Assembly: GCA_963758125.1 (NCBI GenBank)
Contig: CAVWUL010000011.1
Location: 73,347-137,346, forward strand
Origin: an uncultured Actinomycetes bacterium
Lineage (GTDB): Bacteria > Actinomycetota > Thermoleophilia > Gaiellales > Gaiellaceae
DNA: 64,000 nucleotides
Direction: 5' to 3'
Shown here: piece by piece, positions 1 through 64,000 of the stretch
Layout: each line of letters starts with the position of its first letter
How positions within the stretch are numbered: position 1 is the first letter of the stretch
The notes under the pieces: generated by a model
The model's database searches: none
The model's input: only the letters and a program-made list of their open reading frames with translations
Told to the model about the DNA's origin: nothing
Made by a program: the position numbers and the translations under genes

Positions 1-573
1 GCCGTCACGGTTCGCGCCCACGCCCCCGAGGCCGCGCGGCCCGGCGAGATCGACCACGAGTTTCACCCGGTCACCGCCGACAACAAGCTCCGGAGCCTCG
101 CCGAGCACCTACGGCGCGAGCGCGGCCTCGCCCTCGTCTTCGTGCGCACCAAGCACGGCGCCGACAAGCTCGCCCGCAAGCTCGCGCGCGAGCACGACCA
201 GCGGGCAGCGGTGATGCACGGCAATATGTCTCAGAACGCACGCGAACGCTCGCTTGCTCAGTTCGAATCGGGTCGCGTCACGACGCTCATCGCGACGGAC
301 GTCGCGGCCCGCGGTCTCGACATCGACGACATCACCCACGTCATCAACTTCGACCCGCCCCGCACGGAGGACGACTACGTCCATCGCGTGGGACGGACAG
401 GCCGGGCCGGCCGGTCGGGAACCGGGCTCACGCTCGTGCTCCCGGAGCAGGAGCACGAAGTCGCCAAGCTCGCCGACAAGCTCGGTCACAGCGCAGCGTT
501 CGCCGCCTCGGGAATGCGCGTACGGACAACAACGCCCCGCGGCCCTCAGAGGCAGCGGCGCCGGCGCAGATAG
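1..573 (+). CDS. DEAD/DEAH-box RNA helicase, C-terminal part (5' end lies outside the window)
   Basis: Frame 1 is open from nt 1. The translation has helicase C-domain motifs (LVFVRTKH, ARGLDI, HRVGRTGRAG) and an Arg-rich tail. Same frame as track ORF 142..573. Confidence 0.9.
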   Translation, partial: AVTVRAHAPEAARPGEIDHEFHPVTADNKLRSLAEHLRRERGLALVFVRTKHGADKLARKLAREHDQRAAVMHGNMSQNARERSLAQFESGRVTTLIATDVAARGLDIDDITHVINFDPPRTEDDYVHRVGRTGRAGRSGTGLTLVLPEQEHEVAKLADKLGHSAAFAASGMRVRTTTPRGPQRQRRRRR

Positions 574-594
574 CACCGAAGGGAGAACGACAAC

Positions 595-798
595 ATGGCC
601 TCGAAGCGAAGTCCCCAGACAGCCGCCAAGCGAGCCCGCGAGCAGGCGATGCGCGAGAAGCGGGAGCGGAAGGCCTTGAAGAAGCAGGCCGCGATCGCCG
701 CGAAGAACGCCCCCGAGCCCGTCGAGGGCGAGGAGGAGCTGCTCGAAGGCGAGGAGGAGGCAGAAGCCTCCGACGCCACGCCCGAGACGGCCGAATAA
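595..798 (+). CDS. small Lys/Arg- and Glu-rich protein, family not recognised
   Basis: ATG preceded by a GGGAGAA-type SD. 67 aa with a basic N half and an acidic C half. Followed directly by a strong intrinsic terminator. Confidence 0.55.
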   Translation: MASKRSPQTAAKRAREQAMREKRERKALKKQAAIAAKNAPEPVEGEEELLEGEEEAEASDATPETAE

Positions 799-808
799 CG
801 AAACTCAG

Positions 809-840
809 GCGCCCGCCGGATTCACCCGGCGGGCGCTTTT
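809..840 (+). terminator. rho-independent terminator
   Basis: Perfect 11-bp stem GCGCCCGCCGG/CCGGCGGGCGC, 6-nt loop ATTCAC, then TTTT. Confidence 0.75.
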
Positions 841-977
841 GCTTCAACTAGACTCGGCCCGAGGTCAATGTCGCGAACGGGGCGCGAGTCACGGGTAGGT
901 GCCTACCTCGGGATCGGGCTTCGCTCTGCCCGGCGATCTTGCGTCCACAGCGCCCCCGACAAAAGGAGCAGTCCGAG

Positions 978-3299
978 ATGGCAACGCCGTTCAAGGGCAA
1001 GATCGCTCTCGACGTTCGCGACTCGACGCCCGACTGGGATCCATTCATCCCGGCGCGGGCCCCGGAGGGATCGCCGAACGTCCTGATCGTCCTCTACGAC
1101 GACACGGGCCTCGCGGCCTGGTCGCCCTTCGGCGGGAAGATCGAGATGCCGACGCTCCAGCGGCTCGCCGACAACGGTGTGACCTACTCGCAGTGGCACA
1201 CGACGGCGCTCTGCTCCCCGACCCGCTCTTGCTTCCTCACGGGCCGTAACCACCACCAGAACGGGATGGCCTGCATCACCGAGGGCGCGATCGGCTATCC
1301 CGGCTCGAACGCCCACATCCCGCCGACGTGCGGCACCCTCGCCGAGGTGATGCGCCAGGCCGGTTGGAGCACCTTCTGGCTCGGCAAGAACCACAACGTC
1401 CCCGTCGACGACCTCCACGCCGGGAGCACGAAGGAGACCTGGCCGCTCCATCAGGGCTGGGATCGCTTCTACGGCTTCCTCGGCGGCGAGACGAACCAGT
1501 GGTATCCCGACCTGCACTGCGACAACCACGCGGTCGAGCAGCCCTACCCGCCGGAGGAGGGCTACCACCTCTCGAAGGACCTCGCCGACCAGGCGATCTC
1601 GATGATCCGCGACGTCAAGGCCTCTGCACCGTCACGCCCCTGGTTCATGTGGCTGTGCCCGGGTGCGAACCACGCGCCCCACCACTCGCCACAGGAGTAC
1701 ATCGACAAGTACAAGGGCGTCTTCGACGACGGCTACGAGGCCTACCGCAAGTGGGTCCTGCCGCAGATGATCGAGAAGGGCATCTTCCCCGAGGGCACCG
1801 AGCTCACCGAGATGAACCCGATGCCGGACGGCACCTACTCGCCGCTCGACGACGTGCGGCCATGGGACTCGCTGTCGGCAGATGAGAAGGCGCTCTTCGC
1901 CCGCATGGCAGAGGTCTACGCCGGCATGTCCGAATACACCGATGCCCAGGTCGGGCGCGTGATCGACTACCTCGAGCAGACGGGGCAGCTCGACAACACG
2001 CTCGTCTTCTACTGCGCCGACAACGGCGCCTCGGGCGAAGGCAGCCCGAACGGCTCGGTCAACGAGAACAAGTTCTTCAACGGCTGGCCCGACGAGATGT
2101 CCGAGAACCTGAAGCATCTGGACGACCTCGGCAGCCCGAGCACCTACAACCACTATCCGACCGGCTGGGCGATGGCGTTCTCGACCCCGTTCCGGATGTT
2201 CAAGCGCTACTCCTACCAGGGCGGCATCTCCGACCCGCTCGTGATCCACTGGCCGAAGGGGATCGAGGCGAAGGGCGAGGTCCGCAACCAGTACCACCAC
2301 GCGATCGACATCGTCCCGACGATCCTCGAGTGCTGCGGCCTCGAGTTCCCGAAGACGCTGAACGGCCACGAGCAGGTGCCGCTCCCGGGCGCCTCGATGC
2401 GCTACTCGTTCGATGCGGCCGACGCGCCCACCACGAGGGAGCGCCAGTACTACGCGATGCTCGGCACCCGCGGGATCTGGGAGAAGGGCTGGAAGGCCGT
2501 CACCGTTCACGGCCCCACCTCGGGAATCGGGCACTTCGACGACGACAAGTGGCAGCTCTTCCACACCGACGAGGACCGCTCGGAGGCACACGACCTGGCC
2601 GAGCAGTATCCAGAGAAGCTGCGGGAGCTGATCAAGGCCTGGTTCGAGGAGGCGGAGAAGTTCGACGTCCTGCCCCTCGACGACCGGAAGCCGTACGAGA
2701 TCCTGGCCGACCCGCGCCCGCAGCCCGAGCCGCCGCGCGACACCTATGTCTACTACCCGGACACGGCCGATGTGCCTGAGTCGGTCGCCGTGAACACCCG
2801 CTCGCGCTCGTTCAAGATCCTGGCGGAAGTCGACCTCACGAGCCCGGACGCCGAGGGCGTGGTCTTCGCCCACGGCTCGCGCTTCGGCGGGCACGCGCTC
2901 TTCCTGAAGGAGCAGAAGCTCTGGTACGTCTACAACTTCCTCGGGATCCCGCCCGAGCAGCAGTTCGTCTCGGAGAGACTCGAGCTGGGCAAGCACGTGC
3001 TCGGGATGGAGTTCACGAAGGAATCGACGGGCGAGCACGGCGAGGGGATCGGAACGACGAACCTCTACGTCGACGACGAGATCGTGGCGACGGGCCCGAT
3101 GCGAACACAGCTCGCGCAGTTCACGCTCTGCGGCGACGGGTTGTGCGTCGGCAGGGACTCTGCCGATGCGGTTTCGAAGGAGTACCGCTCTCCGGCGCGG
3201 TTCAAGGGTGGGACGATCGACCAGGTCGAGATTCACGTCGGCGACGACCAGTACATCGACCTCGAGCAGCAGGCCGCCGCGATGATGGCGCGCGAGTAG
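978..3299 (+). CDS. arylsulfatase (type I sulfatase, formylglycine-dependent)
   Basis: ATG with AAGGAG 9 nt upstream. CSPTRSCFLTGRNHHQNG carries the C-x-P-x-R formylglycine site. Sulfatase N-domain is visible (VLYDDTG, GKNH). Confidence 0.9.
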   Translation: MATPFKGKIALDVRDSTPDWDPFIPARAPEGSPNVLIVLYDDTGLAAWSPFGGKIEMPTLQRLADNGVTYSQWHTTALCSPTRSCFLTGRNHHQNGMACITEGAIGYPGSNAHIPPTCGTLAEVMRQAGWSTFWLGKNHNVPVDDLHAGSTKETWPLHQGWDRFYGFLGGETNQWYPDLHCDNHAVEQPYPPEEGYHLSKDLADQAISMIRDVKASAPSRPWFMWLCPGANHAPHHSPQEYIDKYKGVFDDGYEAYRKWVLPQMIEKGIFPEGTELTEMNPMPDGTYSPLDDVRPWDSLSADEKALFARMAEVYAGMSEYTDAQVGRVIDYLEQTGQLDNTLVFYCADNGASGEGSPNGSVNENKFFNGWPDEMSENLKHLDDLGSPSTYNHYPTGWAMAFSTPFRMFKRYSYQGGISDPLVIHWPKGIEAKGEVRNQYHHAIDIVPTILECCGLEFPKTLNGHEQVPLPGASMRYSFDAADAPTTRERQYYAMLGTRGIWEKGWKAVTVHGPTSGIGHFDDDKWQLFHTDEDRSEAHDLAEQYPEKLRELIKAWFEEAEKFDVLPLDDRKPYEILADPRPQPEPPRDTYVYYPDTADVPESVAVNTRSRSFKILAEVDLTSPDAEGVVFAHGSRFGGHALFLKEQKLWYVYNFLGIPPEQQFVSERLELGKHVLGMEFTKESTGEHGEGIGTTNLYVDDEIVATGPMRTQLAQFTLCGDGLCVGRDSADAVSKEYRSPARFKGGTIDQVEIHVGDDQYIDLEQQAAAMMARE

Positions 3300-3307
3300 C
3301 CTGAGCC

Positions 3308-3985
3308 GTGGGCCAGGCAATCGGGGACTTCCTGCCGTCCGCGCTCGGGGTGGCGATCAGCCCACTGCCGATCATCGCCGTGGTGCTGATGCTCGTCACC
3401 CCGCACGGGCGCGTGAACGGCCCGCTGTTCGTGGTCGGCTGGGGGATCGGGCTTGCGATCGTCGGGGTGCTCGTGCTCTCGGTGGCGGGCAGCGCCGGCG
3501 CCACGGACAGCAGCGGGCCCGCGACCTGGGTCGACTGGCTGTTCCTCGTGCTCGGGCTCGGCCTCGTCGGCCTCGGGGCGAAGCAATGGCGGGGGCGACC
3601 GCAGGGAGACGACGAGCCGGTGACCCCGAAGTGGATGGGGGCGCTCGACCACTTCACGCCTGTGAAGTCGGCGGGCGCCGGGGTCGTCCTCTCGGCGCTG
3701 AACCCGAAGAACCTGCTGCTGGCGCTCGCCGCCGGGATCGCGATTGCCGACGAGGGGATCTCGCCCGGCGAGGAGATCGCCTCCTACGTCGTCTTCGTCC
3801 TGATCGCCTCGATCGGCGTTGCGACGCCTCTCGTGATCTTCTTCGCGACGGGCGACCGCTCGGCAGAGCTCCTCGGGCGCCTGAAGACCTGGCTCGGGCA
3901 CAACAACGCGGTGATCATGGCTGTGCTGCTGCTCGTGATCGGCGTGAAGCTGATCGGGAACGCGATCTCGGGCTTCTCCAACTAG
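3308..3985 (+). CDS. GAP-family (Sap-like, DUF2910-type) multi-pass membrane protein
   Basis: GTG start 8 nt after the sulfatase stop. 225 aa and hydrophobic throughout. N-terminus IGDFLPSALGVAISPLPIIAVVLML resembles the GAP/Sap family. Confidence 0.7.
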   Translation: MGQAIGDFLPSALGVAISPLPIIAVVLMLVTPHGRVNGPLFVVGWGIGLAIVGVLVLSVAGSAGATDSSGPATWVDWLFLVLGLGLVGLGAKQWRGRPQGDDEPVTPKWMGALDHFTPVKSAGAGVVLSALNPKNLLLALAAGIAIADEGISPGEEIASYVVFVLIASIGVATPLVIFFATGDRSAELLGRLKTWLGHNNAVIMAVLLLVIGVKLIGNAISGFSN

Positions 3986-3995
3986 CGTTCCCGCG

Positions 3996-5696
3996 ATGAG
4001 GCTGCCGGTCTACGGCTGGGTCCCCGGCTACGACCGCAGATGGCTGCGCGGCGACGTGATCGCGGGGCTGACCGTTTGGGCGGTGCTCGTGCCGGAGGCC
4101 CTCGCGTATGCCTCGATCGCCGGGGTCTCACCGGTGATCGGTCTCTATGCGGCGCCGGGGGCGCTGATCTTCTACGCCGCGTTCGGTAGCTCGCGTCACC
4201 TCGTCACCGGGCCGATGGCGGCGACGGCGGCGCTGTCGGCGGCCGCGGTCGGCGATCTCGCCGCACCGGGCAGCAACGAGTTCCTGCAGCTCACGATCAC
4301 GCTGGGGCTCGTCGTCGGCGCGCTTGCGGTCGTGGCCGGCCTGCTCCGGCTCGGCTTTCTCGCGAACTTCATCTCCGAGCCCGTGTTGAAGGGGTTCATC
4401 GTCGGGCTCGCGCTCACGATCATCATCGGCCAGGTGCCGAAGCTCTTCGGCATCCCGAAGGGCGAGGGCGACTTCTTCCGACAGGCCTGGGACTTTCTGA
4501 CGAACCTCGGAGAGACGAGCGGGATCACGCTGCTCGTCGGAGCGCTGTCGCTCGTGCTGGTCGTCGCGCTGAAGGAGTACGCGCCGGTCGTCCCGGGGTC
4601 GCTCGTCGCCGTGCTCGCCGGGATCCTGGCGGTGCGGATCTTCCACCTGGAGGATCACGGCGTGGAGATCGTCGGGGAGATCAAGAGCGGGCTCCCGTCG
4701 CTCGGGCTTCCCGACGTCGCCGCGCACCGCTACCTCGACCTGGCGCCCGCGGCGATCGGGGTGATGCTGGTCGGCTTCGCGGAGAGCCTCGGTGCAGCGA
4801 AGACGTACGCGGCCCGCGACCACTACGAGATCGACGCGAACCGCGAGCTGCTCGGGCTCGGCGCGGCGAACCTCGCCTCCGGGTTCTCGAGCGGGATGGT
4901 CGTGAACGGGAGCCTCTCGAAGACGGCGGTCAACGCCTCGGCGGGTGCGAAATCGCTCGCCTCGGGGCTCGTCGTTGCCGCGCTCACCGTGGTCACGCTG
5001 CTCTTCCTGACCGGCCTCTTCGAGAAGCTGCCCGAGGCGACGCTCGCCGCCGTCGTGATCGCGGCGCTCGTCGAGCTCGTCGACATCCGCTCGCTCGTCC
5101 GGTTCTACCGGCTCTACACGGTCGAGCTCGGCAACGTGTACGGCTTCGCCGCGCGCCCTGACTTCATCGCCGCGATCGCCGCGATGCTCGGCGTGCTCAT
5201 CTTCGACACGCTGCCGGGCCTCTTCATCGGCATCTTCGTCTCGGCCCTGCTGCTGCTCTACCGGGCATCACGACCGAACGTCGCGGTGCTCGGGCGCGTA
5301 CCGGGCACCGCCGACCAGTGGGGCGATCGCGCGCGCCACGCCGAGAACACACCGGCCTCGGGGATCGTCGTCCTCCGTCCCGAGAGCGGCCTCTTCTTCG
5401 CGAACGCCGACGCAGTCCGCGACCGGATCCGCCACCAGGCCGAGACGAGGGGAACTCGCGCGATCGTCCTGGACGCCGAGACGATGCCCTACATCGACCT
5501 CACCGCCGCAAACATGCTCACCGAGCTCGAACGCGACCTCGAGCGGGCGGGGATCAAGCTCGTCCTCGCCCGTGACATCGGCCAGGTGAGAGACGTCCTG
5601 CGCACCGCCGCGGAAGATAGCTCGGGCCCGGCTGCCTACCCCACCGTCCAGGCGGCGGTCGATGCCCTCGGCGAGACGCCTGCCGGTTCTCACTGA
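3996..5696 (+). CDS. SulP-family sulfate/anion permease with C-terminal STAS domain
   Basis: 566 aa. SulP N-terminal signature (LRGDVIAGLTVWAVLVPEALAYASIAG), a multi-TM core and a STAS-like tail (IVVLRPESGLFFANADAVRDRI). Confidence 0.9.
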   Translation: MRLPVYGWVPGYDRRWLRGDVIAGLTVWAVLVPEALAYASIAGVSPVIGLYAAPGALIFYAAFGSSRHLVTGPMAATAALSAAAVGDLAAPGSNEFLQLTITLGLVVGALAVVAGLLRLGFLANFISEPVLKGFIVGLALTIIIGQVPKLFGIPKGEGDFFRQAWDFLTNLGETSGITLLVGALSLVLVVALKEYAPVVPGSLVAVLAGILAVRIFHLEDHGVEIVGEIKSGLPSLGLPDVAAHRYLDLAPAAIGVMLVGFAESLGAAKTYAARDHYEIDANRELLGLGAANLASGFSSGMVVNGSLSKTAVNASAGAKSLASGLVVAALTVVTLLFLTGLFEKLPEATLAAVVIAALVELVDIRSLVRFYRLYTVELGNVYGFAARPDFIAAIAAMLGVLIFDTLPGLFIGIFVSALLLLYRASRPNVAVLGRVPGTADQWGDRARHAENTPASGIVVLRPESGLFFANADAVRDRIRHQAETRGTRAIVLDAETMPYIDLTAANMLTELERDLERAGIKLVLARDIGQVRDVLRTAAEDSSGPAAYPTVQAAVDALGETPAGSH

Positions 5697-5761
5697 GGCG
5701 CGACCCCACGGCACTCAGCCGTGAAACGGCCACCTCAACCGTGTGGACGAACCGTCACACC

Positions 5762-5786
5762 GGCGTTACAACCGTAAAGAGGTCTG
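5762..5786. repeat. 25-nt direct repeat, copy 1 (GGCGTTACAACCGTAAAGAGGTCTG)
   Basis: Identical 25-mer recurs at 5883..5907 inside the SulP/FGE convergent spacer. Similarity continues about 20 nt further. Confidence 0.85.
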
Positions 5787-5882
5787 GCACCTTTACAAAG
5801 AACCGCGGCAAGCGCCGAGACCAGACGTCGCTCCATTCCGCTCGGTTTCGCACTCGCCGAGCCAGACTTCGGCTGTGGCCGA

Positions 5883-5907
5883 GGCGTTACAACCGTAAAG
5901 AGGTCTG
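5883..5907. repeat. 25-nt direct repeat, copy 2
   Basis: Exact copy of 5762..5786, 121 nt downstream. Confidence 0.85.
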
Positions 5908-5958
5908 ACCCCTTTGCAGACGGCCCGCGGAAACGGCCTGTGGAAGAAGCGGGCGGCC

Positions 5959-6882
5959 TCAGGGCCGCAGGATGCAGCGGAAGCCGATGTGGCTCGTCGA
6001 GGTGTCGACGGCCTCGCCCTGACGCGCCGCGGGACGGTAGCGGAGGCAGTAGTTCGGGGCGCAGAGGTGCGAGCCACCCTTGATCACGCGCCGCGGGAAT
6101 CGCTCCCCCTCGAGAAGCGGCGGCGCGCAGCACGGCGAGCTCGTGGCGGCGCCCGGCGAGGCGCTGAACCAACTCGTCGTCCACTCCCACACGTTCCCGC
6201 AGACGTCGCTCAGGCCGTATCCGTTCGGAGCAAACGAGCCCACCGGGGAGGTGCCCTCGTAGCCGTCGAGCTTCAGGTTCTGCCAGGGAAACTCGCCCTG
6301 CCAGGTATTCGCCGCCGGCTTGCCGCCCGGGAAGTGCTCGTTGCCCCAGGCGAACGTCTTGCCCTCGAGCCCTCCGCGCGCCGCGTACTCCCACTCGTCC
6401 TCGGCCGCCAGCGACTTCCCCGCCCACGCCGCATAGGCCTCGGCGTCCTCGAAGGCCACGTGAACGACCGGATGGTGATCGCGGCCGTTCGTCGTCGTCC
6501 GGGGCCCACCCGGCCGCTTCCAGTACGCGCCCGGAACGTACTCCCACCAGCTCCGCACGTCGTCGAGCCGAACGGGGCCTGGGGTCTTCCGGAAGACGAG
6601 CGAGCCGGGGACGAGCAGCGCCGGGTCCGCATCCGGGTAGTCGGCCGGAACGAGCGGCCGCTCCGCCAGCGTCACGTACCCCGTCTCCCGAACGAACCTC
6701 CGGAACTCCACGACGGTCACCGGATGCTCGTCGGCCCAGAACCCGCCGACCGAGACCTCCCGCACCGGCCCCTCTTCCGGATAGAAGGCCTCCGAGCCCA
6801 TGAGGAACGTCCCGCCGGGAATCCATCGCATCCCCACCGGCGCCGGAGCCGTCTCCGAGGGAGGCGAGGCCGAAGCAGTCAC
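5959..6882 (-). CDS. formylglycine-generating enzyme (FGE-sulfatase/SUMF1 family)
   Basis: 307 aa. RWIPGGTFLMGS, WADEHPVT, NVWEWT and C-terminal GGSHLCAPNYCLRYRPAAR are typical of the FGE domain. GTG start. Confidence 0.9.
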   Translation of the reverse strand: MTASASPPSETAPAPVGMRWIPGGTFLMGSEAFYPEEGPVREVSVGGFWADEHPVTVVEFRRFVRETGYVTLAERPLVPADYPDADPALLVPGSLVFRKTPGPVRLDDVRSWWEYVPGAYWKRPGGPRTTTNGRDHHPVVHVAFEDAEAYAAWAGKSLAAEDEWEYAARGGLEGKTFAWGNEHFPGGKPAANTWQGEFPWQNLKLDGYEGTSPVGSFAPNGYGLSDVCGNVWEWTTSWFSASPGAATSSPCCAPPLLEGERFPRRVIKGGSHLCAPNYCLRYRPAARQGEAVDTSTSHIGFRCILRP

Positions 6883-6947
6883 GCGTTCAGCCTACTCACG
6901 CGAGCCGTAGGCGACGCCCGCGGGCCTTCAAACCTCCAGCGCCGGGG

Positions 6948-7226
6948 GGCCGAAGAAGCCCAGGCCCGAAACGCTTAGACCAGGGGACAGGCCCCTGGAC
7001 ATGGCCAAAGAAGCCGAGGCCCGCAACGCTTAGACCGGGGACAGGCCCCCGGACATGGCCAAAGAAGCCGAGGCCCGCAACGCTTAGACCAGGGGACAGG
7101 CCCCCGGACATGGCCAAAGAAGCCGAGGCCCGAAACGCTTAGACCAGGGGACAGGCCCCCGGACATGGCCAAAGAAGCCGAGGCCCGAAACGCTTAGACC
7201 AGGGGACAGGCCCCTGGACATGGCCT
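6948..7226. repeat. tandem array of a 54-55 bp unit (4 full copies plus 2 partial)
   Basis: Unit CGCTTAGACCAGGGGACAGGCCCCTGGACATGGCCAAAGAAGCCGAGGCCCGAAA begins at 6972, 7027, 7081, 7136 and 7191. A degenerate partial copy starts at 6948. Each unit holds a CCAGGGG-N5-CCCCTGG hairpin. Confidence 0.9.
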
Positions 7227-7243
7227 TCGAGGACGAGGCGAAT

Positions 7244-8605
7244 CTAGGCGGGTTGCGGCTCTGGCTGGTGCTCCGGCTTCGGGGACGCCGGTTCGAGGAG
7301 GGAGATCGTCAGCCACGCTGCTGCAGCCGCCAGCACGACCGCCGGAACGGCGTCTGCGCCCTGAAGGCCGACGAGGAGCGAGCCGAAGAGGATCGAGGTG
7401 AGCAGGAGGCGCGTCGTCGCGCACATGCCGGCGGCCGCGCCGGCAGCGACTGCCAGGGTCGGTGAGACGCTGAACCAGTCGACGGCGAACGTCGCAACCG
7501 CGATCCCGAGGAAGATCGCCGGAAACACCGGGCCGCCCCTGAAGCCGCAGCCGAGGCAGACCGCGTACGCGAGCCCCTTCGCGACCACGAGGATCACGAG
7601 GACCTTCGTCGAGGCCGGCATTGCGAGGGCCGGAACCGATGCCTGCCCCGAGAAGAGGACGTCCTGTGAGCTCGCGCCGAGCAGCTCGGCCAGCTCGGCG
7701 AGCGCCCCGACCGCAAGCCCGCCGAGCAGGAGCAGACCCGCGATGCCGAGCCGCTCGACCCCGGCGACGAGCCGCCCGAGCCGCCGAATCGGAGCGATCA
7801 GGACCGCGGTGGCTATCCCGGTAGCGATCGCGACCAGCAGGTCGTAGATGTGCGTCCCGTGGTAGGGCGGCAGTCCGGGGACGGTCAGTCCCGGGAGGTT
7901 CAACCCGCCCCAGTGACCGAACCCGATGAAGATCACGTAGCCGACCGCGGCGGCGACGAACCCCGGCAGGAGCGCCGGGATCAGTGCGGCCCCGAGCGTC
8001 GGCGCTCCGGCCTCCACCATCATCACGCCGCCCACGATCGGGCCCCCGAAGAGGGCCGAGATCGCCGAGAACGATCCGGCGCCCGCCAGCGCCGCCCTCA
8101 CCCGCCCCGTCACCCGGAGCAGGGGCGCGAAGGCCAGGGCCGCGACCGACCCGAGCGCGATCAGCGGCCCCTCCGGCCCGAGCACGGCACCGAACCCGAG
8201 CGTTCCGAGCGCCGCAAGCGCGACTCCGGGCCCGTGCGCGAAAGGGGTCGGGCTCGCGTTGATCCCTTCGATCGGCGGATGCCCGCCGTCGCCGGGAAGC
8301 AGCGTGCGGGCGAGGAAGACCACGACGGCGCCCACCACGGGAAGCCCGAGCACGAGAAACCACGGCGGCGAGGAGTAGCCCAGGCGACCCGGCAGATCGT
8401 CCCAGAGCCAGCCTTCGAGATCGTGGGAGAATGCGAGGAAGAGCGCGGCGACGAGCGCCGCCGGGATCCCGATCAGCGCCGCGAACCCGACGAGCCGCAG
8501 GTACTCCAATCCGCTGGGCGCCTCCTCCCGTGACGGTGTTGCTTCCGCCACACGTGCGTCCGGGCTCATTCCTCGCACGTTACGGCCTCCAGCGGCCGAA
8601 CGCAC
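7244..8605 (-). CDS. ClC-family voltage-gated chloride channel / H+-Cl- antiporter
   Basis: 453 aa multi-TM protein. GPEGPLIALGS (GxEGP-like) and GFRGGPVFPAIFLG (GxFxP-like) motifs. Start is uncertain: GTG at 8605 or ATG at 8569. Confidence 0.85.
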   Translation of the reverse strand: MRSAAGGRNVRGMSPDARVAEATPSREEAPSGLEYLRLVGFAALIGIPAALVAALFLAFSHDLEGWLWDDLPGRLGYSSPPWFLVLGLPVVGAVVVFLARTLLPGDGGHPPIEGINASPTPFAHGPGVALAALGTLGFGAVLGPEGPLIALGSVAALAFAPLLRVTGRVRAALAGAGSFSAISALFGGPIVGGVMMVEAGAPTLGAALIPALLPGFVAAAVGYVIFIGFGHWGGLNLPGLTVPGLPPYHGTHIYDLLVAIATGIATAVLIAPIRRLGRLVAGVERLGIAGLLLLGGLAVGALAELAELLGASSQDVLFSGQASVPALAMPASTKVLVILVVAKGLAYAVCLGCGFRGGPVFPAIFLGIAVATFAVDWFSVSPTLAVAAGAAAGMCATTRLLLTSILFGSLLVGLQGADAVPAVVLAAAAAWLTISLLEPASPKPEHQPEPQPA

Positions 8606-8642
8606 CGCGAGCAGCGTTCGACAGGTCGTCTAAGCTCCGCCC

Positions 8643-9761
8643 ATGAGCGAGCCGTCCGGCGCAGCCGTGTTGGCACCACCGACCGGACATAGCCCTCGTG
8701 CGAGGCGCCTCGCGAAGGTCGCCGCGTGGCTACTCGGGATCACGCTCTTCGTCCTGATCCTTCAGTTCGTCGGCGTGGACGTCAGGGGCTGGTTCTCGGA
8801 TCTCTGGGATCAGATGAAGGCGGTCCCGCTCAGCTACATCATCGCCGCGCTCGTCTTCCAGTCGGGCCAGACGATCTTTGCCGGAGTCTCGTACTACGGG
8901 ATCCTGAAGGCCGCCTACCCGGGCGAGGTCACGCTGCCGCCGATCGTGACCGCCTACGCCGTCGGCGTCGCGATGAACAACTTCCTGCCGGCCAACATCG
9001 GCACGTTCGTGACGCTGCTCATGTTCGTCGCGCTGATTCCGGCATGCACCGTCGGCGGCTCGATCGCGGCGTACCTCGTGCAGAAGATCTTCTTCGCCGT
9101 GGCGGGAGCCTTCGTCTATCTCTATCTCTTCCTCTCCGTTCCGAACTCGTTCAAGGACAACCTCGGCAACGTCTCCGCTCACCCTGCGTTGGCAGTGGTG
9201 ATCGTGGTCGGCGGGGCCGTCCTGATCGTGATCGTCGCGCGGCTCTGCTGGCGGCAGGTGAAGAAGCTCTGGGCGCAGGCGAAGCAGGGCGGCGTGATCC
9301 TGTCGACTCCCAGTCGCTACTTCACCCGCGCCTTCCTGCCGTCGTTCCTGTCCTACGTCTGCAAGTTCGTGGTGATCGGGATCTTCCTGGCGGCCTTCGC
9401 GATCCCCGTCACCTTCGACTCGCTCATGTGGATCGTCGGCTCGGGCTCGCTCGCCAACGTCGCTTCGTTCACGCCCGGTGCGGTCGGGGTCACCCAGGCG
9501 ACGAACGCGCTCGCGCTCGACATCTGCTGCAACGTCCCGAAGAACACGACAATCGCCTATTCGACCGCCCAGCAGCTGATCACGACCGCCTGGAACGTGG
9601 TCTTCGCGTTGGTCCTCGTGATCTCGGTCTTCGGCTGGACGGGTGGGAAGCAGCTCGTCTCGAGCTCCTACGCGGGCGCGAAGGACCAGGTCGCCGAACG
9701 CAAGGAGGATCACAGGCGCAAGAAGGCCGAGAAGAAAGCGGCGGCCGCAGGCGACGACTGA
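8643..9761 (+). CDS. flippase-like membrane protein (lysylphosphatidylglycerol-synthase TM-region family)
   Basis: 372 aa, roughly 8 TM segments. AVGVAMNNFLPANIGTFV resembles the LPG_synthase_TM family. Lys-rich C-terminal tail. Confidence 0.7.
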   Translation: MSEPSGAAVLAPPTGHSPRARRLAKVAAWLLGITLFVLILQFVGVDVRGWFSDLWDQMKAVPLSYIIAALVFQSGQTIFAGVSYYGILKAAYPGEVTLPPIVTAYAVGVAMNNFLPANIGTFVTLLMFVALIPACTVGGSIAAYLVQKIFFAVAGAFVYLYLFLSVPNSFKDNLGNVSAHPALAVVIVVGGAVLIVIVARLCWRQVKKLWAQAKQGGVILSTPSRYFTRAFLPSFLSYVCKFVVIGIFLAAFAIPVTFDSLMWIVGSGSLANVASFTPGAVGVTQATNALALDICCNVPKNTTIAYSTAQQLITTAWNVVFALVLVISVFGWTGGKQLVSSSYAGAKDQVAERKEDHRRKKAEKKAAAAGDD

Positions 9762-9871
9762 CCTGGCGAGTTCTTGCCCGGTCACCAAGACGACCGGAGA
9801 TATTCACCAGAACGACTCACGAGGTTCACCCCTCGCCCCCTACCCTAGGGCCGTGCGCCAGAGGAACGCTC

Positions 9872-10252
9872 ATGACTGAAGCGGGGGTCCAGGACGAGTA
9901 CCTCGCACTGCTGATGCGAAGCGGCGACGCGGAGACGTTCGCGGCCGGCGCGAAGATCTTCGACGAGGGCGACGCCGCCGACCGGGTCTATCTCGTCAGG
10001 AGTGGCGAGGTCGAGCTCACGACCGGCGCGAATCACGTACTCGAGATCGTGGGGCCGGGTGGGCTGTTCGGCGAGATGGCCGTGATCGAGCGCGACACGC
10101 GCTCCGCCACCGCGGTTGCCCTCTCCGACTGCGAGCTCGTCACGATCGACCGGCGCCGTTTCTGGTTCCTCGTCCAGGAAACGCCGTACTTCGCGGAGAT
10201 CGTGATGCGGGTCATGGCGGACCGCCTCCGCCGCGAAACGTCGCGCTCCTAA
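9872..10252 (+). CDS. stand-alone cyclic-nucleotide-binding domain protein
   Basis: ATG with GAGGAA upstream. 126 aa. FGEMAVIERDTRSATAVA matches the cNMP phosphate-binding cassette. No output domain. Confidence 0.85.
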   Translation: MTEAGVQDEYLALLMRSGDAETFAAGAKIFDEGDAADRVYLVRSGEVELTTGANHVLEIVGPGGLFGEMAVIERDTRSATAVALSDCELVTIDRRRFWFLVQETPYFAEIVMRVMADRLRRETSRS

Positions 10253-10351
10253 CTGATACCGCGCATCTGCGTCTGAGACGTACTACGATTCGACACGGAT
10301 GTAGCGTCGATTTTTGACGGGGGAGCTGTGCGGCAACGGGAAAGGGGAGCG

Positions 10352-11374
10352 ATGGTAGGTGCGTCCACGTACGGCTCCGATCGAGCCAGGGGAATGCTCG
10401 TCGGCCTTGTGCTCGTCGCGTTGCTCGCGGCCGGCCTCACCGGCTCCACAAGAGCTGCCACGCCGAGCCTGACGCTGACGGTGCAGCTTGTTCCCGGCGT
10501 CGTCTCGCCCGGCAAGCCGGAGCTCGCGGTCGCGACGTTCCAGAACCTCTCGCCCGTTGCCCTCTCGGGCGTGGTCGTCACGGTGCACCTCCCCCACGGC
10601 TTCACGATCGTGAGCCCCGGGAAGTGCCGGGTCATCGGGAAGACGGCCGGCACGATCGCCTGCCCACTCGGCGACGTCGCCGCCCATTCCACGACCAGGG
10701 CCAACGTGATCGCAAGGGCACCGAAGACGATCTCCAAGGAGACGAGCGTGAAGGCCACCTTCGCGCTTCGCGTCGGCTCGAGCAAGCCGTTCCCGATCCT
10801 GACCGGCACCTCGGCCAAGGTGCTCGCCTCGAACAACGACTCCGAGAAGGGAAGCTGCTCGGTGAAGCCGGCGCCGATCACAGCGACCCTGAATGACCAG
10901 GAGACCTCCCTCGTCGCTCCGTCTACGGCGGCGGCCTCGCTCCACCTGATCTGCACCCCGCTCACGGTCGGCGTCGAGGCCAAGCCCGCGTCCGGTGTCT
11001 ACAAGACGCAGATCTCCTCGGTCGGGCTCCCGCAGCTCAATCATCCGACGGTCGTGAAACTGACCTTCCCGAACGAGACGCTTCCCGACGAGAGGTGGAT
11101 CGACGACATCGTTCCCGGAACAAAGCCCGCGTTCGACAACCGGAACCCGCTGTGGATGTTCGATGCGAAAGCCCCCGGCGGTAAGCGGGTCGTGCCGAAA
11201 TGCACGGCCGCGCACACTCTGCCGCGCGGGTGGCTGACCTGCGTGCTCCAGGTGCACGCGACGGACGTTCCCAACCCGAACGGGCCGTTCGACGACAGGG
11301 ACGACTACGACCAGGGCTGGATCAAGCTGCTCGTGCAGGGAACCGGCTTCGGCGATCCCCGCTACATCGGCTAG
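10352..11374 (+). CDS. secreted protein with a DUF11-like N-terminal fold, otherwise uncharacterised
   Basis: ATG after an AAGGGGAG SD. Signal-peptide-like LVGLVLVALLAAGLTGSTRAA. High GC3 in this frame, unlike the antisense ORF 10249..10983. Confidence 0.6.
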   Translation: MVGASTYGSDRARGMLVGLVLVALLAAGLTGSTRAATPSLTLTVQLVPGVVSPGKPELAVATFQNLSPVALSGVVVTVHLPHGFTIVSPGKCRVIGKTAGTIACPLGDVAAHSTTRANVIARAPKTISKETSVKATFALRVGSSKPFPILTGTSAKVLASNNDSEKGSCSVKPAPITATLNDQETSLVAPSTAAASLHLICTPLTVGVEAKPASGVYKTQISSVGLPQLNHPTVVKLTFPNETLPDERWIDDIVPGTKPAFDNRNPLWMFDAKAPGGKRVVPKCTAAHTLPRGWLTCVLQVHATDVPNPNGPFDDRDDYDQGWIKLLVQGTGFGDPRYIG

Positions 11375-11381
11375 CGGGAAG

Positions 11382-14300
11382 TCAAACCAGAGCGGGGGGT
11401 TTCGCGAGCTCGGCCTCGACACGCGCGAGCCCGACGAGGTGCTGCTTCTGCGCGTAGAGCGAGTGAGCCTCCTCGAGCGCTGCCGTCCGCTCGTCGCCTG
11501 AAACGAAGACCGAGGAGACGTCGAAGAGCGCGTCCGCCCTCAAGACCGGCGCATCGGTGTGACCGGCGAGCTCGATCGCCGACCGAGCCCTTGTCTTCGC
11601 CTCCTCCGGATGGCCGCGCGCCGCGAGCAGGCGCGCCTGCACCGTCTGGAGCAGAGCCTGGGCCTCGACGTCCTCGGGGTCGGAGAGCCCGTCGGCAACG
11701 GCGACGAGCTCATCCGCCTCGTCGAGCCGGTCGAGCTCGTACAGCGTCTTCGCGAGCAGCGCGGCGATGTTCGGAAGGAAGTACCGCTCGTCCATCGCGC
11801 TGAGGGCATCGTAGTCGGCACGCAGCTTCTCCTCCGCCGCCTGGGGCTCACCCGCCATCAGCTCGATGCGCGAGGAGAAGTCCGAAGTCCGCGCCGCAAG
11901 CACCGTCGCACCGAGGTCGCGAAGCAGCTCTGCGCCACGGGCGCTCAGCTCTCGCGCCCGCTCGAAGTCGCCGGACATCGCGTGCAACGGGGAGAGTGTG
12001 AGCAGCGCGATTCCCTCGGCCTCACGGCTCGCGAGCCCCCGGCCGAGCACCTCGCCCGCACGCTTGATCGCCTCCGGCGCGGGCGTCGAGCCCTCCGCCA
12101 GAGCCATCACGTAGGACGCCGAGAGGCGCGCGACCTGACGATCCTCGCCGGCAAGACGTGCGCTCCCGATCGCGTGCTCGAGCGCGTCGGCGGTCTGCTG
12201 CCACCGGCAGACCGTGCCGTGCACGAAGGCGATCATGCGCCACGCCTTGGCGAGGGACGCGGTCGCCTGGTTCTGCTCGAGCATCGGGATCAGGCGCTCT
12301 GCCTCGTACTGCACCTCGGACCGCCACGCATCGAGATCCTCCACCGTGTGATGCGCGACGAGAAGCCTCGTCAGGATCGCCTCGGCTTCGAGCGTCCGGT
12401 CGCCGAGCGCGGCGGCGCCCGCGACAGCCTCGTCGAGGAACTCCTGAGCGTGCCCGAACTCGCCGATCTCCATCAATGCCTCGCCGAGGTCCGGGAGCAA
12501 CTCGAGCCGGGCGCGAGAGCCCTCGGGGAGCAGATCGACCGAGCGGCGGAAAAGATTCGAAGCCGCCCACATGTCGCCGCGGCCGAAGGCACGACGCCCC
12601 GCAGGGCCAAGCTGCGCGGCTGCGCGACGGCCGAGCTCGCGGCCGACGTCGTCGAGCGGTGCCAGCTCGACCAGGTAACGCCGCGCCTGCTCCAGGTGGT
12701 AGCCGACGATCTCCTGGAACTCGATCTCGCGGTCGCGCTCGCGGTTCACCCGCTCGGCCCAGTCGGCAAAACGCGAGTGCAGCGTCGAGCGCGTCCGCTT
12801 CGGCAGCCGGTTGTAGGCGGTGTCCTTGATCATGATGTGGTGGAAGCGGTGCAGCTCGGGCACCGCGTCGTCCACCGTCTGGATCAGGCGGCGCTCGACG
12901 ATCCGCGCGAGCCGCTCGTCGAGCTCGGCGGCCGCGTCCGGCGAGAGCTCGGCCAGAGGCTCCTTCGAGAACTGGAATCCGATCACCGAGGCCGACTCGA
13001 CGACCGTGAGCTCGGACATCGGCAGCAGGTCGAGCCGGGCCGTGAGGAGCGCCTCGATCGATGCCGGAACCGCCATCTCCCCGGAGAACTCGGCCGTAGT
13101 CACCCAGCTCTCGCCTTCCTGCCGGAGCATCCCCTCCTCGACGAGCATCGTCACGAGCTGCTCGAGGAACAGCGGATTGCCCTGCGAGGCCCGACTGATC
13201 TGAGCGCGCGCGTCCCCTGGCAGCGACCCACCCAGCACGTGCTCGACGAGCCGGTCGATGTCCTCGCCCTGGAGCGGCTCGAGCTGAAGCCGCTCGGCAC
13301 CGGGAACGGCGGGCCAGTCCGGCTGCTTCTGCTCGAGATCCGGCCGCGAGGAGCAGACCAGCAGGAGCGGAGCCGGCCCGGCGGTCGCGCCGACGTGCGA
13401 GAGCAGATCGAGCATCGCGGTCTCGGCCCAGTGAACGTCCTCGAACACGGCGACGACCGGTTGCCGCCGCGAGAGCGACTCGAGGAACTTGCGAACGCCC
13501 CAGAACAACTCGTCGAGGGGGAACTTCCCCTCCGAGAGCCCGACCGTGACGGCGATCCGCTCGGCGACCGCACCGTCGTCTGCGAGCGCGGCGATCTTCC
13601 CCCGGGCGCTCTCGGGCGCGTCGTCATCGGCGATCCCGGCCGCCTGCGCGACGATCTCGACGAGTGGCCAGAACGTGATCCCTCGGCCGTAGGGAAGACA
13701 GCGCCCGCGGACGGCGAGACCGCCGCGTGCGGTCGCGAGCGACATCAGCTCCTCGATCAGCCGCGACTTACCGGTTCCCGCTTCGGCAAGAAGCGTGAGA
13801 AACCGCGGCGCGGACTCGGAGATCGCCGCCTCGAGCGTCTCGGTGAGCAGGCCGAGCTCGCGCTCGCGCCCGATCAGCGGCAGGTCGGTGCGACGCGGCG
13901 GGCTTCCCGTCTCGGTCACGGCGAGCAGCCGGTAGGCGGCCACGCGCTCCGCCTTTCCCTTCAGCTCGAGCGGCTCGACCTGCTCGACCTCGACGGCGCC
14001 CCGAAGCAGCCTGTAGGTCGGCTCGCCGATCAGCACCTCGTACGGCGGCGCGGCCTGCTCGAGCCGCGCCGCAGTGTTGACGGTGTCACCGGCGACGAGG
14101 CCCTGGCGTGTCGAGGCGTCGCCGGAGGCGATCACCGAGCCGGTGTTGATCCCGGTGCGGTTCGCGAGCGTGACACCCCACCGCAGCTCGAGCTCCTCGT
14201 TCAGCACTGCGAGGCGCGCCTTCATCTCGAGCGTCGCGCGGGCGGCCCGGAGCGCATCGTCTTCGTGCGCGACCGGCATCCCGAAGACCGCCATGATCGC

Positions 14301-14579
14301 ATCGCCGATGAACTTCTCGACGGTGCCGCCGTGCATCTCGAGCGCGCCGCTCATCTCCTCGAAGTAGCGCTTCAGGATCTCGCGCACCGCCTCGGAGTCG
14401 ATCCGCTCCCCGAGCGCGGTCGAGCCGACGAGATCCGAGAAGACGATCGTGACCGACCGGCGCGTCTCGTGAGCCGGCTCCGGCGGCGGGGCGGCCTCGA
14501 GCGGGCCGCCGCAGAATCCGCAGAACTTGAATCCCGCCGGGTTCTCGCCGGCGCAGGCCGGGCATGCGATCATCGACAC
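11382..14579 (-). CDS. zinc-ribbon / class III adenylate-guanylate cyclase / P-loop NTPase / TPR multidomain protein
   Basis: 1065 aa. CPACAGENPAGFKFCGFCG zinc ribbon; cyclase domain (VTIVFSDLVGST, GDAIMAVFG, NTAARLE); Walker A GEAGTGKSRL; long helical-repeat C-terminus. Confidence 0.9.
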   Translation of the reverse strand: MSMIACPACAGENPAGFKFCGFCGGPLEAAPPPEPAHETRRSVTIVFSDLVGSTALGERIDSEAVREILKRYFEEMSGALEMHGGTVEKFIGDAIMAVFGMPVAHEDDALRAARATLEMKARLAVLNEELELRWGVTLANRTGINTGSVIASGDASTRQGLVAGDTVNTAARLEQAAPPYEVLIGEPTYRLLRGAVEVEQVEPLELKGKAERVAAYRLLAVTETGSPPRRTDLPLIGRERELGLLTETLEAAISESAPRFLTLLAEAGTGKSRLIEELMSLATARGGLAVRGRCLPYGRGITFWPLVEIVAQAAGIADDDAPESARGKIAALADDGAVAERIAVTVGLSEGKFPLDELFWGVRKFLESLSRRQPVVAVFEDVHWAETAMLDLLSHVGATAGPAPLLLVCSSRPDLEQKQPDWPAVPGAERLQLEPLQGEDIDRLVEHVLGGSLPGDARAQISRASQGNPLFLEQLVTMLVEEGMLRQEGESWVTTAEFSGEMAVPASIEALLTARLDLLPMSELTVVESASVIGFQFSKEPLAELSPDAAAELDERLARIVERRLIQTVDDAVPELHRFHHIMIKDTAYNRLPKRTRSTLHSRFADWAERVNRERDREIEFQEIVGYHLEQARRYLVELAPLDDVGRELGRRAAAQLGPAGRRAFGRGDMWAASNLFRRSVDLLPEGSRARLELLPDLGEALMEIGEFGHAQEFLDEAVAGAAALGDRTLEAEAILTRLLVAHHTVEDLDAWRSEVQYEAERLIPMLEQNQATASLAKAWRMIAFVHGTVCRWQQTADALEHAIGSARLAGEDRQVARLSASYVMALAEGSTPAPEAIKRAGEVLGRGLASREAEGIALLTLSPLHAMSGDFERARELSARGAELLRDLGATVLAARTSDFSSRIELMAGEPQAAEEKLRADYDALSAMDERYFLPNIAALLAKTLYELDRLDEADELVAVADGLSDPEDVEAQALLQTVQARLLAARGHPEEAKTRARSAIELAGHTDAPVLRADALFDVSSVFVSGDERTAALEEAHSLYAQKQHLVGLARVEAELAKPPALV

Positions 14580-14642
14580 GGTCTAGCCGGGGCCGTCATC
14601 CCCAGATCGTATAAGCCGCGACTTCCGAAAGCCTCTCCGGCG

Positions 14643-15617
14643 TCAGAGATCGGCGAACACCTTCTTCCAGTCGCTCTTCACGCTGACGACCGTCCAACCC
14701 TCGGCCGCCGCGGCCTCGAGCGAGCGTTCTGCACCGGTCGTGTAGTCGAACTCCCGCTCGGCGTCGTCGTGCAGGACGAGGAGCCGGAGGGCGTTCCTCG
14801 ACGGCCCGCCGGCGTAGCGGAGCATCTCGATGTCGCCGTTCGAGTTGCCGCAGGCGAGGATCGGGCGCCGGCCGATGCGGCTCCAGATCCGCACCGGCTT
14901 CACCGGCCCGTCGTCGAAGAAGTCGGGCTGCGCCTTGTAGACGATCTCGCCCCCATGCTCACCGTCTTCGTAGCCGAGCGCATTCGAGCTGCCGATCACC
15001 CGTTCCGACGGGATGCCGTAGACCTGGTCGGTGACCGCTCTCATGAAGTCGCGGTCGCCGCCGGAGACGATGAAGCTCGTGAAACCGTTCGCGGTCAGGT
15101 GGTGGAGCAGCTCGACCATCGGCAGGTAGCTGCATTCGCAATATGACCTTCCGAGCGTCGGATGGTCTTGCCCCGTGAGGAACCCGTGCGCGGCTGCCGC
15201 ATATGCCTCGACCGTCATCCCGGCGAACCCCTCGAGGATCCCGCCCATCAACACCTTCACGACGCTGTCGTCCCCGGCGTAGTGCTTCGCGACCGCCCCT
15301 CCGAGCCAGGCGTAGTCCCCCTCGTTCGCAGCCTTCCAGGGCTGACGATCGGCAAGCGAGGTGTCCGCCGCAACCATCTCGCGGAACCGCCGCAGGATGA
15401 AGGCGAGCTCGACGGGCATCGGCTTCTCGCACCAGAGCGTTCCGTCGTTGTCGAAGACGGCGATTCGCTCCGCGGGCGGGACGAAGTCGGGTGAGCTCTC
15501 GTCGGTGACGCGCTCGACGAACTCGGCGATCGCCGCCGTCGTCTCACCGTCGTGCCAGGAAGCGAGCGCCGCCACGGGGAGCGAAGGATATCGGCGTGCA
15601 GGCAGGAACGAGTTCAC
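14643..15617 (-). CDS. HAD-superfamily hydrolase
   Basis: Only the C-terminal 324 aa of track ORF 14643..16358 look coding. FDNDGTLW (motif I) and GNSNGD (motif IV). GTG start at 15617 is inferred. Confidence 0.7.
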   Translation of the reverse strand: MNSFLPARRYPSLPVAALASWHDGETTAAIAEFVERVTDESSPDFVPPAERIAVFDNDGTLWCEKPMPVELAFILRRFREMVAADTSLADRQPWKAANEGDYAWLGGAVAKHYAGDDSVVKVLMGGILEGFAGMTVEAYAAAAHGFLTGQDHPTLGRSYCECSYLPMVELLHHLTANGFTSFIVSGGDRDFMRAVTDQVYGIPSERVIGSSNALGYEDGEHGGEIVYKAQPDFFDDGPVKPVRIWSRIGRRPILACGNSNGDIEMLRYAGGPSRNALRLLVLHDDAEREFDYTTGAERSLEAAAAEGWTVVSVKSDWKKVFADL

Positions 15618-15708
15618 ATCCCCGACCGCGCGACGAGCGAGGCGAGAGTGAAGTTCTGGCGTTTCTTCGAAGACGAGCCCGGCAAGGAGCCGGCTCGCAC
15701 CGCCACCC

Positions 15709-16852
15709 GTGGTGGAGCACCAGACGACGATCGAGATCGACTCGGAGGAGCTACGGACGCTCTCGAACGTCTTCTCCGCTCCGAAATGGCTGCGCGATCT
15801 CGGGATCGCGTCGTGGCTTCTCGCCGGGGTGACGATCGTGCTCGTCGGGATCGTCTTCTTCGCCGCGCTGACCTCGACGATCGTCGACCCGGTGCTCATC
15901 GGCGCTCGTGGTCGCGACGGTCGCGTCGCCGGCGCGTCGGCTGGCTGCAGGGCCATCGCGTCCCGCGGGCGGCGGGCGCCGCGATCGTCCTGCTCGGAAT
16001 CCTCGCGATCGTGATCCTGATCGTCCTGCTCGTCGTCGGCGGGATCACGAGCCAGTCCGAGACGATCAGGGATCAGGCCTCGGCCGCGGCGCCGAAGGTG
16101 CAGCGGTGGCTCCAGGGTCTCGGCGAGAGCCGAACCGGAGCCTCGGGTGCGACCGACAGCGTGAAGGCCGCGGCTCCGAAGGCGATCTCGACGCTCGTTC
16201 ACGGCGTCGCGAACACGATCGCCGGGCTCGCATCGTTCGCCTTCGGAGTCTCGTTCGCCGCGCTCGCGATCTTCTTCCTGCTGAAGGACGGGCCCGGGAT
16301 GAGAACGTGGGTCGGAGGGAGCATTCGGCGTCTCGAGGCCGGTCGCGCGCGTGATCACCGGCGGCGTGATGCTGTCACTGCGGCGCTACTTCCTGGGTGT
16401 GACGATGGTGTCGGTCTTCAACGGCGTCGTCGTCGGCCTCGGCGCGCTCGTGCTCGGCGTTCCCCTGGCCGGGAACGATCGCGATCGTCACCTTCGTCAC
16501 CGCCTACGTTCCCTATCTCGGCGCGTTCGTGGCCGGCGCCTTCGCGGTCGTGCTGGCCCTCGGCGCCAAAGGGACTGCGACAGCCCTGATCATGTTCGCG
16601 ATCGTGATCCTCGCGAACGGGCTCCTGCAGAACATCTTCCAGCCGATCGCGTTCGGCGCGACCCTGAGGCTCAACCCGCTCGTCGTCCTGATCGTGACGA
16701 TCGGAGCCGGCTGCCTCTTCGGCATGCTCGGGCTGATCCTCGCCGCCCCGCTCACCTCGGCGGCGCGCCAGATCACGGGTGAGCTGCGGGAAGCTCGCGG
16801 CGCCGCGCGCCCCGAGCCACCGACGGAGGCGGCCGAGCCCGTCCCCGTCTAG
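15709..16852 (+). pseudogene. AI-2E family (PerM/YhhT-like) transporter, multiply frameshifted
   Basis: Homologous segments run in frame 1 (15709-~15900), frame 2 (~15902-15930), frame 0 (~15930-16330), frame 1 (~16351-16475) and frame 2 (~16476-16852). Confidence 0.75.
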
Positions 16853-16887
16853 CCTCGACTCCACAGCTGCCCGCGGGCGATCCGAGA

Positions 16888-17694
16888 TCAGTCTTCGTCG
16901 AGTAGCTCGAACACGTTTCGCTGCTCTTGGACCGTGAGATCGTGGTTGAGATGCGCGACTCGCCGAGCCTCGCGCCCGATCGATTCGCTCGACCAAAGGC
17001 GTTGGTTGAATGCGTAAACCGCGGCCTTGTAGTCGAGCCAGGCTTCCACGAGCCGCTCGACGGCCAGACCCTCCGAGAACTCCGCCGGCACGAGAAGCTG
17101 GGTCTGAGAGGCCCTCGTGCTCTCGAGCTGAACCCACTCGCGTCCCACGAACCGCTGCGTTGCCGTCGAGAAGCGGACCAGCATTCCAGACCGATCCGCC
17201 GCCTCCACTTCGTCCCTGTGGGCAACTTCTATCTCCCAACCCTGCTCTGGAGAGGTGGGGCCTGTGGCGTCTGGATCGATCCGCCTGAGCCACGACATCA
17301 CCACGGCTTTCTCACGTGTTCGTCGACTCCAGGAAAGTCGCGCAACGCGCGAGCCACTCGAACTCGACGGAGCCCGGCCGTTGTAGGCCGGGCGGGTGTC
17401 GTCCAGCACGACAAAACCTCCGTGCGGATCCGCGTACGCGGCGCGTGTCTGTGCTGATCGGAGGCAGGAATCGCATTGACCGGCCTCGGCGGTCCACCCC
17501 GTGATGTGAAAGCACTCCGAGCAGATGAGGACCGGATAGCTCCGGTCCCCCAGGGCCTGAACTCGTAGTTGTGCGGCCCGCCAGAGAAGCTCGCGCCCGA
17601 TCGCACCGGTCTCGCCGGCGTTCAGCGCCTCGACTTCGAGTGCCTCGGCTTGCGCTGAGAGATCGCGATCTGGTGACCAGCCGGTGTCTGGCAT
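16888..17694 (-). CDS. hypothetical protein with a CxxC..CxxC zinc-ribbon-like motif
   Basis: ATG at 17694 (MPDTGWSPD). 268 aa. CSECFHITGWTAEAGQCDSC. GC and GC3 are visibly lower than in neighbouring genes. No family recognised. Confidence 0.5.
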   Translation of the reverse strand: MPDTGWSPDRDLSAQAEALEVEALNAGETGAIGRELLWRAAQLRVQALGDRSYPVLICSECFHITGWTAEAGQCDSCLRSAQTRAAYADPHGGFVVLDDTRPAYNGRAPSSSSGSRVARLSWSRRTREKAVVMSWLRRIDPDATGPTSPEQGWEIEVAHRDEVEAADRSGMLVRFSTATQRFVGREWVQLESTRASQTQLLVPAEFSEGLAVERLVEAWLDYKAAVYAFNQRLWSSESIGREARRVAHLNHDLTVQEQRNVFELLDED

Positions 17695-17780
17695 CTTCAC
17701 CGAGTTTGTACCGAACTCCGAACGCGCGCAACCCGCCTCGAGCGACGCCCAGAGCTCAACCTTCGCGATTGACCGGCGTG

Positions 17781-20165
17781 CTAGAGATAACTGCGCCGCT
17801 GGAGCCAGCGCAGCGCGAAGAACCCCCAGACCGGCGGCAGGTAGAACGTCGAGATGCGGTAGAGCAGCACGGCTGCCAGTGCCGATGACTCCTCCATTCC
17901 CGCCGAGGTCAGGCCGACTGTGAGCCCGAGCTCGGTCACGCCGATCCCGCCCGGGACGGGGATGAAGCTCGAGAGCAGCGAGACGCCGATGTTGATCACG
18001 AGGAGGTCGGTGAGCCCGACGCGCGAGCCGAGGCCGAGCGCGAAGAGGCCGAGCGCGACGGCGAAGAGGAGCTCGGTGGCGAGGCTCCCGAAGACGAGCA
18101 GGGCGAGCTTGTTCGTGGAGCGGAGGGTGCCGAGGGCGCTGCGGACCTGCGGCCACCACGTCTGAAACCGGCCGAGCACGAGCTGCCGCAGCCGGCCGAC
18201 CAGGGCGACGGCCAGCACAACCGCGACGAGCAGGCCGATCAGGATCAGGATGATGGCGAGCAGGCCGCCCGACGGCGCGCTCAGGTCGAGGTCGAGGGTC
18301 GCCTCGCTGAAGAGGAGGAGCAGTACGAGCAGGATCGCCTGGATCACCATGCTCGCGAACGAGTCGATCCCGCCGGCGGTGACGGCCGCGGCCGGCGGGA
18401 CGCCCTGGCGCTGGAAGAAGCGGATGTTGATCGTGAGCCGTGCGGCGACGGACGGGAGCGCGAGGTTCATGTAGCCCGTTGCGAGCTGCATCGCGTAGAC
18501 GGGGCCGTATCTGAGGTTGGCGGAGACCGAACCGAGGGTCGAGGCGGATTGGGTCAGCCGCGGAGTCTGTGCAACGATCGCGCCGACGACGATCCAGCCC
18601 CAGACCGCGTCTCCGAGCCCCGTCGCGAACGCGTGCCAGTCGATCCCGGTCGCGAAGGAGAGCAGGGCGAGCGCGGCGAGCAGCAACAGCCCGACCTGGA
18701 TCACCGAGCCCCAGGTGACCCGGCGCAGCCTGACGAGGCCGGGCTCCTTCGTGTCGACGAGCGCCGCGGCCGCCTTGCGCAGCTCGTCGATATCGATCCC
18801 TGCTGCCCTGGCGGCGGCCTTGAGCGGCCCCTCGAGCGCGGCCGACTGCAGGTACGGCAGGAGCTCGGCCACGCCTTCGGTTCCGTGCGCCTCGACCGCC
18901 GCGACGAGCGCCCGCTCTGCCCCGAACCGCGTGGCGGTGGCGACGAGGAGCTGGGTGCGGTCGGTGAGGAGCCGATCCTCGGTCGCTGCGGTCGTCGCGA
19001 AGCCGAGGTCGACGAACCCGACCGCGCCGTCGAAGAGCACGACCGTCGCCGGGTCGAGATGCCGGTGGACGATCCGCGCCTCGTGCAGACGGCCCAGCGA
19101 GCCCCAGCTCCGGGCGAGTAGGCCGTCGTCGAGCTCGGCCGCCGGAAGCGTCCCGAGCGGGCGGGCATCGCCTCGGAGGACGAGCACGCCGTTGTCTCCC
19201 GTCGTCGTCCCCGCGCGGAGCACCTCGTAGACGGGCACGTCGAAGCTGTGGGCGAGCAGGGTCACGAACGCCTCGTATTCGGCTACCTGCCCGCGGCTCA
19301 GCCGCAGCGGGGGACCGCCGTCCTCATACCAGAGGAACCGCCAGATCTTCTCGAGCAGCTGATTGTCGTAGGCGTCCCGGCCGTGCAGCTTGATCGCAAG
19401 CCGCCGGCCGTCCGCCTCGATCGCGTACGCGAGGACGACGCCCGCTGCCTGGCGCTCGGCGAGCTCCAGGTGACCCGCCTCGACCCCGAGCTCCGCGAGC
19501 GCCGCAGCGATCTCCGGGAGGCCCGGCCGGCCGGCCGCCGTGCCGAAGATGAGCCGGACGGCGGAGGCGGCGACCACCGCGACCATCAGCGCGGCGAGGT
19601 TGCCGCTCGGAGATGCGTGGTCGAGAAAGAGCCCGCCGGTGAAGCCGAGCACGAGAACGGCTCGGTTGACCCGCTGGGCGGGCCTGATCAGGTACGGACT
19701 GATCGTCAGGATCACCGAGGCGGCGAGCGCGACCCGGACGGCCGGGAAAGCCGGCGCTCTGGAGTTCTCCGCGAGCGCGTCGCCGACGTTCGGCCAGCCG
19801 CCGCTCGCCAGCCGCGCAGCAACGAGCGCGACGGCAAACGCCAGAACCGCCGCCATGAGCGCCTGGACGACCGCCGAGCGCCTTCGCGACACGAGAACGA
19901 CGACCACGAGCAGGATCGCCCACAGCCAGAACAGGTCGAAGACGAAGCCCCAGACCGGTTCGATCCAGCTCGGCAGGGCGTTCAGTGCGGCGGCTACCGC
20001 CCGCTCGAACGGGCCGGGTGGGTACGCGGCCACGAGCACGGCGAGCGCAATGAGCGCCGGAACGATCAGGATCACGTCCGTCGCCCGGCGGAAACGCTTC
20101 CCACCGGGCTTGGAGGAGAAGACGCTCAGGCGGAGGCGCGCCGCCGGCGGGGGCGACTCAGACAT
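17781..20165 (-). CDS. large membrane protein: N-terminal TM region, kinase-like central domain, C-terminal flippase-like (LPG-synthase TM) domain
   Basis: Start ATG at 20165 (MSESPPP) overlaps the upstream gene stop by 8 nt. LAIKLHG, IVHRHLDPATVVL and VDLGF resemble degenerate kinase motifs. The C-terminal 330 aa are multi-TM. Confidence 0.75.
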   Translation of the reverse strand: MSESPPPAARLRLSVFSSKPGGKRFRRATDVILIVPALIALAVLVAAYPPGPFERAVAAALNALPSWIEPVWGFVFDLFWLWAILLVVVVLVSRRRSAVVQALMAAVLAFAVALVAARLASGGWPNVGDALAENSRAPAFPAVRVALAASVILTISPYLIRPAQRVNRAVLVLGFTGGLFLDHASPSGNLAALMVAVVAASAVRLIFGTAAGRPGLPEIAAALAELGVEAGHLELAERQAAGVVLAYAIEADGRRLAIKLHGRDAYDNQLLEKIWRFLWYEDGGPPLRLSRGQVAEYEAFVTLLAHSFDVPVYEVLRAGTTTGDNGVLVLRGDARPLGTLPAAELDDGLLARSWGSLGRLHEARIVHRHLDPATVVLFDGAVGFVDLGFATTAATEDRLLTDRTQLLVATATRFGAERALVAAVEAHGTEGVAELLPYLQSAALEGPLKAAARAAGIDIDELRKAAAALVDTKEPGLVRLRRVTWGSVIQVGLLLLAALALLSFATGIDWHAFATGLGDAVWGWIVVGAIVAQTPRLTQSASTLGSVSANLRYGPVYAMQLATGYMNLALPSVAARLTINIRFFQRQGVPPAAAVTAGGIDSFASMVIQAILLVLLLLFSEATLDLDLSAPSGGLLAIILILIGLLVAVVLAVALVGRLRQLVLGRFQTWWPQVRSALGTLRSTNKLALLVFGSLATELLFAVALGLFALGLGSRVGLTDLLVINIGVSLLSSFIPVPGGIGVTELGLTVGLTSAGMEESSALAAVLLYRISTFYLPPVWGFFALRWLQRRSYL

Positions 20166-21066
20166 CGGTGCCCACCGCCGGGACCTTCTCGGCGCGCGCT
20201 GCGCGGCGGGCCGCGAGCGTCGCATTGATCACCGCCGAGGCGACCACGAGCCGACCGATCAGGAACAGGCTGAGCAGGATCGCCGAGGCCGTGCCGAGTG
20301 TGCCGTAGCTGCTTCGGCGCTGCTCGTGGAGCAGGTCGAGCAGGTACGTGTCGAACCCGCGGACGGCGAGAAGCCCGACGCCGTAGAGGATCGCCCCAGG
20401 GATCAGCGCTGCCCACGGGGCGCCCGCGTGCGGCAGCCGCAGCGACATCCCGAGCCAGATCACGGCGAGCACCAGGCCGAGGCCGGTTAGCGAGAGCACG
20501 TATGCGAGCACGGATTCCGGCCGGAACCCCCCGAGGACTCCGAGCGCGACGAGCTGGGCAGCAAGGCCGAGCGCGAAGATCTTCCGCGAGCGGCCCGCCT
20601 TCGCCGGCACGGCGGTGTTCTCCCAGGCGAGCGCATGCACGACGGCGACCGCGCGGTGAAGCACGACCGTGACGTAGGCGAGCACGATCAGCGACACGAG
20701 CGCGACCCAGACTCCGGCGCCCTTCTGCGCGGTGGCCGCGACCTCGTTCGTGACCAGATTGACGATGCCGATGTCCTTCGAGACCTGAAGAGGCTTCGTG
20801 CCCGTCCAGTTCGCGACAAGCCCGAGTACCGCAATCAGGAAGAACCCGAGCGGCAGGAAGAAGAGAAACAGCCGGTAGGCGAGCGCACCCGCGAGGATGC
20901 CGCCTCCGACCTGGGAGTCGCGCTCGATCACCGCGAACGACGCATCGAGCATCGGCGTGCGTGTCCTCGCCCCCTCGATTCTCCGCCGCAGCACCTGCGT
21001 CTGGTCGATGGCGTGCCGGAGCCGCTGGACGGCCCCCGGCTTCGGCTCGCTCGCGGGGCGGGACAT
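20158..21066 (-). CDS. YihY/BrkB-family membrane protein
   Basis: ATG at 21066 (MSRPASEP). GGILAGALAYRLFLFFLPLGFFLIA is typical of the YihY family. About 6 TM segments. Confidence 0.8.
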   Translation of the reverse strand: MSRPASEPKPGAVQRLRHAIDQTQVLRRRIEGARTRTPMLDASFAVIERDSQVGGGILAGALAYRLFLFFLPLGFFLIAVLGLVANWTGTKPLQVSKDIGIVNLVTNEVAATAQKGAGVWVALVSLIVLAYVTVVLHRAVAVVHALAWENTAVPAKAGRSRKIFALGLAAQLVALGVLGGFRPESVLAYVLSLTGLGLVLAVIWLGMSLRLPHAGAPWAALIPGAILYGVGLLAVRGFDTYLLDLLHEQRRSSYGTLGTASAILLSLFLIGRLVVASAVINATLAARRAARAEKVPAVGTDV

Positions 21067-21130
21067 GCCGCTGAGCGTAGTCGGCCACGCGTTTCCGTTC
21101 CGGCAACCGTGCTCCGTTACGCTCATCGCG

Positions 21131-22105
21131 ATGGCCGAGCATTTCGTCTCCACCGGGCATCTGCCCCCCGTCGACATGGTCGGCGCGCTCGTCGGGGAGG
21201 CCCTCGAGCGCTTCGGCACGAACACGGACGGCGCGCTCTCGAACGTCTACCCGGCACTCGAGCGGGTCGATCCGAGCCTGTTCGGGATCTGTGTCGCCGG
21301 CGTACGCGGCTCCCTCCAGACGGCGGGGGACGCCGAGCACGGGTTCACGATCATGAGCGTCTCCAAACCGTTCGTGCTCGCGCTCGTCTGCGAAGCGCTC
21401 GGTGCCGACGAGGTGCGCCGGCGGATCGGCGTGAACGCAACGGGGCTCGCATTCAACTCGCTGGCGGCGATCGAGCGGAGCCCCGACGGACGGACGAACC
21501 CGATGGTGAACCCGGGCGCGATCGCGACCACGAGCCTCATGCCGGGCGCCGATGCAAGCGAGAGATGGCGAGCGATCGAGGATGGTCTCTCGGCGTTCGC
21601 CGGACGGACGCTCGCGGTCGACGCCGAGATCTACGCCTCCGCCTCGGAGACGAATCACCGCAACCAGGCGGCTGCGCGGCTGCTCGAGAGCCTCGGCCGG
21701 ATCTATGTCGACCCGGCGGAGGCGGTCGACCTCTACACCCGCCAGTGCTCGCTCACCGTGACCGCACGCGATCTCGCGGCGATGGGCGCAACGCTCGCCG
21801 ACGGCGGCGTGAACCCGCTGACCGGCGAGCGGGTGATCGGCGAGACGGCCTGCCGGCACACGCTCGCCGCAATGGCGACCGCCGGTCTCTACGAGACCTC
21901 GGGCGACTGGCTCTATCAGGTGGGGCTGCCCGGGAAGAGCGGGATCGGCGGCGGGATCGTCACCGTGTCACCCGGCAAAGGCAGCCTCGGCACGTTCGCA
22001 CCCCTCCTCGACAGCGCCGGCAACAGCGTCAAGGGGCAGCTCACCGCCCGTTTCCTCTCCCGCGAGCTGGGGCTCGATCTGTTCGCGTCAGAGCCGCTGC
22101 TCTGA
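21131..22105 (+). CDS. glsA: glutaminase A
   Basis: 324 aa. IMSVSKPF, NPMVNPGAI, GKSGIGGGI and GNSVKG motifs of the serine-dependent glutaminase family. Confidence 0.9.
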   Translation: MAEHFVSTGHLPPVDMVGALVGEALERFGTNTDGALSNVYPALERVDPSLFGICVAGVRGSLQTAGDAEHGFTIMSVSKPFVLALVCEALGADEVRRRIGVNATGLAFNSLAAIERSPDGRTNPMVNPGAIATTSLMPGADASERWRAIEDGLSAFAGRTLAVDAEIYASASETNHRNQAAARLLESLGRIYVDPAEAVDLYTRQCSLTVTARDLAAMGATLADGGVNPLTGERVIGETACRHTLAAMATAGLYETSGDWLYQVGLPGKSGIGGGIVTVSPGKGSLGTFAPLLDSAGNSVKGQLTARFLSRELGLDLFASEPLL

Positions 22106-22181
22106 CGATTCCTTGACGCCGCTCGCGGGCGTGTCTAGGGTCGGCACCGGCGGGTCGTCCGGCCTGCCAACCCCAAGCCAG

Positions 22182-23852
22182 ATGTCAACAGCCGCCTCCG
22201 AGCCGTCCCCAGCGCCCAACGGCGGTTTCATGGCGAAGATGCTCGACGGGATCGAGCGGCTCGGGAACCGGATGCCCGACCCGGCGATCCTCTTCCTCTG
22301 GCTCTGCGCGGGCGTGATCGTGCTCTCCCAGGTGCTGTACTGGGCCGGGGTCAAGGCCACCTTCGAGGTCGCGAGCCCGCCGCCGATCCCGACCGAGCAG
22401 GAGTACTACGGCGGATCGACCGAGCCCGTCGACGTCGGGCCGACCCAGCCGGCTCCCGCCCCCAGTTATCAGATCCACACCGAGACGGCGAAGGTCAAGG
22501 GCCTCCTGACAGGCGAGGGCATTCGTTACCTCTTCACCTCGTTCGTCAGCAACTTCCGCAACTTCTCGGCCGTCACGATCATCCTCGTGGTGATGATCGG
22601 CGTCGGGCTGGCCGAGGCCGCCGGGCTGATCGGGGCGCTGATCCGAAAACTTGTCGGGGTCTCGTCGAAGAGCTCGCTGACCTTCATCATCGTGCTGCTC
22701 GGGATCATCTCGAGCATCGCCTCTGACGCCGGCTACCTGGTGCTGATCCCGCTCGGCGCGGCGGCGTTCCTCAGCGTCGGGAGGCACCCGTTAGCAGGCA
22801 TTGCCGCGGCCTTCGCGGGCGTAGCTGCGGGCTTCGGCGTGAACTTCCTGATCACCCCGCTCGACGGGGTCCTGACCGAGATCACGAACGACGCCGCGGG
22901 CTCGAAGGCGAATCACATCGACCTGGCGGCGAACCTCTACTTCGGGATCGGCTCGACGATCTTCGTCGCCATCGTCCTCACGTTCGTCTCGGCCAAGTTC
23001 GTCGAGAACCGGCTCGGGACATACAACCCGGCCGACGCCGGCAAGGGCGAGGAGCTCGACGCGAACCCGCCGCTCGAGATCTCACCCGAGGACGAGGCCC
23101 GCGGGCTGCGTTACGCGCTCTTCGCCACGCTGGCGGTCGTCGCGGTAATCGCCCTCCTGACCGTGATCCCGGGCGCGCCGCTCCGGAACCCCGTCACCGG
23201 CTCGATCATCGGCGACTCGCCGTTCATGGACAGCCTGATCGTGATCATCACGATCATCTTCTTCGCCGCCGGTCTCGCGTTCGGCTACGGCGCGAACACG
23301 ATCAAGGGCAGCGCCGCGATCCTCAACTCGATCACGAAGTCCTGGTCGGGGCTCGCGAGCCTGCTCTTCCTGTTCCTGCTGATCGCCCAGTTCATCGCCT
23401 ACTTCAACTTCACGAACATCGCGGAGATCCTGGCGGTGAAGCTCGGCGACTGGCTCGAGCGGGCCAACATCGGCACGATCTGGCTGCTGATCGGGCTGAT
23501 CATCATCACGATCATCGTCGACCTGATCATCCCGGCGGCGATCGCGAAATGGGCGCTCCTCGCACCGATCTTCATCCCGCTCTTCCTGCGGCTGAACGTC
23601 GCGCCGCAGACGGTGCTTGCCGCCTACCGCGTCGGCGACTCGCCGGCCAACGTGATCACGCCGCTGATGGCCTACTTCCCGCTGATCGTGATCTTCACCC
23701 AGCGCTACCGCAAGGACGCCGGCATCGGCACCGTCGTCTCGATGATGATCCCGTACGTCGTGATCCTCTCGGTGGCGTGGGTCTTGTTCTTCATCGCCTG
23801 GTACCTGCTCGACATCCCGCTCGGCCCCGGCTCGCCGGTCCATCTGCACTAG
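22182..23852 (+). CDS. AbgT-family transporter (p-aminobenzoyl-glutamate transporter family)
   Basis: MLDGIERLGNRMPDPAILF N-terminus is typical of AbgT, followed by a multi-TM body. Start is uncertain (ATG at 22182 or 22230). Confidence 0.85.
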   Translation: MSTAASEPSPAPNGGFMAKMLDGIERLGNRMPDPAILFLWLCAGVIVLSQVLYWAGVKATFEVASPPPIPTEQEYYGGSTEPVDVGPTQPAPAPSYQIHTETAKVKGLLTGEGIRYLFTSFVSNFRNFSAVTIILVVMIGVGLAEAAGLIGALIRKLVGVSSKSSLTFIIVLLGIISSIASDAGYLVLIPLGAAAFLSVGRHPLAGIAAAFAGVAAGFGVNFLITPLDGVLTEITNDAAGSKANHIDLAANLYFGIGSTIFVAIVLTFVSAKFVENRLGTYNPADAGKGEELDANPPLEISPEDEARGLRYALFATLAVVAVIALLTVIPGAPLRNPVTGSIIGDSPFMDSLIVIITIIFFAAGLAFGYGANTIKGSAAILNSITKSWSGLASLLFLFLLIAQFIAYFNFTNIAEILAVKLGDWLERANIGTIWLLIGLIIITIIVDLIIPAAIAKWALLAPIFIPLFLRLNVAPQTVLAAYRVGDSPANVITPLMAYFPLIVIFTQRYRKDAGIGTVVSMMIPYVVILSVAWVLFFIAWYLLDIPLGPGSPVHLH

Positions 23853-23867
23853 CGAGGGCGCTTTTAA

Positions 23868-24052
23868 TCGGCCACGCGGACGTCGTTTTCAGCCACGCCG
23901 TTCCGAGCCAGGCACGAGGGCCTTTTCGTCACACTTTCGTTCCAGTACCTGTCCCCTGCTTTCTGCCTGCTCGGTGCAGGAATTCAGCGTTCGGGCCCCC
24001 GTCGTTTTCAGGCGTTACCTGACCCCGGTTTTCAGGCGTTACCTGACCCCGG
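23868..24052. repeat. ~150-nt intergenic repeat element, copy A, with an internal 24-bp exact tandem duplication
   Basis: Inverted relative of 44918..45064. Shared core TTTTCGTCACACTTTCGTTCC at 23923..23943. CGTCGTTTTCAG at both ends. TTTTCAGGCGTTACCTGACCCCGG occurs twice (24005..24052). Confidence 0.75.
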
Positions 24053-24107
24053 TTTTGACCCGGGTTTTGACGGCGCCTCGCGGGCCGATGCATCTCGGGG
24101 TCGAGCC

Positions 24108-25469
24108 CTAGCTGCGCTGCTCGGCGAAGAGCCGGAAGAACTCCGCCTCGGCGACGACCGTCTTCTCGAACTCGTCGAGGATGACGCGCTCGTCCGGGGC
24201 GTGGATGTTGCTGTAGCCGTCCGTCGCTCCCAGCAGGAGGATCTCCGCACCGGGGACCGCCTCTGCGAGAGCGTTCACGAGCGGGATCGAGCCGCCCGTT
24301 GCGACGATCGCCGTCTCCCCGCCCCAGGCCGTCTCCATCGCCTCTTTCGCGGCGACATACGCCGGCCCCGAGGTCTCGGCCAGAAAGCCGTTACCGGTCT
24401 CGAGCGCGGTCACCTTCAAGGGCACGCCGAACGGCTTCAGGCCTTGGAGGAAGCTCACCACGGCAGCCTGCGCCTCTTTTGCGTCCTGGGCGGGATGGAC
24501 CCGCACGTTCAGCCGGGCCGCGGCATGCGGCTGCACGGCGTTCAGAGCGTTTGCGACCGACGGAGCGTCGATACCCGTGATCGTGATCGCGGGGCCCGAC
24601 CAGAGGCGTGAGCCCAGGCCGCCCGTGCCCTGGAACGGGAGGCCGTCGTCGATCTCCGCGAGCGCGCGGAACTCCTCATCCGTGTAGTCGGTGCCCGGCC
24701 ACTCCTCGCGCCGCAGCCCTGGCACTGCGACGTCGCCGTTCTCGTCGTGCAAAGCAGCGAGAGCCTGGATCAGGACGACGAGAGCGTCGGGCGCAGCACC
24801 GCCGTACTGGCCGCTGTGCTTGGCGCCCGCGAGCGTGCTGACCTCGATCTCGATCTGGGCCATGCCCCGGAGCCCGATCGTGAGCGTGGGGACGCCCGGC
24901 CGAACGCTGCCGGCGTCGGCGATGATCATCGCGTCCGAGCGGAAGGCGTCGGGGTTCGAGCGCGCATAGTTCATCAGGTCTCCGCCGCCCACCTCCTCCT
25001 GGCCCTCGATCACGAGCTTGATCCCGACCGGGGGGCTGCCGTCCCAGGCGCGCAGCGCGCCGACGTGGGCGATCACGTTCGCCTTCGAGTCGGAGGCCCC
25101 GCGGCCGAAGAGCGCACCGTCGCGCTCGGTCGGCTCGAAGGGCGGCGAGCTCCAGAGCGATTCGTCGCCGGCGGGAACGACGTCGTAGTGGCTGTAGAGG
25201 AGAACCGTCGGCGCGCCTTCCGGCGCCGGAATCTCGCCCACGATCACGGGCGCCGTGCCCGGTAGCGAGAGCGACTCGAGGTGGGTCACGCCGGCCCCGT
25301 GCAGGAGCTCGACGACGAGGTCGTGAGCCTGCAGCACCTCGTCGCTGACCTCGGCGGTCGACGAGATCGACGGGATCCGCGAGAGGTTGACGAGGTCGGA
25401 CGTCAACTCCGGCATGAGGGCCCGCACCTTCTCCTGAATCGCCGCTCCGGTCATCTGCGTTTCGGTCAT
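24108..25469 (-). CDS. M20-family dipeptidase / peptidase (ArgE/DapE/ACY1/CPG2 group)
   Basis: 453 aa. LLYSHYDVVP, GRGASDSK and EGQEEVGG metal-ligand motifs of peptidase M20. Confidence 0.85.
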   Translation of the reverse strand: MTETQMTGAAIQEKVRALMPELTSDLVNLSRIPSISSTAEVSDEVLQAHDLVVELLHGAGVTHLESLSLPGTAPVIVGEIPAPEGAPTVLLYSHYDVVPAGDESLWSSPPFEPTERDGALFGRGASDSKANVIAHVGALRAWDGSPPVGIKLVIEGQEEVGGGDLMNYARSNPDAFRSDAMIIADAGSVRPGVPTLTIGLRGMAQIEIEVSTLAGAKHSGQYGGAAPDALVVLIQALAALHDENGDVAVPGLRREEWPGTDYTDEEFRALAEIDDGLPFQGTGGLGSRLWSGPAITITGIDAPSVANALNAVQPHAAARLNVRVHPAQDAKEAQAAVVSFLQGLKPFGVPLKVTALETGNGFLAETSGPAYVAAKEAMETAWGGETAIVATGGSIPLVNALAEAVPGAEILLLGATDGYSNIHAPDERVILDEFEKTVVAEAEFFRLFAEQRS

Positions 25470-25563
25470 TGCGTGCTCCCTCCCGTTCGCTTCGTTGACG
25501 CCGCACCGCCAGCGTACTCATCCACTCGTTAGGTTTCCACCGAGCCTCGCGGCTCAGCCCTCC

Positions 25564-27129
25564 GTGAGCCATTCGACGATCACCTTCCTCGTGCTCGCCG
25601 CGGTCGTCGTGGTGTTCACGCTCGACCGGGTGCCGGTCGCGATCGTCGCGATCGGGACGGCGCTCTCGCTGTGGGCGACGGGCGTGCTCGATCTGAACCA
25701 GGCGCTCGCGGGATTCGGCGACCCGACGGTGCTTTTCATCGGGTCGCTCTTCGTCGTCAGCGAGGCGCTCGACGCCTCGGGCGTCACAGCCTGGGCGGGG
25801 CAGACATTGATCGGGCAGGTCGGGGAGAGCCGCACCCGCCTGATCGTGCTCATGTCCCTGCTCGTCGCCGGGCTCACGGCGCTGATCAACGTGAACGGCG
25901 CCGTCGCCGCACTCGTCCCGGTCGTCGTCGTGACGGCCGTGCGGCTCCGGCGCCGCCCGGCACAGCTCCTGATGCCGCTCGCCTTTGCCGCCCATGCCGG
26001 CTCGCTGCTCGCACTCACCGGCACTCCGGTCAACGTGATCATCTCGGAGTCCGCGAAGGACGCGGGCGTCGGCGCATTCGGGTTCTTCTCGTTCGCGCTC
26101 GTGGGCGTGCCGCTGCTCGTCGGGACGATCGCGATCATCCTGCTCTTCGGCGAACGACTGCTGCCGGACCGTCAGCCTCGCGCGAGCTCGCGGAACTTCA
26201 GTGAGCACGCCCGGACGCTCGTCGAGACCTACTCGCTCGACGACGAACCCGACTCGCTGATGACGAAGCGCTCGGGTGTGGCCGAGATCGTGATCCCGCC
26301 GCGCTCGGAGCTGATCGGCGAGCACGCCTATCCGGGGATGATCACAGACAGCGGCGACCTCGTCGTGCTCGCGGTACAGCGCCTTGGCGAGGACATCGAA
26401 CCCGGCGAGACGGTGCTCGCTGTGGGGGACTCACTGCTGCTCCAGGGCTCGTGGGGCGCTCTCGAGCACCATCTCGACGATCCCTCCGTGCTCGTCGTCG
26501 ACTCACCCGAGGCGGTGCGGCGACAGACGGTGCCGCTCGGGCTCGGCGCCTGGGAGTCGATCGCCGTCCTCGCGGCGATGGTCGTGCTGCTCGCCACGGG
26601 CGCCGTGCCGCCGGCGGTCGCCGGGCTGCTCGCAGCAGGGGCGCTGGTGCTTCTCCGGGTGCTGACGATCGACCAGGCCTACCGTGGGATCTCCTGGACG
26701 ACCGTGATCCTCGTCGGCGGGATGATCTCGCTCTCGACCGCGATGACCGAATCCGGCGCCGCCGAGAAGCTGGCGAACGAGCTCGTGAAGATCGTCGGCG
26801 GCCACGGGGGCTACGCGCTCCTTGCCGGCCTCTTCGTGCTGACGGCCGTGCTCGGCCAGCTGATCAGCAACATGGCGACGGCGCTGATCGTGATCCCGAT
26901 CTCGCTCTCGGCCGCCCACGACGTCGGGGTGTCGCCGAAGCCTGTGCTGATGTGCGTGTGCGTCTCGGCCGCCGCGTCGTTCCTGACGCCCGTCGCGACA
27001 CCGGCGAACCTCATGGTGATGGGGCCCGCCGGCTATCGCTTCGGCGACTACTGGAAGCTCGGGCTGCCGCTGCTCGCGCTCTTCGGCGCGGTCGCGATCT
27101 TCCTCGTGCCGGTGTTCTGGTCCTTCTAG
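25564..27129 (+). CDS. SLC13/DASS-family permease with central TrkA-C domain(s)
   Basis: Multi-TM halves flank a soluble insert (AEIVIPPRSELIGEHAYPGM...VLAVGDSLLLQG) resembling TrkA_C. GTG start at 25564 is inferred; the track TTG at 25495 is less likely. Confidence 0.8.
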   Translation: MSHSTITFLVLAAVVVVFTLDRVPVAIVAIGTALSLWATGVLDLNQALAGFGDPTVLFIGSLFVVSEALDASGVTAWAGQTLIGQVGESRTRLIVLMSLLVAGLTALINVNGAVAALVPVVVVTAVRLRRRPAQLLMPLAFAAHAGSLLALTGTPVNVIISESAKDAGVGAFGFFSFALVGVPLLVGTIAIILLFGERLLPDRQPRASSRNFSEHARTLVETYSLDDEPDSLMTKRSGVAEIVIPPRSELIGEHAYPGMITDSGDLVVLAVQRLGEDIEPGETVLAVGDSLLLQGSWGALEHHLDDPSVLVVDSPEAVRRQTVPLGLGAWESIAVLAAMVVLLATGAVPPAVAGLLAAGALVLLRVLTIDQAYRGISWTTVILVGGMISLSTAMTESGAAEKLANELVKIVGGHGGYALLAGLFVLTAVLGQLISNMATALIVIPISLSAAHDVGVSPKPVLMCVCVSAAASFLTPVATPANLMVMGPAGYRFGDYWKLGLPLLALFGAVAIFLVPVFWSF

Positions 27130-27830
27130 GAGGCGGCCGCCTCGGGCGACTTCACGTACTGGACGTAGCCGCGGACGTCGGCGGCCGGCTCCGAGTACGC
27201 GTCGCCGAGGGTCGACTCCATCCGGGTCAAGAAGTCCGCCGCCCACTGCGGGAACTCGTAGTCGACGGAGTGCAGGAACTCGAGCGTCGCGGCCAAACGG
27301 ATGTCGGCGATCGACGGCGAGTCCCCGCCGATGAACGGCTTGCCCGCAAGGAAGAACGTGTTGAAGACCTCGAGCGGGCCGGCGAGCGCGGCCTGGGCGT
27401 CGGCCTGGGCCTTCGCCTTCATCTCGTCGGTCGCCTCCGGCGAGGTGCCGACCTCGCCGGCGTACTGGCCGAACGAGAGGGTCGGATAGGTGGCCCGCGC
27501 GACGAGCGGGTAGAGCGTCGCGAGGTGGTAGGCCATCGCGCTGTCGACCATCGCGCGCTCACCGGGATCGGTGGGGTAGAACTGATCGAGGCCGTGCTTG
27601 TTGCAGAGGTACTGCATGATCGCGCAGCTCTCCCAGAGCGCGCCGCGCGGTAGGCCGTCGCATTCGAGCAGCGGGGTGAGCATCGACGGGTCCTTCGAGA
27701 TGAACTCGGGGCTCTGCTGCTGGCCCCAGACGTCGATCTCCTCGAAGTCGAGCCCGGCGGCCCGGACGAAGATGCGGGCGCTCAGGTTGTTGACGCTCGG
27801 CTTCAGGATGCTCAGGGTGTTGTCTGCCAC
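27126..27830 (-). CDS. glutathione S-transferase family protein
   Basis: 234 aa with a GST N-domain pattern (LWESCAIMQYL) and a C-terminal helical domain. 4-nt convergent overlap with the SLC13 gene. Confidence 0.85.
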   Translation of the reverse strand: MADNTLSILKPSVNNLSARIFVRAAGLDFEEIDVWGQQQSPEFISKDPSMLTPLLECDGLPRGALWESCAIMQYLCNKHGLDQFYPTDPGERAMVDSAMAYHLATLYPLVARATYPTLSFGQYAGEVGTSPEATDEMKAKAQADAQAALAGPLEVFNTFFLAGKPFIGGDSPSIADIRLAATLEFLHSVDYEFPQWAADFLTRMESTLGDAYSEPAADVRGYVQYVKSPEAAAS

Positions 27831-27839
27831 GGGATCCTC

Positions 27840-28436
27840 CTACTTGGGGGTGGTCTGCCGGTACGGATTCTTCGGGGAGCGGTCGTCGGAGAGCGACTCG
27901 CGCGACCGCTCGACGAGCGCCTCGATCGCGTCGGCGAGGTGTCCTTCGTCGATGTTGTAGTCCCCGGCGGCTTCTCTGAGCTTGTGCGCCTCGAGCAGCA
28001 CCTCGGCGTGGGTGAACCCGTGCGGTGGCTCGAAGCGATACGACGCGAGCTCGATCGTCAGCCCGAGCGGATCCTCGAAATAGATCGAGTCCATGAAGCC
28101 GCGGTCCCTGACCGCCGGGGTGATCCCGCGCTCCGCGAGCCGCTCGACGGCATGCGCGAAGGTGGCGTGGGAGACCGAGAGCGCGAGGTGATGGACGCAG
28201 CCGGGATCGGTCGCGGTGCGGGTCGGATCGGGAACGCGATCCTCGTTCGTGAAGATCGTGATCAGCCGGCCGTCGCCCGGGTCGAAGTAGAGATGGCTCT
28301 CCGACGGGTTGTCGAGGTTCGGCTGCTCGAAGACGAACGGCATCCCGAGCAGCCCTTCCCAGAAGTCGATCGAGGTCCGGCGATCGGCGCCGACGAGGGT
28401 GATGTGGTGCACGCCCTGGGACTGGACCTTGCGCAC
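27840..28436 (-). CDS. VOC-family (glyoxalase / ring-cleaving dioxygenase-like) protein
   Basis: 198 aa. HHITLVG..DFWEGLLGMPFV and HHLALSV..FEDPLGLTIE paired beta-alpha-beta-beta-beta modules. Confidence 0.85.
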   Translation of the reverse strand: MRKVQSQGVHHITLVGADRRTSIDFWEGLLGMPFVFEQPNLDNPSESHLYFDPGDGRLITIFTNEDRVPDPTRTATDPGCVHHLALSVSHATFAHAVERLAERGITPAVRDRGFMDSIYFEDPLGLTIELASYRFEPPHGFTHAEVLLEAHKLREAAGDYNIDEGHLADAIEALVERSRESLSDDRSPKNPYRQTTPK

Positions 28437-28504
28437 GCAGGGATCCTAGATGGTTGATGCCACGAGGTCGTCTGCTTCGGGGCGCGAGCTGGGCTGCCTG
28501 GGGC

Positions 28505-28557
28505 GCCGCGGCGGTGCCTCTCCGGTACATGACGTACCGGTGAGGTGCCGCCGCGGT
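28505..28557. other. long imperfect palindrome / hairpin (~24 bp stem, 5-nt loop)
   Basis: GCCGCGGCGGTGCCTCTCCGGTAC-ATGAC-GTACCGGTGAGGTGCCGCCGCGG. One mismatch and two positions that pair only as G-U on the + strand. Lies between the PaaK-like stop and the VOC start. Confidence 0.5.
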
Positions 28558-28667
28558 GAAGCGCAGGCCTCACGGGGAGCCAGGTTTATCGGCTGCCCGC
28601 GAGGCCGGAGCGGCCCAGGCCGTCCAGATCGTGCAGCCGGACACGCGAGATCGTGGCATCGACCATC

Positions 28668-29969
28668 TCAACGCTGCACCAGGTGCGATTTGTACTCGCT
28701 GCGGGCGAGGCTGCCGAAGGGCACGAGCTCGACCCGGGTCTGAACGACGAGGGTGCTCCTGAGCCGTTCGCGGATCGTCTCGGCGAGGTCCGCGTCGATG
28801 GCGGCCTCCCCGGCCAACTCGACCACGACCGGGAGTGGAGGCTCCTGCTTCACGCCCTCGGCGGCCGGCTTCACGAGGATGTTGCCGCTGACCGCGGGCG
28901 CGAAGGCGCCGACGATCTCGCGGATTGCCGACGGGAAGACGTTCACGCCGCGGACGATCAGCATGTCGTCGGTACGGCCGATGCAGCGGATCCGGGGGCC
29001 CGTGCGGCCGCAGGAGCACGGACTCATGCGCACCTCGACGTGGTCGCGGGTGCGGAAGCGCAGGAGCGGGGCGGCGCGGTGTCGGAGGTGGGTGAGCACG
29101 AGCTCGCCGGTTGCACCGTCTTCAAGCGGCCGCGTGGCGCCCGTTTCGGGATCGATCAGCTCGGGGTGGACGAAGCCACGGGCGCCGAGGTGCATCCCGT
29201 CCCGGGCCTCGCACTCGCCCCAGAGCGAGATCCCGATGTCGCCGATCCCCATCGCCTCGGTCACCCTCGCACCCCAGCCGGCCTCGAGCCTGGCCCTGAA
29301 GGCCGGTTCGCCGCCTCCGGGCTCACCCGCCACGAGTACGCGCTTCACACTCGACCCGCGCAGGTCCCGCCCACGTTCGGCCGCCCATTCGACGAGGTAG
29401 GCCGCATAGGACGGGGTCAGCACCGCGGCGTCGGGCTTCAGCAGCTCGATCGCGGTGACGAGTCGCTCGGTGTTGCCGGTACCGATCGGGATGTGGCAGA
29501 GCCCGATCCGGTCGAACGACTGAAGCGCAGCGCCGGCGACGAACGGTCCAGCGTTGTAGGTCGAGACGATCCGCTCCCCGGGTTCGATCCCGGAGGCTGC
29601 GTAGCTGCGGGCGGAGCCGACGACCCAGTTGTCGAGGTCGCCGGCGGTGAGCGGGATGAAGCTCGGCGCGCCCGTGGTGCCGCTCGTCGAGTAGACGCGG
29701 ACGATCTCCGCGGGCTCTGCGCAGAGATGAGCACCGATCGGGTTCTCCGGCGTGACGGTCTCGCGGAGCTCGCGCTTCTCCGTGAACGGGAGCTCGGCGA
29801 TCCGGTCGAGGCCGCCGGCCGCTTCGGTCGAGTCGAGCCCGGCACGCGTGAGCTTGTCGCGGTAGAAGGCGGAGCGCTCGTAGAGGTAGGCGAGCTGGTC
29901 GCGGTAGCTCGCGCCGTCCAGCGCGAGCTGCGCCTCCCACGATCGGGTCTCGACCTCGGGCTCGAGCAT
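28668..29969 (-). CDS. phenylacetate-CoA ligase-like (PaaK / coenzyme F390 synthetase family)
   Basis: ATG at 29969 (MLEPEVETRSWE). YSTSGTTGAPSF AMP-binding motif. 433 aa, the size typical of PaaK. Confidence 0.85.
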   Translation of the reverse strand: MLEPEVETRSWEAQLALDGASYRDQLAYLYERSAFYRDKLTRAGLDSTEAAGGLDRIAELPFTEKRELRETVTPENPIGAHLCAEPAEIVRVYSTSGTTGAPSFIPLTAGDLDNWVVGSARSYAASGIEPGERIVSTYNAGPFVAGAALQSFDRIGLCHIPIGTGNTERLVTAIELLKPDAAVLTPSYAAYLVEWAAERGRDLRGSSVKRVLVAGEPGGGEPAFRARLEAGWGARVTEAMGIGDIGISLWGECEARDGMHLGARGFVHPELIDPETGATRPLEDGATGELVLTHLRHRAAPLLRFRTRDHVEVRMSPCSCGRTGPRIRCIGRTDDMLIVRGVNVFPSAIREIVGAFAPAVSGNILVKPAAEGVKQEPPLPVVVELAGEAAIDADLAETIRERLRSTLVVQTRVELVPFGSLARSEYKSHLVQR

Positions 29970-30748
29970 CAGGCCTCGTACTCGACCGCGTCCTCGGCGG
30001 CGCCGGCCATCAGGAACCCAAGTGGGTGCTCGCGCTCCTCGGCGAGATGGGCGAGCAGGCCGGCGGTGCGCGCGAGGATCGGCACGGACTTCACGGCAGA
30101 CGCCGGGAAGCCGAGGTCGAGCATCACGGCCGCGATCGGGAGCGAGACGTTCATCGTCAGCGGTTTCCCCCAGACCTCGGCGACGCTCTCGCGAAGGGCG
30201 CGGGCGAGCGCGACGTGCGGGCCGCTCACCTGCTTCTGGTCGGCAAGCTCGAGGATCCGCTCGGCGCGGGGATCGAGCGGCCTGTGCACGGGATGCCCAA
30301 ATCCGGGCAGCCTGGCGCCGGCCGCATGCGCGGCGAGCGCGATCTCGTCGGCGACTGCCTGCGGATCGCCGCCCGCGAAGACCTGGGCCTGCCCCTCGGC
30401 GAGCATGCGCGCGCACGGCTCCGCCGTCCCCAGCAGCACGGGGCCGGCGCCGAGGATCCCGGCGGCGACCGCGCCCTGCAACGACTCGGGATCCGCCGCC
30501 AGGGTCATCCGCGCGGCGACGTTCGTCGGCATCATCCCGTGCTCGGCGATCGCGACGAGCAGCACGTCGAGGAAGTACGCCTGCCCCTCGGTCGGCTCGT
30601 GCCCGGTCAGGAGCAGATGGAAATACTGCGTGAAGCTCAAGCGGCCCATCAGCTCCGTGAGCTCGCGCCCACGCACCTCGACCCGGTCCGGATAGGCCTG
30701 GCTGATCCGCGTCACGGCCGATCCCGGCTTCCCGATCATCGGCCCCAA
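29969..30748 (-). CDS. citrate-synthase-like protein (citryl-CoA lyase type, short form)
   Basis: 259 aa. GFGHPVHRPLDPRA resembles the citrate synthase catalytic-His region. Its stop overlaps the PaaK-like start by 1 nt. Confidence 0.7.
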   Translation of the reverse strand: MGPMIGKPGSAVTRISQAYPDRVEVRGRELTELMGRLSFTQYFHLLLTGHEPTEGQAYFLDVLLVAIAEHGMMPTNVAARMTLAADPESLQGAVAAGILGAGPVLLGTAEPCARMLAEGQAQVFAGGDPQAVADEIALAAHAAGARLPGFGHPVHRPLDPRAERILELADQKQVSGPHVALARALRESVAEVWGKPLTMNVSLPIAAVMLDLGFPASAVKSVPILARTAGLLAHLAEEREHPLGFLMAGAAEDAVEYEA

Positions 30749-30800
30749 CCTAACCGAAACCCGGAGCGAGGCACCGCTCGCGCCTTGCTGCGTTCGCCGA

Positions 30801-31919
30801 TCAGCCCCAGACTTCGGCCGCGGTCTCGACGACGAGCCGGAGCTTTGCGAGCTCCTCCTCGATTGTGAGCGCGTTGCCCTCGACCGTCGAGGAGAAGCCG
30901 CACTGGGGCGACAGGCAGAGCTGCTCGAGAGAGACGAACTGCGCCGCCTCCTCGATCCGGCGCTTCAGGTCGTCCTTGCGCTCGAGCTCGCCGCGCTTGG
31001 TCGTCACGAGACCGAGTACGACCTGCTTGCCCGGCGGGACGAAACGGAGCGGAGCGAAGCCGCCCGAGCGCTCGTCGTCCCATTCCATGAAGAACCCGTC
31101 GACCTCGAGCTCGTTGAAGAGCGCCTCGGCGACGAACTCGTAGTCGCCCTCCGCGACCCAGGAGGAGCGGAAGTTGCCGCGACACATGTGCGTCGTCACC
31201 GCCATCCCCACCGGCCGTCCGGTGAGCGCCTCGTTCATGTGGCGGATGTACTCGAGATGCTGGCGGTCGGGATCGCCGCCGATCGAGGCCACGTACTCAC
31301 GCTGCGACGGATCATTCAGGTAGGCAAGGCTCGTGTCGTCGAGCTGGAGGTAGCGGCAGCCGAGCTCGCCGAGACGCCGCACCTCGTCGGCATAGGCGGC
31401 GGTCAGATCCGCCCAGAAGCCGTCGAGCTCCGGGTAGACCGCGCTATCGATCGAGGTGCGGCCGCCACGGTAGTGGACCATGCTCGGCGACGGGATCGTC
31501 AGCTTCGGCGTGACCCCGTCGGCCGTCTCGCGCAGGAAGGCGAAGTCGTCGCCGAAGATCGTCCCCCCGAGGCGGATCCGCCCTTCGACGTGCATCGCCG
31601 CCGGGGTGAACTCGATCGTCCCGTCCTCGTTGCGGAACTCGACCTTCAGCTCGCCCGGTGCCTTGCTGATCCCGTCGAGCGCATAGATGAAGTCCATGTG
31701 CCACGACGCGCGGCGGAACTCGCCGTCGGTCGCCGAGCGCAGACCGGCCTCGCGCTGGAGCGCCACGACCGCACGGATCGCGTCGTCCTCGGCGGCGCGG
31801 AGACCCGGGGTGTCGAGCCGGCCCGCCGCGTGCTCGGCCCGCGCCTCGAGCAGGTCCGGCGGCCGGAGCAGACTGCCGACGTGATCGGCGCGAAACGGAG
31901 GTGTCGTTCGCTGGGCCAC
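30801..31919 (-). CDS. cobalamin-independent methionine synthase II family (MetE C-terminal-like) protein
   Basis: PPFRADHVGSLLRP N-terminus and TDGEFRR, typical of this family. GTG start at 31919 is inferred; the upstream part of the track ORF looks non-coding. Confidence 0.8.
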   Translation of the reverse strand: MAQRTTPPFRADHVGSLLRPPDLLEARAEHAAGRLDTPGLRAAEDDAIRAVVALQREAGLRSATDGEFRRASWHMDFIYALDGISKAPGELKVEFRNEDGTIEFTPAAMHVEGRIRLGGTIFGDDFAFLRETADGVTPKLTIPSPSMVHYRGGRTSIDSAVYPELDGFWADLTAAYADEVRRLGELGCRYLQLDDTSLAYLNDPSQREYVASIGGDPDRQHLEYIRHMNEALTGRPVGMAVTTHMCRGNFRSSWVAEGDYEFVAEALFNELEVDGFFMEWDDERSGGFAPLRFVPPGKQVVLGLVTTKRGELERKDDLKRRIEEAAQFVSLEQLCLSPQCGFSSTVEGNALTIEEELAKLRLVVETAAEVWG

Positions 31920-31929
31920 GGCGACGAAG

Positions 31930-31946
31930 TCGCAGGCTACCTGATT
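31930..31946. promoter_or_regulatory. candidate operator, member of the recurrent 17-bp palindrome family (TCGCAGGCTACCTGATT)
   Basis: Sits in the 49-nt divergent spacer between the MetE-like and amidohydrolase genes. Matches the consensus TRTCAGGTAGCCTGATA at 11 of 17 positions, including CCTGAT. Confidence 0.4.
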
Positions 31947-31968
31947 CTCGGGTCGATAGGATCCGCGT

Positions 31969-32838
31969 GTGTCCGGGATCGACCTCGACGGCGTAGTCGC
32001 GATCGACGTGCACACCCACGCGGAGGTCTCGCGCACCGGGCTCGATCCGCTCACGCCCGAGCTGCGCGCCGGCGCCGCGAGGTATTTCTCGAGCGACCGC
32101 CTGCCGACGGCCGAAGACGTCGCCTTGTACTACCGGGAGCGCAACCTCGCCGCGGTGATCTTCGGCGTCGACAGTGAGTCGGTCACGGGCATCCCGCCGA
32201 TCCCCAACGAGGAGATAGCCGAGGTAGCGGCAGCCAACCCGGACGTGCTGATCCCGTTCGCCTCGATCGACCCGGCACGCGGCGCCGACGGCGTCCGGGC
32301 CGCCAGACGGCTGATCGCCGACCACGGAGTCCGCGGCTTCAAGTTCCACCCGAACTCCCAGGGCTTCTTCCCGAACGACCCGGCCGCCTACCCGCTCTAC
32401 GAGGTGATCGAGGCCGCCGGGCTGCCCGCTCTCTTCCATACGGGTCACAGCGGCATCGGCGCCGGGGTCCGCGGGGGCGGAGGCCTGCGGCTCAAGTACT
32501 CGAACCCGATGGTGGTCGACGACGTCGCCGTCGACTTCCCCGACCTGAAGATCGTGCTCGCCCATCCGTCGTTCCCGTGGCAGGACGAGGCGATCTCGGT
32601 CGCGCTCCACAAGCCGAACGTCTACATCGATCTCTCCGGCTGGTCGCCGAAGTACTTCCCGGAGGTCCTCGTGCGCTATGCCAACAGCCTGCTGCGCGAG
32701 AAGGTGCTGTTCGGCTCCGACTTCCCGGTGCTCACCCCCGACCGCTGGCTCGCCGATTTCGCCGAGCTCCCGATCAGGGACGAGGTCAGGCCGCTGATCC
32801 TGAAGGAGAACGCGATCCGGCTGCTCGGGCTGCGGTAG
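31969..32838 (+). CDS. amidohydrolase-2 family metal-dependent hydrolase/decarboxylase
   Basis: 289 aa. AIDVHTH, GFKFHP and HTGHSG metal-ligand pattern of the amidohydrolase_2 (ACMSD-like) family. GTG start. Confidence 0.8.
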   Translation: MSGIDLDGVVAIDVHTHAEVSRTGLDPLTPELRAGAARYFSSDRLPTAEDVALYYRERNLAAVIFGVDSESVTGIPPIPNEEIAEVAAANPDVLIPFASIDPARGADGVRAARRLIADHGVRGFKFHPNSQGFFPNDPAAYPLYEVIEAAGLPALFHTGHSGIGAGVRGGGGLRLKYSNPMVVDDVAVDFPDLKIVLAHPSFPWQDEAISVALHKPNVYIDLSGWSPKYFPEVLVRYANSLLREKVLFGSDFPVLTPDRWLADFAELPIRDEVRPLILKENAIRLLGLR

Positions 32839-32909
32839 ATTCACCGCTCCGCTTCCTGGAGAGGCGGAACCCGGGAAGGCCGCGCGAGCGGTCTTCTTCG
32901 GCTCAGGGG

Positions 32910-33605
32910 CTAGGGAGCGAGCTGGGTGACGAGCTCGTCGCGGAGCCCGGCCTCGGCCGAGGGCTTCTCGAAGATGAGGCTCCCGAGCTTCAGCACCGCC
33001 ACGGTGTCGGCCACCTCGAGGCTCAGATCGAGATTCTGCTCGACCATCAGGATCGTGCAGCCGTGCCGCTCGCGAAGGCTCTTCAGCGCGGAGCCGACCG
33101 TCGAGACGACTGCCGGCCCGAGACCGTCGGAGATCTCGTCGAGCACGAGCAGATCGGGCGAGCCGACGAGCGCCTTCGCGAGGGTCAGCATCTTCTGCTC
33201 GCCGCCGCTCAAGGTCCCGGCCCGCTGCCGCAGGCGCTTGCCGAGCACGGGGAAGTAGGAGAACACCTCCTCGCGAAGCTCGGCGCTGCAGCGCTTGCCC
33301 TTTCCGACGGTGAGGTTCTCCTCGATCGAGAGCTCGCCGAAGAGCGACTTCTCCTGCGCGGCGTAGGCGACCCCCATCCGCGAGATCCGGTAGGTCGGCC
33401 AACCCGTGACGTCGCGCTCCCCCAGCGACACCGTCCCGCGCGACGGCTTCAGGTAGCCCATCACCGCCTTCAGGAGCGTGGACTTGCCCATCCCGTTGCG
33501 GCCGACGATCGCGAGTGCGCTGTGCTCGGGAACGGAGAACCCGATCTCCTCAAGGATCACCGCCGAGCCGTAGCCGGCGCGGAGCCCTGCGACCTCGACC
33601 TTCAC
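32910..33605 (-). CDS. ABC transporter ATP-binding protein (LivF-like)
   Basis: 231 aa. Walker A GRNGMGKST, signature LSGGEQKM, Walker B LLVLDE. Confidence 0.9.
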   Translation of the reverse strand: MKVEVAGLRAGYGSAVILEEIGFSVPEHSALAIVGRNGMGKSTLLKAVMGYLKPSRGTVSLGERDVTGWPTYRISRMGVAYAAQEKSLFGELSIEENLTVGKGKRCSAELREEVFSYFPVLGKRLRQRAGTLSGGEQKMLTLAKALVGSPDLLVLDEISDGLGPAVVSTVGSALKSLRERHGCTILMVEQNLDLSLEVADTVAVLKLGSLIFEKPSAEAGLRDELVTQLAP

Positions 33606-35407
33606 GTAGCCGCCACCGTCCCGACGTAGGCCTCGCGGACGACCGCCGAGGCAGAGACCTCGGCCGGCGTCCCCGACTCGACGACCTTGCCGCCGTGCAG
33701 CACGATCACGCGATCCGCGACCCGGGCGACGAAGTCCAGGTCGTGCTCGATCAGCACGATCGTCATCCCGGCGTCGACGAGCCGGCGGAACACGTTGCCG
33801 ATCACGCCTCGCTCGTTGCTCGTGAGCCCAGCAGTCGGCTCGTCGAGGAGCAGCAGCTCGGGACGGACCGAGGCCGCGGCGGCCAGCTCCAGGCCCTGCT
33901 TGAGCCCGTGCGCGAGCGCGGGAGAGGGCACGTCCTCGCGCCCGTCGAGGCCGGTCGCCCCGACGATATCGAGCACCGACTGCGGCACCGCGACCTGCTT
34001 CGAGCGGCGCCAGAGCGAGGGGATGCGTCCCTTCCGGGACGCAAGGAGCAAGGTCTCGGCGACGGTAAGGCTGTCGAAGAGATGCGGGATCTGGAACTTC
34101 CGCGCGACGCCGGCCCGGGCGATCCGGTGGATCGGCTGCCCCTTCCGCACGAGCTCCCCCGCATGCATGAAGTACGAGATGTCGCCCTGGGCAGAGAGCT
34201 TGCCGTCGGTCAGCACGTTCAGCAGCGTCGACTTGCCCGCACCGTTCGGCCCGACGATGCAGAGGAGCTCGCCGGCCTTGATCTCGAAGTCGACCCCGCG
34301 CAATACCTCGAGCGCGCCGTAGGCGAACTGCACCTCCGAGACAACCGTGATCGGCTCGCCGCGCTCACGCAGCGGCGGCCGCGCCCGCGGCGCCGGAACG
34401 AGCTCCCGCGACGCCTTCGCAGGCCACCGGCGCAGGAGCACGCGCCGGACCTGGCGAACCGCCGGCGGAAGCACGCCGTCCGGTACGAACACGACCACCG
34501 CGACGAAGAGGAGACCGAGGAACAGCGACCACTCGGTCGGGTAGGACGCGCTCAGCTTGTTCGTGACGAAGCTGAGCCCGATCGCACCGATGACCGGCCC
34601 GAGGATCGTGCCTCGCCCGCCGACGGCGACCCAGATCAGGATCTGAGTCGAGAACAGGAACCCGAAGAGCGGCGCGGAGACGAACCCGACGATCGTCGCG
34701 TACACGCCCCCGGCGCCCGCGGCGAGCACGGCACCGAGCACGAACACCGCGATCTTCACGAGCTCGACGTTCGTCCCGAAGAAGCGGACTCGCCGTTCGT
34801 TGTCGCGGATCGACTTCATCACGAGACCGAAGTCGCTACGCACGAGCACGAGCGCCCCCGCAGTCACGACGGCGAGCAGCGCGGCGCAGATGTAGTACCA
34901 GGTCGTCCCCGAGAAGCGGTGCGAGGCGAAACCGAAGAGACCGCTGTCACCGCCGGTGTACGGCGTCTCCTGGCTGTACACCGTCGATGCGATCACCGTG
35001 AGGGCCAGGGTCACGATCGCGATATAGAACGGGTCGGACTCGCCCTGGGAGAACGAGAGCAGCCCGACGACGAGCGCCACCGCCCCGGCGATCGCCATCC
35101 CGATCCCGATCCCCGCCACGTGGCGGCCGAGCCCGCCGTGCGTACCGAGCACGAGCCCGGAGGGATCGACGGTCGTCGTCATCATCCCGACCGCGAGCGC
35201 TCCGAGGCCGAACCACAGTGCGTGCCCGAGGTCGGGCATCCCGGTGTAGCCCCAGACGAGATCGAGGCTGAGCGCCACGATCCCGAACAGCAGGGACTCG
35301 GCGAGCAGGCTCAGGTAGTACGTGTCGAGGAGGTGCGGCATCGCCGCGACGATCACGACGACCCCGACGCTCCCCACCGCCCAGACGGCGGCGCGGCTCC
35401 TGATCAC
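33602..35407 (-). CDS. fused branched-chain-type ABC permease (LivM-like) and ATP-binding (LivG-like) protein
   Basis: GTG at 35407 in a GTGA overlap with the LivH-like stop. N-terminal multi-TM permease, then GPNGAGKSTLLN and LLLLDEPTAG. Confidence 0.85.
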   Translation of the reverse strand: MIRSRAAVWAVGSVGVVVIVAAMPHLLDTYYLSLLAESLLFGIVALSLDLVWGYTGMPDLGHALWFGLGALAVGMMTTTVDPSGLVLGTHGGLGRHVAGIGIGMAIAGAVALVVGLLSFSQGESDPFYIAIVTLALTVIASTVYSQETPYTGGDSGLFGFASHRFSGTTWYYICAALLAVVTAGALVLVRSDFGLVMKSIRDNERRVRFFGTNVELVKIAVFVLGAVLAAGAGGVYATIVGFVSAPLFGFLFSTQILIWVAVGGRGTILGPVIGAIGLSFVTNKLSASYPTEWSLFLGLLFVAVVVFVPDGVLPPAVRQVRRVLLRRWPAKASRELVPAPRARPPLRERGEPITVVSEVQFAYGALEVLRGVDFEIKAGELLCIVGPNGAGKSTLLNVLTDGKLSAQGDISYFMHAGELVRKGQPIHRIARAGVARKFQIPHLFDSLTVAETLLLASRKGRIPSLWRRSKQVAVPQSVLDIVGATGLDGREDVPSPALAHGLKQGLELAAAASVRPELLLLDEPTAGLTSNERGVIGNVFRRLVDAGMTIVLIEHDLDFVARVADRVIVLHGGKVVESGTPAEVSASAVVREAYVGTVAAT

Positions 35408-36243
35408 GATCGCCGCAGCGCGAGCCCTTGTGGGCGGAAGCGCAGGACGACGACGGCGACCCCGATCACGACCACGTTCGACCAGATTGCGTTCTCGTAC
35501 CGGGAGAAGAGCGTCATCGTTCCTGCGAGCAGGACGCATGACAGGACGAGGCCGACGAGCGTTCGGCCCGAGAGCAGGACGGCGAGGAAGCCCGTGGCGA
35601 TCAGCGTCTGGCCGAAGTTCGGGTCGACGCCCTCGATCGGGCCGAGGACGGCGCCCGCGAGGCCGGCGAGTGCCGCGCCGGTGATGAACGTCAGCTGCCG
35701 GACGCGTACGGTGTTGATCCCGTCCGCGCGCGCGAGCGCCTCGTTGGCCATCACGGCGCGGATCGTGAGACCGAGGCTCGTGAAGCGGACGATCACCGCG
35801 AGCGCTGCGATCAGCCCGGCCCCGAAGGCGATCAGGATCAGGCGGTAGTTGGAATACGGCGTCCCGAACACGTCGGTGGCATTGATCGTCGGCAGGTTGA
35901 GGAAGCGCTGGCCCGGCCCGTAGATCTCCGTGATCCCCTGCACGAGCACGAGCGAGACGCCCCAGGTGGCGAGGATCGTGTCGAGCGGCCGGGCGTAGAG
36001 CCGCCGGATCACGATCAGCTCGATCACCGCCCCGACGACGCCGGTGACGAGTGCGGCGAGAACGAGGCTCGGCCAGAAGCCGACCCCGTGCCCACGGAAG
36101 CTGACCTCCGCGTAGACGCCCACCGCCATCAGGCCGGCGTTCGCCAGGTTGACGACGTTCAGCAGCCCGAAGATCAGGAAGAGGCCCGTGACGACGAGTA
36201 CCAGCGTCGAGATCGCGACGAGAAGGTCCAGCGTCAGACTCAC
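35404..36243 (-). CDS. branched-chain-type ABC transporter permease (LivH-like)
   Basis: 279 aa multi-TM protein. LLNVVNLANAGLMAVGVY is typical of the BPD_transp_2 family. Confidence 0.9.
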   Translation of the reverse strand: MSLTLDLLVAISTLVLVVTGLFLIFGLLNVVNLANAGLMAVGVYAEVSFRGHGVGFWPSLVLAALVTGVVGAVIELIVIRRLYARPLDTILATWGVSLVLVQGITEIYGPGQRFLNLPTINATDVFGTPYSNYRLILIAFGAGLIAALAVIVRFTSLGLTIRAVMANEALARADGINTVRVRQLTFITGAALAGLAGAVLGPIEGVDPNFGQTLIATGFLAVLLSGRTLVGLVLSCVLLAGTMTLFSRYENAIWSNVVVIGVAVVVLRFRPQGLALRRS

Positions 36244-36285
36244 GGGCCTCTACCTTATGTCTCTTCTAGGTGGCTCGAATCAGCG

Positions 36286-37488
36286 TCAGCAGGTTGGGTT
36301 GGCAGGGACCGGGGTGATCCGCTGGGACTTCCCGACCAGCTTCGCGGTACCGTCCTTCTGCTCGTTGACGAGGTACGTCGTCATGCTCACGTAGTGGCGG
36401 TTCTTGAACGCCAGGTCACCGCGAGGCCCTGACGTCTTCGCCGTCATCAGCGCCGTGATCACGTCCGGCCCGCTCGTCGACTTCGCGGTCTTCAGGGCGT
36501 GGGCGAGGATGAAGACCCCGTCCCAGGCAGCAGCGGCGGCACCCGAGACCTCGGCCTTGTCGCCGTACTTCTTGTTCATCGCTGCGAGGAACTGCTGATT
36601 GCCCTTGCCCGTGTTGTCCTTGAAGTACCCCGTCGAGACGATCGTGCCGTTCAGGAGCGAGCCGCCGATCGACGCCGCGATCCCGTCGTCCATCAGGAAG
36701 CTTGCGGTCTGGATCCCCTTCGAGCGCGGGTCGGTCTTGAACTGCTTGTAGAACGCCGTCTCGTCGCTGCCGACGAGGATGTCGATCACGGTGTCCGGCT
36801 GCGCCGAGGCGATCTTCGAGATGTCGCTCGAGAAGTCGGTCGTCCCGAGCGGCTCGTACGACGTTCCGACGACCGTGGCCCCGTCGGCCGCCGCCTGCTG
36901 GGTGACCTCGGCCGCGCCGACATGCCCCGAAGAGAAGTCGCTGGCGACGATGTAGATCTTCTTCGTCCCGGCGTGCTTCGTCAGGTAGGTCATGAGCGGG
37001 TTCACCTGCTGGTTGCCGACGTTCGCGAGCGAGAAGTAGTTCGACAGGCACAGCGACCCGGAGGTCGAGGTCTGCGCGAGGATGTACGGCAGGTTGTTGT
37101 TCGTCAGATACGTGTTGCAGGCCGCCGTCGAGGGTGTTGACTCGAAGCCGATGATCGCGCTCACATGGTTCGAGTTGACGAGCCGGTTGCAGACGTTGCC
37201 GGCCGTGACCGGATCCGCTGCGTCATCTGCGTAGTAGACCTTGATCGTCCGGCCCGCCACGTTGTTCTTGTTGACGTAGGCGAGCGCGGCCTGGAGGCCC
37301 TGCGTCGCCGAAGCGGCATTCGTTGCCTGGCTGCCCGTGAAACCGGTGACCCAACCGATCACGTACGGAGCAGGTGTGGCCTTGCGGGCCGACACTGCCG
37401 TTGCCGCAATAACGCCGGCCAGGACCGCAATGCCCAGAACCGCCGTCAGCGTCCGGCGGCCCCGGAGTGAAACCTTGAGAGCCGACAT
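36286..37488 (-). CDS. ABC transporter substrate-binding protein (Peripla_BP_6 / LivJ-like)
   Basis: ATG at 37488 after a GAGGAGG SD. Signal-like RRTLTAVLGIAVLAGVIAATAVSA. 400 aa. Confidence 0.85.
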   Translation of the reverse strand: MSALKVSLRGRRTLTAVLGIAVLAGVIAATAVSARKATPAPYVIGWVTGFTGSQATNAASATQGLQAALAYVNKNNVAGRTIKVYYADDAADPVTAGNVCNRLVNSNHVSAIIGFESTPSTAACNTYLTNNNLPYILAQTSTSGSLCLSNYFSLANVGNQQVNPLMTYLTKHAGTKKIYIVASDFSSGHVGAAEVTQQAAADGATVVGTSYEPLGTTDFSSDISKIASAQPDTVIDILVGSDETAFYKQFKTDPRSKGIQTASFLMDDGIAASIGGSLLNGTIVSTGYFKDNTGKGNQQFLAAMNKKYGDKAEVSGAAAAAWDGVFILAHALKTAKSTSGPDVITALMTAKTSGPRGDLAFKNRHYVSMTTYLVNEQKDGTAKLVGKSQRITPVPANPTC

Positions 37489-37572
37489 GTACGTGCCTCC
37501 TCGAAACGTTCGTTGTCCGCGGTCCAGTGTGACCGGGTGGTGACACCGGCTTTTAACCGAGCCGGGGTTGAT

Positions 37573-37589
37573 TGTCAAGTAGCCTGATA
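37573..37589. promoter_or_regulatory. candidate operator (TGTCAAGTAGCCTGATA)
   Basis: Located 85 nt upstream of the substrate-binding-protein start. On the minus strand it overlaps a TTGACA hexamer. Shares the 10-mer CCTGATACTC with sites at 39374 and 63555. Confidence 0.5.
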
Positions 37590-37703
37590 CTCATCCTGGC
37601 GTACTGCTAGGTCATGGATGCCGTGATTCTTCGGGTTCCTGCCTCTCGGTCCCACGACCCGCTTTCCTGCGAGGACTTCGACTACGACGAGAAAACGCAG
37701 GCG

Positions 37704-38942
37704 TTAGATAGCGCCGGAGGCGCGAAGAGCCGTGACCCGTTCGGCCGTGTAGCCGAGCATTCCCTCGAGCACGAACTCGTTGTGCTGGCCGAGGCGCGGC
37801 GGCGGGCTCTCGTATCCGGCCCGCGTCCCGGAGAATCGAACGGGAAAACCGCTGCCGACGATGTCCTCGACGGGGCCGAGCTCGGGATGCGCGAGCGGGA
37901 TCGTCTCGCCGCGCCGAAGCGCAAGCGGATCGCGCACGGCGGCGGCGGTGCCGCGCACGACGGCGGTCGGCACGCCCTGCGCTTCGAGCGCGGCCGTGGC
38001 CTCGGCGCTCGTGAGCTCGGCCGCCCACGCGGCGATCAGCTCGTGCAGCGCCGCCGAGTTCGCGACGCGGCGATCGCGATTCGCAAACCGCTCGTCCTCG
38101 ATCAGCTCCGACGTCCCGAGCGCGGCGAACACCCCCCGGGCGAAGGCCTCGGTCGGCGCGCAGAGGGCGACGTAGCCGTCGCGCGTCTCGAAGATGCCGA
38201 ACGGGGCGAGCCGCGGCACAACGTTGCCCGTCCGCATCGCAATCCCGGCGCGCTCCATCGTGTCCCACGGCTCGGTCGCGATCAGCGAGGTGAGCGCCCC
38301 GAGCAGCGAGACGTCGACGTGCTGGCCCTGCCCCGTGCGCTCGCGGTGGTAGAGCGCCGTCAGCGTGCCGATCACACCGAAGAGCGGGCCGACGAGATCG
38401 CCGAACGGCACCGCGTTCCTCACGGGGTCGTCGCCGTCGAGGCCCGGCGTCGTCATCAGCCCGCTCAACGCCTGGAAGATGGTGTCCATGCCCTTTCCCG
38501 GCTCACCGGCGCCGAAACCGCTGATCGAGACGTAGACGATCCGCGGGTTGATCTCCGACGCGAAGGCGTAGCCGATGCCGTTTCGGTCGGCCGTTCCAGC
38601 GCTGTAGTTCTCGACCACGACATCGGCATTGCGGACGAGGTCGGCGAAGATTCCCCGGGCCTCGGGATGCTTGAGGTTCAGGGTGGTGCTGAGCTTGTTC
38701 CGTCCGCGCTCGAGCATCGAGACAGACATGTCGCTCTCGTCGGCCCGAGCCATGTGCAGCCCGGTGTCGCCGACGTAGGGCGCGTTGTTTCGGGACGGAT
38801 CACCGCCCGCAGGGTTCTCGACCTTGATCACCGTCGCGCCGAGAGCACCGAGGAGCTGGGTCGCATACGGGCCGGCGAGCGCGATCGTGAGGTCGATCAC
38901 GGTGATGCCTTCGAGCGGGCGAGGCAGCTTCGCGTCGGACAT
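37704..38942 (-). CDS. CaiB/BaiF-family (type III) CoA-transferase
   Basis: ATG at 38942 (MSDAKLPRPLEGITVIDLT). GPYATQLLGALGATVIKVE is typical of the family. 412 aa. Confidence 0.9.
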   Translation of the reverse strand: MSDAKLPRPLEGITVIDLTIALAGPYATQLLGALGATVIKVENPAGGDPSRNNAPYVGDTGLHMARADESDMSVSMLERGRNKLSTTLNLKHPEARGIFADLVRNADVVVENYSAGTADRNGIGYAFASEINPRIVYVSISGFGAGEPGKGMDTIFQALSGLMTTPGLDGDDPVRNAVPFGDLVGPLFGVIGTLTALYHRERTGQGQHVDVSLLGALTSLIATEPWDTMERAGIAMRTGNVVPRLAPFGIFETRDGYVALCAPTEAFARGVFAALGTSELIEDERFANRDRRVANSAALHELIAAWAAELTSAEATAALEAQGVPTAVVRGTAAAVRDPLALRRGETIPLAHPELGPVEDIVGSGFPVRFSGTRAGYESPPPRLGQHNEFVLEGMLGYTAERVTALRASGAI

Positions 38943-38987
38943 GGGCGGGGAGGTTAGCGCAGGCCTCCGAACAGTAGGGTTGCCCTC

Positions 38988-39368
38988 ATGGCGGTGCACA
39001 GCGAGCGCGTGCGCGTCGGCTGGATCGACACCGACGCCGGCGGCCGGATCCACTTCACGGCGGCGTTCCGCTGGGCCGAGACGGCGGAGACCGGCCTCTA
39101 TCGCAAGCTCGGCTTGCTCGGCGAGGGCCGCGGCGACTACCCGCGTCGCCATGTCGAGGCCGATTACCGGCGCGTGCTCGTGTTCGACGACGAGGTCGAG
39201 ATCACGATTCGCGTCGAGTCCGTCGGGCGAACCTCGATCCGTTTCGCGTGGGAGGTCGTGCACGACGGCGAGGTCGCGATCGGCGGCGGGCACACGATCG
39301 TGCGCGTCGATCCCGCAGGCCGCCCCACGCCGATCGACGATCGCACCCGGGCGCTGCTCGAAGCCTGA
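38988..39368 (+). CDS. acyl-CoA thioesterase (4HBT/YbgC-like hotdog fold)
   Basis: 126 aa. VGWIDTDAGGRIHF catalytic-Asp region of the 4HBT family. Confidence 0.85.
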   Translation: MAVHSERVRVGWIDTDAGGRIHFTAAFRWAETAETGLYRKLGLLGEGRGDYPRRHVEADYRRVLVFDDEVEITIRVESVGRTSIRFAWEVVHDGEVAIGGGHTIVRVDPAGRPTPIDDRTRALLEA

Positions 39369-39373
39369 CCGAG

Positions 39374-39390
39374 TATCAAGTAACCTGATA
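39374..39390. promoter_or_regulatory. candidate operator (TATCAAGTAACCTGATA); arms extend to GAGTATCA/TGATACTC
   Basis: Best palindrome of the family, with 8-bp perfect arms across 39371..39393. Lies 6 nt after the thioesterase stop and 26 nt before the P450 start region. Confidence 0.55.
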
Positions 39391-39415
39391 CTCTCCCGCG
39401 CGAGGGAGGACGGCG

Positions 39416-40582
39416 ACGGGCGACTGGGATCCGAATACTTCCTGGCAGGGGCTGATCACCGACGCGGTCCCGGGTGCTGGGCCGGCATACGCGGCGGCTC
39501 TCGCCCGCTGCCCGGTCGCACGGGTCGACGAGGTACTGGGCGGCTTCTGGGCCGTGCTCGGCCACGACGAGCTCGTCGAGGCGGCGCTTGCCACCGACAC
39601 GTTCTCGAACGTCGTCCCGTTCTTCAAGACGCGGCGGCCGCCGCTCGAGTGCGATCCGCCGGAGCACCGGATCTACCGGCGGTTGTTGAACCCGTACTTC
39701 TCCCGCGAGCGCACCGCCGCGATGGACTTGCCGCTGCGCCGGGACGCGGCCGAGATGATCCACGCGCTCGTGGCTGCCGGAACGGGCGATTTCGCCGTTG
39801 AGTTCAGCCATCCGTTTCCGACGCGCGCGCTCTGCCTGCTGCTCGACCTTCCCCGCGACGACTGGCGCCTGATCAACGACTGGTCGCTCCGGGTCGACGA
39901 GATCGGCGGCCAGAGCCCGCCCGGCAGCCCCGAGCGCATCGCGGTCGGCGAGGAGCTCCGCCCGTACATGATCGAGCTGATCGAGCTCCGTCGGCGCGAG
40001 CCCGGCGACGACGTCGTCAGCCGCCTCGTGCGGGGAGATCCCGAGCTGCCGCCGCTCGACGACGAGACGCTCGTCGGGATCGTGATGATGTTCATCTCCG
40101 CCGGTCACAACACGACGACGAGCGCGATCGGCAACGTCGTGCTGCGGCTCGCGCGCGACGAGGCGCTCCAGAGCAGGCTTCGAGCCCGACCCGAGCTCGT
40201 GCCCGGGCTCGTCGAGGAGGTCGTCCGGCTCGATGCGCCCCAGCAGGCGATGCGGCGGATCGCAACCCGTGACACCGAGCTCGGGGGCCGGCGGATCGCA
40301 GCAGGCGACTACGTCTGGCTCGTGTTCGGCTCGGCGACGCTCGACGCGGGCCCGGCGGAGCTCGATCCGGAGCGCTCCCCGAATCGCCATGTCGGGTTCG
40401 GGCGAGGGATCCACCAGTGCATCGGGGCGCCGCTCGCACGGCTCGAGGTGCGGATCGCCGTGGAGGAGCTCCTCACGCGCACCTCCTCGTTCTCGGTGTC
40501 CGGGCCGGTCGCGCGGCCGGCCTGGCCGCGGCTCGGCGTCGACCGGCTACCGCTCGCGTTCTCCCCGGCGGATGCCGGGTGA
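39416..40582 (+). CDS. cytochrome P450 (paralog E); start codon non-canonical or miscalled
   Basis: FGRGIHQCIGAPLAR heme loop. In-frame homology to the paralog N-termini (DWDPN..ARCPVARV..GGFWAV) extends upstream of the first canonical start (GTG 39554). SD GAGGGAGGA at 39402-39410, then in-frame ACG at 39416. Confidence 0.75.
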   Translation, partial: TGDWDPNTSWQGLITDAVPGAGPAYAAALARCPVARVDEVLGGFWAVLGHDELVEAALATDTFSNVVPFFKTRRPPLECDPPEHRIYRRLLNPYFSRERTAAMDLPLRRDAAEMIHALVAAGTGDFAVEFSHPFPTRALCLLLDLPRDDWRLINDWSLRVDEIGGQSPPGSPERIAVGEELRPYMIELIELRRREPGDDVVSRLVRGDPELPPLDDETLVGIVMMFISAGHNTTTSAIGNVVLRLARDEALQSRLRARPELVPGLVEEVVRLDAPQQAMRRIATRDTELGGRRIAAGDYVWLVFGSATLDAGPAELDPERSPNRHVGFGRGIHQCIGAPLARLEVRIAVEELLTRTSSFSVSGPVARPAWPRLGVDRLPLAFSPADAG

Positions 40583-41403
40583 CAAGGACCCACGGCGCGC
40601 TCGAGCTCTCCCTTGGGCTCGCGCTCTCCTACCGCCAGCTCGGCGAGCCCGGCAACCCGGAGCTGCTGCTCCTGCACGGCGGCGGGCTCAGTGCCGAGGA
40701 CTGGTGCGAGATCGCGCCGGCCTTCGCCGATGCCGGCTATCGCGTCACCGTCCCCGATCTCCGCGGTTGCGGCGAGAGCGACTGGGATCCCGAGGTGCGC
40801 TACGGCGTCGAGGACACGCTCTCCGACCTCGAGGAGCTGATCGCACACCTGACCCTCGGGCGGTTCGTCCTCGTGGGCCACTCACTCGGCGCGGTCACGG
40901 CGTGCGTCTATGCGGCACGGCACCCGGAGCGTGTGATCGCCTGCGTCATGGAGGACGGCGGCCCGGCTGACCACACGCGCCCTTCGTCGCTCGAGAGCCC
41001 GACGATCGTGTTCGAGTCCGACGAGCACGCGCTTGCGGCGCTCGGCAAGTCGCTGCCTCGCGGAGTGCCCGGCTGGGTGCTCGACTCCCGCTTTCGCCGG
41101 CTCGACGACGGCCGGCTGACCTGGCGCAGCGACATCGCCGGCCGCGTCCGCTGGTCGGAAGCGGGGGGTGAGCCGCTGATCATGGGGCTCTGGCCCTACG
41201 TCGAGGCGATCCAGTCGCCCACTCTCGTCGTTCGCGGCCGCGAATCTCCACTCTTCAAACGCGAGTACGCAGAGCGCATGGTCGAGGCGAACGCGATGAT
41301 CCGGCTCGTGGAGATTGCCGACGCGGGCCACCTCGTCCACTGCGAGCAGCCGGAAGCGTTCACGGCCGAAGTGCTCGAGTTCCTCGCCGGGCAGCAGGCA
41401 TGA
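40579..41403 (+). CDS. alpha/beta-fold hydrolase
   Basis: GTG in a GTGA overlap with the P450 stop. LLLLHGGG, nucleophile elbow GHSLGA and C-terminal AGHLVH. Confidence 0.85.
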   Translation: MTRTHGALELSLGLALSYRQLGEPGNPELLLLHGGGLSAEDWCEIAPAFADAGYRVTVPDLRGCGESDWDPEVRYGVEDTLSDLEELIAHLTLGRFVLVGHSLGAVTACVYAARHPERVIACVMEDGGPADHTRPSSLESPTIVFESDEHALAALGKSLPRGVPGWVLDSRFRRLDDGRLTWRSDIAGRVRWSEAGGEPLIMGLWPYVEAIQSPTLVVRGRESPLFKREYAERMVEANAMIRLVEIADAGHLVHCEQPEAFTAEVLEFLAGQQA

Positions 41404-42497
41404 CGGCGCTCGACGCGCTCGTCGCAGCGTACGAGAGCCCAGCGACGGCGATTCGCCGGTGGCAGGAGGCGGGCGGGCTCGTCGCCGGATGCGTCGGCGC
41501 CGACGTCCCGCACGAGCTCGTCGCTGCGGCGGGTCTGTTGCCGGTGCGGCTGCAAGGGTCGGGTGCACTCTCCCCGCTCGCCGAGGAGATTCTCGGCCCA
41601 CGCGTCGATCCGTCGGTGCGGCTGATCCTCGCCGACCTGCTCGAGCGCCGGACGCCGCTCGACTTCCTGCTCGTCTCACACGAATCCGACTCGACGGTCC
41701 GGCTCTTCACCTCGCTCCGCGTGCTCGCGCGCGACGAGCCTGCCCCGCCCCTCCCCGGGTTCGCGATCGTCGATCTGCTGCATCTCCCGACGGAGACGAC
41801 CGCTTCCTACGACGTTGGCCGCCTGCGCGAGCTCGCCCGCGTTCTCGAAGCGTGGTCGGGACAGCCGCTCGACGACCCGGGCCTGAGGGCTGCGATCGCG
41901 AGTGCCAACTCGACGAGGCGGTTGCTGGCGGAGCTGGCCGAGCTACGAAGGTCGGATCCATCGCGGCTCTCCGGTACCCACGCACTCGCCGTGCTCGGCG
42001 CCGGAACCGTGCTGCCGGCCGAGGCGTACAACGCTCTTCTCGCGGCTCTTCTCGAAGCTCCCGGAGAGCCTCTACCCGCGCCCCGGCGCCGGATCTACCT
42101 CGCCGGAAGCGCGCACGACTCGACGGCCGTCTACCACGCGCTCGAGGCCGACGGGTCGGTCGTCGTCGGCGAGGATCACGGCTCGGGCGAAGCCCTCGGT
42201 GACGGGCTCGTCGAGGAGACGGGCGATCCCTTGGCGGCGCTTGCCGCCCGGTACCAGGCCGGCTCCGCGCTCGCCCTTCGCAACGACCCGGATGCGCGCG
42301 CCGCGTGGACTGCGGCCGAGGCCGAGGCAGCCGGGGCCGAGGTCGTCTGCTCGTGGATCCGCACCGGCGACGACCCGCTCGCCTGGGGCGTTCCCGCGCT
42401 GAAGGCGGCGCTCGCGGCGAAGGGGATCCCGCTCGTCGTGCTCGACCATCGCGGCCTCCAAGCGCCGGCACCGGCCGAGCTGGCGGCGCTCCGGTGA
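41400..42497 (+). CDS. 2-hydroxyacyl-CoA dehydratase / benzoyl-CoA reductase BcrC-BadD-HgdB family protein (atypical)
   Basis: ATGA overlap with the hydrolase. N-terminal GCVGADVPHELVAAAGLLPVRL matches the family entry motif. Only 2 Cys in 365 aa. Confidence 0.7.
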   Translation: MTALDALVAAYESPATAIRRWQEAGGLVAGCVGADVPHELVAAAGLLPVRLQGSGALSPLAEEILGPRVDPSVRLILADLLERRTPLDFLLVSHESDSTVRLFTSLRVLARDEPAPPLPGFAIVDLLHLPTETTASYDVGRLRELARVLEAWSGQPLDDPGLRAAIASANSTRRLLAELAELRRSDPSRLSGTHALAVLGAGTVLPAEAYNALLAALLEAPGEPLPAPRRRIYLAGSAHDSTAVYHALEADGSVVVGEDHGSGEALGDGLVEETGDPLAALAARYQAGSALALRNDPDARAAWTAAEAEAAGAEVVCSWIRTGDDPLAWGVPALKAALAAKGIPLVVLDHRGLQAPAPAELAALR

Positions 42498-43765
42498 GCT
42501 TCCAGGGCGCACGCGGCGCCAGACGGCTCGCCTCGTCTGCGGCCGCCTCCCGCTACCAGCGCGAATGGTTCGCAGGCCTCGCACCGCGCGTCGCCGCCGG
42601 CGAGCCGCTCGTGCTCGCCGATGCGGACGTGCCGCACGAACTCCTGCGTGCGATGGAGATTCCGTACGTCGTGAACCAGTGGTGGGCGTCGATCTGCTCC
42701 GCGAAACAGCGCGGCCCCCGCTATCTCGGGCTGCTGCGGGAACGCGGCTACCCCGACTGGGTCGAGCAGTACTCGGCGATCGCGCTCGGCTCGACGCTCG
42801 AGGACGACCCGGCAGAGGCGCCGTGGGGCGGCCTTCCGGAGATCTCGATGTTCCTGACCCAGATCTGGACGGACTCCCATCTCGGGATCGCGCAGGCCTG
42901 GCGCCGCGAGCGCGGGGTGCCGTTCTTCGCGCTCGAGAAGGCGGTGGTTCCGGAGTTGCCCGACCTGTGGTGGGAGCGGATCCCTTGGAGCTGGGAAGAG
43001 GTCGTCGGCCCCGCCCGGCTCGACCTGATGACGGCCGAGCTCGAGCGCCTCGTCGGGTTCCTCGAGGCCGAGACCGGGCGTGCATTCGAGCGGGCGCGGC
43101 TCGAGGACGTGCTCGTGCTCGCAAACGAGCAGCAGGAGTGGAGCCGCCGCACACGCGACCTGCTCGCCGCCACCTCGCCGGCGCCGCTCGACATCGTCGA
43201 CAGCATCCCCGCCGTGATGCTCCCGCAGTGGCACCGGGGCACGGAATGGGCCCGCGACGCGGCGCGCGCCTTCCACGAAGAGGTCGAGGAGCTCGTCGCC
43301 GACGGTGCCGCCGTCTGCGAGGACGAGCAACTGCGCCTGATGTGGATCGGGCGCGGCCTCTGGTTCAACCTCGGCTTCTACCAGCACTTCCAGGAGGCCT
43401 ACGGCGCCGTCTTCGTCTGGTCGATGTACCTCGCGATCGCCGCGGACGGTTACGTCCGCTACGGCGGCGAGCCGCTGCGGGCGCTCGCGGCGCGCTTCGC
43501 CGCGTTCACCGACCTGATCGGGATGCCCGGCTGGGCCGACGCCTGGTACGTGAAGGAGGCGCAGTCGCACGGCGTGGACGGCGTGGTTCATCTCGTGACG
43601 GCGGAGTCTCGGAGCAGCTACTTCGTCACGCGCGCGCTCGAGCGGGCCGGGATCCCGGTGCTCGAGATCGACGCCAACAACGCCGACGCCCGCGAATGGG
43701 ACGAGGCGGCCTTCGTGGCCTCTCTCTCCGGGTTCATCGAGACACGGGTCGTGAAGCGGAGATGA
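42494..43765 (+). CDS. 2-hydroxyacyl-CoA dehydratase family protein (HgdA-like partner, atypical)
   Basis: GTGA overlap with the previous gene. ADADVPHELLRAMEIPYV has the family motif with Asp where Cys is expected. Only 2 Cys in 423 aa. Confidence 0.7.
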   Translation: MSFQGARGARRLASSAAASRYQREWFAGLAPRVAAGEPLVLADADVPHELLRAMEIPYVVNQWWASICSAKQRGPRYLGLLRERGYPDWVEQYSAIALGSTLEDDPAEAPWGGLPEISMFLTQIWTDSHLGIAQAWRRERGVPFFALEKAVVPELPDLWWERIPWSWEEVVGPARLDLMTAELERLVGFLEAETGRAFERARLEDVLVLANEQQEWSRRTRDLLAATSPAPLDIVDSIPAVMLPQWHRGTEWARDAARAFHEEVEELVADGAAVCEDEQLRLMWIGRGLWFNLGFYQHFQEAYGAVFVWSMYLAIAADGYVRYGGEPLRALAARFAAFTDLIGMPGWADAWYVKEAQSHGVDGVVHLVTAESRSSYFVTRALERAGIPVLEIDANNADAREWDEAAFVASLSGFIETRVVKRR

Positions 43766-44875
43766 GATTGCTCCTGCTCGGCGATCTGATCCTCGACGAG
43801 CCCGATCCGGACAGCTTCTTCGCACCCAGCCGTGAGCTCCTGGGTGCGGCGGATCTCGTCGTCGGGCACGTGGAGGTGCCGCATACGAGCCGCGGCGTCC
43901 CGAGCTCCGTGGACATCCCGGCGCCGCCGGCCGATCCCGCACACCTCTCGGCGCTCGCACGCGCAGGCGTCGACGTCGCGACGCTCGCCGGCAACCACAT
44001 CTTCGACTCGGGGCCCGCGGGGATCGAGGACACGATCGCGGAGCCTACGCGGGCTCGGGATCGCCACGGCCGGGGCCGGGATGAACATCGACGAGGCGCG
44101 GGCGCCCGCAATCGTGGCCGCAGACGGCCTGCGGATCGGCGTGCTGAGCTACAACTGCGTCGGCCCGCGCGAGTCGCGTGCCACCTCCCGCAAGGCCGGC
44201 TGCGCACCGCTCGACGTACTCACTCACTACGAGCTCGACTACGCGGGCCCGGGCGGCCCGCCGCGGATCTACACCTTCGTCACGCCCGAGAGCCTCGAGG
44301 GGCTGCGCACCGACGTGCTCGCGCTCCGCGAGGCCGCGGACGTCGTCGTCGTCGCGTTCCACAAGGGCATCGGCCACCTCCCGGTCGTCGTGCCGGCCTA
44401 CGAGCGCGAGCTGGCGCGTACCGCGATCGACTGCGGCGCCGACGTCGTCGTCGGCCACCATGCCCACATCCTCCGCGGGATCGAGCTCTACCGTGGCAAG
44501 CCCGTGTTCCACGGCCTCGGCAACTTCGTCGCGGTCACCCACGCACTGACCCCTAGCGGTGCGAGCGCAGCCGAGCTCGACGCGTGGTCGAAGCGCCGCC
44601 GCGAGCTCTTCGGCTTCGCCCCCGACCCGGAGATGCCCTTCTATCCCTTCCATCCCGAGAGCCGGAACACGATGGTTGCCGACTGCCGCGTCGGGCCGGA
44701 AGGCGTCATCGAGGCGGGCTTCGTCCCGTGCTGGATCGACGACCACGGCCGCCCGGTTCCGGTGGGACCGGGGTCGGGAGGCGAAGCGGTCGCGGCCTAT
44801 GTCGAGAGAATCACCGCCGCAGCGGGATTCCCGACGAGCTTCACCTGGGACGGCGAGCGCGTGCTCGTCGGCTAG
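43762..44875 (+). pseudogene. CapA-family (metallophosphatase-fold) protein, one apparent frameshift near 44040-44050
   Basis: ATGA overlap with the upstream gene. N part is in frame 1 (MRLLLLGDLILDEPDP..IEDTIAE). The rest is in frame 2 (LRGLGIATAGAGMN..). Collinear with the intact paralog at 63575. Confidence 0.75.
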
Positions 44876-44917
44876 AGGTTCGATGTGAGCCTTGCGGGCG
44901 ACGACGAGGCGCGAAGA

Positions 44918-45064
44918 CCGGGGTCAGGTATAGCCTGAAAACGACACGAGGAGAAAGGCAGAATTGCCGCATCCAGCAGGCGAAAAGCCGGGTCGGGTAC
45001 GGGAACGAAAGTGCGACGAGAAACCTGCTGGCACGGCCCTAATCGGCAGCCCTGAAAACGACGG
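44918..45064. repeat. ~150-nt intergenic repeat element, copy B (inverted relative to copy A)
   Basis: Core GGAACGAAAGTGCGACGAGAAA at 45002..45023. CCTGAAAACGAC at 44934 and 45051. Collinear with the reverse complement of 23868..24032. Confidence 0.75.
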
Positions 45065-45078
45065 CCGGCGGATGGGAG

Positions 45079-46263
45079 CTACCGGCGCGTAGCCACGCAC
45101 GCAAGCGGCAGCGTCTCGGGGCCGTGCACGGGCCAGCCGAGCATCACGGGCTCGCCGGCCCGCTCGAACGAGGCTGTGCGGGCGAGTAGCTCCTCGAGCG
45201 CGACCGTCAACTCGGTGCGGGCGACCGCGATCCCGGCGCACTTGTGCGGGCCGTGACCGAAGGCGAGATGCGGGTTCGGCGAGCGGTCGAGGACGAAGCG
45301 CTCCGGGTCCGCGAATACCTCGGGGTCGCGATTGGCAGAGGGCAGGACGAGCGCCGCCATCTCGCCCGCGCGGATCGTGCGGCCGCGAACCTCGACGTCG
45401 TGCGTCGCGGTGCGCGCGAAGCCCTGGTTCGGCGCGTAGAGGCGCAACAGCTCCTCGAGCGCCTGAGGAATGAGGCCCGGATCGCTTCTCAACTGCTGCT
45501 GGAGCCCGGGATCACGCGCCAGGTGGTCGACGGCACTCGCGAGGAGGGCAGTCGGGGCGACGTGGGCGGCGATCAGCAACTGCCGGAGGCTTCCCGCGAC
45601 GAACTCGTCCTCGAGCGGCTCGCCGTCGATCTCCACCGCGAGCAGTGCGCTGACGATGTCCTCGGCCGGGTCGAGCGGGCTCACGCGCCGCTCCGCCACG
45701 AGCTTCCGGCATTCGGCGTAGAGATGCTGATTCTCACGCTCGGCGGTCTCGGTGTCGAAGTGCGCCTGGGCGTGCTCGAACCGCTCGCCACTCGCATTCA
45801 GCTCGCGGGCGTACTCGCGTGGGAGATGGAGAATGTCCGTGAAGACGAGCCCTGCATACGGTGAGCTGAACTCCATCACGAACTCCCCACCGCCCGCCGC
45901 AACGAACGGCTCGAGCAACTCGCCGGCGAGCTCCCGCATCCGTGGCTCCATCGCCGGCACGCGCTCGGCGGCGAACACGGCGTTGAGGGGCCGCCGGTAG
46001 CGCGGATGCTCAGGCGGGTCGAAATGCAGCGGGGCGCGGCGGCCCGAGACGGGGTTCTTCGGCACGACGATCCCCTGCGCGCTCGAGAAGTCCGCAGGCC
46101 TGGAGCTCGCGGCGACGATGTCGTCGTAGCGGGTGAGCGCCCAGAAGTCCCAGCGTGCGCCGCGCGCGACCGGACAGTCCGCCCGCAGCCGCGCCCACGT
46201 CGCGTGCGGGTCGGCGACGAACTCCTCGGCGAGCGGATCGAAGTCGGCGGGCGAGGCGGCCAT
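45079..46263 (-). CDS. cytochrome P450 (paralog A)
   Basis: ATG at 46263 (MAASPADFDPL). FGHGPHKCAG heme loop. 394 aa. This is the C-terminal half of the artefactual 799-aa track ORF. Confidence 0.9.
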   Translation of the reverse strand: MAASPADFDPLAEEFVADPHATWARLRADCPVARGARWDFWALTRYDDIVAASSRPADFSSAQGIVVPKNPVSGRRAPLHFDPPEHPRYRRPLNAVFAAERVPAMEPRMRELAGELLEPFVAAGGGEFVMEFSSPYAGLVFTDILHLPREYARELNASGERFEHAQAHFDTETAERENQHLYAECRKLVAERRVSPLDPAEDIVSALLAVEIDGEPLEDEFVAGSLRQLLIAAHVAPTALLASAVDHLARDPGLQQQLRSDPGLIPQALEELLRLYAPNQGFARTATHDVEVRGRTIRAGEMAALVLPSANRDPEVFADPERFVLDRSPNPHLAFGHGPHKCAGIAVARTELTVALEELLARTASFERAGEPVMLGWPVHGPETLPLACVATRR

Positions 46264-47442
46264 CAGCCGAACCGGATCGGCAGCAGCTCGTACCCCGACT
46301 TGAACCCGACCGACGCGACGGGCTCTCCGGCGAGCGAGAACGATTCCGTGCGGTCGAGCAGCTCGTCGAGCACGACCCGGAGCTCGAGCCGGGCGAGCGG
46401 TGCCCCGATGCAGATGTGCGGGCCGATCCCGAAGGTCAGGTGCCGGTTCGGCTTGCGCGCGAGATCGCAGACGCTCGCGTCCGGGAACGCAGCTTCGTCG
46501 AGGTTTCCGGCGGCGAAGCCCAGGCCGACGAGGTCTCCGGCCTGGATCACGACACCTTCGACCTCGACGTCTTGCGTTGCCGTGCGCCCGAGCAGGTGCA
46601 GCGGAGGGCCGACGCGAAGGAGCTCCTCGACCGCGGTCGGGATCAGCGATCGGTCCTTGCGAAGCCGGGCCTGCTCGTCGGGATGCGTGGCGAGGCGGTG
46701 GATCGCAACCGTGAGCGAGCGGGTCGTCGTCGAGTGGCCCGCCGCAATCATCTGCCAGCCGACGGCGGCGATCGTCTCGTCGTCCAGCAGCTCGCCGTCC
46801 TGCCGCGCTACGAGGAGACCCGAGAACATGTCCTCGGCCGGATCGAGCGGCGTGCGGCGTCGCTCCGCCACGAGCTCGGCCGCCTTCTCGATGAACAGGG
46901 CAGAGACGGCGGCCTGCTCCTGCGGGACCGGAGCCGCCAACCGCCTGAACGGCCGCGCTCAGCCCCTTCATCGCGACCCATTCCGAGTCGGGCACGTTCA
47001 GGAACGCGCAGAGCAGGCGCGCCGGGAGTGGATGGGCGAGCGCGGCGTGCAGATCGCCTTCGCCGGCCGCCAGGACCGGAGCGAGATGCTCGGCCACGAG
47101 CGCCCGGACGCGAGGCTCGAGCGCCTTGATCCGGCTCGGCGTGAAGTAGGGCGCGAGCAGTCTCCGGAAGTACGTGTGCCGCTCTCCGTTCGTCGAGAGC
47201 GGGATGAACTCCGGCGTCCCGGGCCGCTCGACGAAGGGCTGCCGGCTCTCGAATGTGGCGGTGTCCCGCGCCGCGGCCTCGATCTCCGCGTAGCGCGAGA
47301 GCGTCCAGAAGCCCCCGTAGGCAGAGGTGTGGGCGACCGGGCAACCCTCGCGCAGATCGGCGTAGAGCGGGAAGAGCGCCTCGCCGTCCGATGCCTCGAG
47401 CGGCGCCCAGTCCTCGCGCGTCTCGGCCTCAGCCGGGGTCAC
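46263..47442 (-). pseudogene. cytochrome P450 (paralog B), one apparent frameshift near 46935-46960
   Basis: N part is in the frame of ORF 45079..47478. C part is ORF 46263..46940 (FGIGPHICIG). GTG at 47442 forms a GTGA overlap with the paralog C stop; ATG at 47478 is the alternative start. Confidence 0.75.
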
Positions 47443-48632
47443 GGGGCGAGCCTCGTGGGAACGCTCAACGTCCCCCACTCGGGCCAGCCGGTCATCGTCA
47501 CCTCGCCGTCGAGCTCGATAGCCGAGGTTCGTGCGAGCAGCTCCTCGAGCGTGACCTCGAGCATCAGCGTCGCAAGCGGCGCGCCGGCGCAGCGATGCGG
47601 CCCGGCGCCGAAGGCGAGATGGCGCCCGATGTTCGGGCGGTCGAGCACGAACTCGTGCGGGTCGGAGAAGACCGACTCGTCGCGGTTGGCCGACGCGTAG
47701 ACGAGGGCGACCGGTTCGTCCTTGCGGATCGTGCGACCGCCGATCTCGACGTCTCGCGTGGGGGTGCGCGCGAACCCGCGATACGGCGTGAGCAGGCGGA
47801 GGTACTCCTGGACCGCAGCAGGCACGAGCGACGGATCGTTCCGTAGCCGGGCCTGCAGCTCGGGGTGCTCCGCGAGGTGCACGACCATGCTCCCGATGAA
47901 CACGCAGGGCGCGACCATGCCGACGACGATGAACTGCCGGATCGTCCCTAGGAGCATCTCGGGCGGGAACGGCTCGCCGTCGACCCGCGCCGCGAGCAGG
48001 CCCGAGACCGGGTCGTCGGCCGGATCGAGCGGCTCCGCCTCGCGCATCGCGATGATCGCCCGGGCGATGTCGTAGAGCGCGACGCTCGTGCGCTTGACGC
48101 CCTCCATGTCGAACTTCTGCACTGCATCCACGAACTCGCGCGTCGCCTCGCGGATCGCCATCCCGAGCTCGGGTGTCAGGTTGAAGAACTCGGCGAAGAC
48201 GTAGCCGGGAAGCCGGTGGGTGAACTCGGCGCAGATGTCCGCGCCGCCCTTGTCGACGAGCGGCTGCAGCAGATCGGCGACGATTCGCCGTAGCTCAGGC
48301 TCGATCGCGGTCATCTTCTCCACGGTGAAGTACGGGTTGAGCGCGCGCCGGTAGGGCGTGTGCTCGGGCGGGTCGAGGTGGAGCGGCGGGCGGCGGCCGG
48401 TGAAGGCGAGTCTCGGCACGACGTTCTGGACGCTCGTCGTGAAGAGCGCCGGGTCGCCGGCCGCGGCGAGCACGTCGTCGTAGCGAAGGAGCGCCCAGAA
48501 GCCGTTCCAGGCATCGCTGCGTGCGACCGGGCATGCCCGGCGGAGCACGCTGAACTCCTCGTGGAAACTCGCGAACGACTCGGCCTCGAGCGGATCGAAG
48601 TCCTGCACGGGCCGCTCCGCGTCGACCGCCAT
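47439..48632 (-). CDS. cytochrome P450 (paralog C)
   Basis: ATG at 48632 after a GGAGGAGG SD. FGAGPHRCAG heme loop. 397 aa. Confidence 0.9.
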   Translation of the reverse strand: MAVDAERPVQDFDPLEAESFASFHEEFSVLRRACPVARSDAWNGFWALLRYDDVLAAAGDPALFTTSVQNVVPRLAFTGRRPPLHLDPPEHTPYRRALNPYFTVEKMTAIEPELRRIVADLLQPLVDKGGADICAEFTHRLPGYVFAEFFNLTPELGMAIREATREFVDAVQKFDMEGVKRTSVALYDIARAIIAMREAEPLDPADDPVSGLLAARVDGEPFPPEMLLGTIRQFIVVGMVAPCVFIGSMVVHLAEHPELQARLRNDPSLVPAAVQEYLRLLTPYRGFARTPTRDVEIGGRTIRKDEPVALVYASANRDESVFSDPHEFVLDRPNIGRHLAFGAGPHRCAGAPLATLMLEVTLEELLARTSAIELDGEVTMTGWPEWGTLSVPTRLAP

Positions 48633-48820
48633 CAGTCCTCCTCCAGCGCGATCGCGAGGTTCGGGCAGGCATCGACCGCGTCGCGGACCGCGGCCTCGTG
48701 CTCGGGCGCCGGGACGACGTCGTAGACGAGCTCGCCGTCCACGATCCGGAACACATCCGGTGCGGCGTAGGTGCACTCGGCGTTCAGCGAGCACACCTCG
48801 GCGTCGACGGCGATCTTCAC
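48632..48820 (-). CDS. small ferredoxin (3Fe-4S/4Fe-4S type, P450 redox partner type)
   Basis: 62 aa, VKIAVDAEVCSLNAECTYAAPDVF...DACPNLAI (CxxxxxC...CP pattern). GTGA overlap with the paralog D stop. Its stop overlaps the paralog C ATG. Confidence 0.8.
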   Translation of the reverse strand: MKIAVDAEVCSLNAECTYAAPDVFRIVDGELVYDVVPAPEHEAAVRDAVDACPNLAIALEED

Positions 48821-50001
48821 GGCGCCACCAGGCGAAGCGGCAGGTACGAGACGCCCTGGCGGATGAACGTGGTGCGGATCGGCTCGCCCGCGAGCTCGAA
48901 CCACGAGGTTCGGTCGAGGAGCTCCTCGACCGCGATCCGGATCTCGAGGCGAGCGAGGTCGATCCCGATGCAGCGATGGATGCCCCGGCCGAAGGTGACG
49001 TGCTCGTTCGGGCTTCGGTCGATCACGCAGCGATCGGGCTCCGAGAAGTGCCCGGGATCCCGGTTCGCGGCCGCCCACATCAGCATCAGCTGCTCGCCTG
49101 CCTCGACCCGGCGGCCGTGCAGCTCGAGCTCGTCGTTGGCCCAGCGCGGCATGCCCTGCACCGGCGTCTCGAGGCGGAGGAACTCCTCGATCGCGAGCGG
49201 GACGAGCTCGGGCTCGGCACGAAGGCGCTTCTGGATCTCGGGGTCGGCCGCGATCCGCAGAAGCGAGTTGCCGATCCCCCCGGTCGTCGAGTTGTGCCCG
49301 GCCGTGAGCAGCAGACGGATCAGCTCGATGCAGCTCGCCTCGGTGACCTCGTTCGCGCCGTCGGTGGCGCCGAAGATGCCCGAGATGAGATCGGTCTCGG
49401 GATCCCGCGGCCGCTCGATGCGCTCGCGGACGAGGCCTCGCGAGTACTCGTAGAGCGCGTCGTTGCAGCGCGCCCGCGCGGCCGGGTCGTTGCCGCGGCC
49501 CTCCTCGGCCGCGAAGAGCTCCTCGGAGATCGCCTTCAGCCCTGCCCACTCCTCGTCGGGCAGCCCGAGCCAGAGGCAGAGCGAGCGCGCCGGCAGCGGG
49601 TAGCTGAGCGACTCGGCCAGATCGGCCTCTCCGGCCGCAAGGGCCGGCTCGAGCATCTCGGCGACGAAGCCGCGCACAGCCGGCTCGAGCTGCGCGACCC
49701 GCTCCCGCCCGAAGTACGGCTGGAGCACGCGGCGATAGAAGGTGTGCTCGGGCCGGTCGACCTCGAGCGGCGGGCGCCCGGTGCCGAACTGGGGGCCGCC
49801 CGAGTTGTTGAACCGCTCCGACGCGCGGGCGATCGAAACGACGTCGTCGTAGCGGGAGACCGCCCAGAAACCGCCCATCCGCTCGGTCCAGGCGACCGGG
49901 CAGCGCTCGCGCAGGCCGGCCCACGACGCCGGGGGATCGGCGGCCGTGCCGGGCTCATAGGGGTCCCACTCGACGGGGCGGTTGACGGCGGTGCCGGTCA
50001 T
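48817..50001 (-). CDS. cytochrome P450 (paralog D)
   Basis: 394 aa. FGRGIHRCIG heme loop. ATGA overlap with the dioxygenase stop. Confidence 0.9.
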   Translation of the reverse strand: MTGTAVNRPVEWDPYEPGTAADPPASWAGLRERCPVAWTERMGGFWAVSRYDDVVSIARASERFNNSGGPQFGTGRPPLEVDRPEHTFYRRVLQPYFGRERVAQLEPAVRGFVAEMLEPALAAGEADLAESLSYPLPARSLCLWLGLPDEEWAGLKAISEELFAAEEGRGNDPAARARCNDALYEYSRGLVRERIERPRDPETDLISGIFGATDGANEVTEASCIELIRLLLTAGHNSTTGGIGNSLLRIAADPEIQKRLRAEPELVPLAIEEFLRLETPVQGMPRWANDELELHGRRVEAGEQLMLMWAAANRDPGHFSEPDRCVIDRSPNEHVTFGRGIHRCIGIDLARLEIRIAVEELLDRTSWFELAGEPIRTTFIRQGVSYLPLRLVAP

Positions 50002-51081
50002 CGCGGCTCGAAGGTCTCGCCGATCGACTGCTGCTCGGGCTCCTCGATCCGCTTGAAGAGCCGGAAGGCCTCGAGCACCGGCCGATCGCTGATCACGAAC
50101 AGGTCGGCCTCCTCGTTCGCCTCATGGTCGACGGCGGCCCAGGAAGGAACGACGAACGTGTCGCCCGGCCCCCACTCGTATGCCGTCTCGTTGATCACGG
50201 TGCGCCCCGAGCCACTGAAGACGACCCAGACCGAGCTGCCGGTGCTCCGCGTCGTGGGCGTGCGCGCGCCCGGGTAAAGCCGCGTCATCTCGCTCGAGAA
50301 GGTGCGGATCGCCGGGCCGCCCGTGGCCGGGTTCAGGTACTCGACCGTCACCTGGTGGCCGCCCTCCGAGGCGTGCAGTGCCTCTAGTTGGCGCACGGTG
50401 TTCGCACGGCTGTAGCGGAGGAGCGGCGAGTTGAGCGGGTCGGGATCGCCGCCCGCGGGCGCGACGCCCGGCCCCGAGTAGAGCTGCTCGGAGAGGTTGT
50501 GGCCGCGCACCTCCTGCGTCAGGTCGGGATGGTTCTCGAAGAAGATCGACTCGAGCGAGACCATCAACGGCAGATCGAGACCGTCGAACCACACCATCGG
50601 CTCGTCGCCGTAGTTGTTGTGGTCGTGCCACTTCCAGTTCGGGGTGAGGATCAGGTCACCGGCCTCCATCTCGCAGGCGTCGCCGTCGACCGTCGTGTAG
50701 ACACTCGAGCCCGCCAGCACGAAGCGGATCGCCGAGGGCGTATGACGGTGTGCGGGCGCGCTCTCACCGGGCCCCAGGAACTGGATCGCGCCCCAGAGCG
50801 TGGTGCTCGTGAACGGGAGGCCGTTGAGCCCGGGATTCGCCAGGGCGAGCACGCGCCGGTCGCCGCCGCGCTCGATCGTGATGATCTCCCCCGCGCGTTT
50901 GGCCAGAGGCAGCACCGTGTCCCACTTCCAGAGCCAGGGCAGGGTGCTCGGAAGCGGGCACGTCCGGCATGATCTTGCGCTGGAGGCTCCACAGCGCCTG
51001 CAGATCGTGGGCGGCGAGCGCGCCGCAGAACTCGTCGTAGCCGACCTCGACGGTGTGTGCGCTACTGACGTCGATGCTCAT
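49998..51081 (-). pseudogene. gentisate 1,2-dioxygenase-like bicupin, one apparent frameshift near 50935-50950
   Basis: N-terminal 50 aa lie in ORF 50764..51081 (..LQALWSLQRKIMPDVPASEHP). The continuation PWLWKWDTVLPLAKRAG.. is in the frame of ORF 49998..50915. Two cupin modules (HRHTPSAIRF; second cupin near the C-terminus). Confidence 0.8.
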
Positions 51082-51968
51082 CCTGACCTCCTGTCGCTTG
51101 TGCTCGGCGGCTCGCCATCCTCGAGCCGGTCGAAATGATCCTGCGCCGCCTGGCTCCAGGCGGCATGACGGCGGTGGAAGAACTCGTAGGCACCGCGCCG
51201 CGGCCAGTCGCGCGGCAGCAGCTCGTCCGGCAGATCCGGATCGAGAAACGCGATCCGGCGCCAGGCGTGGACGAGCTCGGTCTGCGCACGGAACGTGCCG
51301 GCACCGTCGCGCGGTCGTGCGCCGGCGAACCGTTCGAGGAAGCCCTCGTACTCCTCACGGAGCCCGTCCAGATCCCAGGCGTCGACGAGATCCTCCGCGC
51401 GGCCGAGTGTTCCGAGGCCGGCCATGAACGAGACGGCCTCGGCGCCTGCATCGGCGGCTCGAAGCGCGGCGGCGACGAGCGGCTCGCGGTCGGCGTGCGG
51501 CGCGATCCACACGCCGCCTCCGAGCGAGCCCATGCCGGCCCGCGCGAGCCGGGTGCGGACGTGGTGCCTGACACGCCTGCGCTCCTCGGGGATGCGGAGG
51601 ACGACCACGAGCCAGCGCTCGTCCCACGTCGTTTCGCGGCCGAAGCCGAAGATCCGCTCGCGGCCCTCCTCGAGCACGTGGGCCGTCTCGCGCGTGACGC
51701 TCATCCGGGTGCGGCGCCCCGTGCGCTCACCCGTGAGCCAGCCGTCGCGCGTGCTGCGGGCAACCGCCTGTCGCGCCGTCTGCTCGGTGTGCCCGAGCGT
51801 GACGAGCGCCGCGATCAGCCGCTCCTGCCACACGATGCCCTCGCGGGGCATCACGTACTCGCCGAGGACGGTCATCAGCACCGAGCGGGCGGCGGGCGGG
51901 CCGACGCTGCGGCGGCGCATCGCGCTCGAGAGCGCGCTGCCGGGCGGAGGGCCGGCGAGGGCGGTCAT
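51078..51968 (-). CDS. PaaX-family transcriptional regulator
   Basis: ATG at 51968 in an ATGA overlap with the thiolase-like stop. 296 aa. WDERWLVVVLRIPEERRRVRHHVRTRLARAGMGSLGGGVWIAP is the typical PaaX core. Confidence 0.85.
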   Translation of the reverse strand: MTALAGPPPGSALSSAMRRRSVGPPAARSVLMTVLGEYVMPREGIVWQERLIAALVTLGHTEQTARQAVARSTRDGWLTGERTGRRTRMSVTRETAHVLEEGRERIFGFGRETTWDERWLVVVLRIPEERRRVRHHVRTRLARAGMGSLGGGVWIAPHADREPLVAAALRAADAGAEAVSFMAGLGTLGRAEDLVDAWDLDGLREEYEGFLERFAGARPRDGAGTFRAQTELVHAWRRIAFLDPDLPDELLPRDWPRRGAYEFFHRRHAAWSQAAQDHFDRLEDGEPPSTSDRRSG

Positions 51969-53139
51969 CCGTCGACCTCGAGTACGAGCGCCGCGCCGGT
52001 GTCGCCGGCCGCGCAACCGGTGAAGAGCCCGACGCCGCCGCCGCGACGCAGGAGCGCGTGCATCAGCTCGACGACGCCGCGCGCGCCGGTCGGTGCCTGA
52101 GGGTGTCCGTAGACGAGGCTCGAGCCGAAGGGATTGAGCTCGTTCGCGTCGACCCCGAGCTCACGCGCGAACCACACGTCGTTGACTGCGAAGGGGTTGT
52201 GCGTCTTGATCACGGCGACGTCTCCGATCCCGATGCCGGCGTCAGCGAGCGCGGCGCGGGCGGCCGGGACGGGCGCCTTCGGCATCGCGCCGGGCTCGAC
52301 GCGGGCGAACCCCGTCGAGCGGATCCGCGCGACGGGGCCGTCGTATCCGGTCTCCTCGAGCGAGGCCCGGCTCGCCACGATCATCCCGGCGGAGCCGTCG
52401 GCAGGATGGGTCTGCGTGCCGTAGCTGACGACGCCTCCATCCTCCACCGGCGCGAGGGCCGCGAGCTCCTCGCGGACGATCGGCCGGATCCCCCAATCCT
52501 CGGCGATCTCGACCGGCTTTCGCCTGGAGCCCGCGGCGATCGGGACCATCCACCCGCGCTGGAACGCGCGCTCGTCGGCGAGCGCGTCGAGGTACTGCTC
52601 GTAGCGGCGCACGGCCAGGTCATCGAGCTCGGACTTCTCGATCTTCCCTTCGGCCGCGACGCGCTCGGCGGTCGCGAGCATCGCCTTGCCGGTGACGGGA
52701 TCGTGGCCGAAGTTGTCGAGCACCCAGTTCTCCGAGTCGGGCGTTGCCCCGGGCGCGCCGGTCCGAGGGTAGACGAGATGCGGACCGTTGCTCGTGCGGT
52801 CGGTCGCAACCACGAGACACGCCCCGCGGCCGTTCGCAGCCGCCCAGTTGATGCACGCAACCGATGTCGCGCACGCCTGTGCGAGCATCGGGCCGCTCGT
52901 GTGCCCGAGCCCGAGCCGGGCCGCGAGTGTCGGGGCGCCGTAGAACGACTCCTTCTGCGGGACGGTGATTCCGAGGACGAGGTCGGTCACGGGCCACTCG
53001 ACGCCGTGCGGGCGAGAGCGTCACGCGTCACCTGGAGCGCGAGGTCGAGGCTCGAGATGTCCGCCGCCGGCCCCTGCCACCGCACGAACGGGCTCGACCA
53101 CGAGGCGCTCACCGGAATGCACACGTCCTCGAACCTCAC
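51965..53139 (-). pseudogene. thiolase-family protein, one apparent frameshift near 53000-53010
   Basis: GTG at 53139 after a GGAGA SD encodes VRFEDVCIPVSASW..LARTAS and stops at 52987. Homology continues one frame over as GVEWPVTDLVLGITVPQ.. (track ORF 51965..52990). C-terminal GCAAGDTG. Confidence 0.75.
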
Positions 53140-53176
53140 CTGGCGTCTCCTATCGCAGATTGCGTATCCGGCATTA

Positions 53177-53206
53177 TTGACAGTTCTTTCGACTGCCGTC
53201 TAGTGT
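53177..53206 (+). promoter_or_regulatory. candidate sigma-70-type promoter for the FAH operon (TTGACA-N18-TAGTGT)
   Basis: Perfect -35 hexamer at 53177..53182 and a TAnnnT-type -10 at 53201..53206, in the locally AT-richer divergent spacer 35 nt upstream of ATG 53241. Confidence 0.4.
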
Positions 53207-53240
53207 TCTGTCACATGACGATCCTATCGCCCACCTGCAG

Positions 53241-54067
53241 ATGCGGCTCGTAACGGTCGCCGCCCCTGACGGCGCGACCGTCGCGGCCGTCCGGGAAGGC
53301 GAGGCGCTGCATGCGCTCGAGGACGCGGGCGGCGCGCTTACCGCGACCTCGGCGCTCTGTTCGCGGGTGGCTTCAGCGGCACGGCGCGCGAGCCACTCGA
53401 AGGTGAGTGGAGGATCGTCCGCCCTGTGACCACCCCGGCCGCGACCGTCTGCGTCGGGATCAACTACGGCGCCCACATCGAGGAGATGGGCCGCGAGCTG
53501 CCGACGAGCCCGACGCTGTTCCTGAAGCTCGCGCAGGCGCTGCTCGACCCTGGCGACGACGTCGTGATCCCGCCCGAGTCGGCGAAGGTCGACTACGAGG
53601 GTGAGCTCGTTGCCGTCGTCGGGCGCGGCGGCCGGCGGATCCCGCGCGGGGAGGCGATGGACCACGTGGCGGGTGTGACGCTGATGAACGACGTGACCAT
53701 GCGCGATTTTCAGTACCGCTCGCTCCAGTGGTTCGCCGGCAAGTCGTGGCAGGCCTCGACCCCGGTCGGGCCCGAGGTGGTGACGCTCGACGAGCTCGAC
53801 GAGCTCGAGTCCCGGCAGCTCACAACGACCGTCAACGGAGCGGTGCGCCAGCAGGCGGTGATCGGAGACCTCGTCTTCGACATCCCCTCGCTCATCGCCG
53901 ACATCTCCCAGGTGATCGAGCTCAGCCCCGGCGACCTGATCGCGACCGGGACGCCCGGCGGTGTCGGCCACGGGATGGATCCGCCCTCGTACCTCGTCGC
54001 CGGCGACGTGGTCGAGGTCTCGCTCGAGGGGCTCGGGACCCTGCGCACGACCTTCGTCGCCGGCTGA
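53241..54067 (+). pseudogene. fumarylacetoacetate hydrolase (FAH) family protein, one apparent frameshift near 53335-53350
   Basis: N-terminus MRLVTVAAPDG..LEDAGGA is in frame 0. The rest (DLGALFAGG..VCVGINYGAHIEE..GTPGGVG) is in the frame of ORF 53426..54067. Confidence 0.8.
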
Positions 54068-54738
54068 TGTTCCTCGAGCCGGAGCAGCTCGAGCGCCCCG
54101 TCCTGAACGGCCTGATGAACGGCCTCGTCGCTCCGCGCCCGATTGCGTGGGTCTCGACGCTCGGCTCGGACGGCAGGGCGAACCTGGCGCCGTTCTCGTT
54201 CTTCAACGCCTTCTCGTTCCATCCGTTCCCCACGGTCGGGGTCGGTCCGGGTGCCCGCGCCGGGATCGACAAGGACACGCTGCGAAACGCCAGGGAGACG
54301 GGCGAGCTGACGATCTCCACCGTCGACGAGAACCTGGCCGAGCGCGCGAACGCGACGAGCGCGGAGTTCGGGCCCGAAGTGGACGAGTGGCTCGTCTCCG
54401 GCGTGACCCGCGCTCCGTCCGGGCTCGTGGCCCCGCCTCGCGTGGCCGAGTCACCCGCGGCGTTCGAGTGCCGCGTCCACCGGATCGTCGACCTCGGAAG
54501 CGACGAGCTCCCGTCGAACGCTCTCGTGGTCGCGCGGGTCGTACGGATCTACGTTCGCGACGACTGCGTCGACGCGGAGCTGCGGCCGTTGTCGGACGCG
54601 CTGGCCCTCGTCGGCCGGATGGCCGGCAACGACTGGGTGCGGACGCGCGACCGCTTCGAGCTTCGACGTCCGGCGAGCATCGATCCGGACGAGGTTGCGC
54701 AGAGCCTCCAGGGCCAGGCCCTTCCGGGACACCGTTGA
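54067..54738 (+). CDS. flavin reductase-like (FMN-binding split-barrel) protein
   Basis: ATG overlaps the FAH stop (TGATG). 223 aa. RPIAWVSTLGSDGRANLAPFSFFNA is typical of the flavin_reduct family. Confidence 0.85.
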   Translation: MFLEPEQLERPVLNGLMNGLVAPRPIAWVSTLGSDGRANLAPFSFFNAFSFHPFPTVGVGPGARAGIDKDTLRNARETGELTISTVDENLAERANATSAEFGPEVDEWLVSGVTRAPSGLVAPPRVAESPAAFECRVHRIVDLGSDELPSNALVVARVVRIYVRDDCVDAELRPLSDALALVGRMAGNDWVRTRDRFELRRPASIDPDEVAQSLQGQALPGHR

Positions 54739-56760
54739 GCACCGGGCTCGGGCGCCTGTTTGCGCCCAAGTCGGTGGCCGTCGTGGGAGCATCCGCGACG
54801 CCCGGCAAGGCCGGCAACGCCCTGATGCACAGCCTCGCGTCGTTTGCCGGGCCGGTGATCGCGGTCAATCCTCGCGGCGAGAGCGTGGCCGGGCGCCCCG
54901 GGGTCGAGCGGCTGTCCGACCTGAGCGATGCCGTCGACCTCGTGCTCGTCGCGGTGCCGGCGGAGGCTGTGCCGGGTGTCCTGCGAGAGGCCGCGGGGAC
55001 CGATGCCGGCGCCGCAATCGTCCATTCGGGCGGCTGGGCCGAGGCCGGCCCGGGCGGTGAGGCGCTCCAGGCCGAGCTCGTGTCGATCGCCGCGGAGACC
55101 GGGCTGAGGGTTCTCGGGCCGAACACGTCCGGGTTCTTCGCGCCGCCCGAGAAGCTGTGCGCGAGCTTCGTCCGGACGGCGGCGGGCCTTCCCGCGGGTG
55201 GCCTCGCGATCGTTGCCCAGAGCGGCGGCGTGAACCACGCGCTCGCGTTCCTCGCGGCCGGGGAGGGGCTCGGGATCCGGCTCGGCGTCGGGCTCGGCAA
55301 CTCGGCCGACGTGGGCTTTGCAGACGTGCTGGATTCGCTCGCCGAAGATGCGTCGGTCGAAGTCGTCGCACTCGCGATCGAGGGCGTGGCCGACGGGCGC
55401 CGCCTCGTGGAGGCGGTCGAGCGCGTCTCCGCCCGCGTGCCGGTCGTCGCGCTCAAGACGGGCCGCACCGACGTGGATGCGTTCTCGCGCTCCCACACCG
55501 GGGCCCTGACCGGAAGCTGGCGCGTCACACGCGCGGCGCTTGCGCAGGCAGGCGCGGTCGTGGTCGACGAGATGACGCAGCTCATCGACGCGGCGCAGGC
55601 GCTTCGACTCGTCCGGCTTCCTGCGCGGGAGGTTGCAGGCGTCGGGGTCGTCACAGGCCAGGCGGGGCCGGGGCTGCTCCTCGCAGACGAGCTCGGAAGC
55701 CTCGGCGTCCCCATGCCCGAACTGACGGGACCTTCACGCGAGCGGCTCGGTGAGCTGTTGCCGCCGATCACCTTCCAGCGGAACCCGGTCGACACCGGCC
55801 GGCCGGGTGAGACGTTTGCCGCGGTGCTCGAGACCGTCGGTGGCGCGCCGGAAATCGATGCGCTCGCGGTGTACCTGCTCGACGAGCCCGACGCCGTCGA
55901 TCCGGTCGCACTCCTCGGAGGCGTCGGCGCGCCCGCCGTGCTCGCGCTCACCGCAACTCCTCCGGCGTTTGCCGCCGCCCGTGACGTGCTCGCGGGCGCA
56001 CGCGTTCCGGTGCTCCCCACTCCCGAACGCTGTGCACGTGCGGTGGCGGCGATTGTGCGGGACGCAGCTCAGAGAGCGCGGCGTCCGGCGGCGCGGCGCG
56101 CCGCGCGACGTGCCGGCCTTCGCGCCCGCGGGAGCCTGGGACGAGGATCTCGCGAAGCGGCTCGTCGCCGAAGCCGGCCTTGCGGTACCTGCCCGGATCG
56201 TCTGCGGCAGCCACGACGAGGCCTTCGCCGCACTCGGGCGGCTTCGACCGCCTCTCGTCGTCAAGATCCTTCACCCGGAGATCGAGCACAAGTCAGACGT
56301 CGGCGGAGTCAGGCTCGGGATCCGCGACGAGTCCGAGCTCGAGGCGGGGCTGGCCGCGATCGATGCGCTCGGGCGCGAGGACCACAGGTATCTGCTCGAG
56401 GAGACGGCGGCACCCGGGCCCGAGCTGATCCTCGGCGCCCGACGCGACCCGGCGTTCGGGCCGCTCGTCGCGCTCGGGGCAGGCGGGACAGCTGCCGAGG
56501 CGCTCGGCGACGCGGTGGTGCGGCTTGCGCCCCTCGAAACGGCGGAAGCGGAGACGATGCTCGGCGAGCTGGCGGCCGCCGCGGCGTTCCGGGGCGCGCG
56601 AGGAGCTCCAGCGGTCGACTTGCCTGAGCTCGCGAAGGCGATCGTGGCGTTCGGCGACCTGATCGCCGGGCGCGACGACATCGCTGAGGTCGAGGTCAAC
56701 CCGCTTCGCGTCACCGACGGCGGGCTCGTCGCGCTCGATGCGCTGGTGGTGGCGCGATGA
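54735..56760 (+). pseudogene. ADP-forming acyl-CoA synthetase (CoA-binding + ligase-CoA + ATP-grasp), one apparent frameshift near 56078-56107
   Basis: TTG at 54735 overlaps the upstream stop. The CoA-binding/succinyl-CoA-ligase-like part (KSVAVVGAS..HTGALTG) is in frame 0. The ATP-grasp part (VVKILHPEIEHKSDVGGV..) is in frame 1 (ORF 55750..56760). Confidence 0.75.
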
Positions 56761-57965
56761 CGGGCCGGACGATCGTCGTGGGTGCCGGGCCGGTCGGCCT
56801 GACGGCCGCGCTTGCGTTGCGCGCCGAAGGGATCCCCGTCACGGTGCTCGAGGCGGGTACCGCCGACCGTGTCCGTCCCGGGAGCCGCGCGATCTTCATC
56901 CACGGCGCCTCGATCCGGCTACTCGACGCGCTCCGCCCTGGGCTCGGCCGGGAGCTCGCGGATCACGGACTGATCTGGCTGACGAAGCGCACGTTCTACC
57001 GCGGCCGCGAGGTGTATTCGAAGACTTATCGGCCGCCGCCCGCCGACGTGCTTCCGGCTGCGACGAGCCTGCCGCAGGTCGTCACCGAGCAGTTGCTCCT
57101 GGCGGCGGCCCACGCCTCGGGCGTGGAGTTCGTGTGGGAGAGCCCGGTCGCCGGGGTCGAGGCTCGCGACGACGGCGTGACGGTCGTCACCGAAAGCGGG
57201 TCGCGATTCGACGCCGACTTCGCGATCGGGGCAGACGGAGCACGTTCGAACGTCCGCTCCTCGCTCGAGATCCCGCTCGAGGGCCCGAGGACGCAGAACG
57301 CGTTCGTGATCGTCGATGCCGCCGAGGATCCCGGCGCGCCCTTGCCGCCCGAGCGGATCTTCCACTACGAGCATCCGGCCGTCGACGGCCGTAACGTGCT
57401 CTTCGTCCCGTTTGCGGGGCACTGGCGGATCGACCTCCAGTGCCGCCCCGATGACGACTCCGATGCGTTCGGCGGGGAGGGCGTCAAGGACTGGCTGCCG
57501 CTCGTGATCGACGCGAAGTACGCCGAGCGCGTCACGTGGGTTTCGACCTACGTGTTCATGCAGGTTCTGGCCCGGGAGTTCGTCGACCCGAGCCGCCGCG
57601 TGCTCCTCGTCGGCGAGGCGGCGCATCTGTTCGCACCGTTCGGCGCGCGTGGGCTGAACTCGGGCATTCCCGATGCGGTCGTCGCGGCAGGCGCGATCCG
57701 AGCCGCTCTCGATGCGCCGACCGCAGGGGAGGCGCACGCTGCGGTCGACCACTTCGCCGAGTCCCGGCGCACCGCTGCCGAACGGAATCGGTCGGCCTCG
57801 AACGAGGCCCTCGCCCATCTCGCCCCGACCGAGGAGGCCGTCCTCGAGAGGCGCAGAACTGCTGCGGCCGCCGCACCGGCAGACGAGGACGCGGGCCGGT
57901 GGCTCGACTCGGCCCCGTATGGCCCGAGGCTCGGCCCGCCGGATTCGGACGGCATGCAGTACTGA
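56757..57965 (+). CDS. FAD-dependent aromatic-ring monooxygenase (PheA/UbiH family)
   Basis: ATGA overlap with the upstream gene. GAGPVGL dinucleotide fold, GADGARSNVR and GEAAHLFAPFGARGLN motifs. 402 aa. Confidence 0.85.
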   Translation: MTGRTIVVGAGPVGLTAALALRAEGIPVTVLEAGTADRVRPGSRAIFIHGASIRLLDALRPGLGRELADHGLIWLTKRTFYRGREVYSKTYRPPPADVLPAATSLPQVVTEQLLLAAAHASGVEFVWESPVAGVEARDDGVTVVTESGSRFDADFAIGADGARSNVRSSLEIPLEGPRTQNAFVIVDAAEDPGAPLPPERIFHYEHPAVDGRNVLFVPFAGHWRIDLQCRPDDDSDAFGGEGVKDWLPLVIDAKYAERVTWVSTYVFMQVLAREFVDPSRRVLLVGEAAHLFAPFGARGLNSGIPDAVVAAGAIRAALDAPTAGEAHAAVDHFAESRRTAAERNRSASNEALAHLAPTEEAVLERRRTAAAAAPADEDAGRWLDSAPYGPRLGPPDSDGMQY

Positions 57966-58014
57966 GCAAGGCATCGACCCCGAGTCCCGTCCTCGGGCAG
58001 GCCATTCTCTCCGA

Positions 58015-58108
58015 GAACCGGTACGAAGTTGGTACAGACACGGCGCTTGGCAGCCCGTAGAATTGATCTCGAGGGTGGCGGGACGGCTTCCCCACCCTGG
58101 GTGGGGTG
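58015..58108. repeat. ~95-nt repeat element, copy L
   Basis: About 80% identical to the reverse complement of 62056..62153. Includes GGTACAGACAC, GTAGAATTGATCTCGAGGGTGGCGGG and the palindrome CCCCACCCTGGGTGGGG. Confidence 0.8.
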
Positions 58109-58204
58109 CGGGCTGCGAGGCCGAACCGGACAGGGCCGGAGAGACAGGCTGTCGGAGACGGTGGTCGCTGAACGGCGCGAAGGGCGGCCTCGGCGGGTGT
58201 CGGA

Positions 58205-59695
58205 TCAGGTGAGGCTGAGCTCGCGGGCCAGGGCCTCGCGATCGATCTCCCGTTTCAGCACCTTGCCGGTCGGCCCCATGGGAAGTGCATCGACGACGAC
58301 GACGTGCCGCGGGTATTTGTACGCGGCCAGCCGTTCGCGCGCCCATTCGCGAACCGCGTCCGGGTCGCAGCCGGCCCCCGGCCTCGGACGGACGAGCGCG
58401 ACGACTTCCTCGCCGAGCTTCGGATCGGGCACCCCGATCACCGCCGCTTCGTGGACGTCCGGGTGGCCGTAGAGCACCTCCTCGACCTCGCGCGGATAGA
58501 CGTTGTAGCCGTTGCGGATGATCATCTCCTTGAGCCGGTCGACGAGGAACAGGTAGCCGTCACCGTCCACGTAGCCAAGATCCCCGGTCGGAAGCCAGCC
58601 GTCGGCCGACACCGTCGCGGGAGCGTTTCCAGCTCCGCGCCAGTAGCCGGGAATCACGCTCGCGCCCCGAAACTGAACCTCGCCGACCTCGCCCCCGGCG
58701 ACCGGGAGACCCTCCGGCGAGACGATCCGCAACTCGGTGTCCCCGAGCGGCAGGCCCACGGATCCAGGCTTGCGCAGCTGGCCCTCCCGGTAGGTGGTCG
58801 CGATCCCCGAGATCTCGGTCAGGCCGTAGCCCTCGTAGACAGCAGCTCCGAACACCTCCTCGAAGTCCCGCGTCACCTCGATCGGTACCGGAGCCCCGCC
58901 GACGTGCGCGAGGCGCAGCGGCGGCAGCGTCTGACCCCCGCGGGCCGCCTCACAGAGGGCGATACACATCGTCGGCACACCGAGCAGGACGGTCGTGCCG
59001 GTCTCGGCCATCTGCGCGAGCGTCGCAGCGGGCTCGAACCGAGGGACGATCGCGACGGCGCCGCCGGACATCAGCGTCGCGACCAGCCCTGTCGACTGTC
59101 CGAGGACGTGGGAGAACGGCGCCGCACCGAGCACGACGTCGCCCGGACCGAAGCCGAGCGCATCTGCTGCGTTCCGGGCCGCCGCTGCGATGCTGCCGTG
59201 CGTGAGCACAGCGCCCTTGGAGGCTCCGGACGTCCCGGAGGTGAAGAGGATCACGGCTGCATCGCTCCCCGCACGCTGCACCACCGGCACGCCGTCCTCC
59301 ACATTTGCGTCGTCCAGCGAGATGGTGGGTACCCCACGCGCGGCGGCCAGCGGCGCGAGCTCGCCGACTCGCTCGTGATCGAGGACGAGCGCCGAGGCCG
59401 ACACAGCCGCGAGCCGCTCGTCGATCTCGCGCCCGCGCAGCAGTCCGTTGATCGGAACCGCGACCGCCCCGACCCAGAGCGCCCCGAAGTACGCCGCAGC
59501 GAACGAAGGCGCGTTCGGGAGGACGATCGCAACGCGGTCGCCTGGGCGCACGCCTGCCGCTTCGAGCCGTGAAGCAGCCGCGCCTGCCTTCGAGCGCAGC
59601 TCGGCATACGAGCTCGGTGCACCGGCGTGGATCAGCGCCGTTTCGGCCGGATCATGGCTAGGCTCGCTGACGATGCATGCGAGATTCTCATTCAC
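58205..59695 (-). CDS. AMP-dependent acyl-CoA synthetase/ligase (FadD-like)
   Basis: FTSGTSGASKGAV AMP motif and a GWLPTGD region. The track start is TTG at 59749. GTG at 59695 is preferred because it leaves the palindrome at 59710 intergenic. Confidence 0.85.
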   Translation of the reverse strand: MNENLACIVSEPSHDPAETALIHAGAPSSYAELRSKAGAAASRLEAAGVRPGDRVAIVLPNAPSFAAAYFGALWVGAVAVPINGLLRGREIDERLAAVSASALVLDHERVGELAPLAAARGVPTISLDDANVEDGVPVVQRAGSDAAVILFTSGTSGASKGAVLTHGSIAAAARNAADALGFGPGDVVLGAAPFSHVLGQSTGLVATLMSGGAVAIVPRFEPAATLAQMAETGTTVLLGVPTMCIALCEAARGGQTLPPLRLAHVGGAPVPIEVTRDFEEVFGAAVYEGYGLTEISGIATTYREGQLRKPGSVGLPLGDTELRIVSPEGLPVAGGEVGEVQFRGASVIPGYWRGAGNAPATVSADGWLPTGDLGYVDGDGYLFLVDRLKEMIIRNGYNVYPREVEEVLYGHPDVHEAAVIGVPDPKLGEEVVALVRPRPGAGCDPDAVREWARERLAAYKYPRHVVVVDALPMGPTGKVLKREIDREALARELSLT

Positions 59696-59709
59696 GGCCT
59701 TGCGAACAA

Positions 59710-59726
59710 TGTCAGGTTGTCTGACA
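59710..59726. promoter_or_regulatory. candidate operator (TGTCAGGTTGTCTGACA) in the acyl-CoA synthetase / marR divergent region
   Basis: Perfect 6-bp arms TGTCAG/CTGACA. Arms extend imperfectly to about 25 bp. 56 nt upstream of the marR ATG. Confidence 0.55.
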
Positions 59727-59781
59727 CTATGCGGAGATTGCCCGGTCAAGCGATCACTCCACTCCGTCTGAGACGACTCCG

Positions 59782-60249
59782 ATGAGCGAGCCCGTGATCA
59801 TGGACCAGCGCGAGGAAGTCGAGCCGCGGATCAGCTACGTGATCGCCCGGCTGGAGCGCGCCGTTCGGGCCGCGATCAACGAGAGGGTCCGGCCGTATGG
59901 GCTGACGACGCTCCAGTACACGACGCTGAGTGTCCTCGGCCGGCGCGGCGGCCTCTCGAACGCCCAGCTCGCACGCCGCTCATACATGACCCCCCAGTCG
60001 ATGAGCGAGGTGATCGAAGCGCTCGAGGGGAAGGGCCTGATCAAGCGCGACCAGCATCCGAACCACCGCCGCGTCTATCCCGCCCAGCTCACCGCCACCG
60101 GAATCAAGGTGCTCGAGGCCTGCGACGAGGCGGTTGGGAGCATGGAAGAGGACATGCTCCGCGAGTTGGACGCCGGCGAACGCGAGGCGCTCTACGGCGG
60201 CCTCGTCGCAGCCGTGCGGGCGCTTCACGCCGGACTTCCGGAAGGTTGA
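59782..60249 (+). CDS. MarR-family transcriptional regulator
   Basis: 155 aa. Winged-helix region LTTLQYTTLSVLGRRGGLSNAQLARRSYMTPQSMSEVIEALEGKGLIKR. Confidence 0.9.
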   Translation: MSEPVIMDQREEVEPRISYVIARLERAVRAAINERVRPYGLTTLQYTTLSVLGRRGGLSNAQLARRSYMTPQSMSEVIEALEGKGLIKRDQHPNHRRVYPAQLTATGIKVLEACDEAVGSMEEDMLRELDAGEREALYGGLVAAVRALHAGLPEG

Positions 60250-60250
60250 A

Positions 60251-60267
60251 TATCAGGTAGCCTGACG
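60251..60267. promoter_or_regulatory. candidate operator (TATCAGGTAGCCTGACG)
   Basis: Starts 2 nt after the marR stop and lies 49 nt upstream of the SDR ATG. TCAGG-TAG-CCTGA core. Confidence 0.5.
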
Positions 60268-60315
60268 CCCGTTCAGGTACGGCAGGTGTGAGGCAAGCTC
60301 TTCGAGGAGGTTCGC

Positions 60316-61140
60316 ATGGGGGTGCTCGACGGCAAAGTCGCGCTGGTCACCGGCGCAGCGCGCGGGATCGGACGCGCAGCGGCCTCGCTGCTCGTCGAGC
60401 ACGGCGCACACGTGATGATCGCCGATCTCGACGAGGACGTCGCGCGCGCGACAGCCACGGAGCTCGGCGAGACGACCGCGGTCTTCGCCGGCAACCTCAC
60501 CGAGGACGGGGTCTGCGAGTCGCTCGTTGCCGCAACGGTCGAATCGTTCGGACAACTCGACATCGTCGTCAACAACGCCGGGTACAGCTGGGACGGGATC
60601 GCACACAAGATGGGTGACGACCAATTCCGGGCGATGCTCGAGATCCACACGGTGGTGCCCTTTCGCATCCTCAAGGCAGCAGCGCCGCATCTGCGCGAGC
60701 CTGCGAAGCAGGAGGCCGCCGAGGGACGCGAGGTGTTCCGAAAGGTCGTGAACGTGACGTCGATCTCCGGGACGCAGGGGAACGTCGGCCAGGCCAACTA
60801 CTCGGCCGCGAAGGCCGGGCTCGTCGGGTTGACGAAGACCCTGGCCCGTGAATGGGGCCCGTCGAAGATCAACGTGAACGCCGTTGCCTTCGGCTTCGTC
60901 GAGACCCGCCTCACCGGAAGCCCCGGCGAGGAGACGTTCAAGGCAGGTGAGGTCGAGGTGCCGCTCGGCATCCCCGACCGCATGCGCGAGCTCGCGGCCC
61001 AGATCATCCCGCTCGGACGACCCGCGACCGCCGAAGAGGCTGCAGGCCCGATCTTCTTCCTCTGCTCGCCCTGGTCGAACTTCGTGCAGGGCCAGGTGAT
61101 CACCGCCAGCGGCGGGCAGACGACCGGGATGACCTCATGA
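60316..61140 (+). CDS. short-chain dehydrogenase/reductase (3-oxoacyl/3-hydroxyacyl reductase-like)
   Basis: TGAARGIG cofactor motif, NNAG and YSAAK catalytic motif. 274 aa. GAGGAGG SD. Confidence 0.9.
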   Translation: MGVLDGKVALVTGAARGIGRAAASLLVEHGAHVMIADLDEDVARATATELGETTAVFAGNLTEDGVCESLVAATVESFGQLDIVVNNAGYSWDGIAHKMGDDQFRAMLEIHTVVPFRILKAAAPHLREPAKQEAAEGREVFRKVVNVTSISGTQGNVGQANYSAAKAGLVGLTKTLAREWGPSKINVNAVAFGFVETRLTGSPGEETFKAGEVEVPLGIPDRMRELAAQIIPLGRPATAEEAAGPIFFLCSPWSNFVQGQVITASGGQTTGMTS

Positions 61141-61982
61141 GCACCCAGGTCGAGCAGCTGAGCCTCGAGCGCCTCGGCGTCGCGGGGCCCGAGGTTCGCT
61201 ACGTCGTGTCGGCCGAGGCGATCCAGGCCTACGCGGCCGCCACCGGGAACGAATCCGACGGCCGCACCGCGACCCCGGTGTTCGCGATCGTGCCGGTCTG
61301 GGAGGCAATCGCTCCCGCGTCCCGCTCGGTCGCGACGGAGGATGCGCGGAAGCGGGTCGTCCATTTCGGGCAGGACATGGTGCTTCACCGGCCGATCGAA
61401 GCCGGGATGACGCTCGTCTCAACGGCAACCCCCACCGCGCTCCTCCAGCGGGGCAGCGGTACCGCGCTCGTGATCCACACCCAGACGAGCACCGAGGCCG
61501 GCGAGCTCGTGAACGAGCAGTGGGTCACCGAGTTCTTCCGCGGCGTCGACACCCCCGAGAGCCGGGGCGAGCCTGGAGCCGACCACCGGCTCGCCGCCGA
61601 GGTGGCCGAGTCGGAGCCACTCGACGAGATCGTCCAGCCGGTTGCGCCTGATCAGCCGGATCGGTACGCGGAGGCCTCCGGCGACAGGTTCGTGATCCAT
61701 CTGGACGACGAGGCCGCCCGCGCCGTGGGGCTTCCCGGCCGGATCCTGCACGGCTTCTGCACCCTCGCCTTCACGGCCCGCGCTGTGTGCGACGCAGCAG
61801 GCGGGGTCGACGAGTCGCAGCTGGCGAGGCTCGCGGCTCGCTTCTCGGCCCCGGTCTTCCCCGGCGACACCCTGACGACCCGCGTCTGGGAGCTCGGCGG
61901 CGGCCTCTTCGGCTTCGAGGCCTCGTGCGGACCCGATCGGATCGTGATCAAGGACGGGCTCGCGCGTCTCCGCTCCCGCTGA
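61137..61982 (+). CDS. MaoC-family double-hotdog (R)-specific enoyl-CoA hydratase/dehydratase
   Basis: ATGA overlap with the SDR gene. 281 aa. C-terminal half with ILHGFCTLAF is typical of the MaoC dehydratase domain. Confidence 0.85.
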   Translation: MSTQVEQLSLERLGVAGPEVRYVVSAEAIQAYAAATGNESDGRTATPVFAIVPVWEAIAPASRSVATEDARKRVVHFGQDMVLHRPIEAGMTLVSTATPTALLQRGSGTALVIHTQTSTEAGELVNEQWVTEFFRGVDTPESRGEPGADHRLAAEVAESEPLDEIVQPVAPDQPDRYAEASGDRFVIHLDDEAARAVGLPGRILHGFCTLAFTARAVCDAAGGVDESQLARLAARFSAPVFPGDTLTTRVWELGGGLFGFEASCGPDRIVIKDGLARLRSR

Positions 61983-62055
61983 CCGCGGCACGAACACGCC
62001 GACAAGCACAGGCGTCTGGCGCGCAACCCGTCCGATCCAGCCACGCCACACGGCC

Positions 62056-62153
62056 GCGCCCCCACCCAGGGTGGGGAGCCATCCCCGCCACCCTCGAGAT
62101 CAAATTCTACGAGCTCGAATACCCTGTGTCTGTACCAGCTTCGTAACGGTTTC
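62056..62153. repeat. ~95-nt repeat element, copy R (inverted relative to copy L)
   Basis: Contains CCCCCACCCAGGGTGGGG, CCACCCTCGAGATCAAATTCTAC and GTGTCTGTACC. Overlaps the PrpD-like stop codon. Confidence 0.8.
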
Positions 62154-63543
62154 AGCCGTCCTGGAGCCTCTCGGCCAGAGGAGCGAGAACGGAGGCGACG
62201 TCGGATTCAGCGTCGAGGGAGAGGATCCGAACGGCGAGCTCGCGGCGGGCCGCACCGTCGAGGGGCAACGCAGCGTGTCCCATGCAGTCGAGGTGCTTGG
62301 CGAGAAGTTGCCTGTCCGAAATCGGGTTGCCGGGAGCTCCGAGTGCTACCGGAACCTCGCAGACGAGCACGCGTCCGTCGGTGGTCGTGACCTCGACGCT
62401 GCCGCCGGCGACCCCGAGTGCGAGATCGACCTGGAAGCGAATCCGCTCTGCGAGCCGGTGTACTCCGTCGGCCCCGAGCCGCTCCGGCACGAACGAGCCG
62501 AGGTTGAGCTCGCCGGCTTCGATCGCGAGCGCCACCGTGACGTACACGCTGAACTTCGCCTCGACCACCGTGCCCGGCCGGAGCTTGAGCTCGCGCGGCT
62601 CGGCGACGAGAGCGCGCGCCTGCGGTGACCCGATTAGCAGCACCCCCGCGATCTGATCCGGCCGGAAGCCGTGCTCGGCCCTGAGCGCCAGGGCGCCCTC
62701 GACGAACGGATGCGTCGCGCGGCAACTCGGCCACGGCTTGAAGCCGACCCGCTCGCCGGCATATGCAGACCCGAGATCGTCCAGCGCTCCCACGAGGTCG
62801 GCGTCGCCGCCCGCATACGCGTGGAGCAGCCCGCCGGCTCCCTCGAACGGCGCGTCGTATCCGCGGAGGCCGTCCCGTGCGAGGAGCGCCGAGACGAGGG
62901 CCGCGTGGGCGGGAAACGCGTCGCGAACGCCGCGCATCGGCGTGCCGCTGCTGCCGAAGATCGGCCCGTGGCTGCCGAGCTGCCCGAGCACGAGCGAGAA
63001 CGCATCGAGCGTCCGCCGCTCGTCGAGACGAAGCAGGTTCGCCGCCGCCGCAGTCGCACCGAACCCGGCAACGAGCGACGGGGGATACCACCCACGTTCG
63101 ACGAGTGCAGGCCCGAGCGCTCGCGAGAGCCGGCAGGTGAGATCGCAGCCCACCGCCATCGCAGCGAGAAAGTCTCGGCCGCTCACCCCGCCCTCCGACT
63201 CGGCGAGCGCGACCAGCACCGGAACGATCTGCGCGTTCGGATGGCAGAGCGAGTCGTCGTCTGCGTCTTCGAAGTCGAGCGCGTGGGCAAGAGCGCCGTT
63301 CACGAACGCAGCCCAGGCCGGCGACGTTCGCTCCCCGAACCCGAAAATGGTGGAGACCGGCGCCGACCCCTCGCTTCGCGCGAGCGACGCGAACGAGCGG
63401 CACTCGGGAGCGAGACCGCTCGCCGCCACCGACACGCCGATCGCATCGAGGAGCGACCGCCCGGCGGCGGCGAGGGCGGCTGCGGGGATCGCGTCAGCCC
63501 GAGTCTCCGCGACGTGGCGCGCGATCCGGGCCGAGACTTCCAC
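62152..63543 (-). CDS. MmgE/PrpD-family protein (2-methylcitrate dehydratase-like)
   Basis: 463 aa. GTG start. N-terminal ARHVAETRADAIPAAALAAAGRSLLDAIGV and overall length are typical of the MmgE/PrpD family. Confidence 0.85.
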   Translation of the reverse strand: MEVSARIARHVAETRADAIPAAALAAAGRSLLDAIGVSVAASGLAPECRSFASLARSEGSAPVSTIFGFGERTSPAWAAFVNGALAHALDFEDADDDSLCHPNAQIVPVLVALAESEGGVSGRDFLAAMAVGCDLTCRLSRALGPALVERGWYPPSLVAGFGATAAAANLLRLDERRTLDAFSLVLGQLGSHGPIFGSSGTPMRGVRDAFPAHAALVSALLARDGLRGYDAPFEGAGGLLHAYAGGDADLVGALDDLGSAYAGERVGFKPWPSCRATHPFVEGALALRAEHGFRPDQIAGVLLIGSPQARALVAEPRELKLRPGTVVEAKFSVYVTVALAIEAGELNLGSFVPERLGADGVHRLAERIRFQVDLALGVAGGSVEVTTTDGRVLVCEVPVALGAPGNPISDRQLLAKHLDCMGHAALPLDGAARRELAVRILSLDAESDVASVLAPLAERLQDG

Positions 63544-63554
63544 CGGCCGGCGAT

Positions 63555-63571
63555 TATAAGCTCACCTGATA
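63555..63571. promoter_or_regulatory. candidate operator (TATAAGCTCACCTGATA) in the PrpD-like / CapA-like divergent spacer
   Basis: The whole spacer is 31 nt. The right half site CCTGATACTC is identical to sites at 37573 and 39374. On the minus strand TATAAT lies 9 nt before the PrpD-like GTG. Confidence 0.45.
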
Positions 63572-63574
63572 CTC

Positions 63575-64000
63575 ATGGCAGAACTCGTCTTCGTCGGCGA
63601 TCTCATCCTCGACGCGCCGGATCCGGTCTCCTACTTCGCCCGTTGCCGCGAGGCGATCACCGGGGATGTCGCCGTCGCCCAGGTCGAATGGCCGCACACG
63701 GATCGCGGCCAGGTGTGCGCGCTCGAGGTCCCGGCGCCGGGAGCGCCGCCCGAGAACCTCGCTGCCCTCCGGGAGCTCGGGTTCGAGATCGCAACCGTGG
63801 CCTCCAACCACACCTTCGACCAGGGGCCGTTCGGCGTGCTGGACACGATCGACGGGCTCCGGAAACTCGGCATCGCCACGACGGGTGCAGGCATGACGCT
63901 CACCGAGGCCCGGGCCCCCGCGATCGTCGAGGCCGCCGGCATCCGGGTCGGCGTGCTCGCCTACAATGCGGTCGGGCCGCGCGAATCCTGGGCGACCGGC
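63575..64000 (+). CDS. CapA-family (metallophosphatase-fold) protein, second paralog (3' end lies outside the window)
   Basis: ATG at 63575. MAELVFVGDLILDAPDP..VASNHTFDQGP..LGIATTGAGMT is collinear with the gene at 43762. Open to the window end. Confidence 0.8.
   Translation, partial: MAELVFVGDLILDAPDPVSYFARCREAITGDVAVAQVEWPHTDRGQVCALEVPAPGAPPENLAALRELGFEIATVASNHTFDQGPFGVLDTIDGLRKLGIATTGAGMTLTEARAPAIVEAAGIRVGVLAYNAVGPRESWATG

Follow-up and report, generated by a model that had tools for sequence, protein, structure and literature searches.

Known regulators of hydroxycinnamate breakdown and the window MarR

HcaR of Acinetobacter ADP1, a dimer of the MarR family, has its gene next to one for a hydroxycinnamate-CoA ligase, and HcaR-type repressors of hca or ech-vdh-fcs clusters occur in Pseudomonas, Ralstonia and Agrobacterium (Atu1422). 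Reports name hydroxycinnamoyl-CoA, or else the free acids, as the effectors that release these repressors (PMC5487221, PMC12862763). In Rhodococcus jostii RHA1 the MarR repressor CouR, whose effector is p-hydroxycinnamoyl-CoA, controls four cou promoters in which several operators overlap promoter elements; the cou pathway comprises a CoA ligase, β-oxidative steps and a last step carried out by the amidohydrolase-superfamily enzyme CouO (PMC4737184). The CouR protein of Rhodopseudomonas palustris represses p-coumarate catabolism and is released by p-coumaroyl-CoA. The phd cluster of Corynebacterium glutamicum, with its regulator PhdR, is a further MarR-controlled, CoA-dependent, β-oxidative phenylpropanoid cluster with a CoA ligase beside the regulator.

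The DNA analysed here, a 64-kb stretch from an uncultured actinobacterium that we call the window, encodes an HcaR-like MarR-family regulator of 155 aa (59782..60249, plus strand; Pfam MarR 5.4e-14, MarR_2 6.7e-13) which, like ADP1 HcaR, is encoded beside a CoA ligase gene. The initial annotation took it for the sole MarR-family gene in the 64 kb, and this was borne out. Its best solved relative is ADP1 HcaR (E=1.5e-21, 35% identity). By PDB-search score it appears nearer to characterised HcaR (80.5 bits) than to other characterised MarR proteins, with Rv2887 next at 53.8 bits, followed by the moderate relative R. palustris CouR (6c28; 37.7 bits, E=2.4e-8) and the distant relative RHA1 CouR (5cyv/3fm5; 23.5 bits, E about 5e-4). 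We consider it highly probable, on comparative sequence evidence, that six palindromes in the window are operators for a dimer of this HcaR-subfamily protein and that it represses the genes beside them.

Six palindromic sites and their neighbouring genes

Exact copies of the six 17-mers listed in the initial annotation were found at 31930, 37573, 39374, 59710, 60251 and 63555. All six are intergenic, as claimed there, in a window that is 88% coding by gene calls, and the exact 10-mer ascribed to three of them, CCTGATACTC, is present at three positions and no others, 37583, 39384 and 63565. When up to 3 mismatches to TATCAGGTNNCCTGATA were allowed, only these six positions in the 64 kb matched. 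Shuffled windows gave 0.15 matches, and the observed count was reached by 0 of 100 shuffles; 40 scrambled palindromes of the same composition averaged 0.23 matches, with a maximum of 3. With a weight matrix derived from sites of other genomes, the six scored 23.9–35.5 bits and the next best position 5.8, an 18-bit gap separating them from everything else in the window, with the reservation that matrix positions 1–8 and 11–17 are partly circular because the site set behind the matrix and the counts was gathered with the window-derived consensus. The motif is slightly longer than 17 bp: A/T at −1 and +19 and W at the centre, all of them outside the search pattern, are informative. The resulting consensus is A-n-TATCAGGT-W-ACCTGATA-n-T, with the general form TATCAG-N5-CTGATA, and information content is at background beyond about 21 bp.

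The gene content named in the initial annotation agrees with Pfam matches. Site 1, TCGCAGGCTACCTGATT (31930..31946; AATCAGGTAGCCTGCGA on the minus strand; 23.9 bits), occupies the gap between a MetE-like gene (30801-31919, minus strand) and a divergent Amidohydro_2 gene (31969-32838, plus strand; both by Pfam and NCBIfam), 10 nt from the GTG of the former at 31919 and 22 nt from the GTG of the latter at 31969. Site 2, TGTCAAGTAGCCTGATA (37573..37589; 29.9 bits), is 84 nt upstream of the binding-protein ATG at 37488 of a Liv-type ABC operon (32910..37488, minus strand; Pfam), which encodes the binding protein, two permeases, one of them fused to an ATPase, and an ATPase. Solved structures related to the binding protein include the Rhodopseudomonas proteins 4ey3, 4evs and 4f06 as well as urea-binding proteins, and it is equally close to urea-binding proteins and aromatic-acid binders.

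Site 3, TATCAAGTAACCTGATA (39374..39390), is the window's best at 35.5 bits and forms part of an extended palindrome, GAGTATCA..TGATACTC. It lies 5 nt past a thioesterase stop codon and just upstream of a plus-strand operon (39417..44875; Pfam) for a P450 of uncertain start codon, an alpha/beta hydrolase, two HGD-D-family proteins and a CapA-like protein. Site 4, TGTCAGGTTGTCTGACA (59710..59726; 27.2 bits), lies in the divergent gap between an acyl-CoA ligase gene (58205..59695, minus strand; Pfam AMP-binding) and marR, 14 nt from the ligase GTG at 59695 and 55 nt from the marR ATG at 59782. The ligase, whose best solved relative is feruloyl-CoA synthetase 8wev (E=2e-89), probably makes the CoA thioester, judging by this homology. 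Site 5, TATCAGGTAGCCTGACG (60251..60267; 25.6 bits), lies between marR, whose stop is 1 nt away, and the ATG at 60316, 48 nt away, of an operon for an SDR dehydrogenase and a MaoC-type hydratase (60316..61982, plus strand; Pfam). Site 6, TATAAGCTCACCTGATA (63555..63571; 25.5 bits), separates a PrpD/MmgE-like gene (62152-63543, minus strand; Pfam), whose GTG at 63543 is 11 nt away, from a divergent CapA-like gene that runs from its ATG at 63575, 3 nt away, past the window end on the plus strand.

An inverted repeat, with one copy just after the marR stop codon, could in principle act at the RNA level, terminating or attenuating transcription or forming a processing hairpin, and for sites 39374 and 59710 the folding energies reach −8 to −9 kcal/mol. 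Sites 63555, 37573 and 31930 barely fold, at 0 to −4 kcal/mol. A U tract follows none of the six, no terminator was predicted in the site regions scanned, and some sites occur in divergent promoter gaps, where a terminator would serve no purpose. The 104 distinct variants show 117 one-sided changes, which disrupt pairing, against 11 two-sided ones that preserve it, under a selection rule that disfavours double changes; the prevalence of pairing-breaking changes points to sequence conservation, not covariation. We rejected an intrinsic terminator or RNA hairpin on these grounds and regard any RNA-level role as extremely improbable.

Conservation and linkage to marR

We examined 79 Gaiellaceae/Thermoleophilia genomes picked by MarR homology alone, in which the marR orthologues are 61–97% identical. 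At least one site is present in 76 of the 79 loci, with 177 sites in 1.45 Mb where scaling the window shuffle rate of 0.15 per 64 kb predicts about 3, although the loci share kinship and their site counts are therefore not independent events. The intergenic placement seen in the window holds here as well: 157 of the 177 matches are intergenic, in DNA that is 17% non-coding, and the other 20 fall at the very ends of called genes. A called start lies no more than 200 nt downstream of 142 of the 177.

Of the 79 loci, 43 have a site in the 200 nt ahead of marR and 56 have one in the 200 nt past its stop, often centred exactly at +10. In 40 loci, as in the window, marR is bracketed by sites on both sides, and autoregulation is therefore likely. 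From the marR stop to the ribosome-binding site of the SDR gene, the palindrome is the sole block conserved in an alignment, and it withstands indels on its 5' side. The SDR-MaoC operon is the commonest target (59 sites), usually with an orthologue of the window's Amidohydro_2 gene next in the operon, and the ligase is a target 29 times. The conserved core among relatives is the acyl-CoA ligase gene opposite MarR-SDR-MaoC-Amidohydro_2, a layout that resembles cou- or phd-like β-oxidative hydroxycinnamate clusters. The core is cou-type-like and its ligase is closest to feruloyl-CoA synthetase, yet no NCBIfam equivalog passes its cutoff for the enzymes.

Each of the six sites has a counterpart in another genome, in agreement with the expectation that true operators would be conserved at orthologous operons. 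Site 6 recurs in the PrpD/CapA gap of L001 and L005, with a related site in L070, and LivK of L010, L043 and L056 is likewise preceded by an orthologous site. Sites at CoA-transferase/P450/hydrolase genes are found at L008:897, L010:2820, L030:3110 and L043:4050, and the P450/hydrolase/HGD-D/CapA-like operon is syntenic, with sites, in L008, L010, L030, L043 and L056. The Amidohydro_2/MetE-like gap of L203 has a 17-mer identical to site 1 between diverged flanks; the MetE-like gene is again a predicted regulon member in L203 and in L205. Comparative genomics thus supports the initial suggestion that the operator links at least six transcription units.

The reverse search used 120 metagenome stretches picked by the palindrome alone. 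A MarR homologue of 32–73% identity lies within 400 nt in 30 of the 120, all 30 with a GC content of at least 0.55. In Ralstonia solanacearum OE1-1, a perfect TATCAGGTAACCTGATA and a second site lie between a MarR gene and an ech-vdh-fcs operon. The HcaR locus of Rhodococcus opacus PD630 has a site of the TATCAG-N5-CTGATA type, TATCAGTGACTCTGATA, and the promoter region of Acinetobacter indicus HcaR, which is 75% identical to ADP1 HcaR, has TATCAGTTAAGCTTACA, a related but degenerate site of that type. The motif tracks marR in both directions and across phyla, a pattern that favours the neighbouring MarR as the binder, as first proposed.

Co-localisation by itself cannot identify the binder. 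PaaX (51078-51968) is encoded in the same island, so that the palindrome might serve PaaX, or a factor encoded elsewhere, with MarR as a regulated passenger. The SDR-MaoC operon also travels with marR in most loci, and the motif could in principle be the operon's. We consider this very improbable. A PaaX homologue occurs in only about 11 of the 79 site-bearing loci, and a PaaX operator was rejected on that count, whereas a MarR homologue is the one recurring neighbour in motif-selected DNA of unrelated bacteria. The MarR-motif pairing holds where the targets differ, with ech-vdh-fcs in place of SDR-MaoC. From what is known of the family, the geometry of the dyad, 17 bp in all with arms of 7 nt around a 3-nt centre, fits a winged-helix dimer (PMC4737184). 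Over the 79 orthologues the HTH of MarR, recognition helix included, and the wing hardly vary, which matches the invariance of TCAGG at the core of the sites. Where the wing does change, to HGRLL in one clade, the outer half-sites change with it, to TGACAGG.

Promoter overlap and the proposed switch

The actinobacterial −10 element follows the rule TANNNT, on which our promoter-overlap argument rests. On the SDR strand, the centre of 48 of the 59 SDR sites reads TANNNT, compared with 1 of 59 on the other strand. Sites upstream of marR show the reverse orientation: of 36, none has TANNNT on the marR strand and 17 have it on the other, which is the ligase side in most loci. Within the window, TAACCT lies on the operon strand at site 3, and TAGCCT lies on the MetE-like strand at site 1 and on the strand opposite its target at site 2. 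All four LivK sites contain TTGAYA; on the gene strand they read CTTGACA and so include a −35-like hexamer, TTGACA. On the PrpD strand, site 6 carries TATAAT in its degenerate left arm, 9 nt ahead of the GTG. A scan of three site regions detected no E. coli-type promoter. Strand-oriented TANNNT, or TTGACA at Liv, makes repression by promoter occlusion likely.

The same orientation, in which the centre hexamer points strand-wise at the downstream gene like a −10 box, raises the question of whether the palindrome is itself a promoter signature (e.g., of an alternative sigma factor) or, its copies being short and dispersed, a small repeat, with no dedicated repressor in either case. The symmetric conservation of both arms far exceeds the needs of a −10, and proteobacteria, which have different promoter rules, have the same dyad, always beside a MarR homologue. 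A mobile repeat is disfavoured because conservation stops at about 21 bp. A REP- or MITE-like element was rejected given that limit and the position of 142 of 177 sites no more than 200 nt upstream of called starts. We give this explanation almost no credence.

A MarR protein might also bind these sites and activate, or act as a dual regulator. Some MarR proteins do activate, and both activation and repression have been described for FerR of Pseudomonas fluorescens (PMC10458429); the distance of 84 nt from site 37573 to the Liv start would fit an activator bound upstream. We judge this improbable, as the characterised relatives of HcaR, CouR and PhdR type are repressors (PMC4737184, PMC5487221, PMC12862763) and most sites lie 10–50 nt from start codons, over −10 or −35-like hexamers, which is classic repressor geometry.

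We favour repression by MarR. Without inducer, a MarR dimer would occupy each operator. The operators would overlap −10-like TANNNT elements for the SDR-MaoC, ligase, P450 and MetE-like units, the TTGACA −35 element for the Liv transporter and TATAAT for PrpD; because core promoter elements are overlapped, we propose that MarR binding blocks RNA polymerase. The substrate of the ligase would be an aromatic acid taken up by the cell, probably a hydroxycinnamate or phenylpropanoid; the CoA thioester made from it, or the free acid, would release the repressor. Release would turn on uptake (the Liv-type ABC transporter), activation (the ligase), side-chain β-oxidation (SDR, MaoC hydratase and amidohydrolase) and the accessory P450/hydrolase/HGD-D/CapA-like, PrpD-like and MetE-like enzymes. 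About six aromatic-acid breakdown operons of an uncultured soil actinobacterium would then form one regulon.

A more speculative reading, which we think rather unlikely, is that the Gaiellaceae HcaR-type regulon has recruited enzymes foreign to known hydroxycinnamate pathways, so that the operator marks an undescribed aerobic route. The recruits would be a family-III CoA-transferase with two HGD-D proteins, CapA-like and PrpD-like proteins, a stand-alone MetE-like methyltransferase domain and P450s. The CoA-transferase and two HGD-D proteins make up a set like the phenyllactate dehydratase FldABC, with no activator ATPase in the window. Such a route would funnel further plant aromatics (aryl-lactates, methoxylated or reduced phenylpropanoids) into hydroxycinnamoyl-CoA β-oxidation. 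It would belong to abundant uncultured soil actinobacteria, and the operator would be a ready-made probe to define it.

Compared with the described systems, RHA1 CouR is, like the window MarR, actinobacterial, with a CoA ligase and an amidohydrolase in the regulated pathway, but its operator, cATTGA-N5-TCAATg over the −35 (PMC4737184; also in the PMC9594313 supplement), is unrelated to the window operator. The R. palustris CouR site, TTGTTATACTCTATAACTATTCTGCACAG (PMC9594313 supplement), bears no resemblance to the window's TATCAGG dyad. The operator type is instead common to the window and cultured HcaR-type loci, as the Ralstonia, R. opacus and A. indicus sites indicate, although the window MarR is only about 35–42% identical to HcaR-type proteins. 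The pathways also differ, as the window's is predicted to be β-oxidative (SDR, MaoC, amidohydrolase) whereas HcaR-type clusters use a hydratase/lyase and aldehyde dehydrogenase route. The kind of switch is already known; the proposed regulon is unusually large, with six operators over 32 kb, and much larger than HcaR-type regulons in that it adds P450, HGD-D, CapA-like, PrpD-like and MetE-like genes.

Candidate operator sites in the window

Six 17-bp palindromes had been listed in the initial annotation, at 31930, 37573, 39374, 59710, 60251 and 63555, and we found every one in the window letter for letter; the 10-mer said to be shared by three of them, CCTGATACTC, occurs exactly three times. 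A search of the whole 64 kb for TATCAGGTNNCCTGATA, with up to 3 mismatches allowed, returned only these six positions. Dinucleotide shuffles of the window (69.6% G+C) predicted 0.15 matches to this pattern against the 6 observed, and 40 scrambled palindromes of identical composition gave a mean of 0.23. One of the scrambled sequences, ATTCGAG..CTCGAAT, had 3 matches in the window, a number that turned out non-significant. Enrichment of 7-mers in the intergenic set ranked TACCTGA high, not first; unannotated coding gaps in that set made the test noisy.

A weight matrix made from sites in other genomes only, with none from the window, scored the six sites at 23.9–35.5 bits and the seventh-best window position at 5.8 bits. 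Because of this gap, the six sites are a discrete class and the complete set in the window. The matrix detected no site in the first 31.9 kb, where the gene map shows unrelated genes (for example sulfatase, sulfate permease, cyclase and glutaminase). That map, built from codon-usage scoring and Pfam, agreed with the gene list of the initial annotation and bore out the intergenic placement: all six sites lie between genes, with the nearest gene end or start 1–84 nt away.

The map also contains some apparently split or truncated genes: an AI-2E transporter in two overlapping ORFs (15552–16852), a P450 represented by its C-terminal half only (46263–46940), and an ADP-forming acyl-CoA synthetase whose ATP-grasp domain lies in another frame than the CoA-binding/ligase domains (53961–56760). 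Frameshifts or errors in the assembly could account for these cases.

Linkage of the putative operator to HcaR-like MarR genes

No second MarR-family gene was found in the window besides marR (59782–60249, + strand), which the initial annotation had proposed as the binder. Among solved structures its product is most similar to HcaR of Acinetobacter ADP1 (E = 1.5e-21), with other MarR proteins far behind, and its close homologues come from metagenome-assembled genomes of Gaiellaceae and other Thermoleophilia. Scanning by MarR alignment, with one genome per species, gave 79 loci, each centred on marR with flanks of up to 10 kb (1.45 Mb in total). These contain 177 motif positions, compared with about 3 expected when the window shuffle rate (0.15 per 64 kb) is scaled to 1.45 Mb and a mean of 7.7 for scrambled palindromes. 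At least one site is present in 76 of the 79 loci. A site lies within 200 nt 3' of the marR stop in 56/79, very often centred exactly at +10 nt, and within 200 nt upstream of marR in 43/79; both sides are occupied in 40/79.

By rough gene calls, 157 of the 177 sites are intergenic even though non-coding DNA makes up only 17%, and 142 are followed by a called start within 200 nt. The remaining 20 overlap the last codons or the doubtful start of a gene, and no site falls inside any homologue of a window gene in the 79 loci. When the marR-to-SDR gap was aligned for 26 genomes (MarR 62–89% identical to that of the window), the palindrome was the sole conserved block from stop codon to ribosome-binding site, and it stays intact where insertions part it from the marR stop. 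The window carries an additional half-site-like repeat just 3' of site 60251 (GTTCAGGTACGGCAGGT, 60268–60290), which is not conserved among relatives in the marR–SDR gap alignment.

The reverse search began from the motif. Scanning metagenomes for WATCAGGTARCCTGATW gave at least 120 stretches from environments of all kinds, and in 30 of the 120 listed the motif is no more than 400 nt from a homologue of this MarR (32–73% identical). The G+C content of these 30 is at least 0.55 throughout, while none of the A+T-richer listed matches, presumably due to chance, has a MarR homologue within 400 nt. In 3 of the 30 loci the motif-adjacent gene encodes an enoyl-CoA hydratase, followed in one of them by aldehyde dehydrogenase and ligase genes, which is the ech-vdh-fcs arrangement. 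Many distant MarR loci (L096, L102, L119, L122, L147, L175, L181 and L185 among them) have two or three close copies of the palindrome directly upstream of the regulator, as in L147 (TATCAGGTTACCTGATAtggTATCAAGATACCTGATA). Linkage in both directions, from MarR to motif and from motif to MarR across genomes, supports MarR as the predicted binder. PaaX homologues are confined to about 11 of the 79 loci.

Across all 79 MarR orthologues the helix-turn-helix and wing hardly vary, and neither does the TCAGG core of the sites. One MarR clade, with the wing HGRLL in place of HRRVY, goes with TGACAGG rather than TATCAGG half-sites, which is consistent with the wing contacting the outer half-site bases; shared ancestry could produce the same association. 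In this clade (L065, L066, L067, L072, L074 and L079) the sites lie near 8400–8600, about 1.4 kb from marR near 10001.

Predicted promoter geometry and regulon content

The centre of the operator is asymmetric. TANNNT, the usual actinobacterial −10 element, is on the strand of the downstream gene in 48/59 SDR sites and on the opposite strand in 1/59. At marR-upstream sites it is on the marR strand in 0/36 and on the opposite strand, the ligase side in most loci, in 17/36. All four LivK sites have TTGAYA on the gene strand, and the degenerate arm of site 63555 contains TATAAT 9 nt before the PrpD start. Because of these strand-oriented elements, the operators would overlap core promoter elements, the geometry expected of a repressor. 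A scan for E. coli-type promoters found none at sites 37573, 39374, 59710 and 60251. In L004, L008 and L011 the SDR start lies 8 nt after the hexamer and lacks a ribosome-binding site, which suggests leaderless transcripts. The palindrome might instead act in RNA, but this is unlikely, given that the hairpins are weak, no U tract follows any site, and variants disrupt pairing without compensation.

Mapping window proteins onto the loci gave a conserved core of an acyl-CoA ligase gene on the minus strand, divergent from MarR, SDR, MaoC hydratase and Amidohydro_2 genes on the plus strand. The genes downstream of sites are most often SDR (59), MarR (36) and ligase (29), then CoA-transferase (6) and Liv binding protein (4); P450 and PrpD/CapA-like genes also occur. 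A regulon spread over several transcription units, as first suggested, is supported by counterparts of each window site in other genomes. The marR-flanking pair (59710 and 60251) is present in most loci, the PrpD/CapA site (63555) has counterparts in L001, L005 and L070, the LivK site (37573) in L010, L043 and L056, and the site at the CoA-transferase/P450/hydrolase junction (39374) in L008, L010, L030 and L043. For the Amidohydro_2/MetE-like site (31930), the further locus L203 has the identical 17-mer within diverged flanks. The window amidohydrolase has departed from the SDR-MaoC operon yet retains its own operator. In L205, a MetE-like gene and a MarR gene form one unit bracketed by two sites, and enoyl-CoA hydratase and ligase genes come next. 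The MetE-like protein, a catalytic domain on its own (NCBIfam PRK06520, with a score that exceeds the cutoff), is a recurrent regulon member (window 30801–31919, L203 3001–4119, L205 2973–4573).

Between the two operator groups, 45079–57965 encodes four P450s, a ferredoxin, a bicupin, PaaX-thiolase, a fumarylacetoacetate-hydrolase-family protein, a flavin reductase and an FAD monooxygenase. The weight-matrix scan found no site above 6 bits in this block. In L008–L010, P450 genes orthologous to those of the block adjoin marR and share its upstream operator. A family-III CoA-transferase and two HGD-D proteins (37704–38942 and 41400–43765) are encoded in units that both adjoin operators; this set resembles the phenyllactate dehydratase proteins FldABC. 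No BcrAD_BadFG-type activator is among the annotated genes of the window.

In the P450 gene 3' of site 39374, no ATG, GTG or TTG codon comes earlier than 39554, although sequence typical of a P450 N-terminus (..TGDWDPN..) already begins near 39417. Both the window (39389–39560) and L008 (914–1000; protein 77% identical) keep an ACG codon that follows a GGAGGA ribosome-binding site by 4–5 nt, and this ACG may be a non-canonical start codon.

Probable substrate and relation to known systems

The ligase adjoining marR is nearest to a feruloyl-CoA synthetase. The SDR, MaoC and amidohydrolase set parallels the beta-oxidative cou pathway, whose last step is carried out by an amidohydrolase (PMC4737184). 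NCBIfam gave no specific enzyme name for the pathway genes, and the Liv-type binding protein resembles urea binders just as closely. We infer that the substrates are probably plant-derived aromatic acids of the hydroxycinnamate type. Characterised relatives of the regulator act as repressors, with hydroxycinnamoyl-CoA thioesters or the free acids causing their release (PMC4737184, PMC5487221, PMC12862763).

We class the system as an HcaR-type MarR regulon. The CouR operators of R. jostii RHA1 (cATTGA-N5-TCAATg, PMC4737184) and R. palustris (PMC9594313 supplement) were ruled out as the matching known motif, both being unrelated in sequence to the window operator. The operator does match boxes that we found beside HcaR-type genes of cultured bacteria. 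In Ralstonia solanacearum OE1-1, the megaplasmid carries a MarR gene (41% identical) that points away from genes for p-hydroxycinnamoyl-CoA hydratase/lyase, aldehyde dehydrogenase and feruloyl-CoA synthase, and the divergent gap contains a perfect TATCAGGTAACCTGATA and a second site, TATCAGGCCCGCTGATA. The equivalent gap in Rhodococcus opacus PD630 has TATCAGTGACTCTGATA, and the HcaR gene of Acinetobacter indicus (protein 75% identical to that of ADP1) has the site TATCAGTTAAGCTTACA. Because the R. opacus, A. indicus and Ralstonia sites compare in this way, the general box is TATCAG-N5-CTGATA, with a tighter TATCAGG-N3-CCTGATA in Gaiellaceae and Ralstonia. Full-text searches of the open-access literature found the four 15-mers ATCAGGT[AT][AG]CCTGAT in no text, and TATCAGG/CCTGATA with MarR in irrelevant papers only.

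Soils are rich in Gaiellaceae and other Thermoleophilia, but hardly any have been cultured, so that what is known of their regulation comes from sequence alone. A well-supported operator/repressor pair would offer a direct means of delimiting a catabolic regulon in Thermoleophilia genomes, and gives poorly annotated MetE-like, HGD-D, CapA-like, PrpD-like and P450 genes a shared context in plant-derived aromatic acids. The main value is the access that this gives to catabolism in uncultured soil actinobacteria; the view of how MarR repressors work is unchanged. The conserved box could also be used in regulon prediction and hydroxycinnamate biosensors.

This kind of system has certainly been published already. 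The novelty lies in the host lineage and in how large the regulon is and what it contains: it has six operators over 32 kb, and P450, HGD-D, CapA-like, PrpD-like and MetE-like genes are among its members. The same dyad stands beside HcaR-type genes in Ralstonia, Rhodococcus, Acinetobacter and many metagenomic contigs, so the box is conserved across phyla while the pathway differs (lyase versus beta-oxidative).

Follow-up and report, generated by a model that had tools for sequence, protein, structure and literature searches.

A probably cluster-free heterodimer of the 2-hydroxyacyl-CoA-dehydratase/benzoyl-CoA-reductase fold in a catabolic module of Actinomycetota

We find that a 64-kb stretch of DNA (the window, meaning the whole of the stretch analysed) carries two adjacent HGD-D genes, HGD1 and HGD2 (Table 1), whose products have lost the cysteines that hold the iron-sulfur clusters of characterised relatives. 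To our knowledge, all known enzymes of the HGD-D family are oxygen-sensitive radical enzymes with iron-sulfur clusters. With somewhat more confidence than doubt, we favour as the best reading that HGD1 and HGD2 form a heterodimer that transforms an acyl-CoA without cluster or activator, as part of a catabolic module. The initial annotation had proposed a repurposed, possibly cluster-free HgdAB/BcrBC fold working without an activating ATPase, and the alignments described below strengthen this idea.

Table 1. Features of the window discussed in the text.
Feature	Position	Strand	Remarks
Operator-like site 1 (GATTGTCAAGTAGCCTGATACTC)	37570..37592	.	Between CoA-transferase gene and ABC-transporter binding-protein gene
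Family III (CaiB/BaiF) CoA-transferase, ~398 aa	37704..38900	-	Divergent from operon; 93% identical to PF02515-bearing gene of relative L001
4HBT-fold acyl-CoA thioesterase (YbgC/FadM-like)	38988..39368	+	4HBT_2 in relative; NCBIfam YbgC-type match below cut-off
Operator-like palindrome GAGTATCA-N7-TGATACTC	39371..39393	.	Directly upstream of P450 ribosome-binding site
Cytochrome P450	39416..40582	+	Pfam p450; heme motif FGRGIHQCIG; I-helix AGHNTT
Alpha/beta hydrolase, 274 aa	40579..41403	+	Abhydrolase_1; GHSLG nucleophile elbow
HGD-D beta/N-type subunit HGD1, 365 aa	41400..42497	+	PF06050, E 2e-40
HGD-D alpha/O-type substrate-binding subunit HGD2, 423 aa	42494..43765	+	PF06050, E 4e-35
CapA/PGA_cap (MslH-like) calcineurin-fold protein	43762..44875	+	Reading frame broken (+1) by extra C at 44044; relatives encode an intact 370-aa protein
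PaaX-family transcriptional regulator	51084..51968	-	PaaX-like gene within 10 kb in 61/66 loci
MmgE/PrpD-family protein	62152..63543	-	Divergent from second CapA paralog
Operator-like site 3 (GATTATAAGCTCACCTGATACTC)	63552..63574	.	Abuts ATG at 63575
Second CapA/PGA_cap paralog	63575..64000	+	Runs past window end; translation MAELVFVGDLILD...

The AlphaFold models show HGD1 as the predicted beta-type (N-subunit) chain of the HGD-D fold (pLDDT 90; TM 0.89 to BzdN, 0.87 to HadC) and HGD2 as the predicted alpha-type (O-subunit) chain (pLDDT 85.5; TM 0.80 to BzdO, 0.80-0.84 to HadB). The best matches in both sequence and structure are BzdNO and MbdNO (8s02, 9g87), HGD1 resembling the N subunit and HGD2 the O subunit. 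BzdO holds a [4Fe-4S]-OH2 cluster on Cys95, Cys128 and Cys380, with Glu65 and His131, while BzdN holds an [8Fe-9S] cluster on Cys36, Cys73, Cys100, Cys263, Cys293 and Cys327 (PMC11971306); HadB and HadC have three Cys ligands each (PMC7317905). Mapping HGD2 onto BzdNO, MbdNO and HadBC, we find Glu91, Thr126 and a 4-residue deletion at the three [4Fe-4S] cysteine positions and Gln62 at the position of the catalytic Glu. The six BzdN positions read Gly, Asp, Ser, Gly, Ala and Asp in HGD1, and all alpha and beta ligand positions of the window proteins are thus non-Cys. Each protein has two cysteines and keeps the VPHEL entry motif, as annotated. The Asp of ADADVPHE had been placed at a cluster-ligand site; it does not occupy an alpha-type ligand position, but the true positions, which lie elsewhere, are indeed non-Cys.

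About 97% of 205 close relatives likewise lack the cluster cysteines. At their first alpha ligand position we count 166 E, 30 D and 6 C, and at the second 115 G, 69 T, 9 S and 6 C; Gln stands in for the catalytic Glu in 205/205. Among 80 HGD1 relatives, the BzdN Cys36 position is G in 80/80, Cys73 is D in 77, Cys100 is C in 62 and S in 16, and Cys327 is D in 78; most Streptomyces-type HGD1 proteins retain the one Cys at the Cys100 position, and four HGD1 orthologs are devoid of Cys. Among wider relatives, a 767-aa fusion and some single-domain proteins are also Cys-free, and other proteins show a C/D/C pattern. Fused HGD1-HGD2 proteins occur; in assemblies rich in indels, some of the fusions may have arisen through faulty gene calling. 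We read the direction of change as Cys loss because a small Chloroflexota clade, sister to the cluster-free clade, retains the alpha cysteines; its loci adjoin a glycyl-radical enzyme and its activase. The HGD pair is under strong purifying selection. Between Gaiellales-like MAGs and Streptomyces, HGD2 shows ~60% identity (128 invariant columns in 19 sequences) and the faster-evolving HGD1 just 40-46%. Searching the literature, we found no paper that describes a cluster-free HGD-D pair.

Class I benzoyl-CoA reductase needs an electron-activating BzdPQ module (PMC11971306). We searched for an activator with one query (E. coli YjiL) plus Pfam, covering the window and the ±10 kb flanks of related loci. 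In the 64-kb window, tblastn gave no BcrAD_BadFG/HgdC-type hit at E ≤ 1e-5, phmmer over all six frames reached a best E of 3.2, and Pfam scans found none in the main ORFs, in agreement with the annotation that no BcrA/HgdC-type ATPase is encoded there. An activator gene adjacent to the pair in other genomes had been named as grounds for rejecting the idea; in 87 related loci we found none in the 10 kb on either side, and precomputed Pfam data for loci L001-L007 contain no PF01869 in this range. A BadF/BcrA-type ATPase may be encoded farther away in these genomes.

Asp, Glu, His and Ser are occasional ligands of Fe-S clusters or of mononuclear metal. The pair might thereby still be a redox or radical enzyme whose unconventional cofactor is a mononuclear iron site or an Fe-S cluster held by such residues together with the few Cys that remain; an activator or ferredoxin from another part of the genome would reduce it. 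The replacing residues are conserved potential metal ligands: E or D stands at the first alpha position in 196/205, Asp127 is nearly invariant in HGD2 relatives, and the beta subunit has D, C/S and D together with an invariant EDH motif. The C/D/C pattern of wider relatives, the invariant C275 of HGD2, and the ferredoxin and flavin reductase genes nearby are also consistent with such an enzyme. However, C275 aligns with no ligand position, the ferredoxin is placed among P450 genes, its usual partners, and the third alpha ligand is deleted rather than substituted. The absence of Cys from some orthologous HGD1 and from whole fused proteins, the empty activator search across the 87 loci and the aerobic hosts argue further against it, and we regard a redox enzyme as improbable.

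The pair shares Pfam family and alpha/beta heterodimer architecture with HadBC, FldBC and HgdAB (family III or I CoA-transferases, such as HadA and FldA; activators HadI, FldI and HgdC), the subunit genes are adjacent and coupled as for HadBC, and, like the had and fld operons, the locus has a family III CoA-transferase gene linked to them. The pair differs from these enzymes in lacking all three Cys ligands in each subunit and in having Gln for the 'PE' Glu, no activator ATPase found, aerobic hosts, and a module with CapA/MslH-like and PaaX proteins, not a D-2-hydroxyacid dehydrogenase. Compared with BzdNO, the BzdO cluster with Glu65/His131, the [8Fe-9S] cluster of BzdN and the BzdPQ module are all absent. 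The DCCPs (E. coli YjiM; reductase YjiL or DCCP-R) have the same superfamily fold (TM 0.67-0.83), but they form homodimers, carry a seven-Cys motif and have an ATPase of their own, whereas here two distinct subunits have neither motif nor ATPase.

Of the 66 cluster-free loci whose 10-kb flanks are complete, all 66 have HGD1, 65 the family III CoA-transferase, 61 PaaX and 60 CapA, while 22 have the P450 and 11 the hydrolase. Judged by gene content, the conserved unit is the HGD-D pair with a family III CoA-transferase, an MslH-like CapA and a PaaX-type regulator. The annotated quintet does not hold as a unit, nor does the O2-dependent P450 as a telling feature; P450 and hydrolase are restricted to the window's own lineage, and the pairing with the P450 is a lineage-specific accident and not defining. 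The window module lies inside an aromatic (gentisate-type) degradation cluster. The nearest solved relatives of the CoA-transferase are SUGCT, YfdE and the formyl-CoA and benzylsuccinate CoA-transferases; these use dicarboxylates, whereas the neighbourhood looks aromatic.

FldA complexes with FldBC in phenyllactate dehydratase. With the cofactor ligands and catalytic Glu gone, a near-universal transferase linkage (65/66 loci) and a fast-evolving beta subunit, the pair could be a non-catalytic pseudoenzyme, that is, a CoA-ester-binding scaffold or regulatory partner of the CoA-transferase that channels or sequesters the thioester. We consider this unlikely, as the alpha subunit is conserved like bona fide neighbour enzymes (~60% identity across orders) and has many invariant polar and aromatic residues, the ligand-position substitutions are non-randomly conserved as acidic residues, and one full-flank locus (L021) has the HGD pair without the transferase.

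Pfam returned p450, Abhydrolase_1, HGD-D twice and PGA_cap for the operon, matching the five annotated families. Reading the junctions confirmed the four 4-nt overlaps, GTGA (40579), ATGA (41400), GTGA (42494) and ATGA (43762). In the gene calls of relative L001, 11 of 13 tight same-strand junctions are also 4-nt overlaps. They are this genome's default, not a special signal, and the stoichiometric co-production drawn from them is therefore a weak inference. The CapA-like gene, annotated as a single ORF, is split by an extra C at 44044 that four relatives lack. The extra base probably reflects an error in long-read assembly, since the window has at least four further frameshifts against a 96%-identical relative. 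The P450 had been given a start at 39416, where the codon is a non-canonical ACG, and no canonical start codon appears in frame before the GTG at 39554. Translation probably starts at or near this ACG because it and the Shine-Dalgarno GGAGGAC ahead of it are conserved and GDWDPN coding is conserved in seven relatives.

The frameshifts (in the CapA-like gene, cupin, thiolase, FAH-family gene and one P450) and the P450 without canonical start might suggest pseudogenes in a decaying locus or a low-quality metagenome-assembled genome. Yet both HGD-D ORFs are full length and intact, the CapA frameshift comes down to one inserted base, isolate genomes, among them those of Streptomyces, Amycolatopsis and Nonomuraea, carry these genes undamaged, and conservation over 438 species genomes effectively refutes an artefact, to which we give almost no credence.

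Among solved structures, the CapA-like protein has a single relative, MslH (E 7e-21), of the CapA/PgsA family and calcineurin-like fold. MslH is a lasso-peptide C-terminal Trp epimerase, and its catalytic and metal residues served for comparison (PMC10406935). Seven of the eight are kept (equivalents of Asp11, Glu44, Asn87, His88, Asp91, His259 and His295), and His261 aligns with Gly. Identity is low, the NCBIfam score is 67-112 bits against an MslH cut-off of 700, and the surroundings show no lasso-peptide genes; presumably the substrate is a small acid rather than a peptide. By analogy with this one characterised homologue, an epimerase role may be proposed. The second CapA paralog has a GNH-type motif (ASNHTFDQG), and the PrpD-CapA pairing also occurs in Nonomuraea and Anaerolineae loci.

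The motif GAGTATCA-N7-TGATACTC has three sites in the window (37570, 39371, 63552), against 0.06 expected by chance. Site 1 is at a syntenic position in 14 related loci, the 39371 palindrome is perfectly or nearly perfectly conserved in Gaiellales-like relatives, and site 3 stands directly ahead of the second CapA paralog, as the initial annotation had it. The PaaX-family regulator is a candidate binder of these sites.

For the cluster-free heterodimer, we propose the following scheme. The two HGD-D genes would yield a translationally coupled beta/alpha heterodimer, with no iron-sulfur cluster or ATP-driven activator, as the core of a PaaX-regulated catabolic module in many aerobic Actinomycetota. 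The ABC transporter would take up a carboxylic acid; the MslH-like CapA would act on the free acid, most likely by metal-assisted acid/base epimerisation at C-alpha; and the CoA-transferase would convert the acid to its CoA thioester. HGD2 would then bind the thioester for a non-radical, oxygen-tolerant transformation, most likely an elimination (dehydration) or isomerisation, the conserved carboxylates of Glu91 and Asp127 filling the former cluster pocket, and HGD1 would be mainly structural. In the window lineage, the P450, hydrolase and thioesterase would have been added to the module. With the cluster cysteines lost and no ATPase partner nearby, the fold would have to do chemistry other than the family's, on a CoA ester. 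The reaction may differ greatly from dehydration, since a 2-hydroxyacyl-CoA is difficult to dehydrate unless a ketyl radical is formed (PMC7317905). If this reading is true, the 2-hydroxyacyl-CoA-dehydratase/benzoyl-CoA-reductase fold would have been repurposed in many aerobic Actinomycetota, a relative being encoded in 438 species genomes.

The window (G+C ~70%) carries five plus-strand reading frames spanning ~39.4-44.9 kb, and their coordinates are collected in the table of features. Pfam scans returned the five families named in the initial annotation, namely p450, Abhydrolase_1, HGD-D (E 2e-40), HGD-D (E 4e-35) and PGA_cap. Reading the translations, we also find the reported two cysteines and VPHEL entry motif in each HGD-D protein. 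AlphaFold models were obtained for HGD1, the beta/N-type subunit (pLDDT 90.3, pTM 0.89), and HGD2, the alpha/O-type, substrate-binding subunit (pLDDT 85.5, pTM 0.87). Foldseek placed both in the HGD-D superfamily (PF06050) with a probability of 1.00 and TM values of 0.80-0.89 to BzdNO and HadBC. The HGD2 model best fits the alpha/O substrate-binding chains BzdO and HadB (TM 0.80), and the HGD1 model best fits the beta/N accessory chains BzdN (TM 0.89) and HadC (TM 0.87). We thus show the fold and the subunit types of the pair, with distinct alpha and beta subunits encoded side by side. An exact-sequence database look-up of the window HGD2 found no record.

Features of the window and their positions
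Feature	Position	Strand	Remark
Sulfatase cluster	939-6882		unrelated; sulfatase, Sap/SfLAP-family membrane protein, SulP sulfate permease with STAS domain, formylglycine-generating enzyme
Aromatic, gentisate-type degradation neighbourhood	~31-64 kb		
Operator-like motif	37570-37592; 39371-39393; 63552-63574		23-bp quasi-palindrome
Segment aligned for the P450 start	39393-39440		
P450	39416-40582	+	39416 is ACG
Earliest canonical start in the P450 frame	39554	+	GTG
4-nt junctions of the operon	40579; 41400; 42494; 43762	+	GTGA; ATGA; GTGA; ATGA
Alpha/beta hydrolase		+	
HGD1	41400-42497	+	
HGD2	42494-43765	+	
CapA-like gene		+	in two frames
Extra C in the CapA-like gene	44044		+1 frameshift
Four tandem P450 genes and a small ferredoxin	45082-50001	-	directly downstream of the operon
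Other frameshift sites	46263-47478; ~50956-50993; ~53005; ~53340		
MmgE/PrpD-family gene	62152-63543	-	divergent from the next
Second CapA/PGA_cap paralog (CapA2)	63575-64000	+	

We then scored the iron-sulfur ligand positions by aligning the solved sequences (transcribed from HMMER output) with 205 HGD2 and 80 HGD1 relatives. HadB and HadC have three ligand cysteines each, and the unique iron of HadB binds the thioester carbonyl (PMC7317905). BzdO uses Glu65 and His131 as acid/base residues besides the [4Fe-4S] ligands listed in the table of ligand positions (PMC11971306).

Cluster-ligand cysteines of BzdO and BzdN (PMC11971306) and the residues aligned with them
Ligand	Window residue	Relatives
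BzdO Cys95	HGD2 Glu91	E 166, D 30, C 6 (n=205)
BzdO Cys128	HGD2 Thr126	G 115, T 69, S 9, C 6 (n=205)
BzdO Cys380	HGD2 4-residue deletion	deletion in the cluster-free sequences displayed
BzdN Cys36	HGD1 Gly	G 80/80
BzdN Cys73	HGD1 Asp	D 77 (n=80)
BzdN Cys100	HGD1 Ser	C 62, S 16 (n=80)
BzdN Cys263	HGD1 Gly	D, S or G
BzdN Cys293	HGD1 Ala	P or A
BzdN Cys327	HGD1 Asp	D 78 (n=80)

HGD2 lacks the cysteine triad of the alpha [4Fe-4S] cluster, which is retained by only 6 of the 205 relatives. Asp127, just after Thr126, is nearly invariant; C275 is the sole invariant HGD2 cysteine and aligns with no ligand position. MbdO and HadB carry a 'PE' motif whose Glu is equated with BzdO Glu65 by spacing and not by direct alignment; HGD2 has Gln62 in its place, and 205/205 relatives have Gln there. 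On the beta side (three ligand cysteines in HadC, six in BzdN), HGD1 retains at most one in other lineages, and four HGD1 orthologs have no cysteine at all. At the level of sequence, we show that neither a canonical cluster ligand nor the catalytic Glu is left in the window pair, and the canonical cluster cysteines are indeed absent from both proteins as had been proposed. The Asp of ADADVPHE, initially put forward as an example of a lost ligand, falls on a BzdN-type and not on an alpha-type ligand position; the cluster-free conclusion stands despite the failure of this example.

Some proteins join both subunits in one chain of 686-845 aa that is HGD1-like in its N-terminal half and HGD2-like in its C-terminal half. 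Such fusions account for at least 18 representatives in a 50%-clustered library (among P0167-P0201), and part of them may be gene-calling artefacts. One such fusion, P0173 (767 aa), has zero cysteines, and several single-domain wider relatives are Cys-free as well.

The canonical enzymes work with an ATP-driven activator, and the initial annotation had stated that none is encoded in the 64 kb. The HgdC-type ATPase YjiL of E. coli served as tblastn query, and neither the window nor any of 87 related loci gave a match at E<=1e-5. The best phmmer hit for an activator in all six window frames had an E of 3.2, and PF01869 appeared neither in Pfam scans of the main ORFs of the window nor among the precomputed neighbours in seven loci of other genomes (L001-L007). 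These searches uphold the statement: across the 64 kb, and up to 10 kb to either side of the HGD genes in the 87 loci, no BcrAD_BadFG-family activator was found. Set beside the missing ligands and the lack of an activator nearby, an unconventional metal site in the pair together with a distant reductant appears improbable.

Is the locus decaying? The CapA-like gene occupies two frames, which match PGA_cap profile positions 9-101 and 91-253, respectively, due to one extra C that is missing from four relatives; its reading frame is thus broken in the window and intact in relatives. All five operon genes are intact in L001, a relative 96% identical in HGD2. The cupin, thiolase and FAH-family genes are also frameshifted in the window compared to L001, and a P450 without counterpart in L001 (~46263-47478) switches frame part-way, giving about one frameshift per 4 kb. 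The closest relatives are long-read 'MFD' metagenome-assembled genomes (MAGs), several of which give similar split matches; therefore, the window frameshifts are probably indel errors of long-read assembly and not real pseudogenes. Pseudogenisation of the operon was rejected, as the frameshifts are scattered across unrelated genes of this assembly and missing in relatives, and a decay or artefact reading of the HGD locus was ruled out by conservation.

The P450 frame begins with a non-canonical codon. Aligning this site with syntenic sites of seven relatives (including L001, L008-L011 and L019), we found GGAGGAC conserved 5-6 bases upstream of the ACG, and the GDWDPN coding after it conserved with synonymous third-position changes. 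The downstream in-frame canonical starts are not conserved among relatives. Because of the conserved GGAGGAC and GDWDPN coding, translation very probably begins at or near this ACG. All four gene junctions are 4-nt overlaps as described, but their reading as a special co-production signal did not survive, since among the tight junctions between same-strand genes called in L001, 11 of 13 have such an overlap. The 4-nt overlap is this genome's default and reflects ordinary translational coupling, nothing beyond. The HGD1/HGD2 overlap is also kept in Streptomyces and Nonomuraea.

HGD2 matches number more than 1,600 in the protein collection, and scanning one genome per species, we found relatives in at least 438 species genomes. 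HGD2 is 80-96% identical in Gaiellaceae-like MAGs and ~60% identical in Streptomyces, Nonomuraea, Amycolatopsis, Actinomadura and Prauserella. Culturable, genetically tractable carriers of the module include Streptomyces olivaceus and species of Amycolatopsis and Nonomuraea. Annotating 80 of these loci by tblastn, we counted neighbours in the 66 cluster-free loci with full flanks. HGD1 was present in 66/66, a family III CoA-transferase in 65 (the linkage typical of dehydratases), PaaX in 61, CapA in 60 and SBP_bac_3 in 49; the P450 was found in 22, the alpha/beta hydrolase in 11 and an activator in none. These counts show that the conserved unit is the HGD pair with the CoA-transferase, CapA and PaaX, and the Streptomyces-type gene order is PaaX / SBP_bac_3 ABC transporter / CapA - CoA-transferase - HGD1 - HGD2. 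The gene quintet of the window, expected at first to be co-conserved, is not such a unit; the P450 and the hydrolase are additions of the window's lineage.

We show that the HGD pair is under strong purifying selection and is tightly linked to the CoA-transferase, the MslH-like protein and the PaaX regulator. One could take so close a tie to mean that the pair is a non-catalytic scaffold for the CoA-transferase, which we consider unlikely. Between the window and Streptomyces, HGD2 and CapA are ~60% and the CoA-transferase ~58% identical, whereas HGD1 is just 40-46% identical, and this contrast would fit a catalytic alpha and a structural beta subunit.

The only solved relative of the CapA-like protein is MslH (8gq9, E 7e-21), and PF09587 (PGA_cap) matches both of its halves. 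MslH epimerises a C-terminal residue by Ca(II)-dependent acid/base catalysis (PMC8179263; PMC10406935). The CapA-like protein keeps the equivalents of Asp11, Glu44, Asn87, His88, Asp91, His259 and His295 (7/8 key residues) in the motifs GD, HVEVP, GNHIFD, FHKG and GHHAH; in comparison, MslH His261 is aligned with a Gly. The closest relatives of the CoA-transferase are family III enzymes of the dicarboxylate type (SUGCT, YfdE, succinate-glutarate, succinyl-CoA:mesaconate), with scores well short of the curated cut-offs. Scans with NCBIfam, run on the neighbours and on their Streptomyces and Anaerolineae versions and taking in the CoA-transferase, Amidohydro_2, SDR, PrpD, solute-binding proteins and the glycyl-radical enzyme, never reached an equivalog-level cut-off, and therefore no pathway name can be transferred.

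The P450 matches PF00067 and carries FGRGIHQCIG (FxxGxHxCxG) and EEVVRL (ExxR). Its I-helix reads AGHNTT, with Asn at the acidic position of the acid-alcohol pair for O2 activation, which is an acidic residue in most P450s. The surrounding aromatic, gentisate-type degradation neighbourhood contains Amidohydro_2, an ABC transporter, four more P450s with a ferredoxin, a gentisate-1,2-dioxygenase-like cupin, PaaX, thiolase, an FAH-family protein, flavin reductase, NDP-forming acyl-CoA synthetase, FAD monooxygenase, acyl-CoA ligase, MarR, SDR, MaoC hydratase, PrpD and CapA2. The tandem P450 genes number three in L001 and four in L008 and L009. The pairing of PrpD with CapA, divergent or adjacent, recurs in Nonomuraea (L026, L028, L081) and Anaerolineae (L005, L075), which suggests a second conserved two-gene unit.

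Three copies of the motif GAGTATCA-N7-TGATACTC (core TCAAGnAnCCTGATACTC) occur in the window against 0.06 expected. Each copy marks one transcription unit: that of the ABC transporter, that of the P450-HGD operon or that of the second CapA paralog. The motif is kept at syntenic sites in 14 Gaiellales-like MAG loci (L001, L008-L020) and is absent from Streptomyces-type loci. A promoter reading was rejected on inspection, because its TTGTCA and GATACT hexamers are ~8 bp apart, too short for sigma-70-type geometry. The PaaX-like and MarR proteins are both candidate regulators for the motif; PaaX, co-conserved with the module, may act at it.

The six HGD2 relatives with all three alpha cysteines (contexts LCRYC, xCD and SCTQ) all come from Chloroflexota/Anaerolineae metagenomes. 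When a neighbour-joining tree is rooted with MbdO and HadB, these six come out as the sister group of the whole set of 83 cluster-free sequences. Across the wider family, proteins that retain the cluster are interleaved with proteins that do not. The HGD1 partners of the six already miss every ligand. In the Anaerolineae loci L005 (3886-11323) and L075 (3835-11260), the Cys-retaining pair and CapA lie directly behind a glycyl-radical enzyme, in the order PrpD-like, acyl-CoA ligase, glycyl-radical activase, eliminase-type glycyl-radical enzyme, CapA, HGD1, HGD2; the order in L057 is peptide ABC transporter, CapA, hydrolase, HGD2, CoA-transferase. Beside the Chloroflexota loci, the activator search covered contigs that stop ~0.4-1.4 kb downstream of HGD2, and what they show is limited to genes for a peptide transporter, CapA, a hydrolase and a CoA-transferase. 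The CapA linkage and Gln62 are both present in the Cys-retaining clade and are therefore older than the loss of the alpha cluster. The Anaerolineae glycyl-radical locus may be the anaerobic counterpart of the window pathway.

The HGD pair is a member of the fold family that fails the defining functional features of the dehydratase/reductase enzymes. In the mechanism we propose, the free acid would be prepared by the CapA-like enzyme, probably by epimerisation, as a counterpart to the (R)-specific supply line known from clostridial pathways. The CoA ester made by the CoA-transferase would be bound by the HGD1/HGD2 heterodimer, whose old cluster pocket would hold Glu91 and Asp127, and the reaction would be a non-radical, oxygen-tolerant elimination or isomerisation. 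An ordinary 2-hydroxyacyl-CoA is chemically hard to dehydrate unless a ketyl radical is formed (PMC7317905); therefore, the reaction or the substrate must differ from the canonical one.

A broader and still doubtful possibility is that the entire CapA-linked HGD-D branch is an activator-independent, non-radical lineage that lost its clusters stepwise. The beta cluster would have gone first, being already absent in the anaerobic Chloroflexota members, and the alpha [4Fe-4S] cluster would afterwards have served as a Lewis acid only. In aerobes, carboxylates, alone or together with a simple divalent metal, would have replaced it. The outcome would be an enzyme that tolerates oxygen and catalyses an elimination or isomerisation of a 2-substituted acyl-CoA, the correct enantiomer being supplied by an MslH-type small-molecule epimerase. 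If true, this would be an aerobic, ATP-free route to chemistry so far held to require ketyl radicals.

The HgdAB/HadBC/BcrBC/DCCP superfamily is a textbook example of ATP-driven radical catalysis at low-potential iron-sulfur centres, which to our knowledge is confined to anaerobes. We found no description of cluster-free HGD-D proteins or of this gene module in the full-text literature searched, and the databases merely name these proteins '2-hydroxyacyl-CoA dehydratase family protein'. A large, strongly conserved branch in aerobic soil actinomycetes has apparently dispensed with both clusters, with the catalytic Glu and with the activator but kept the tie to a CoA-transferase, and the scaffold would therefore support a second kind of chemistry. 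With the Cys-retaining sister clade beside a glycyl-radical enzyme, there is a natural series from anaerobic to aerobic forms in which the role of the cluster is testable. A function for the CapA-like protein of the module would be the first small-molecule role in the CapA/MslH family.
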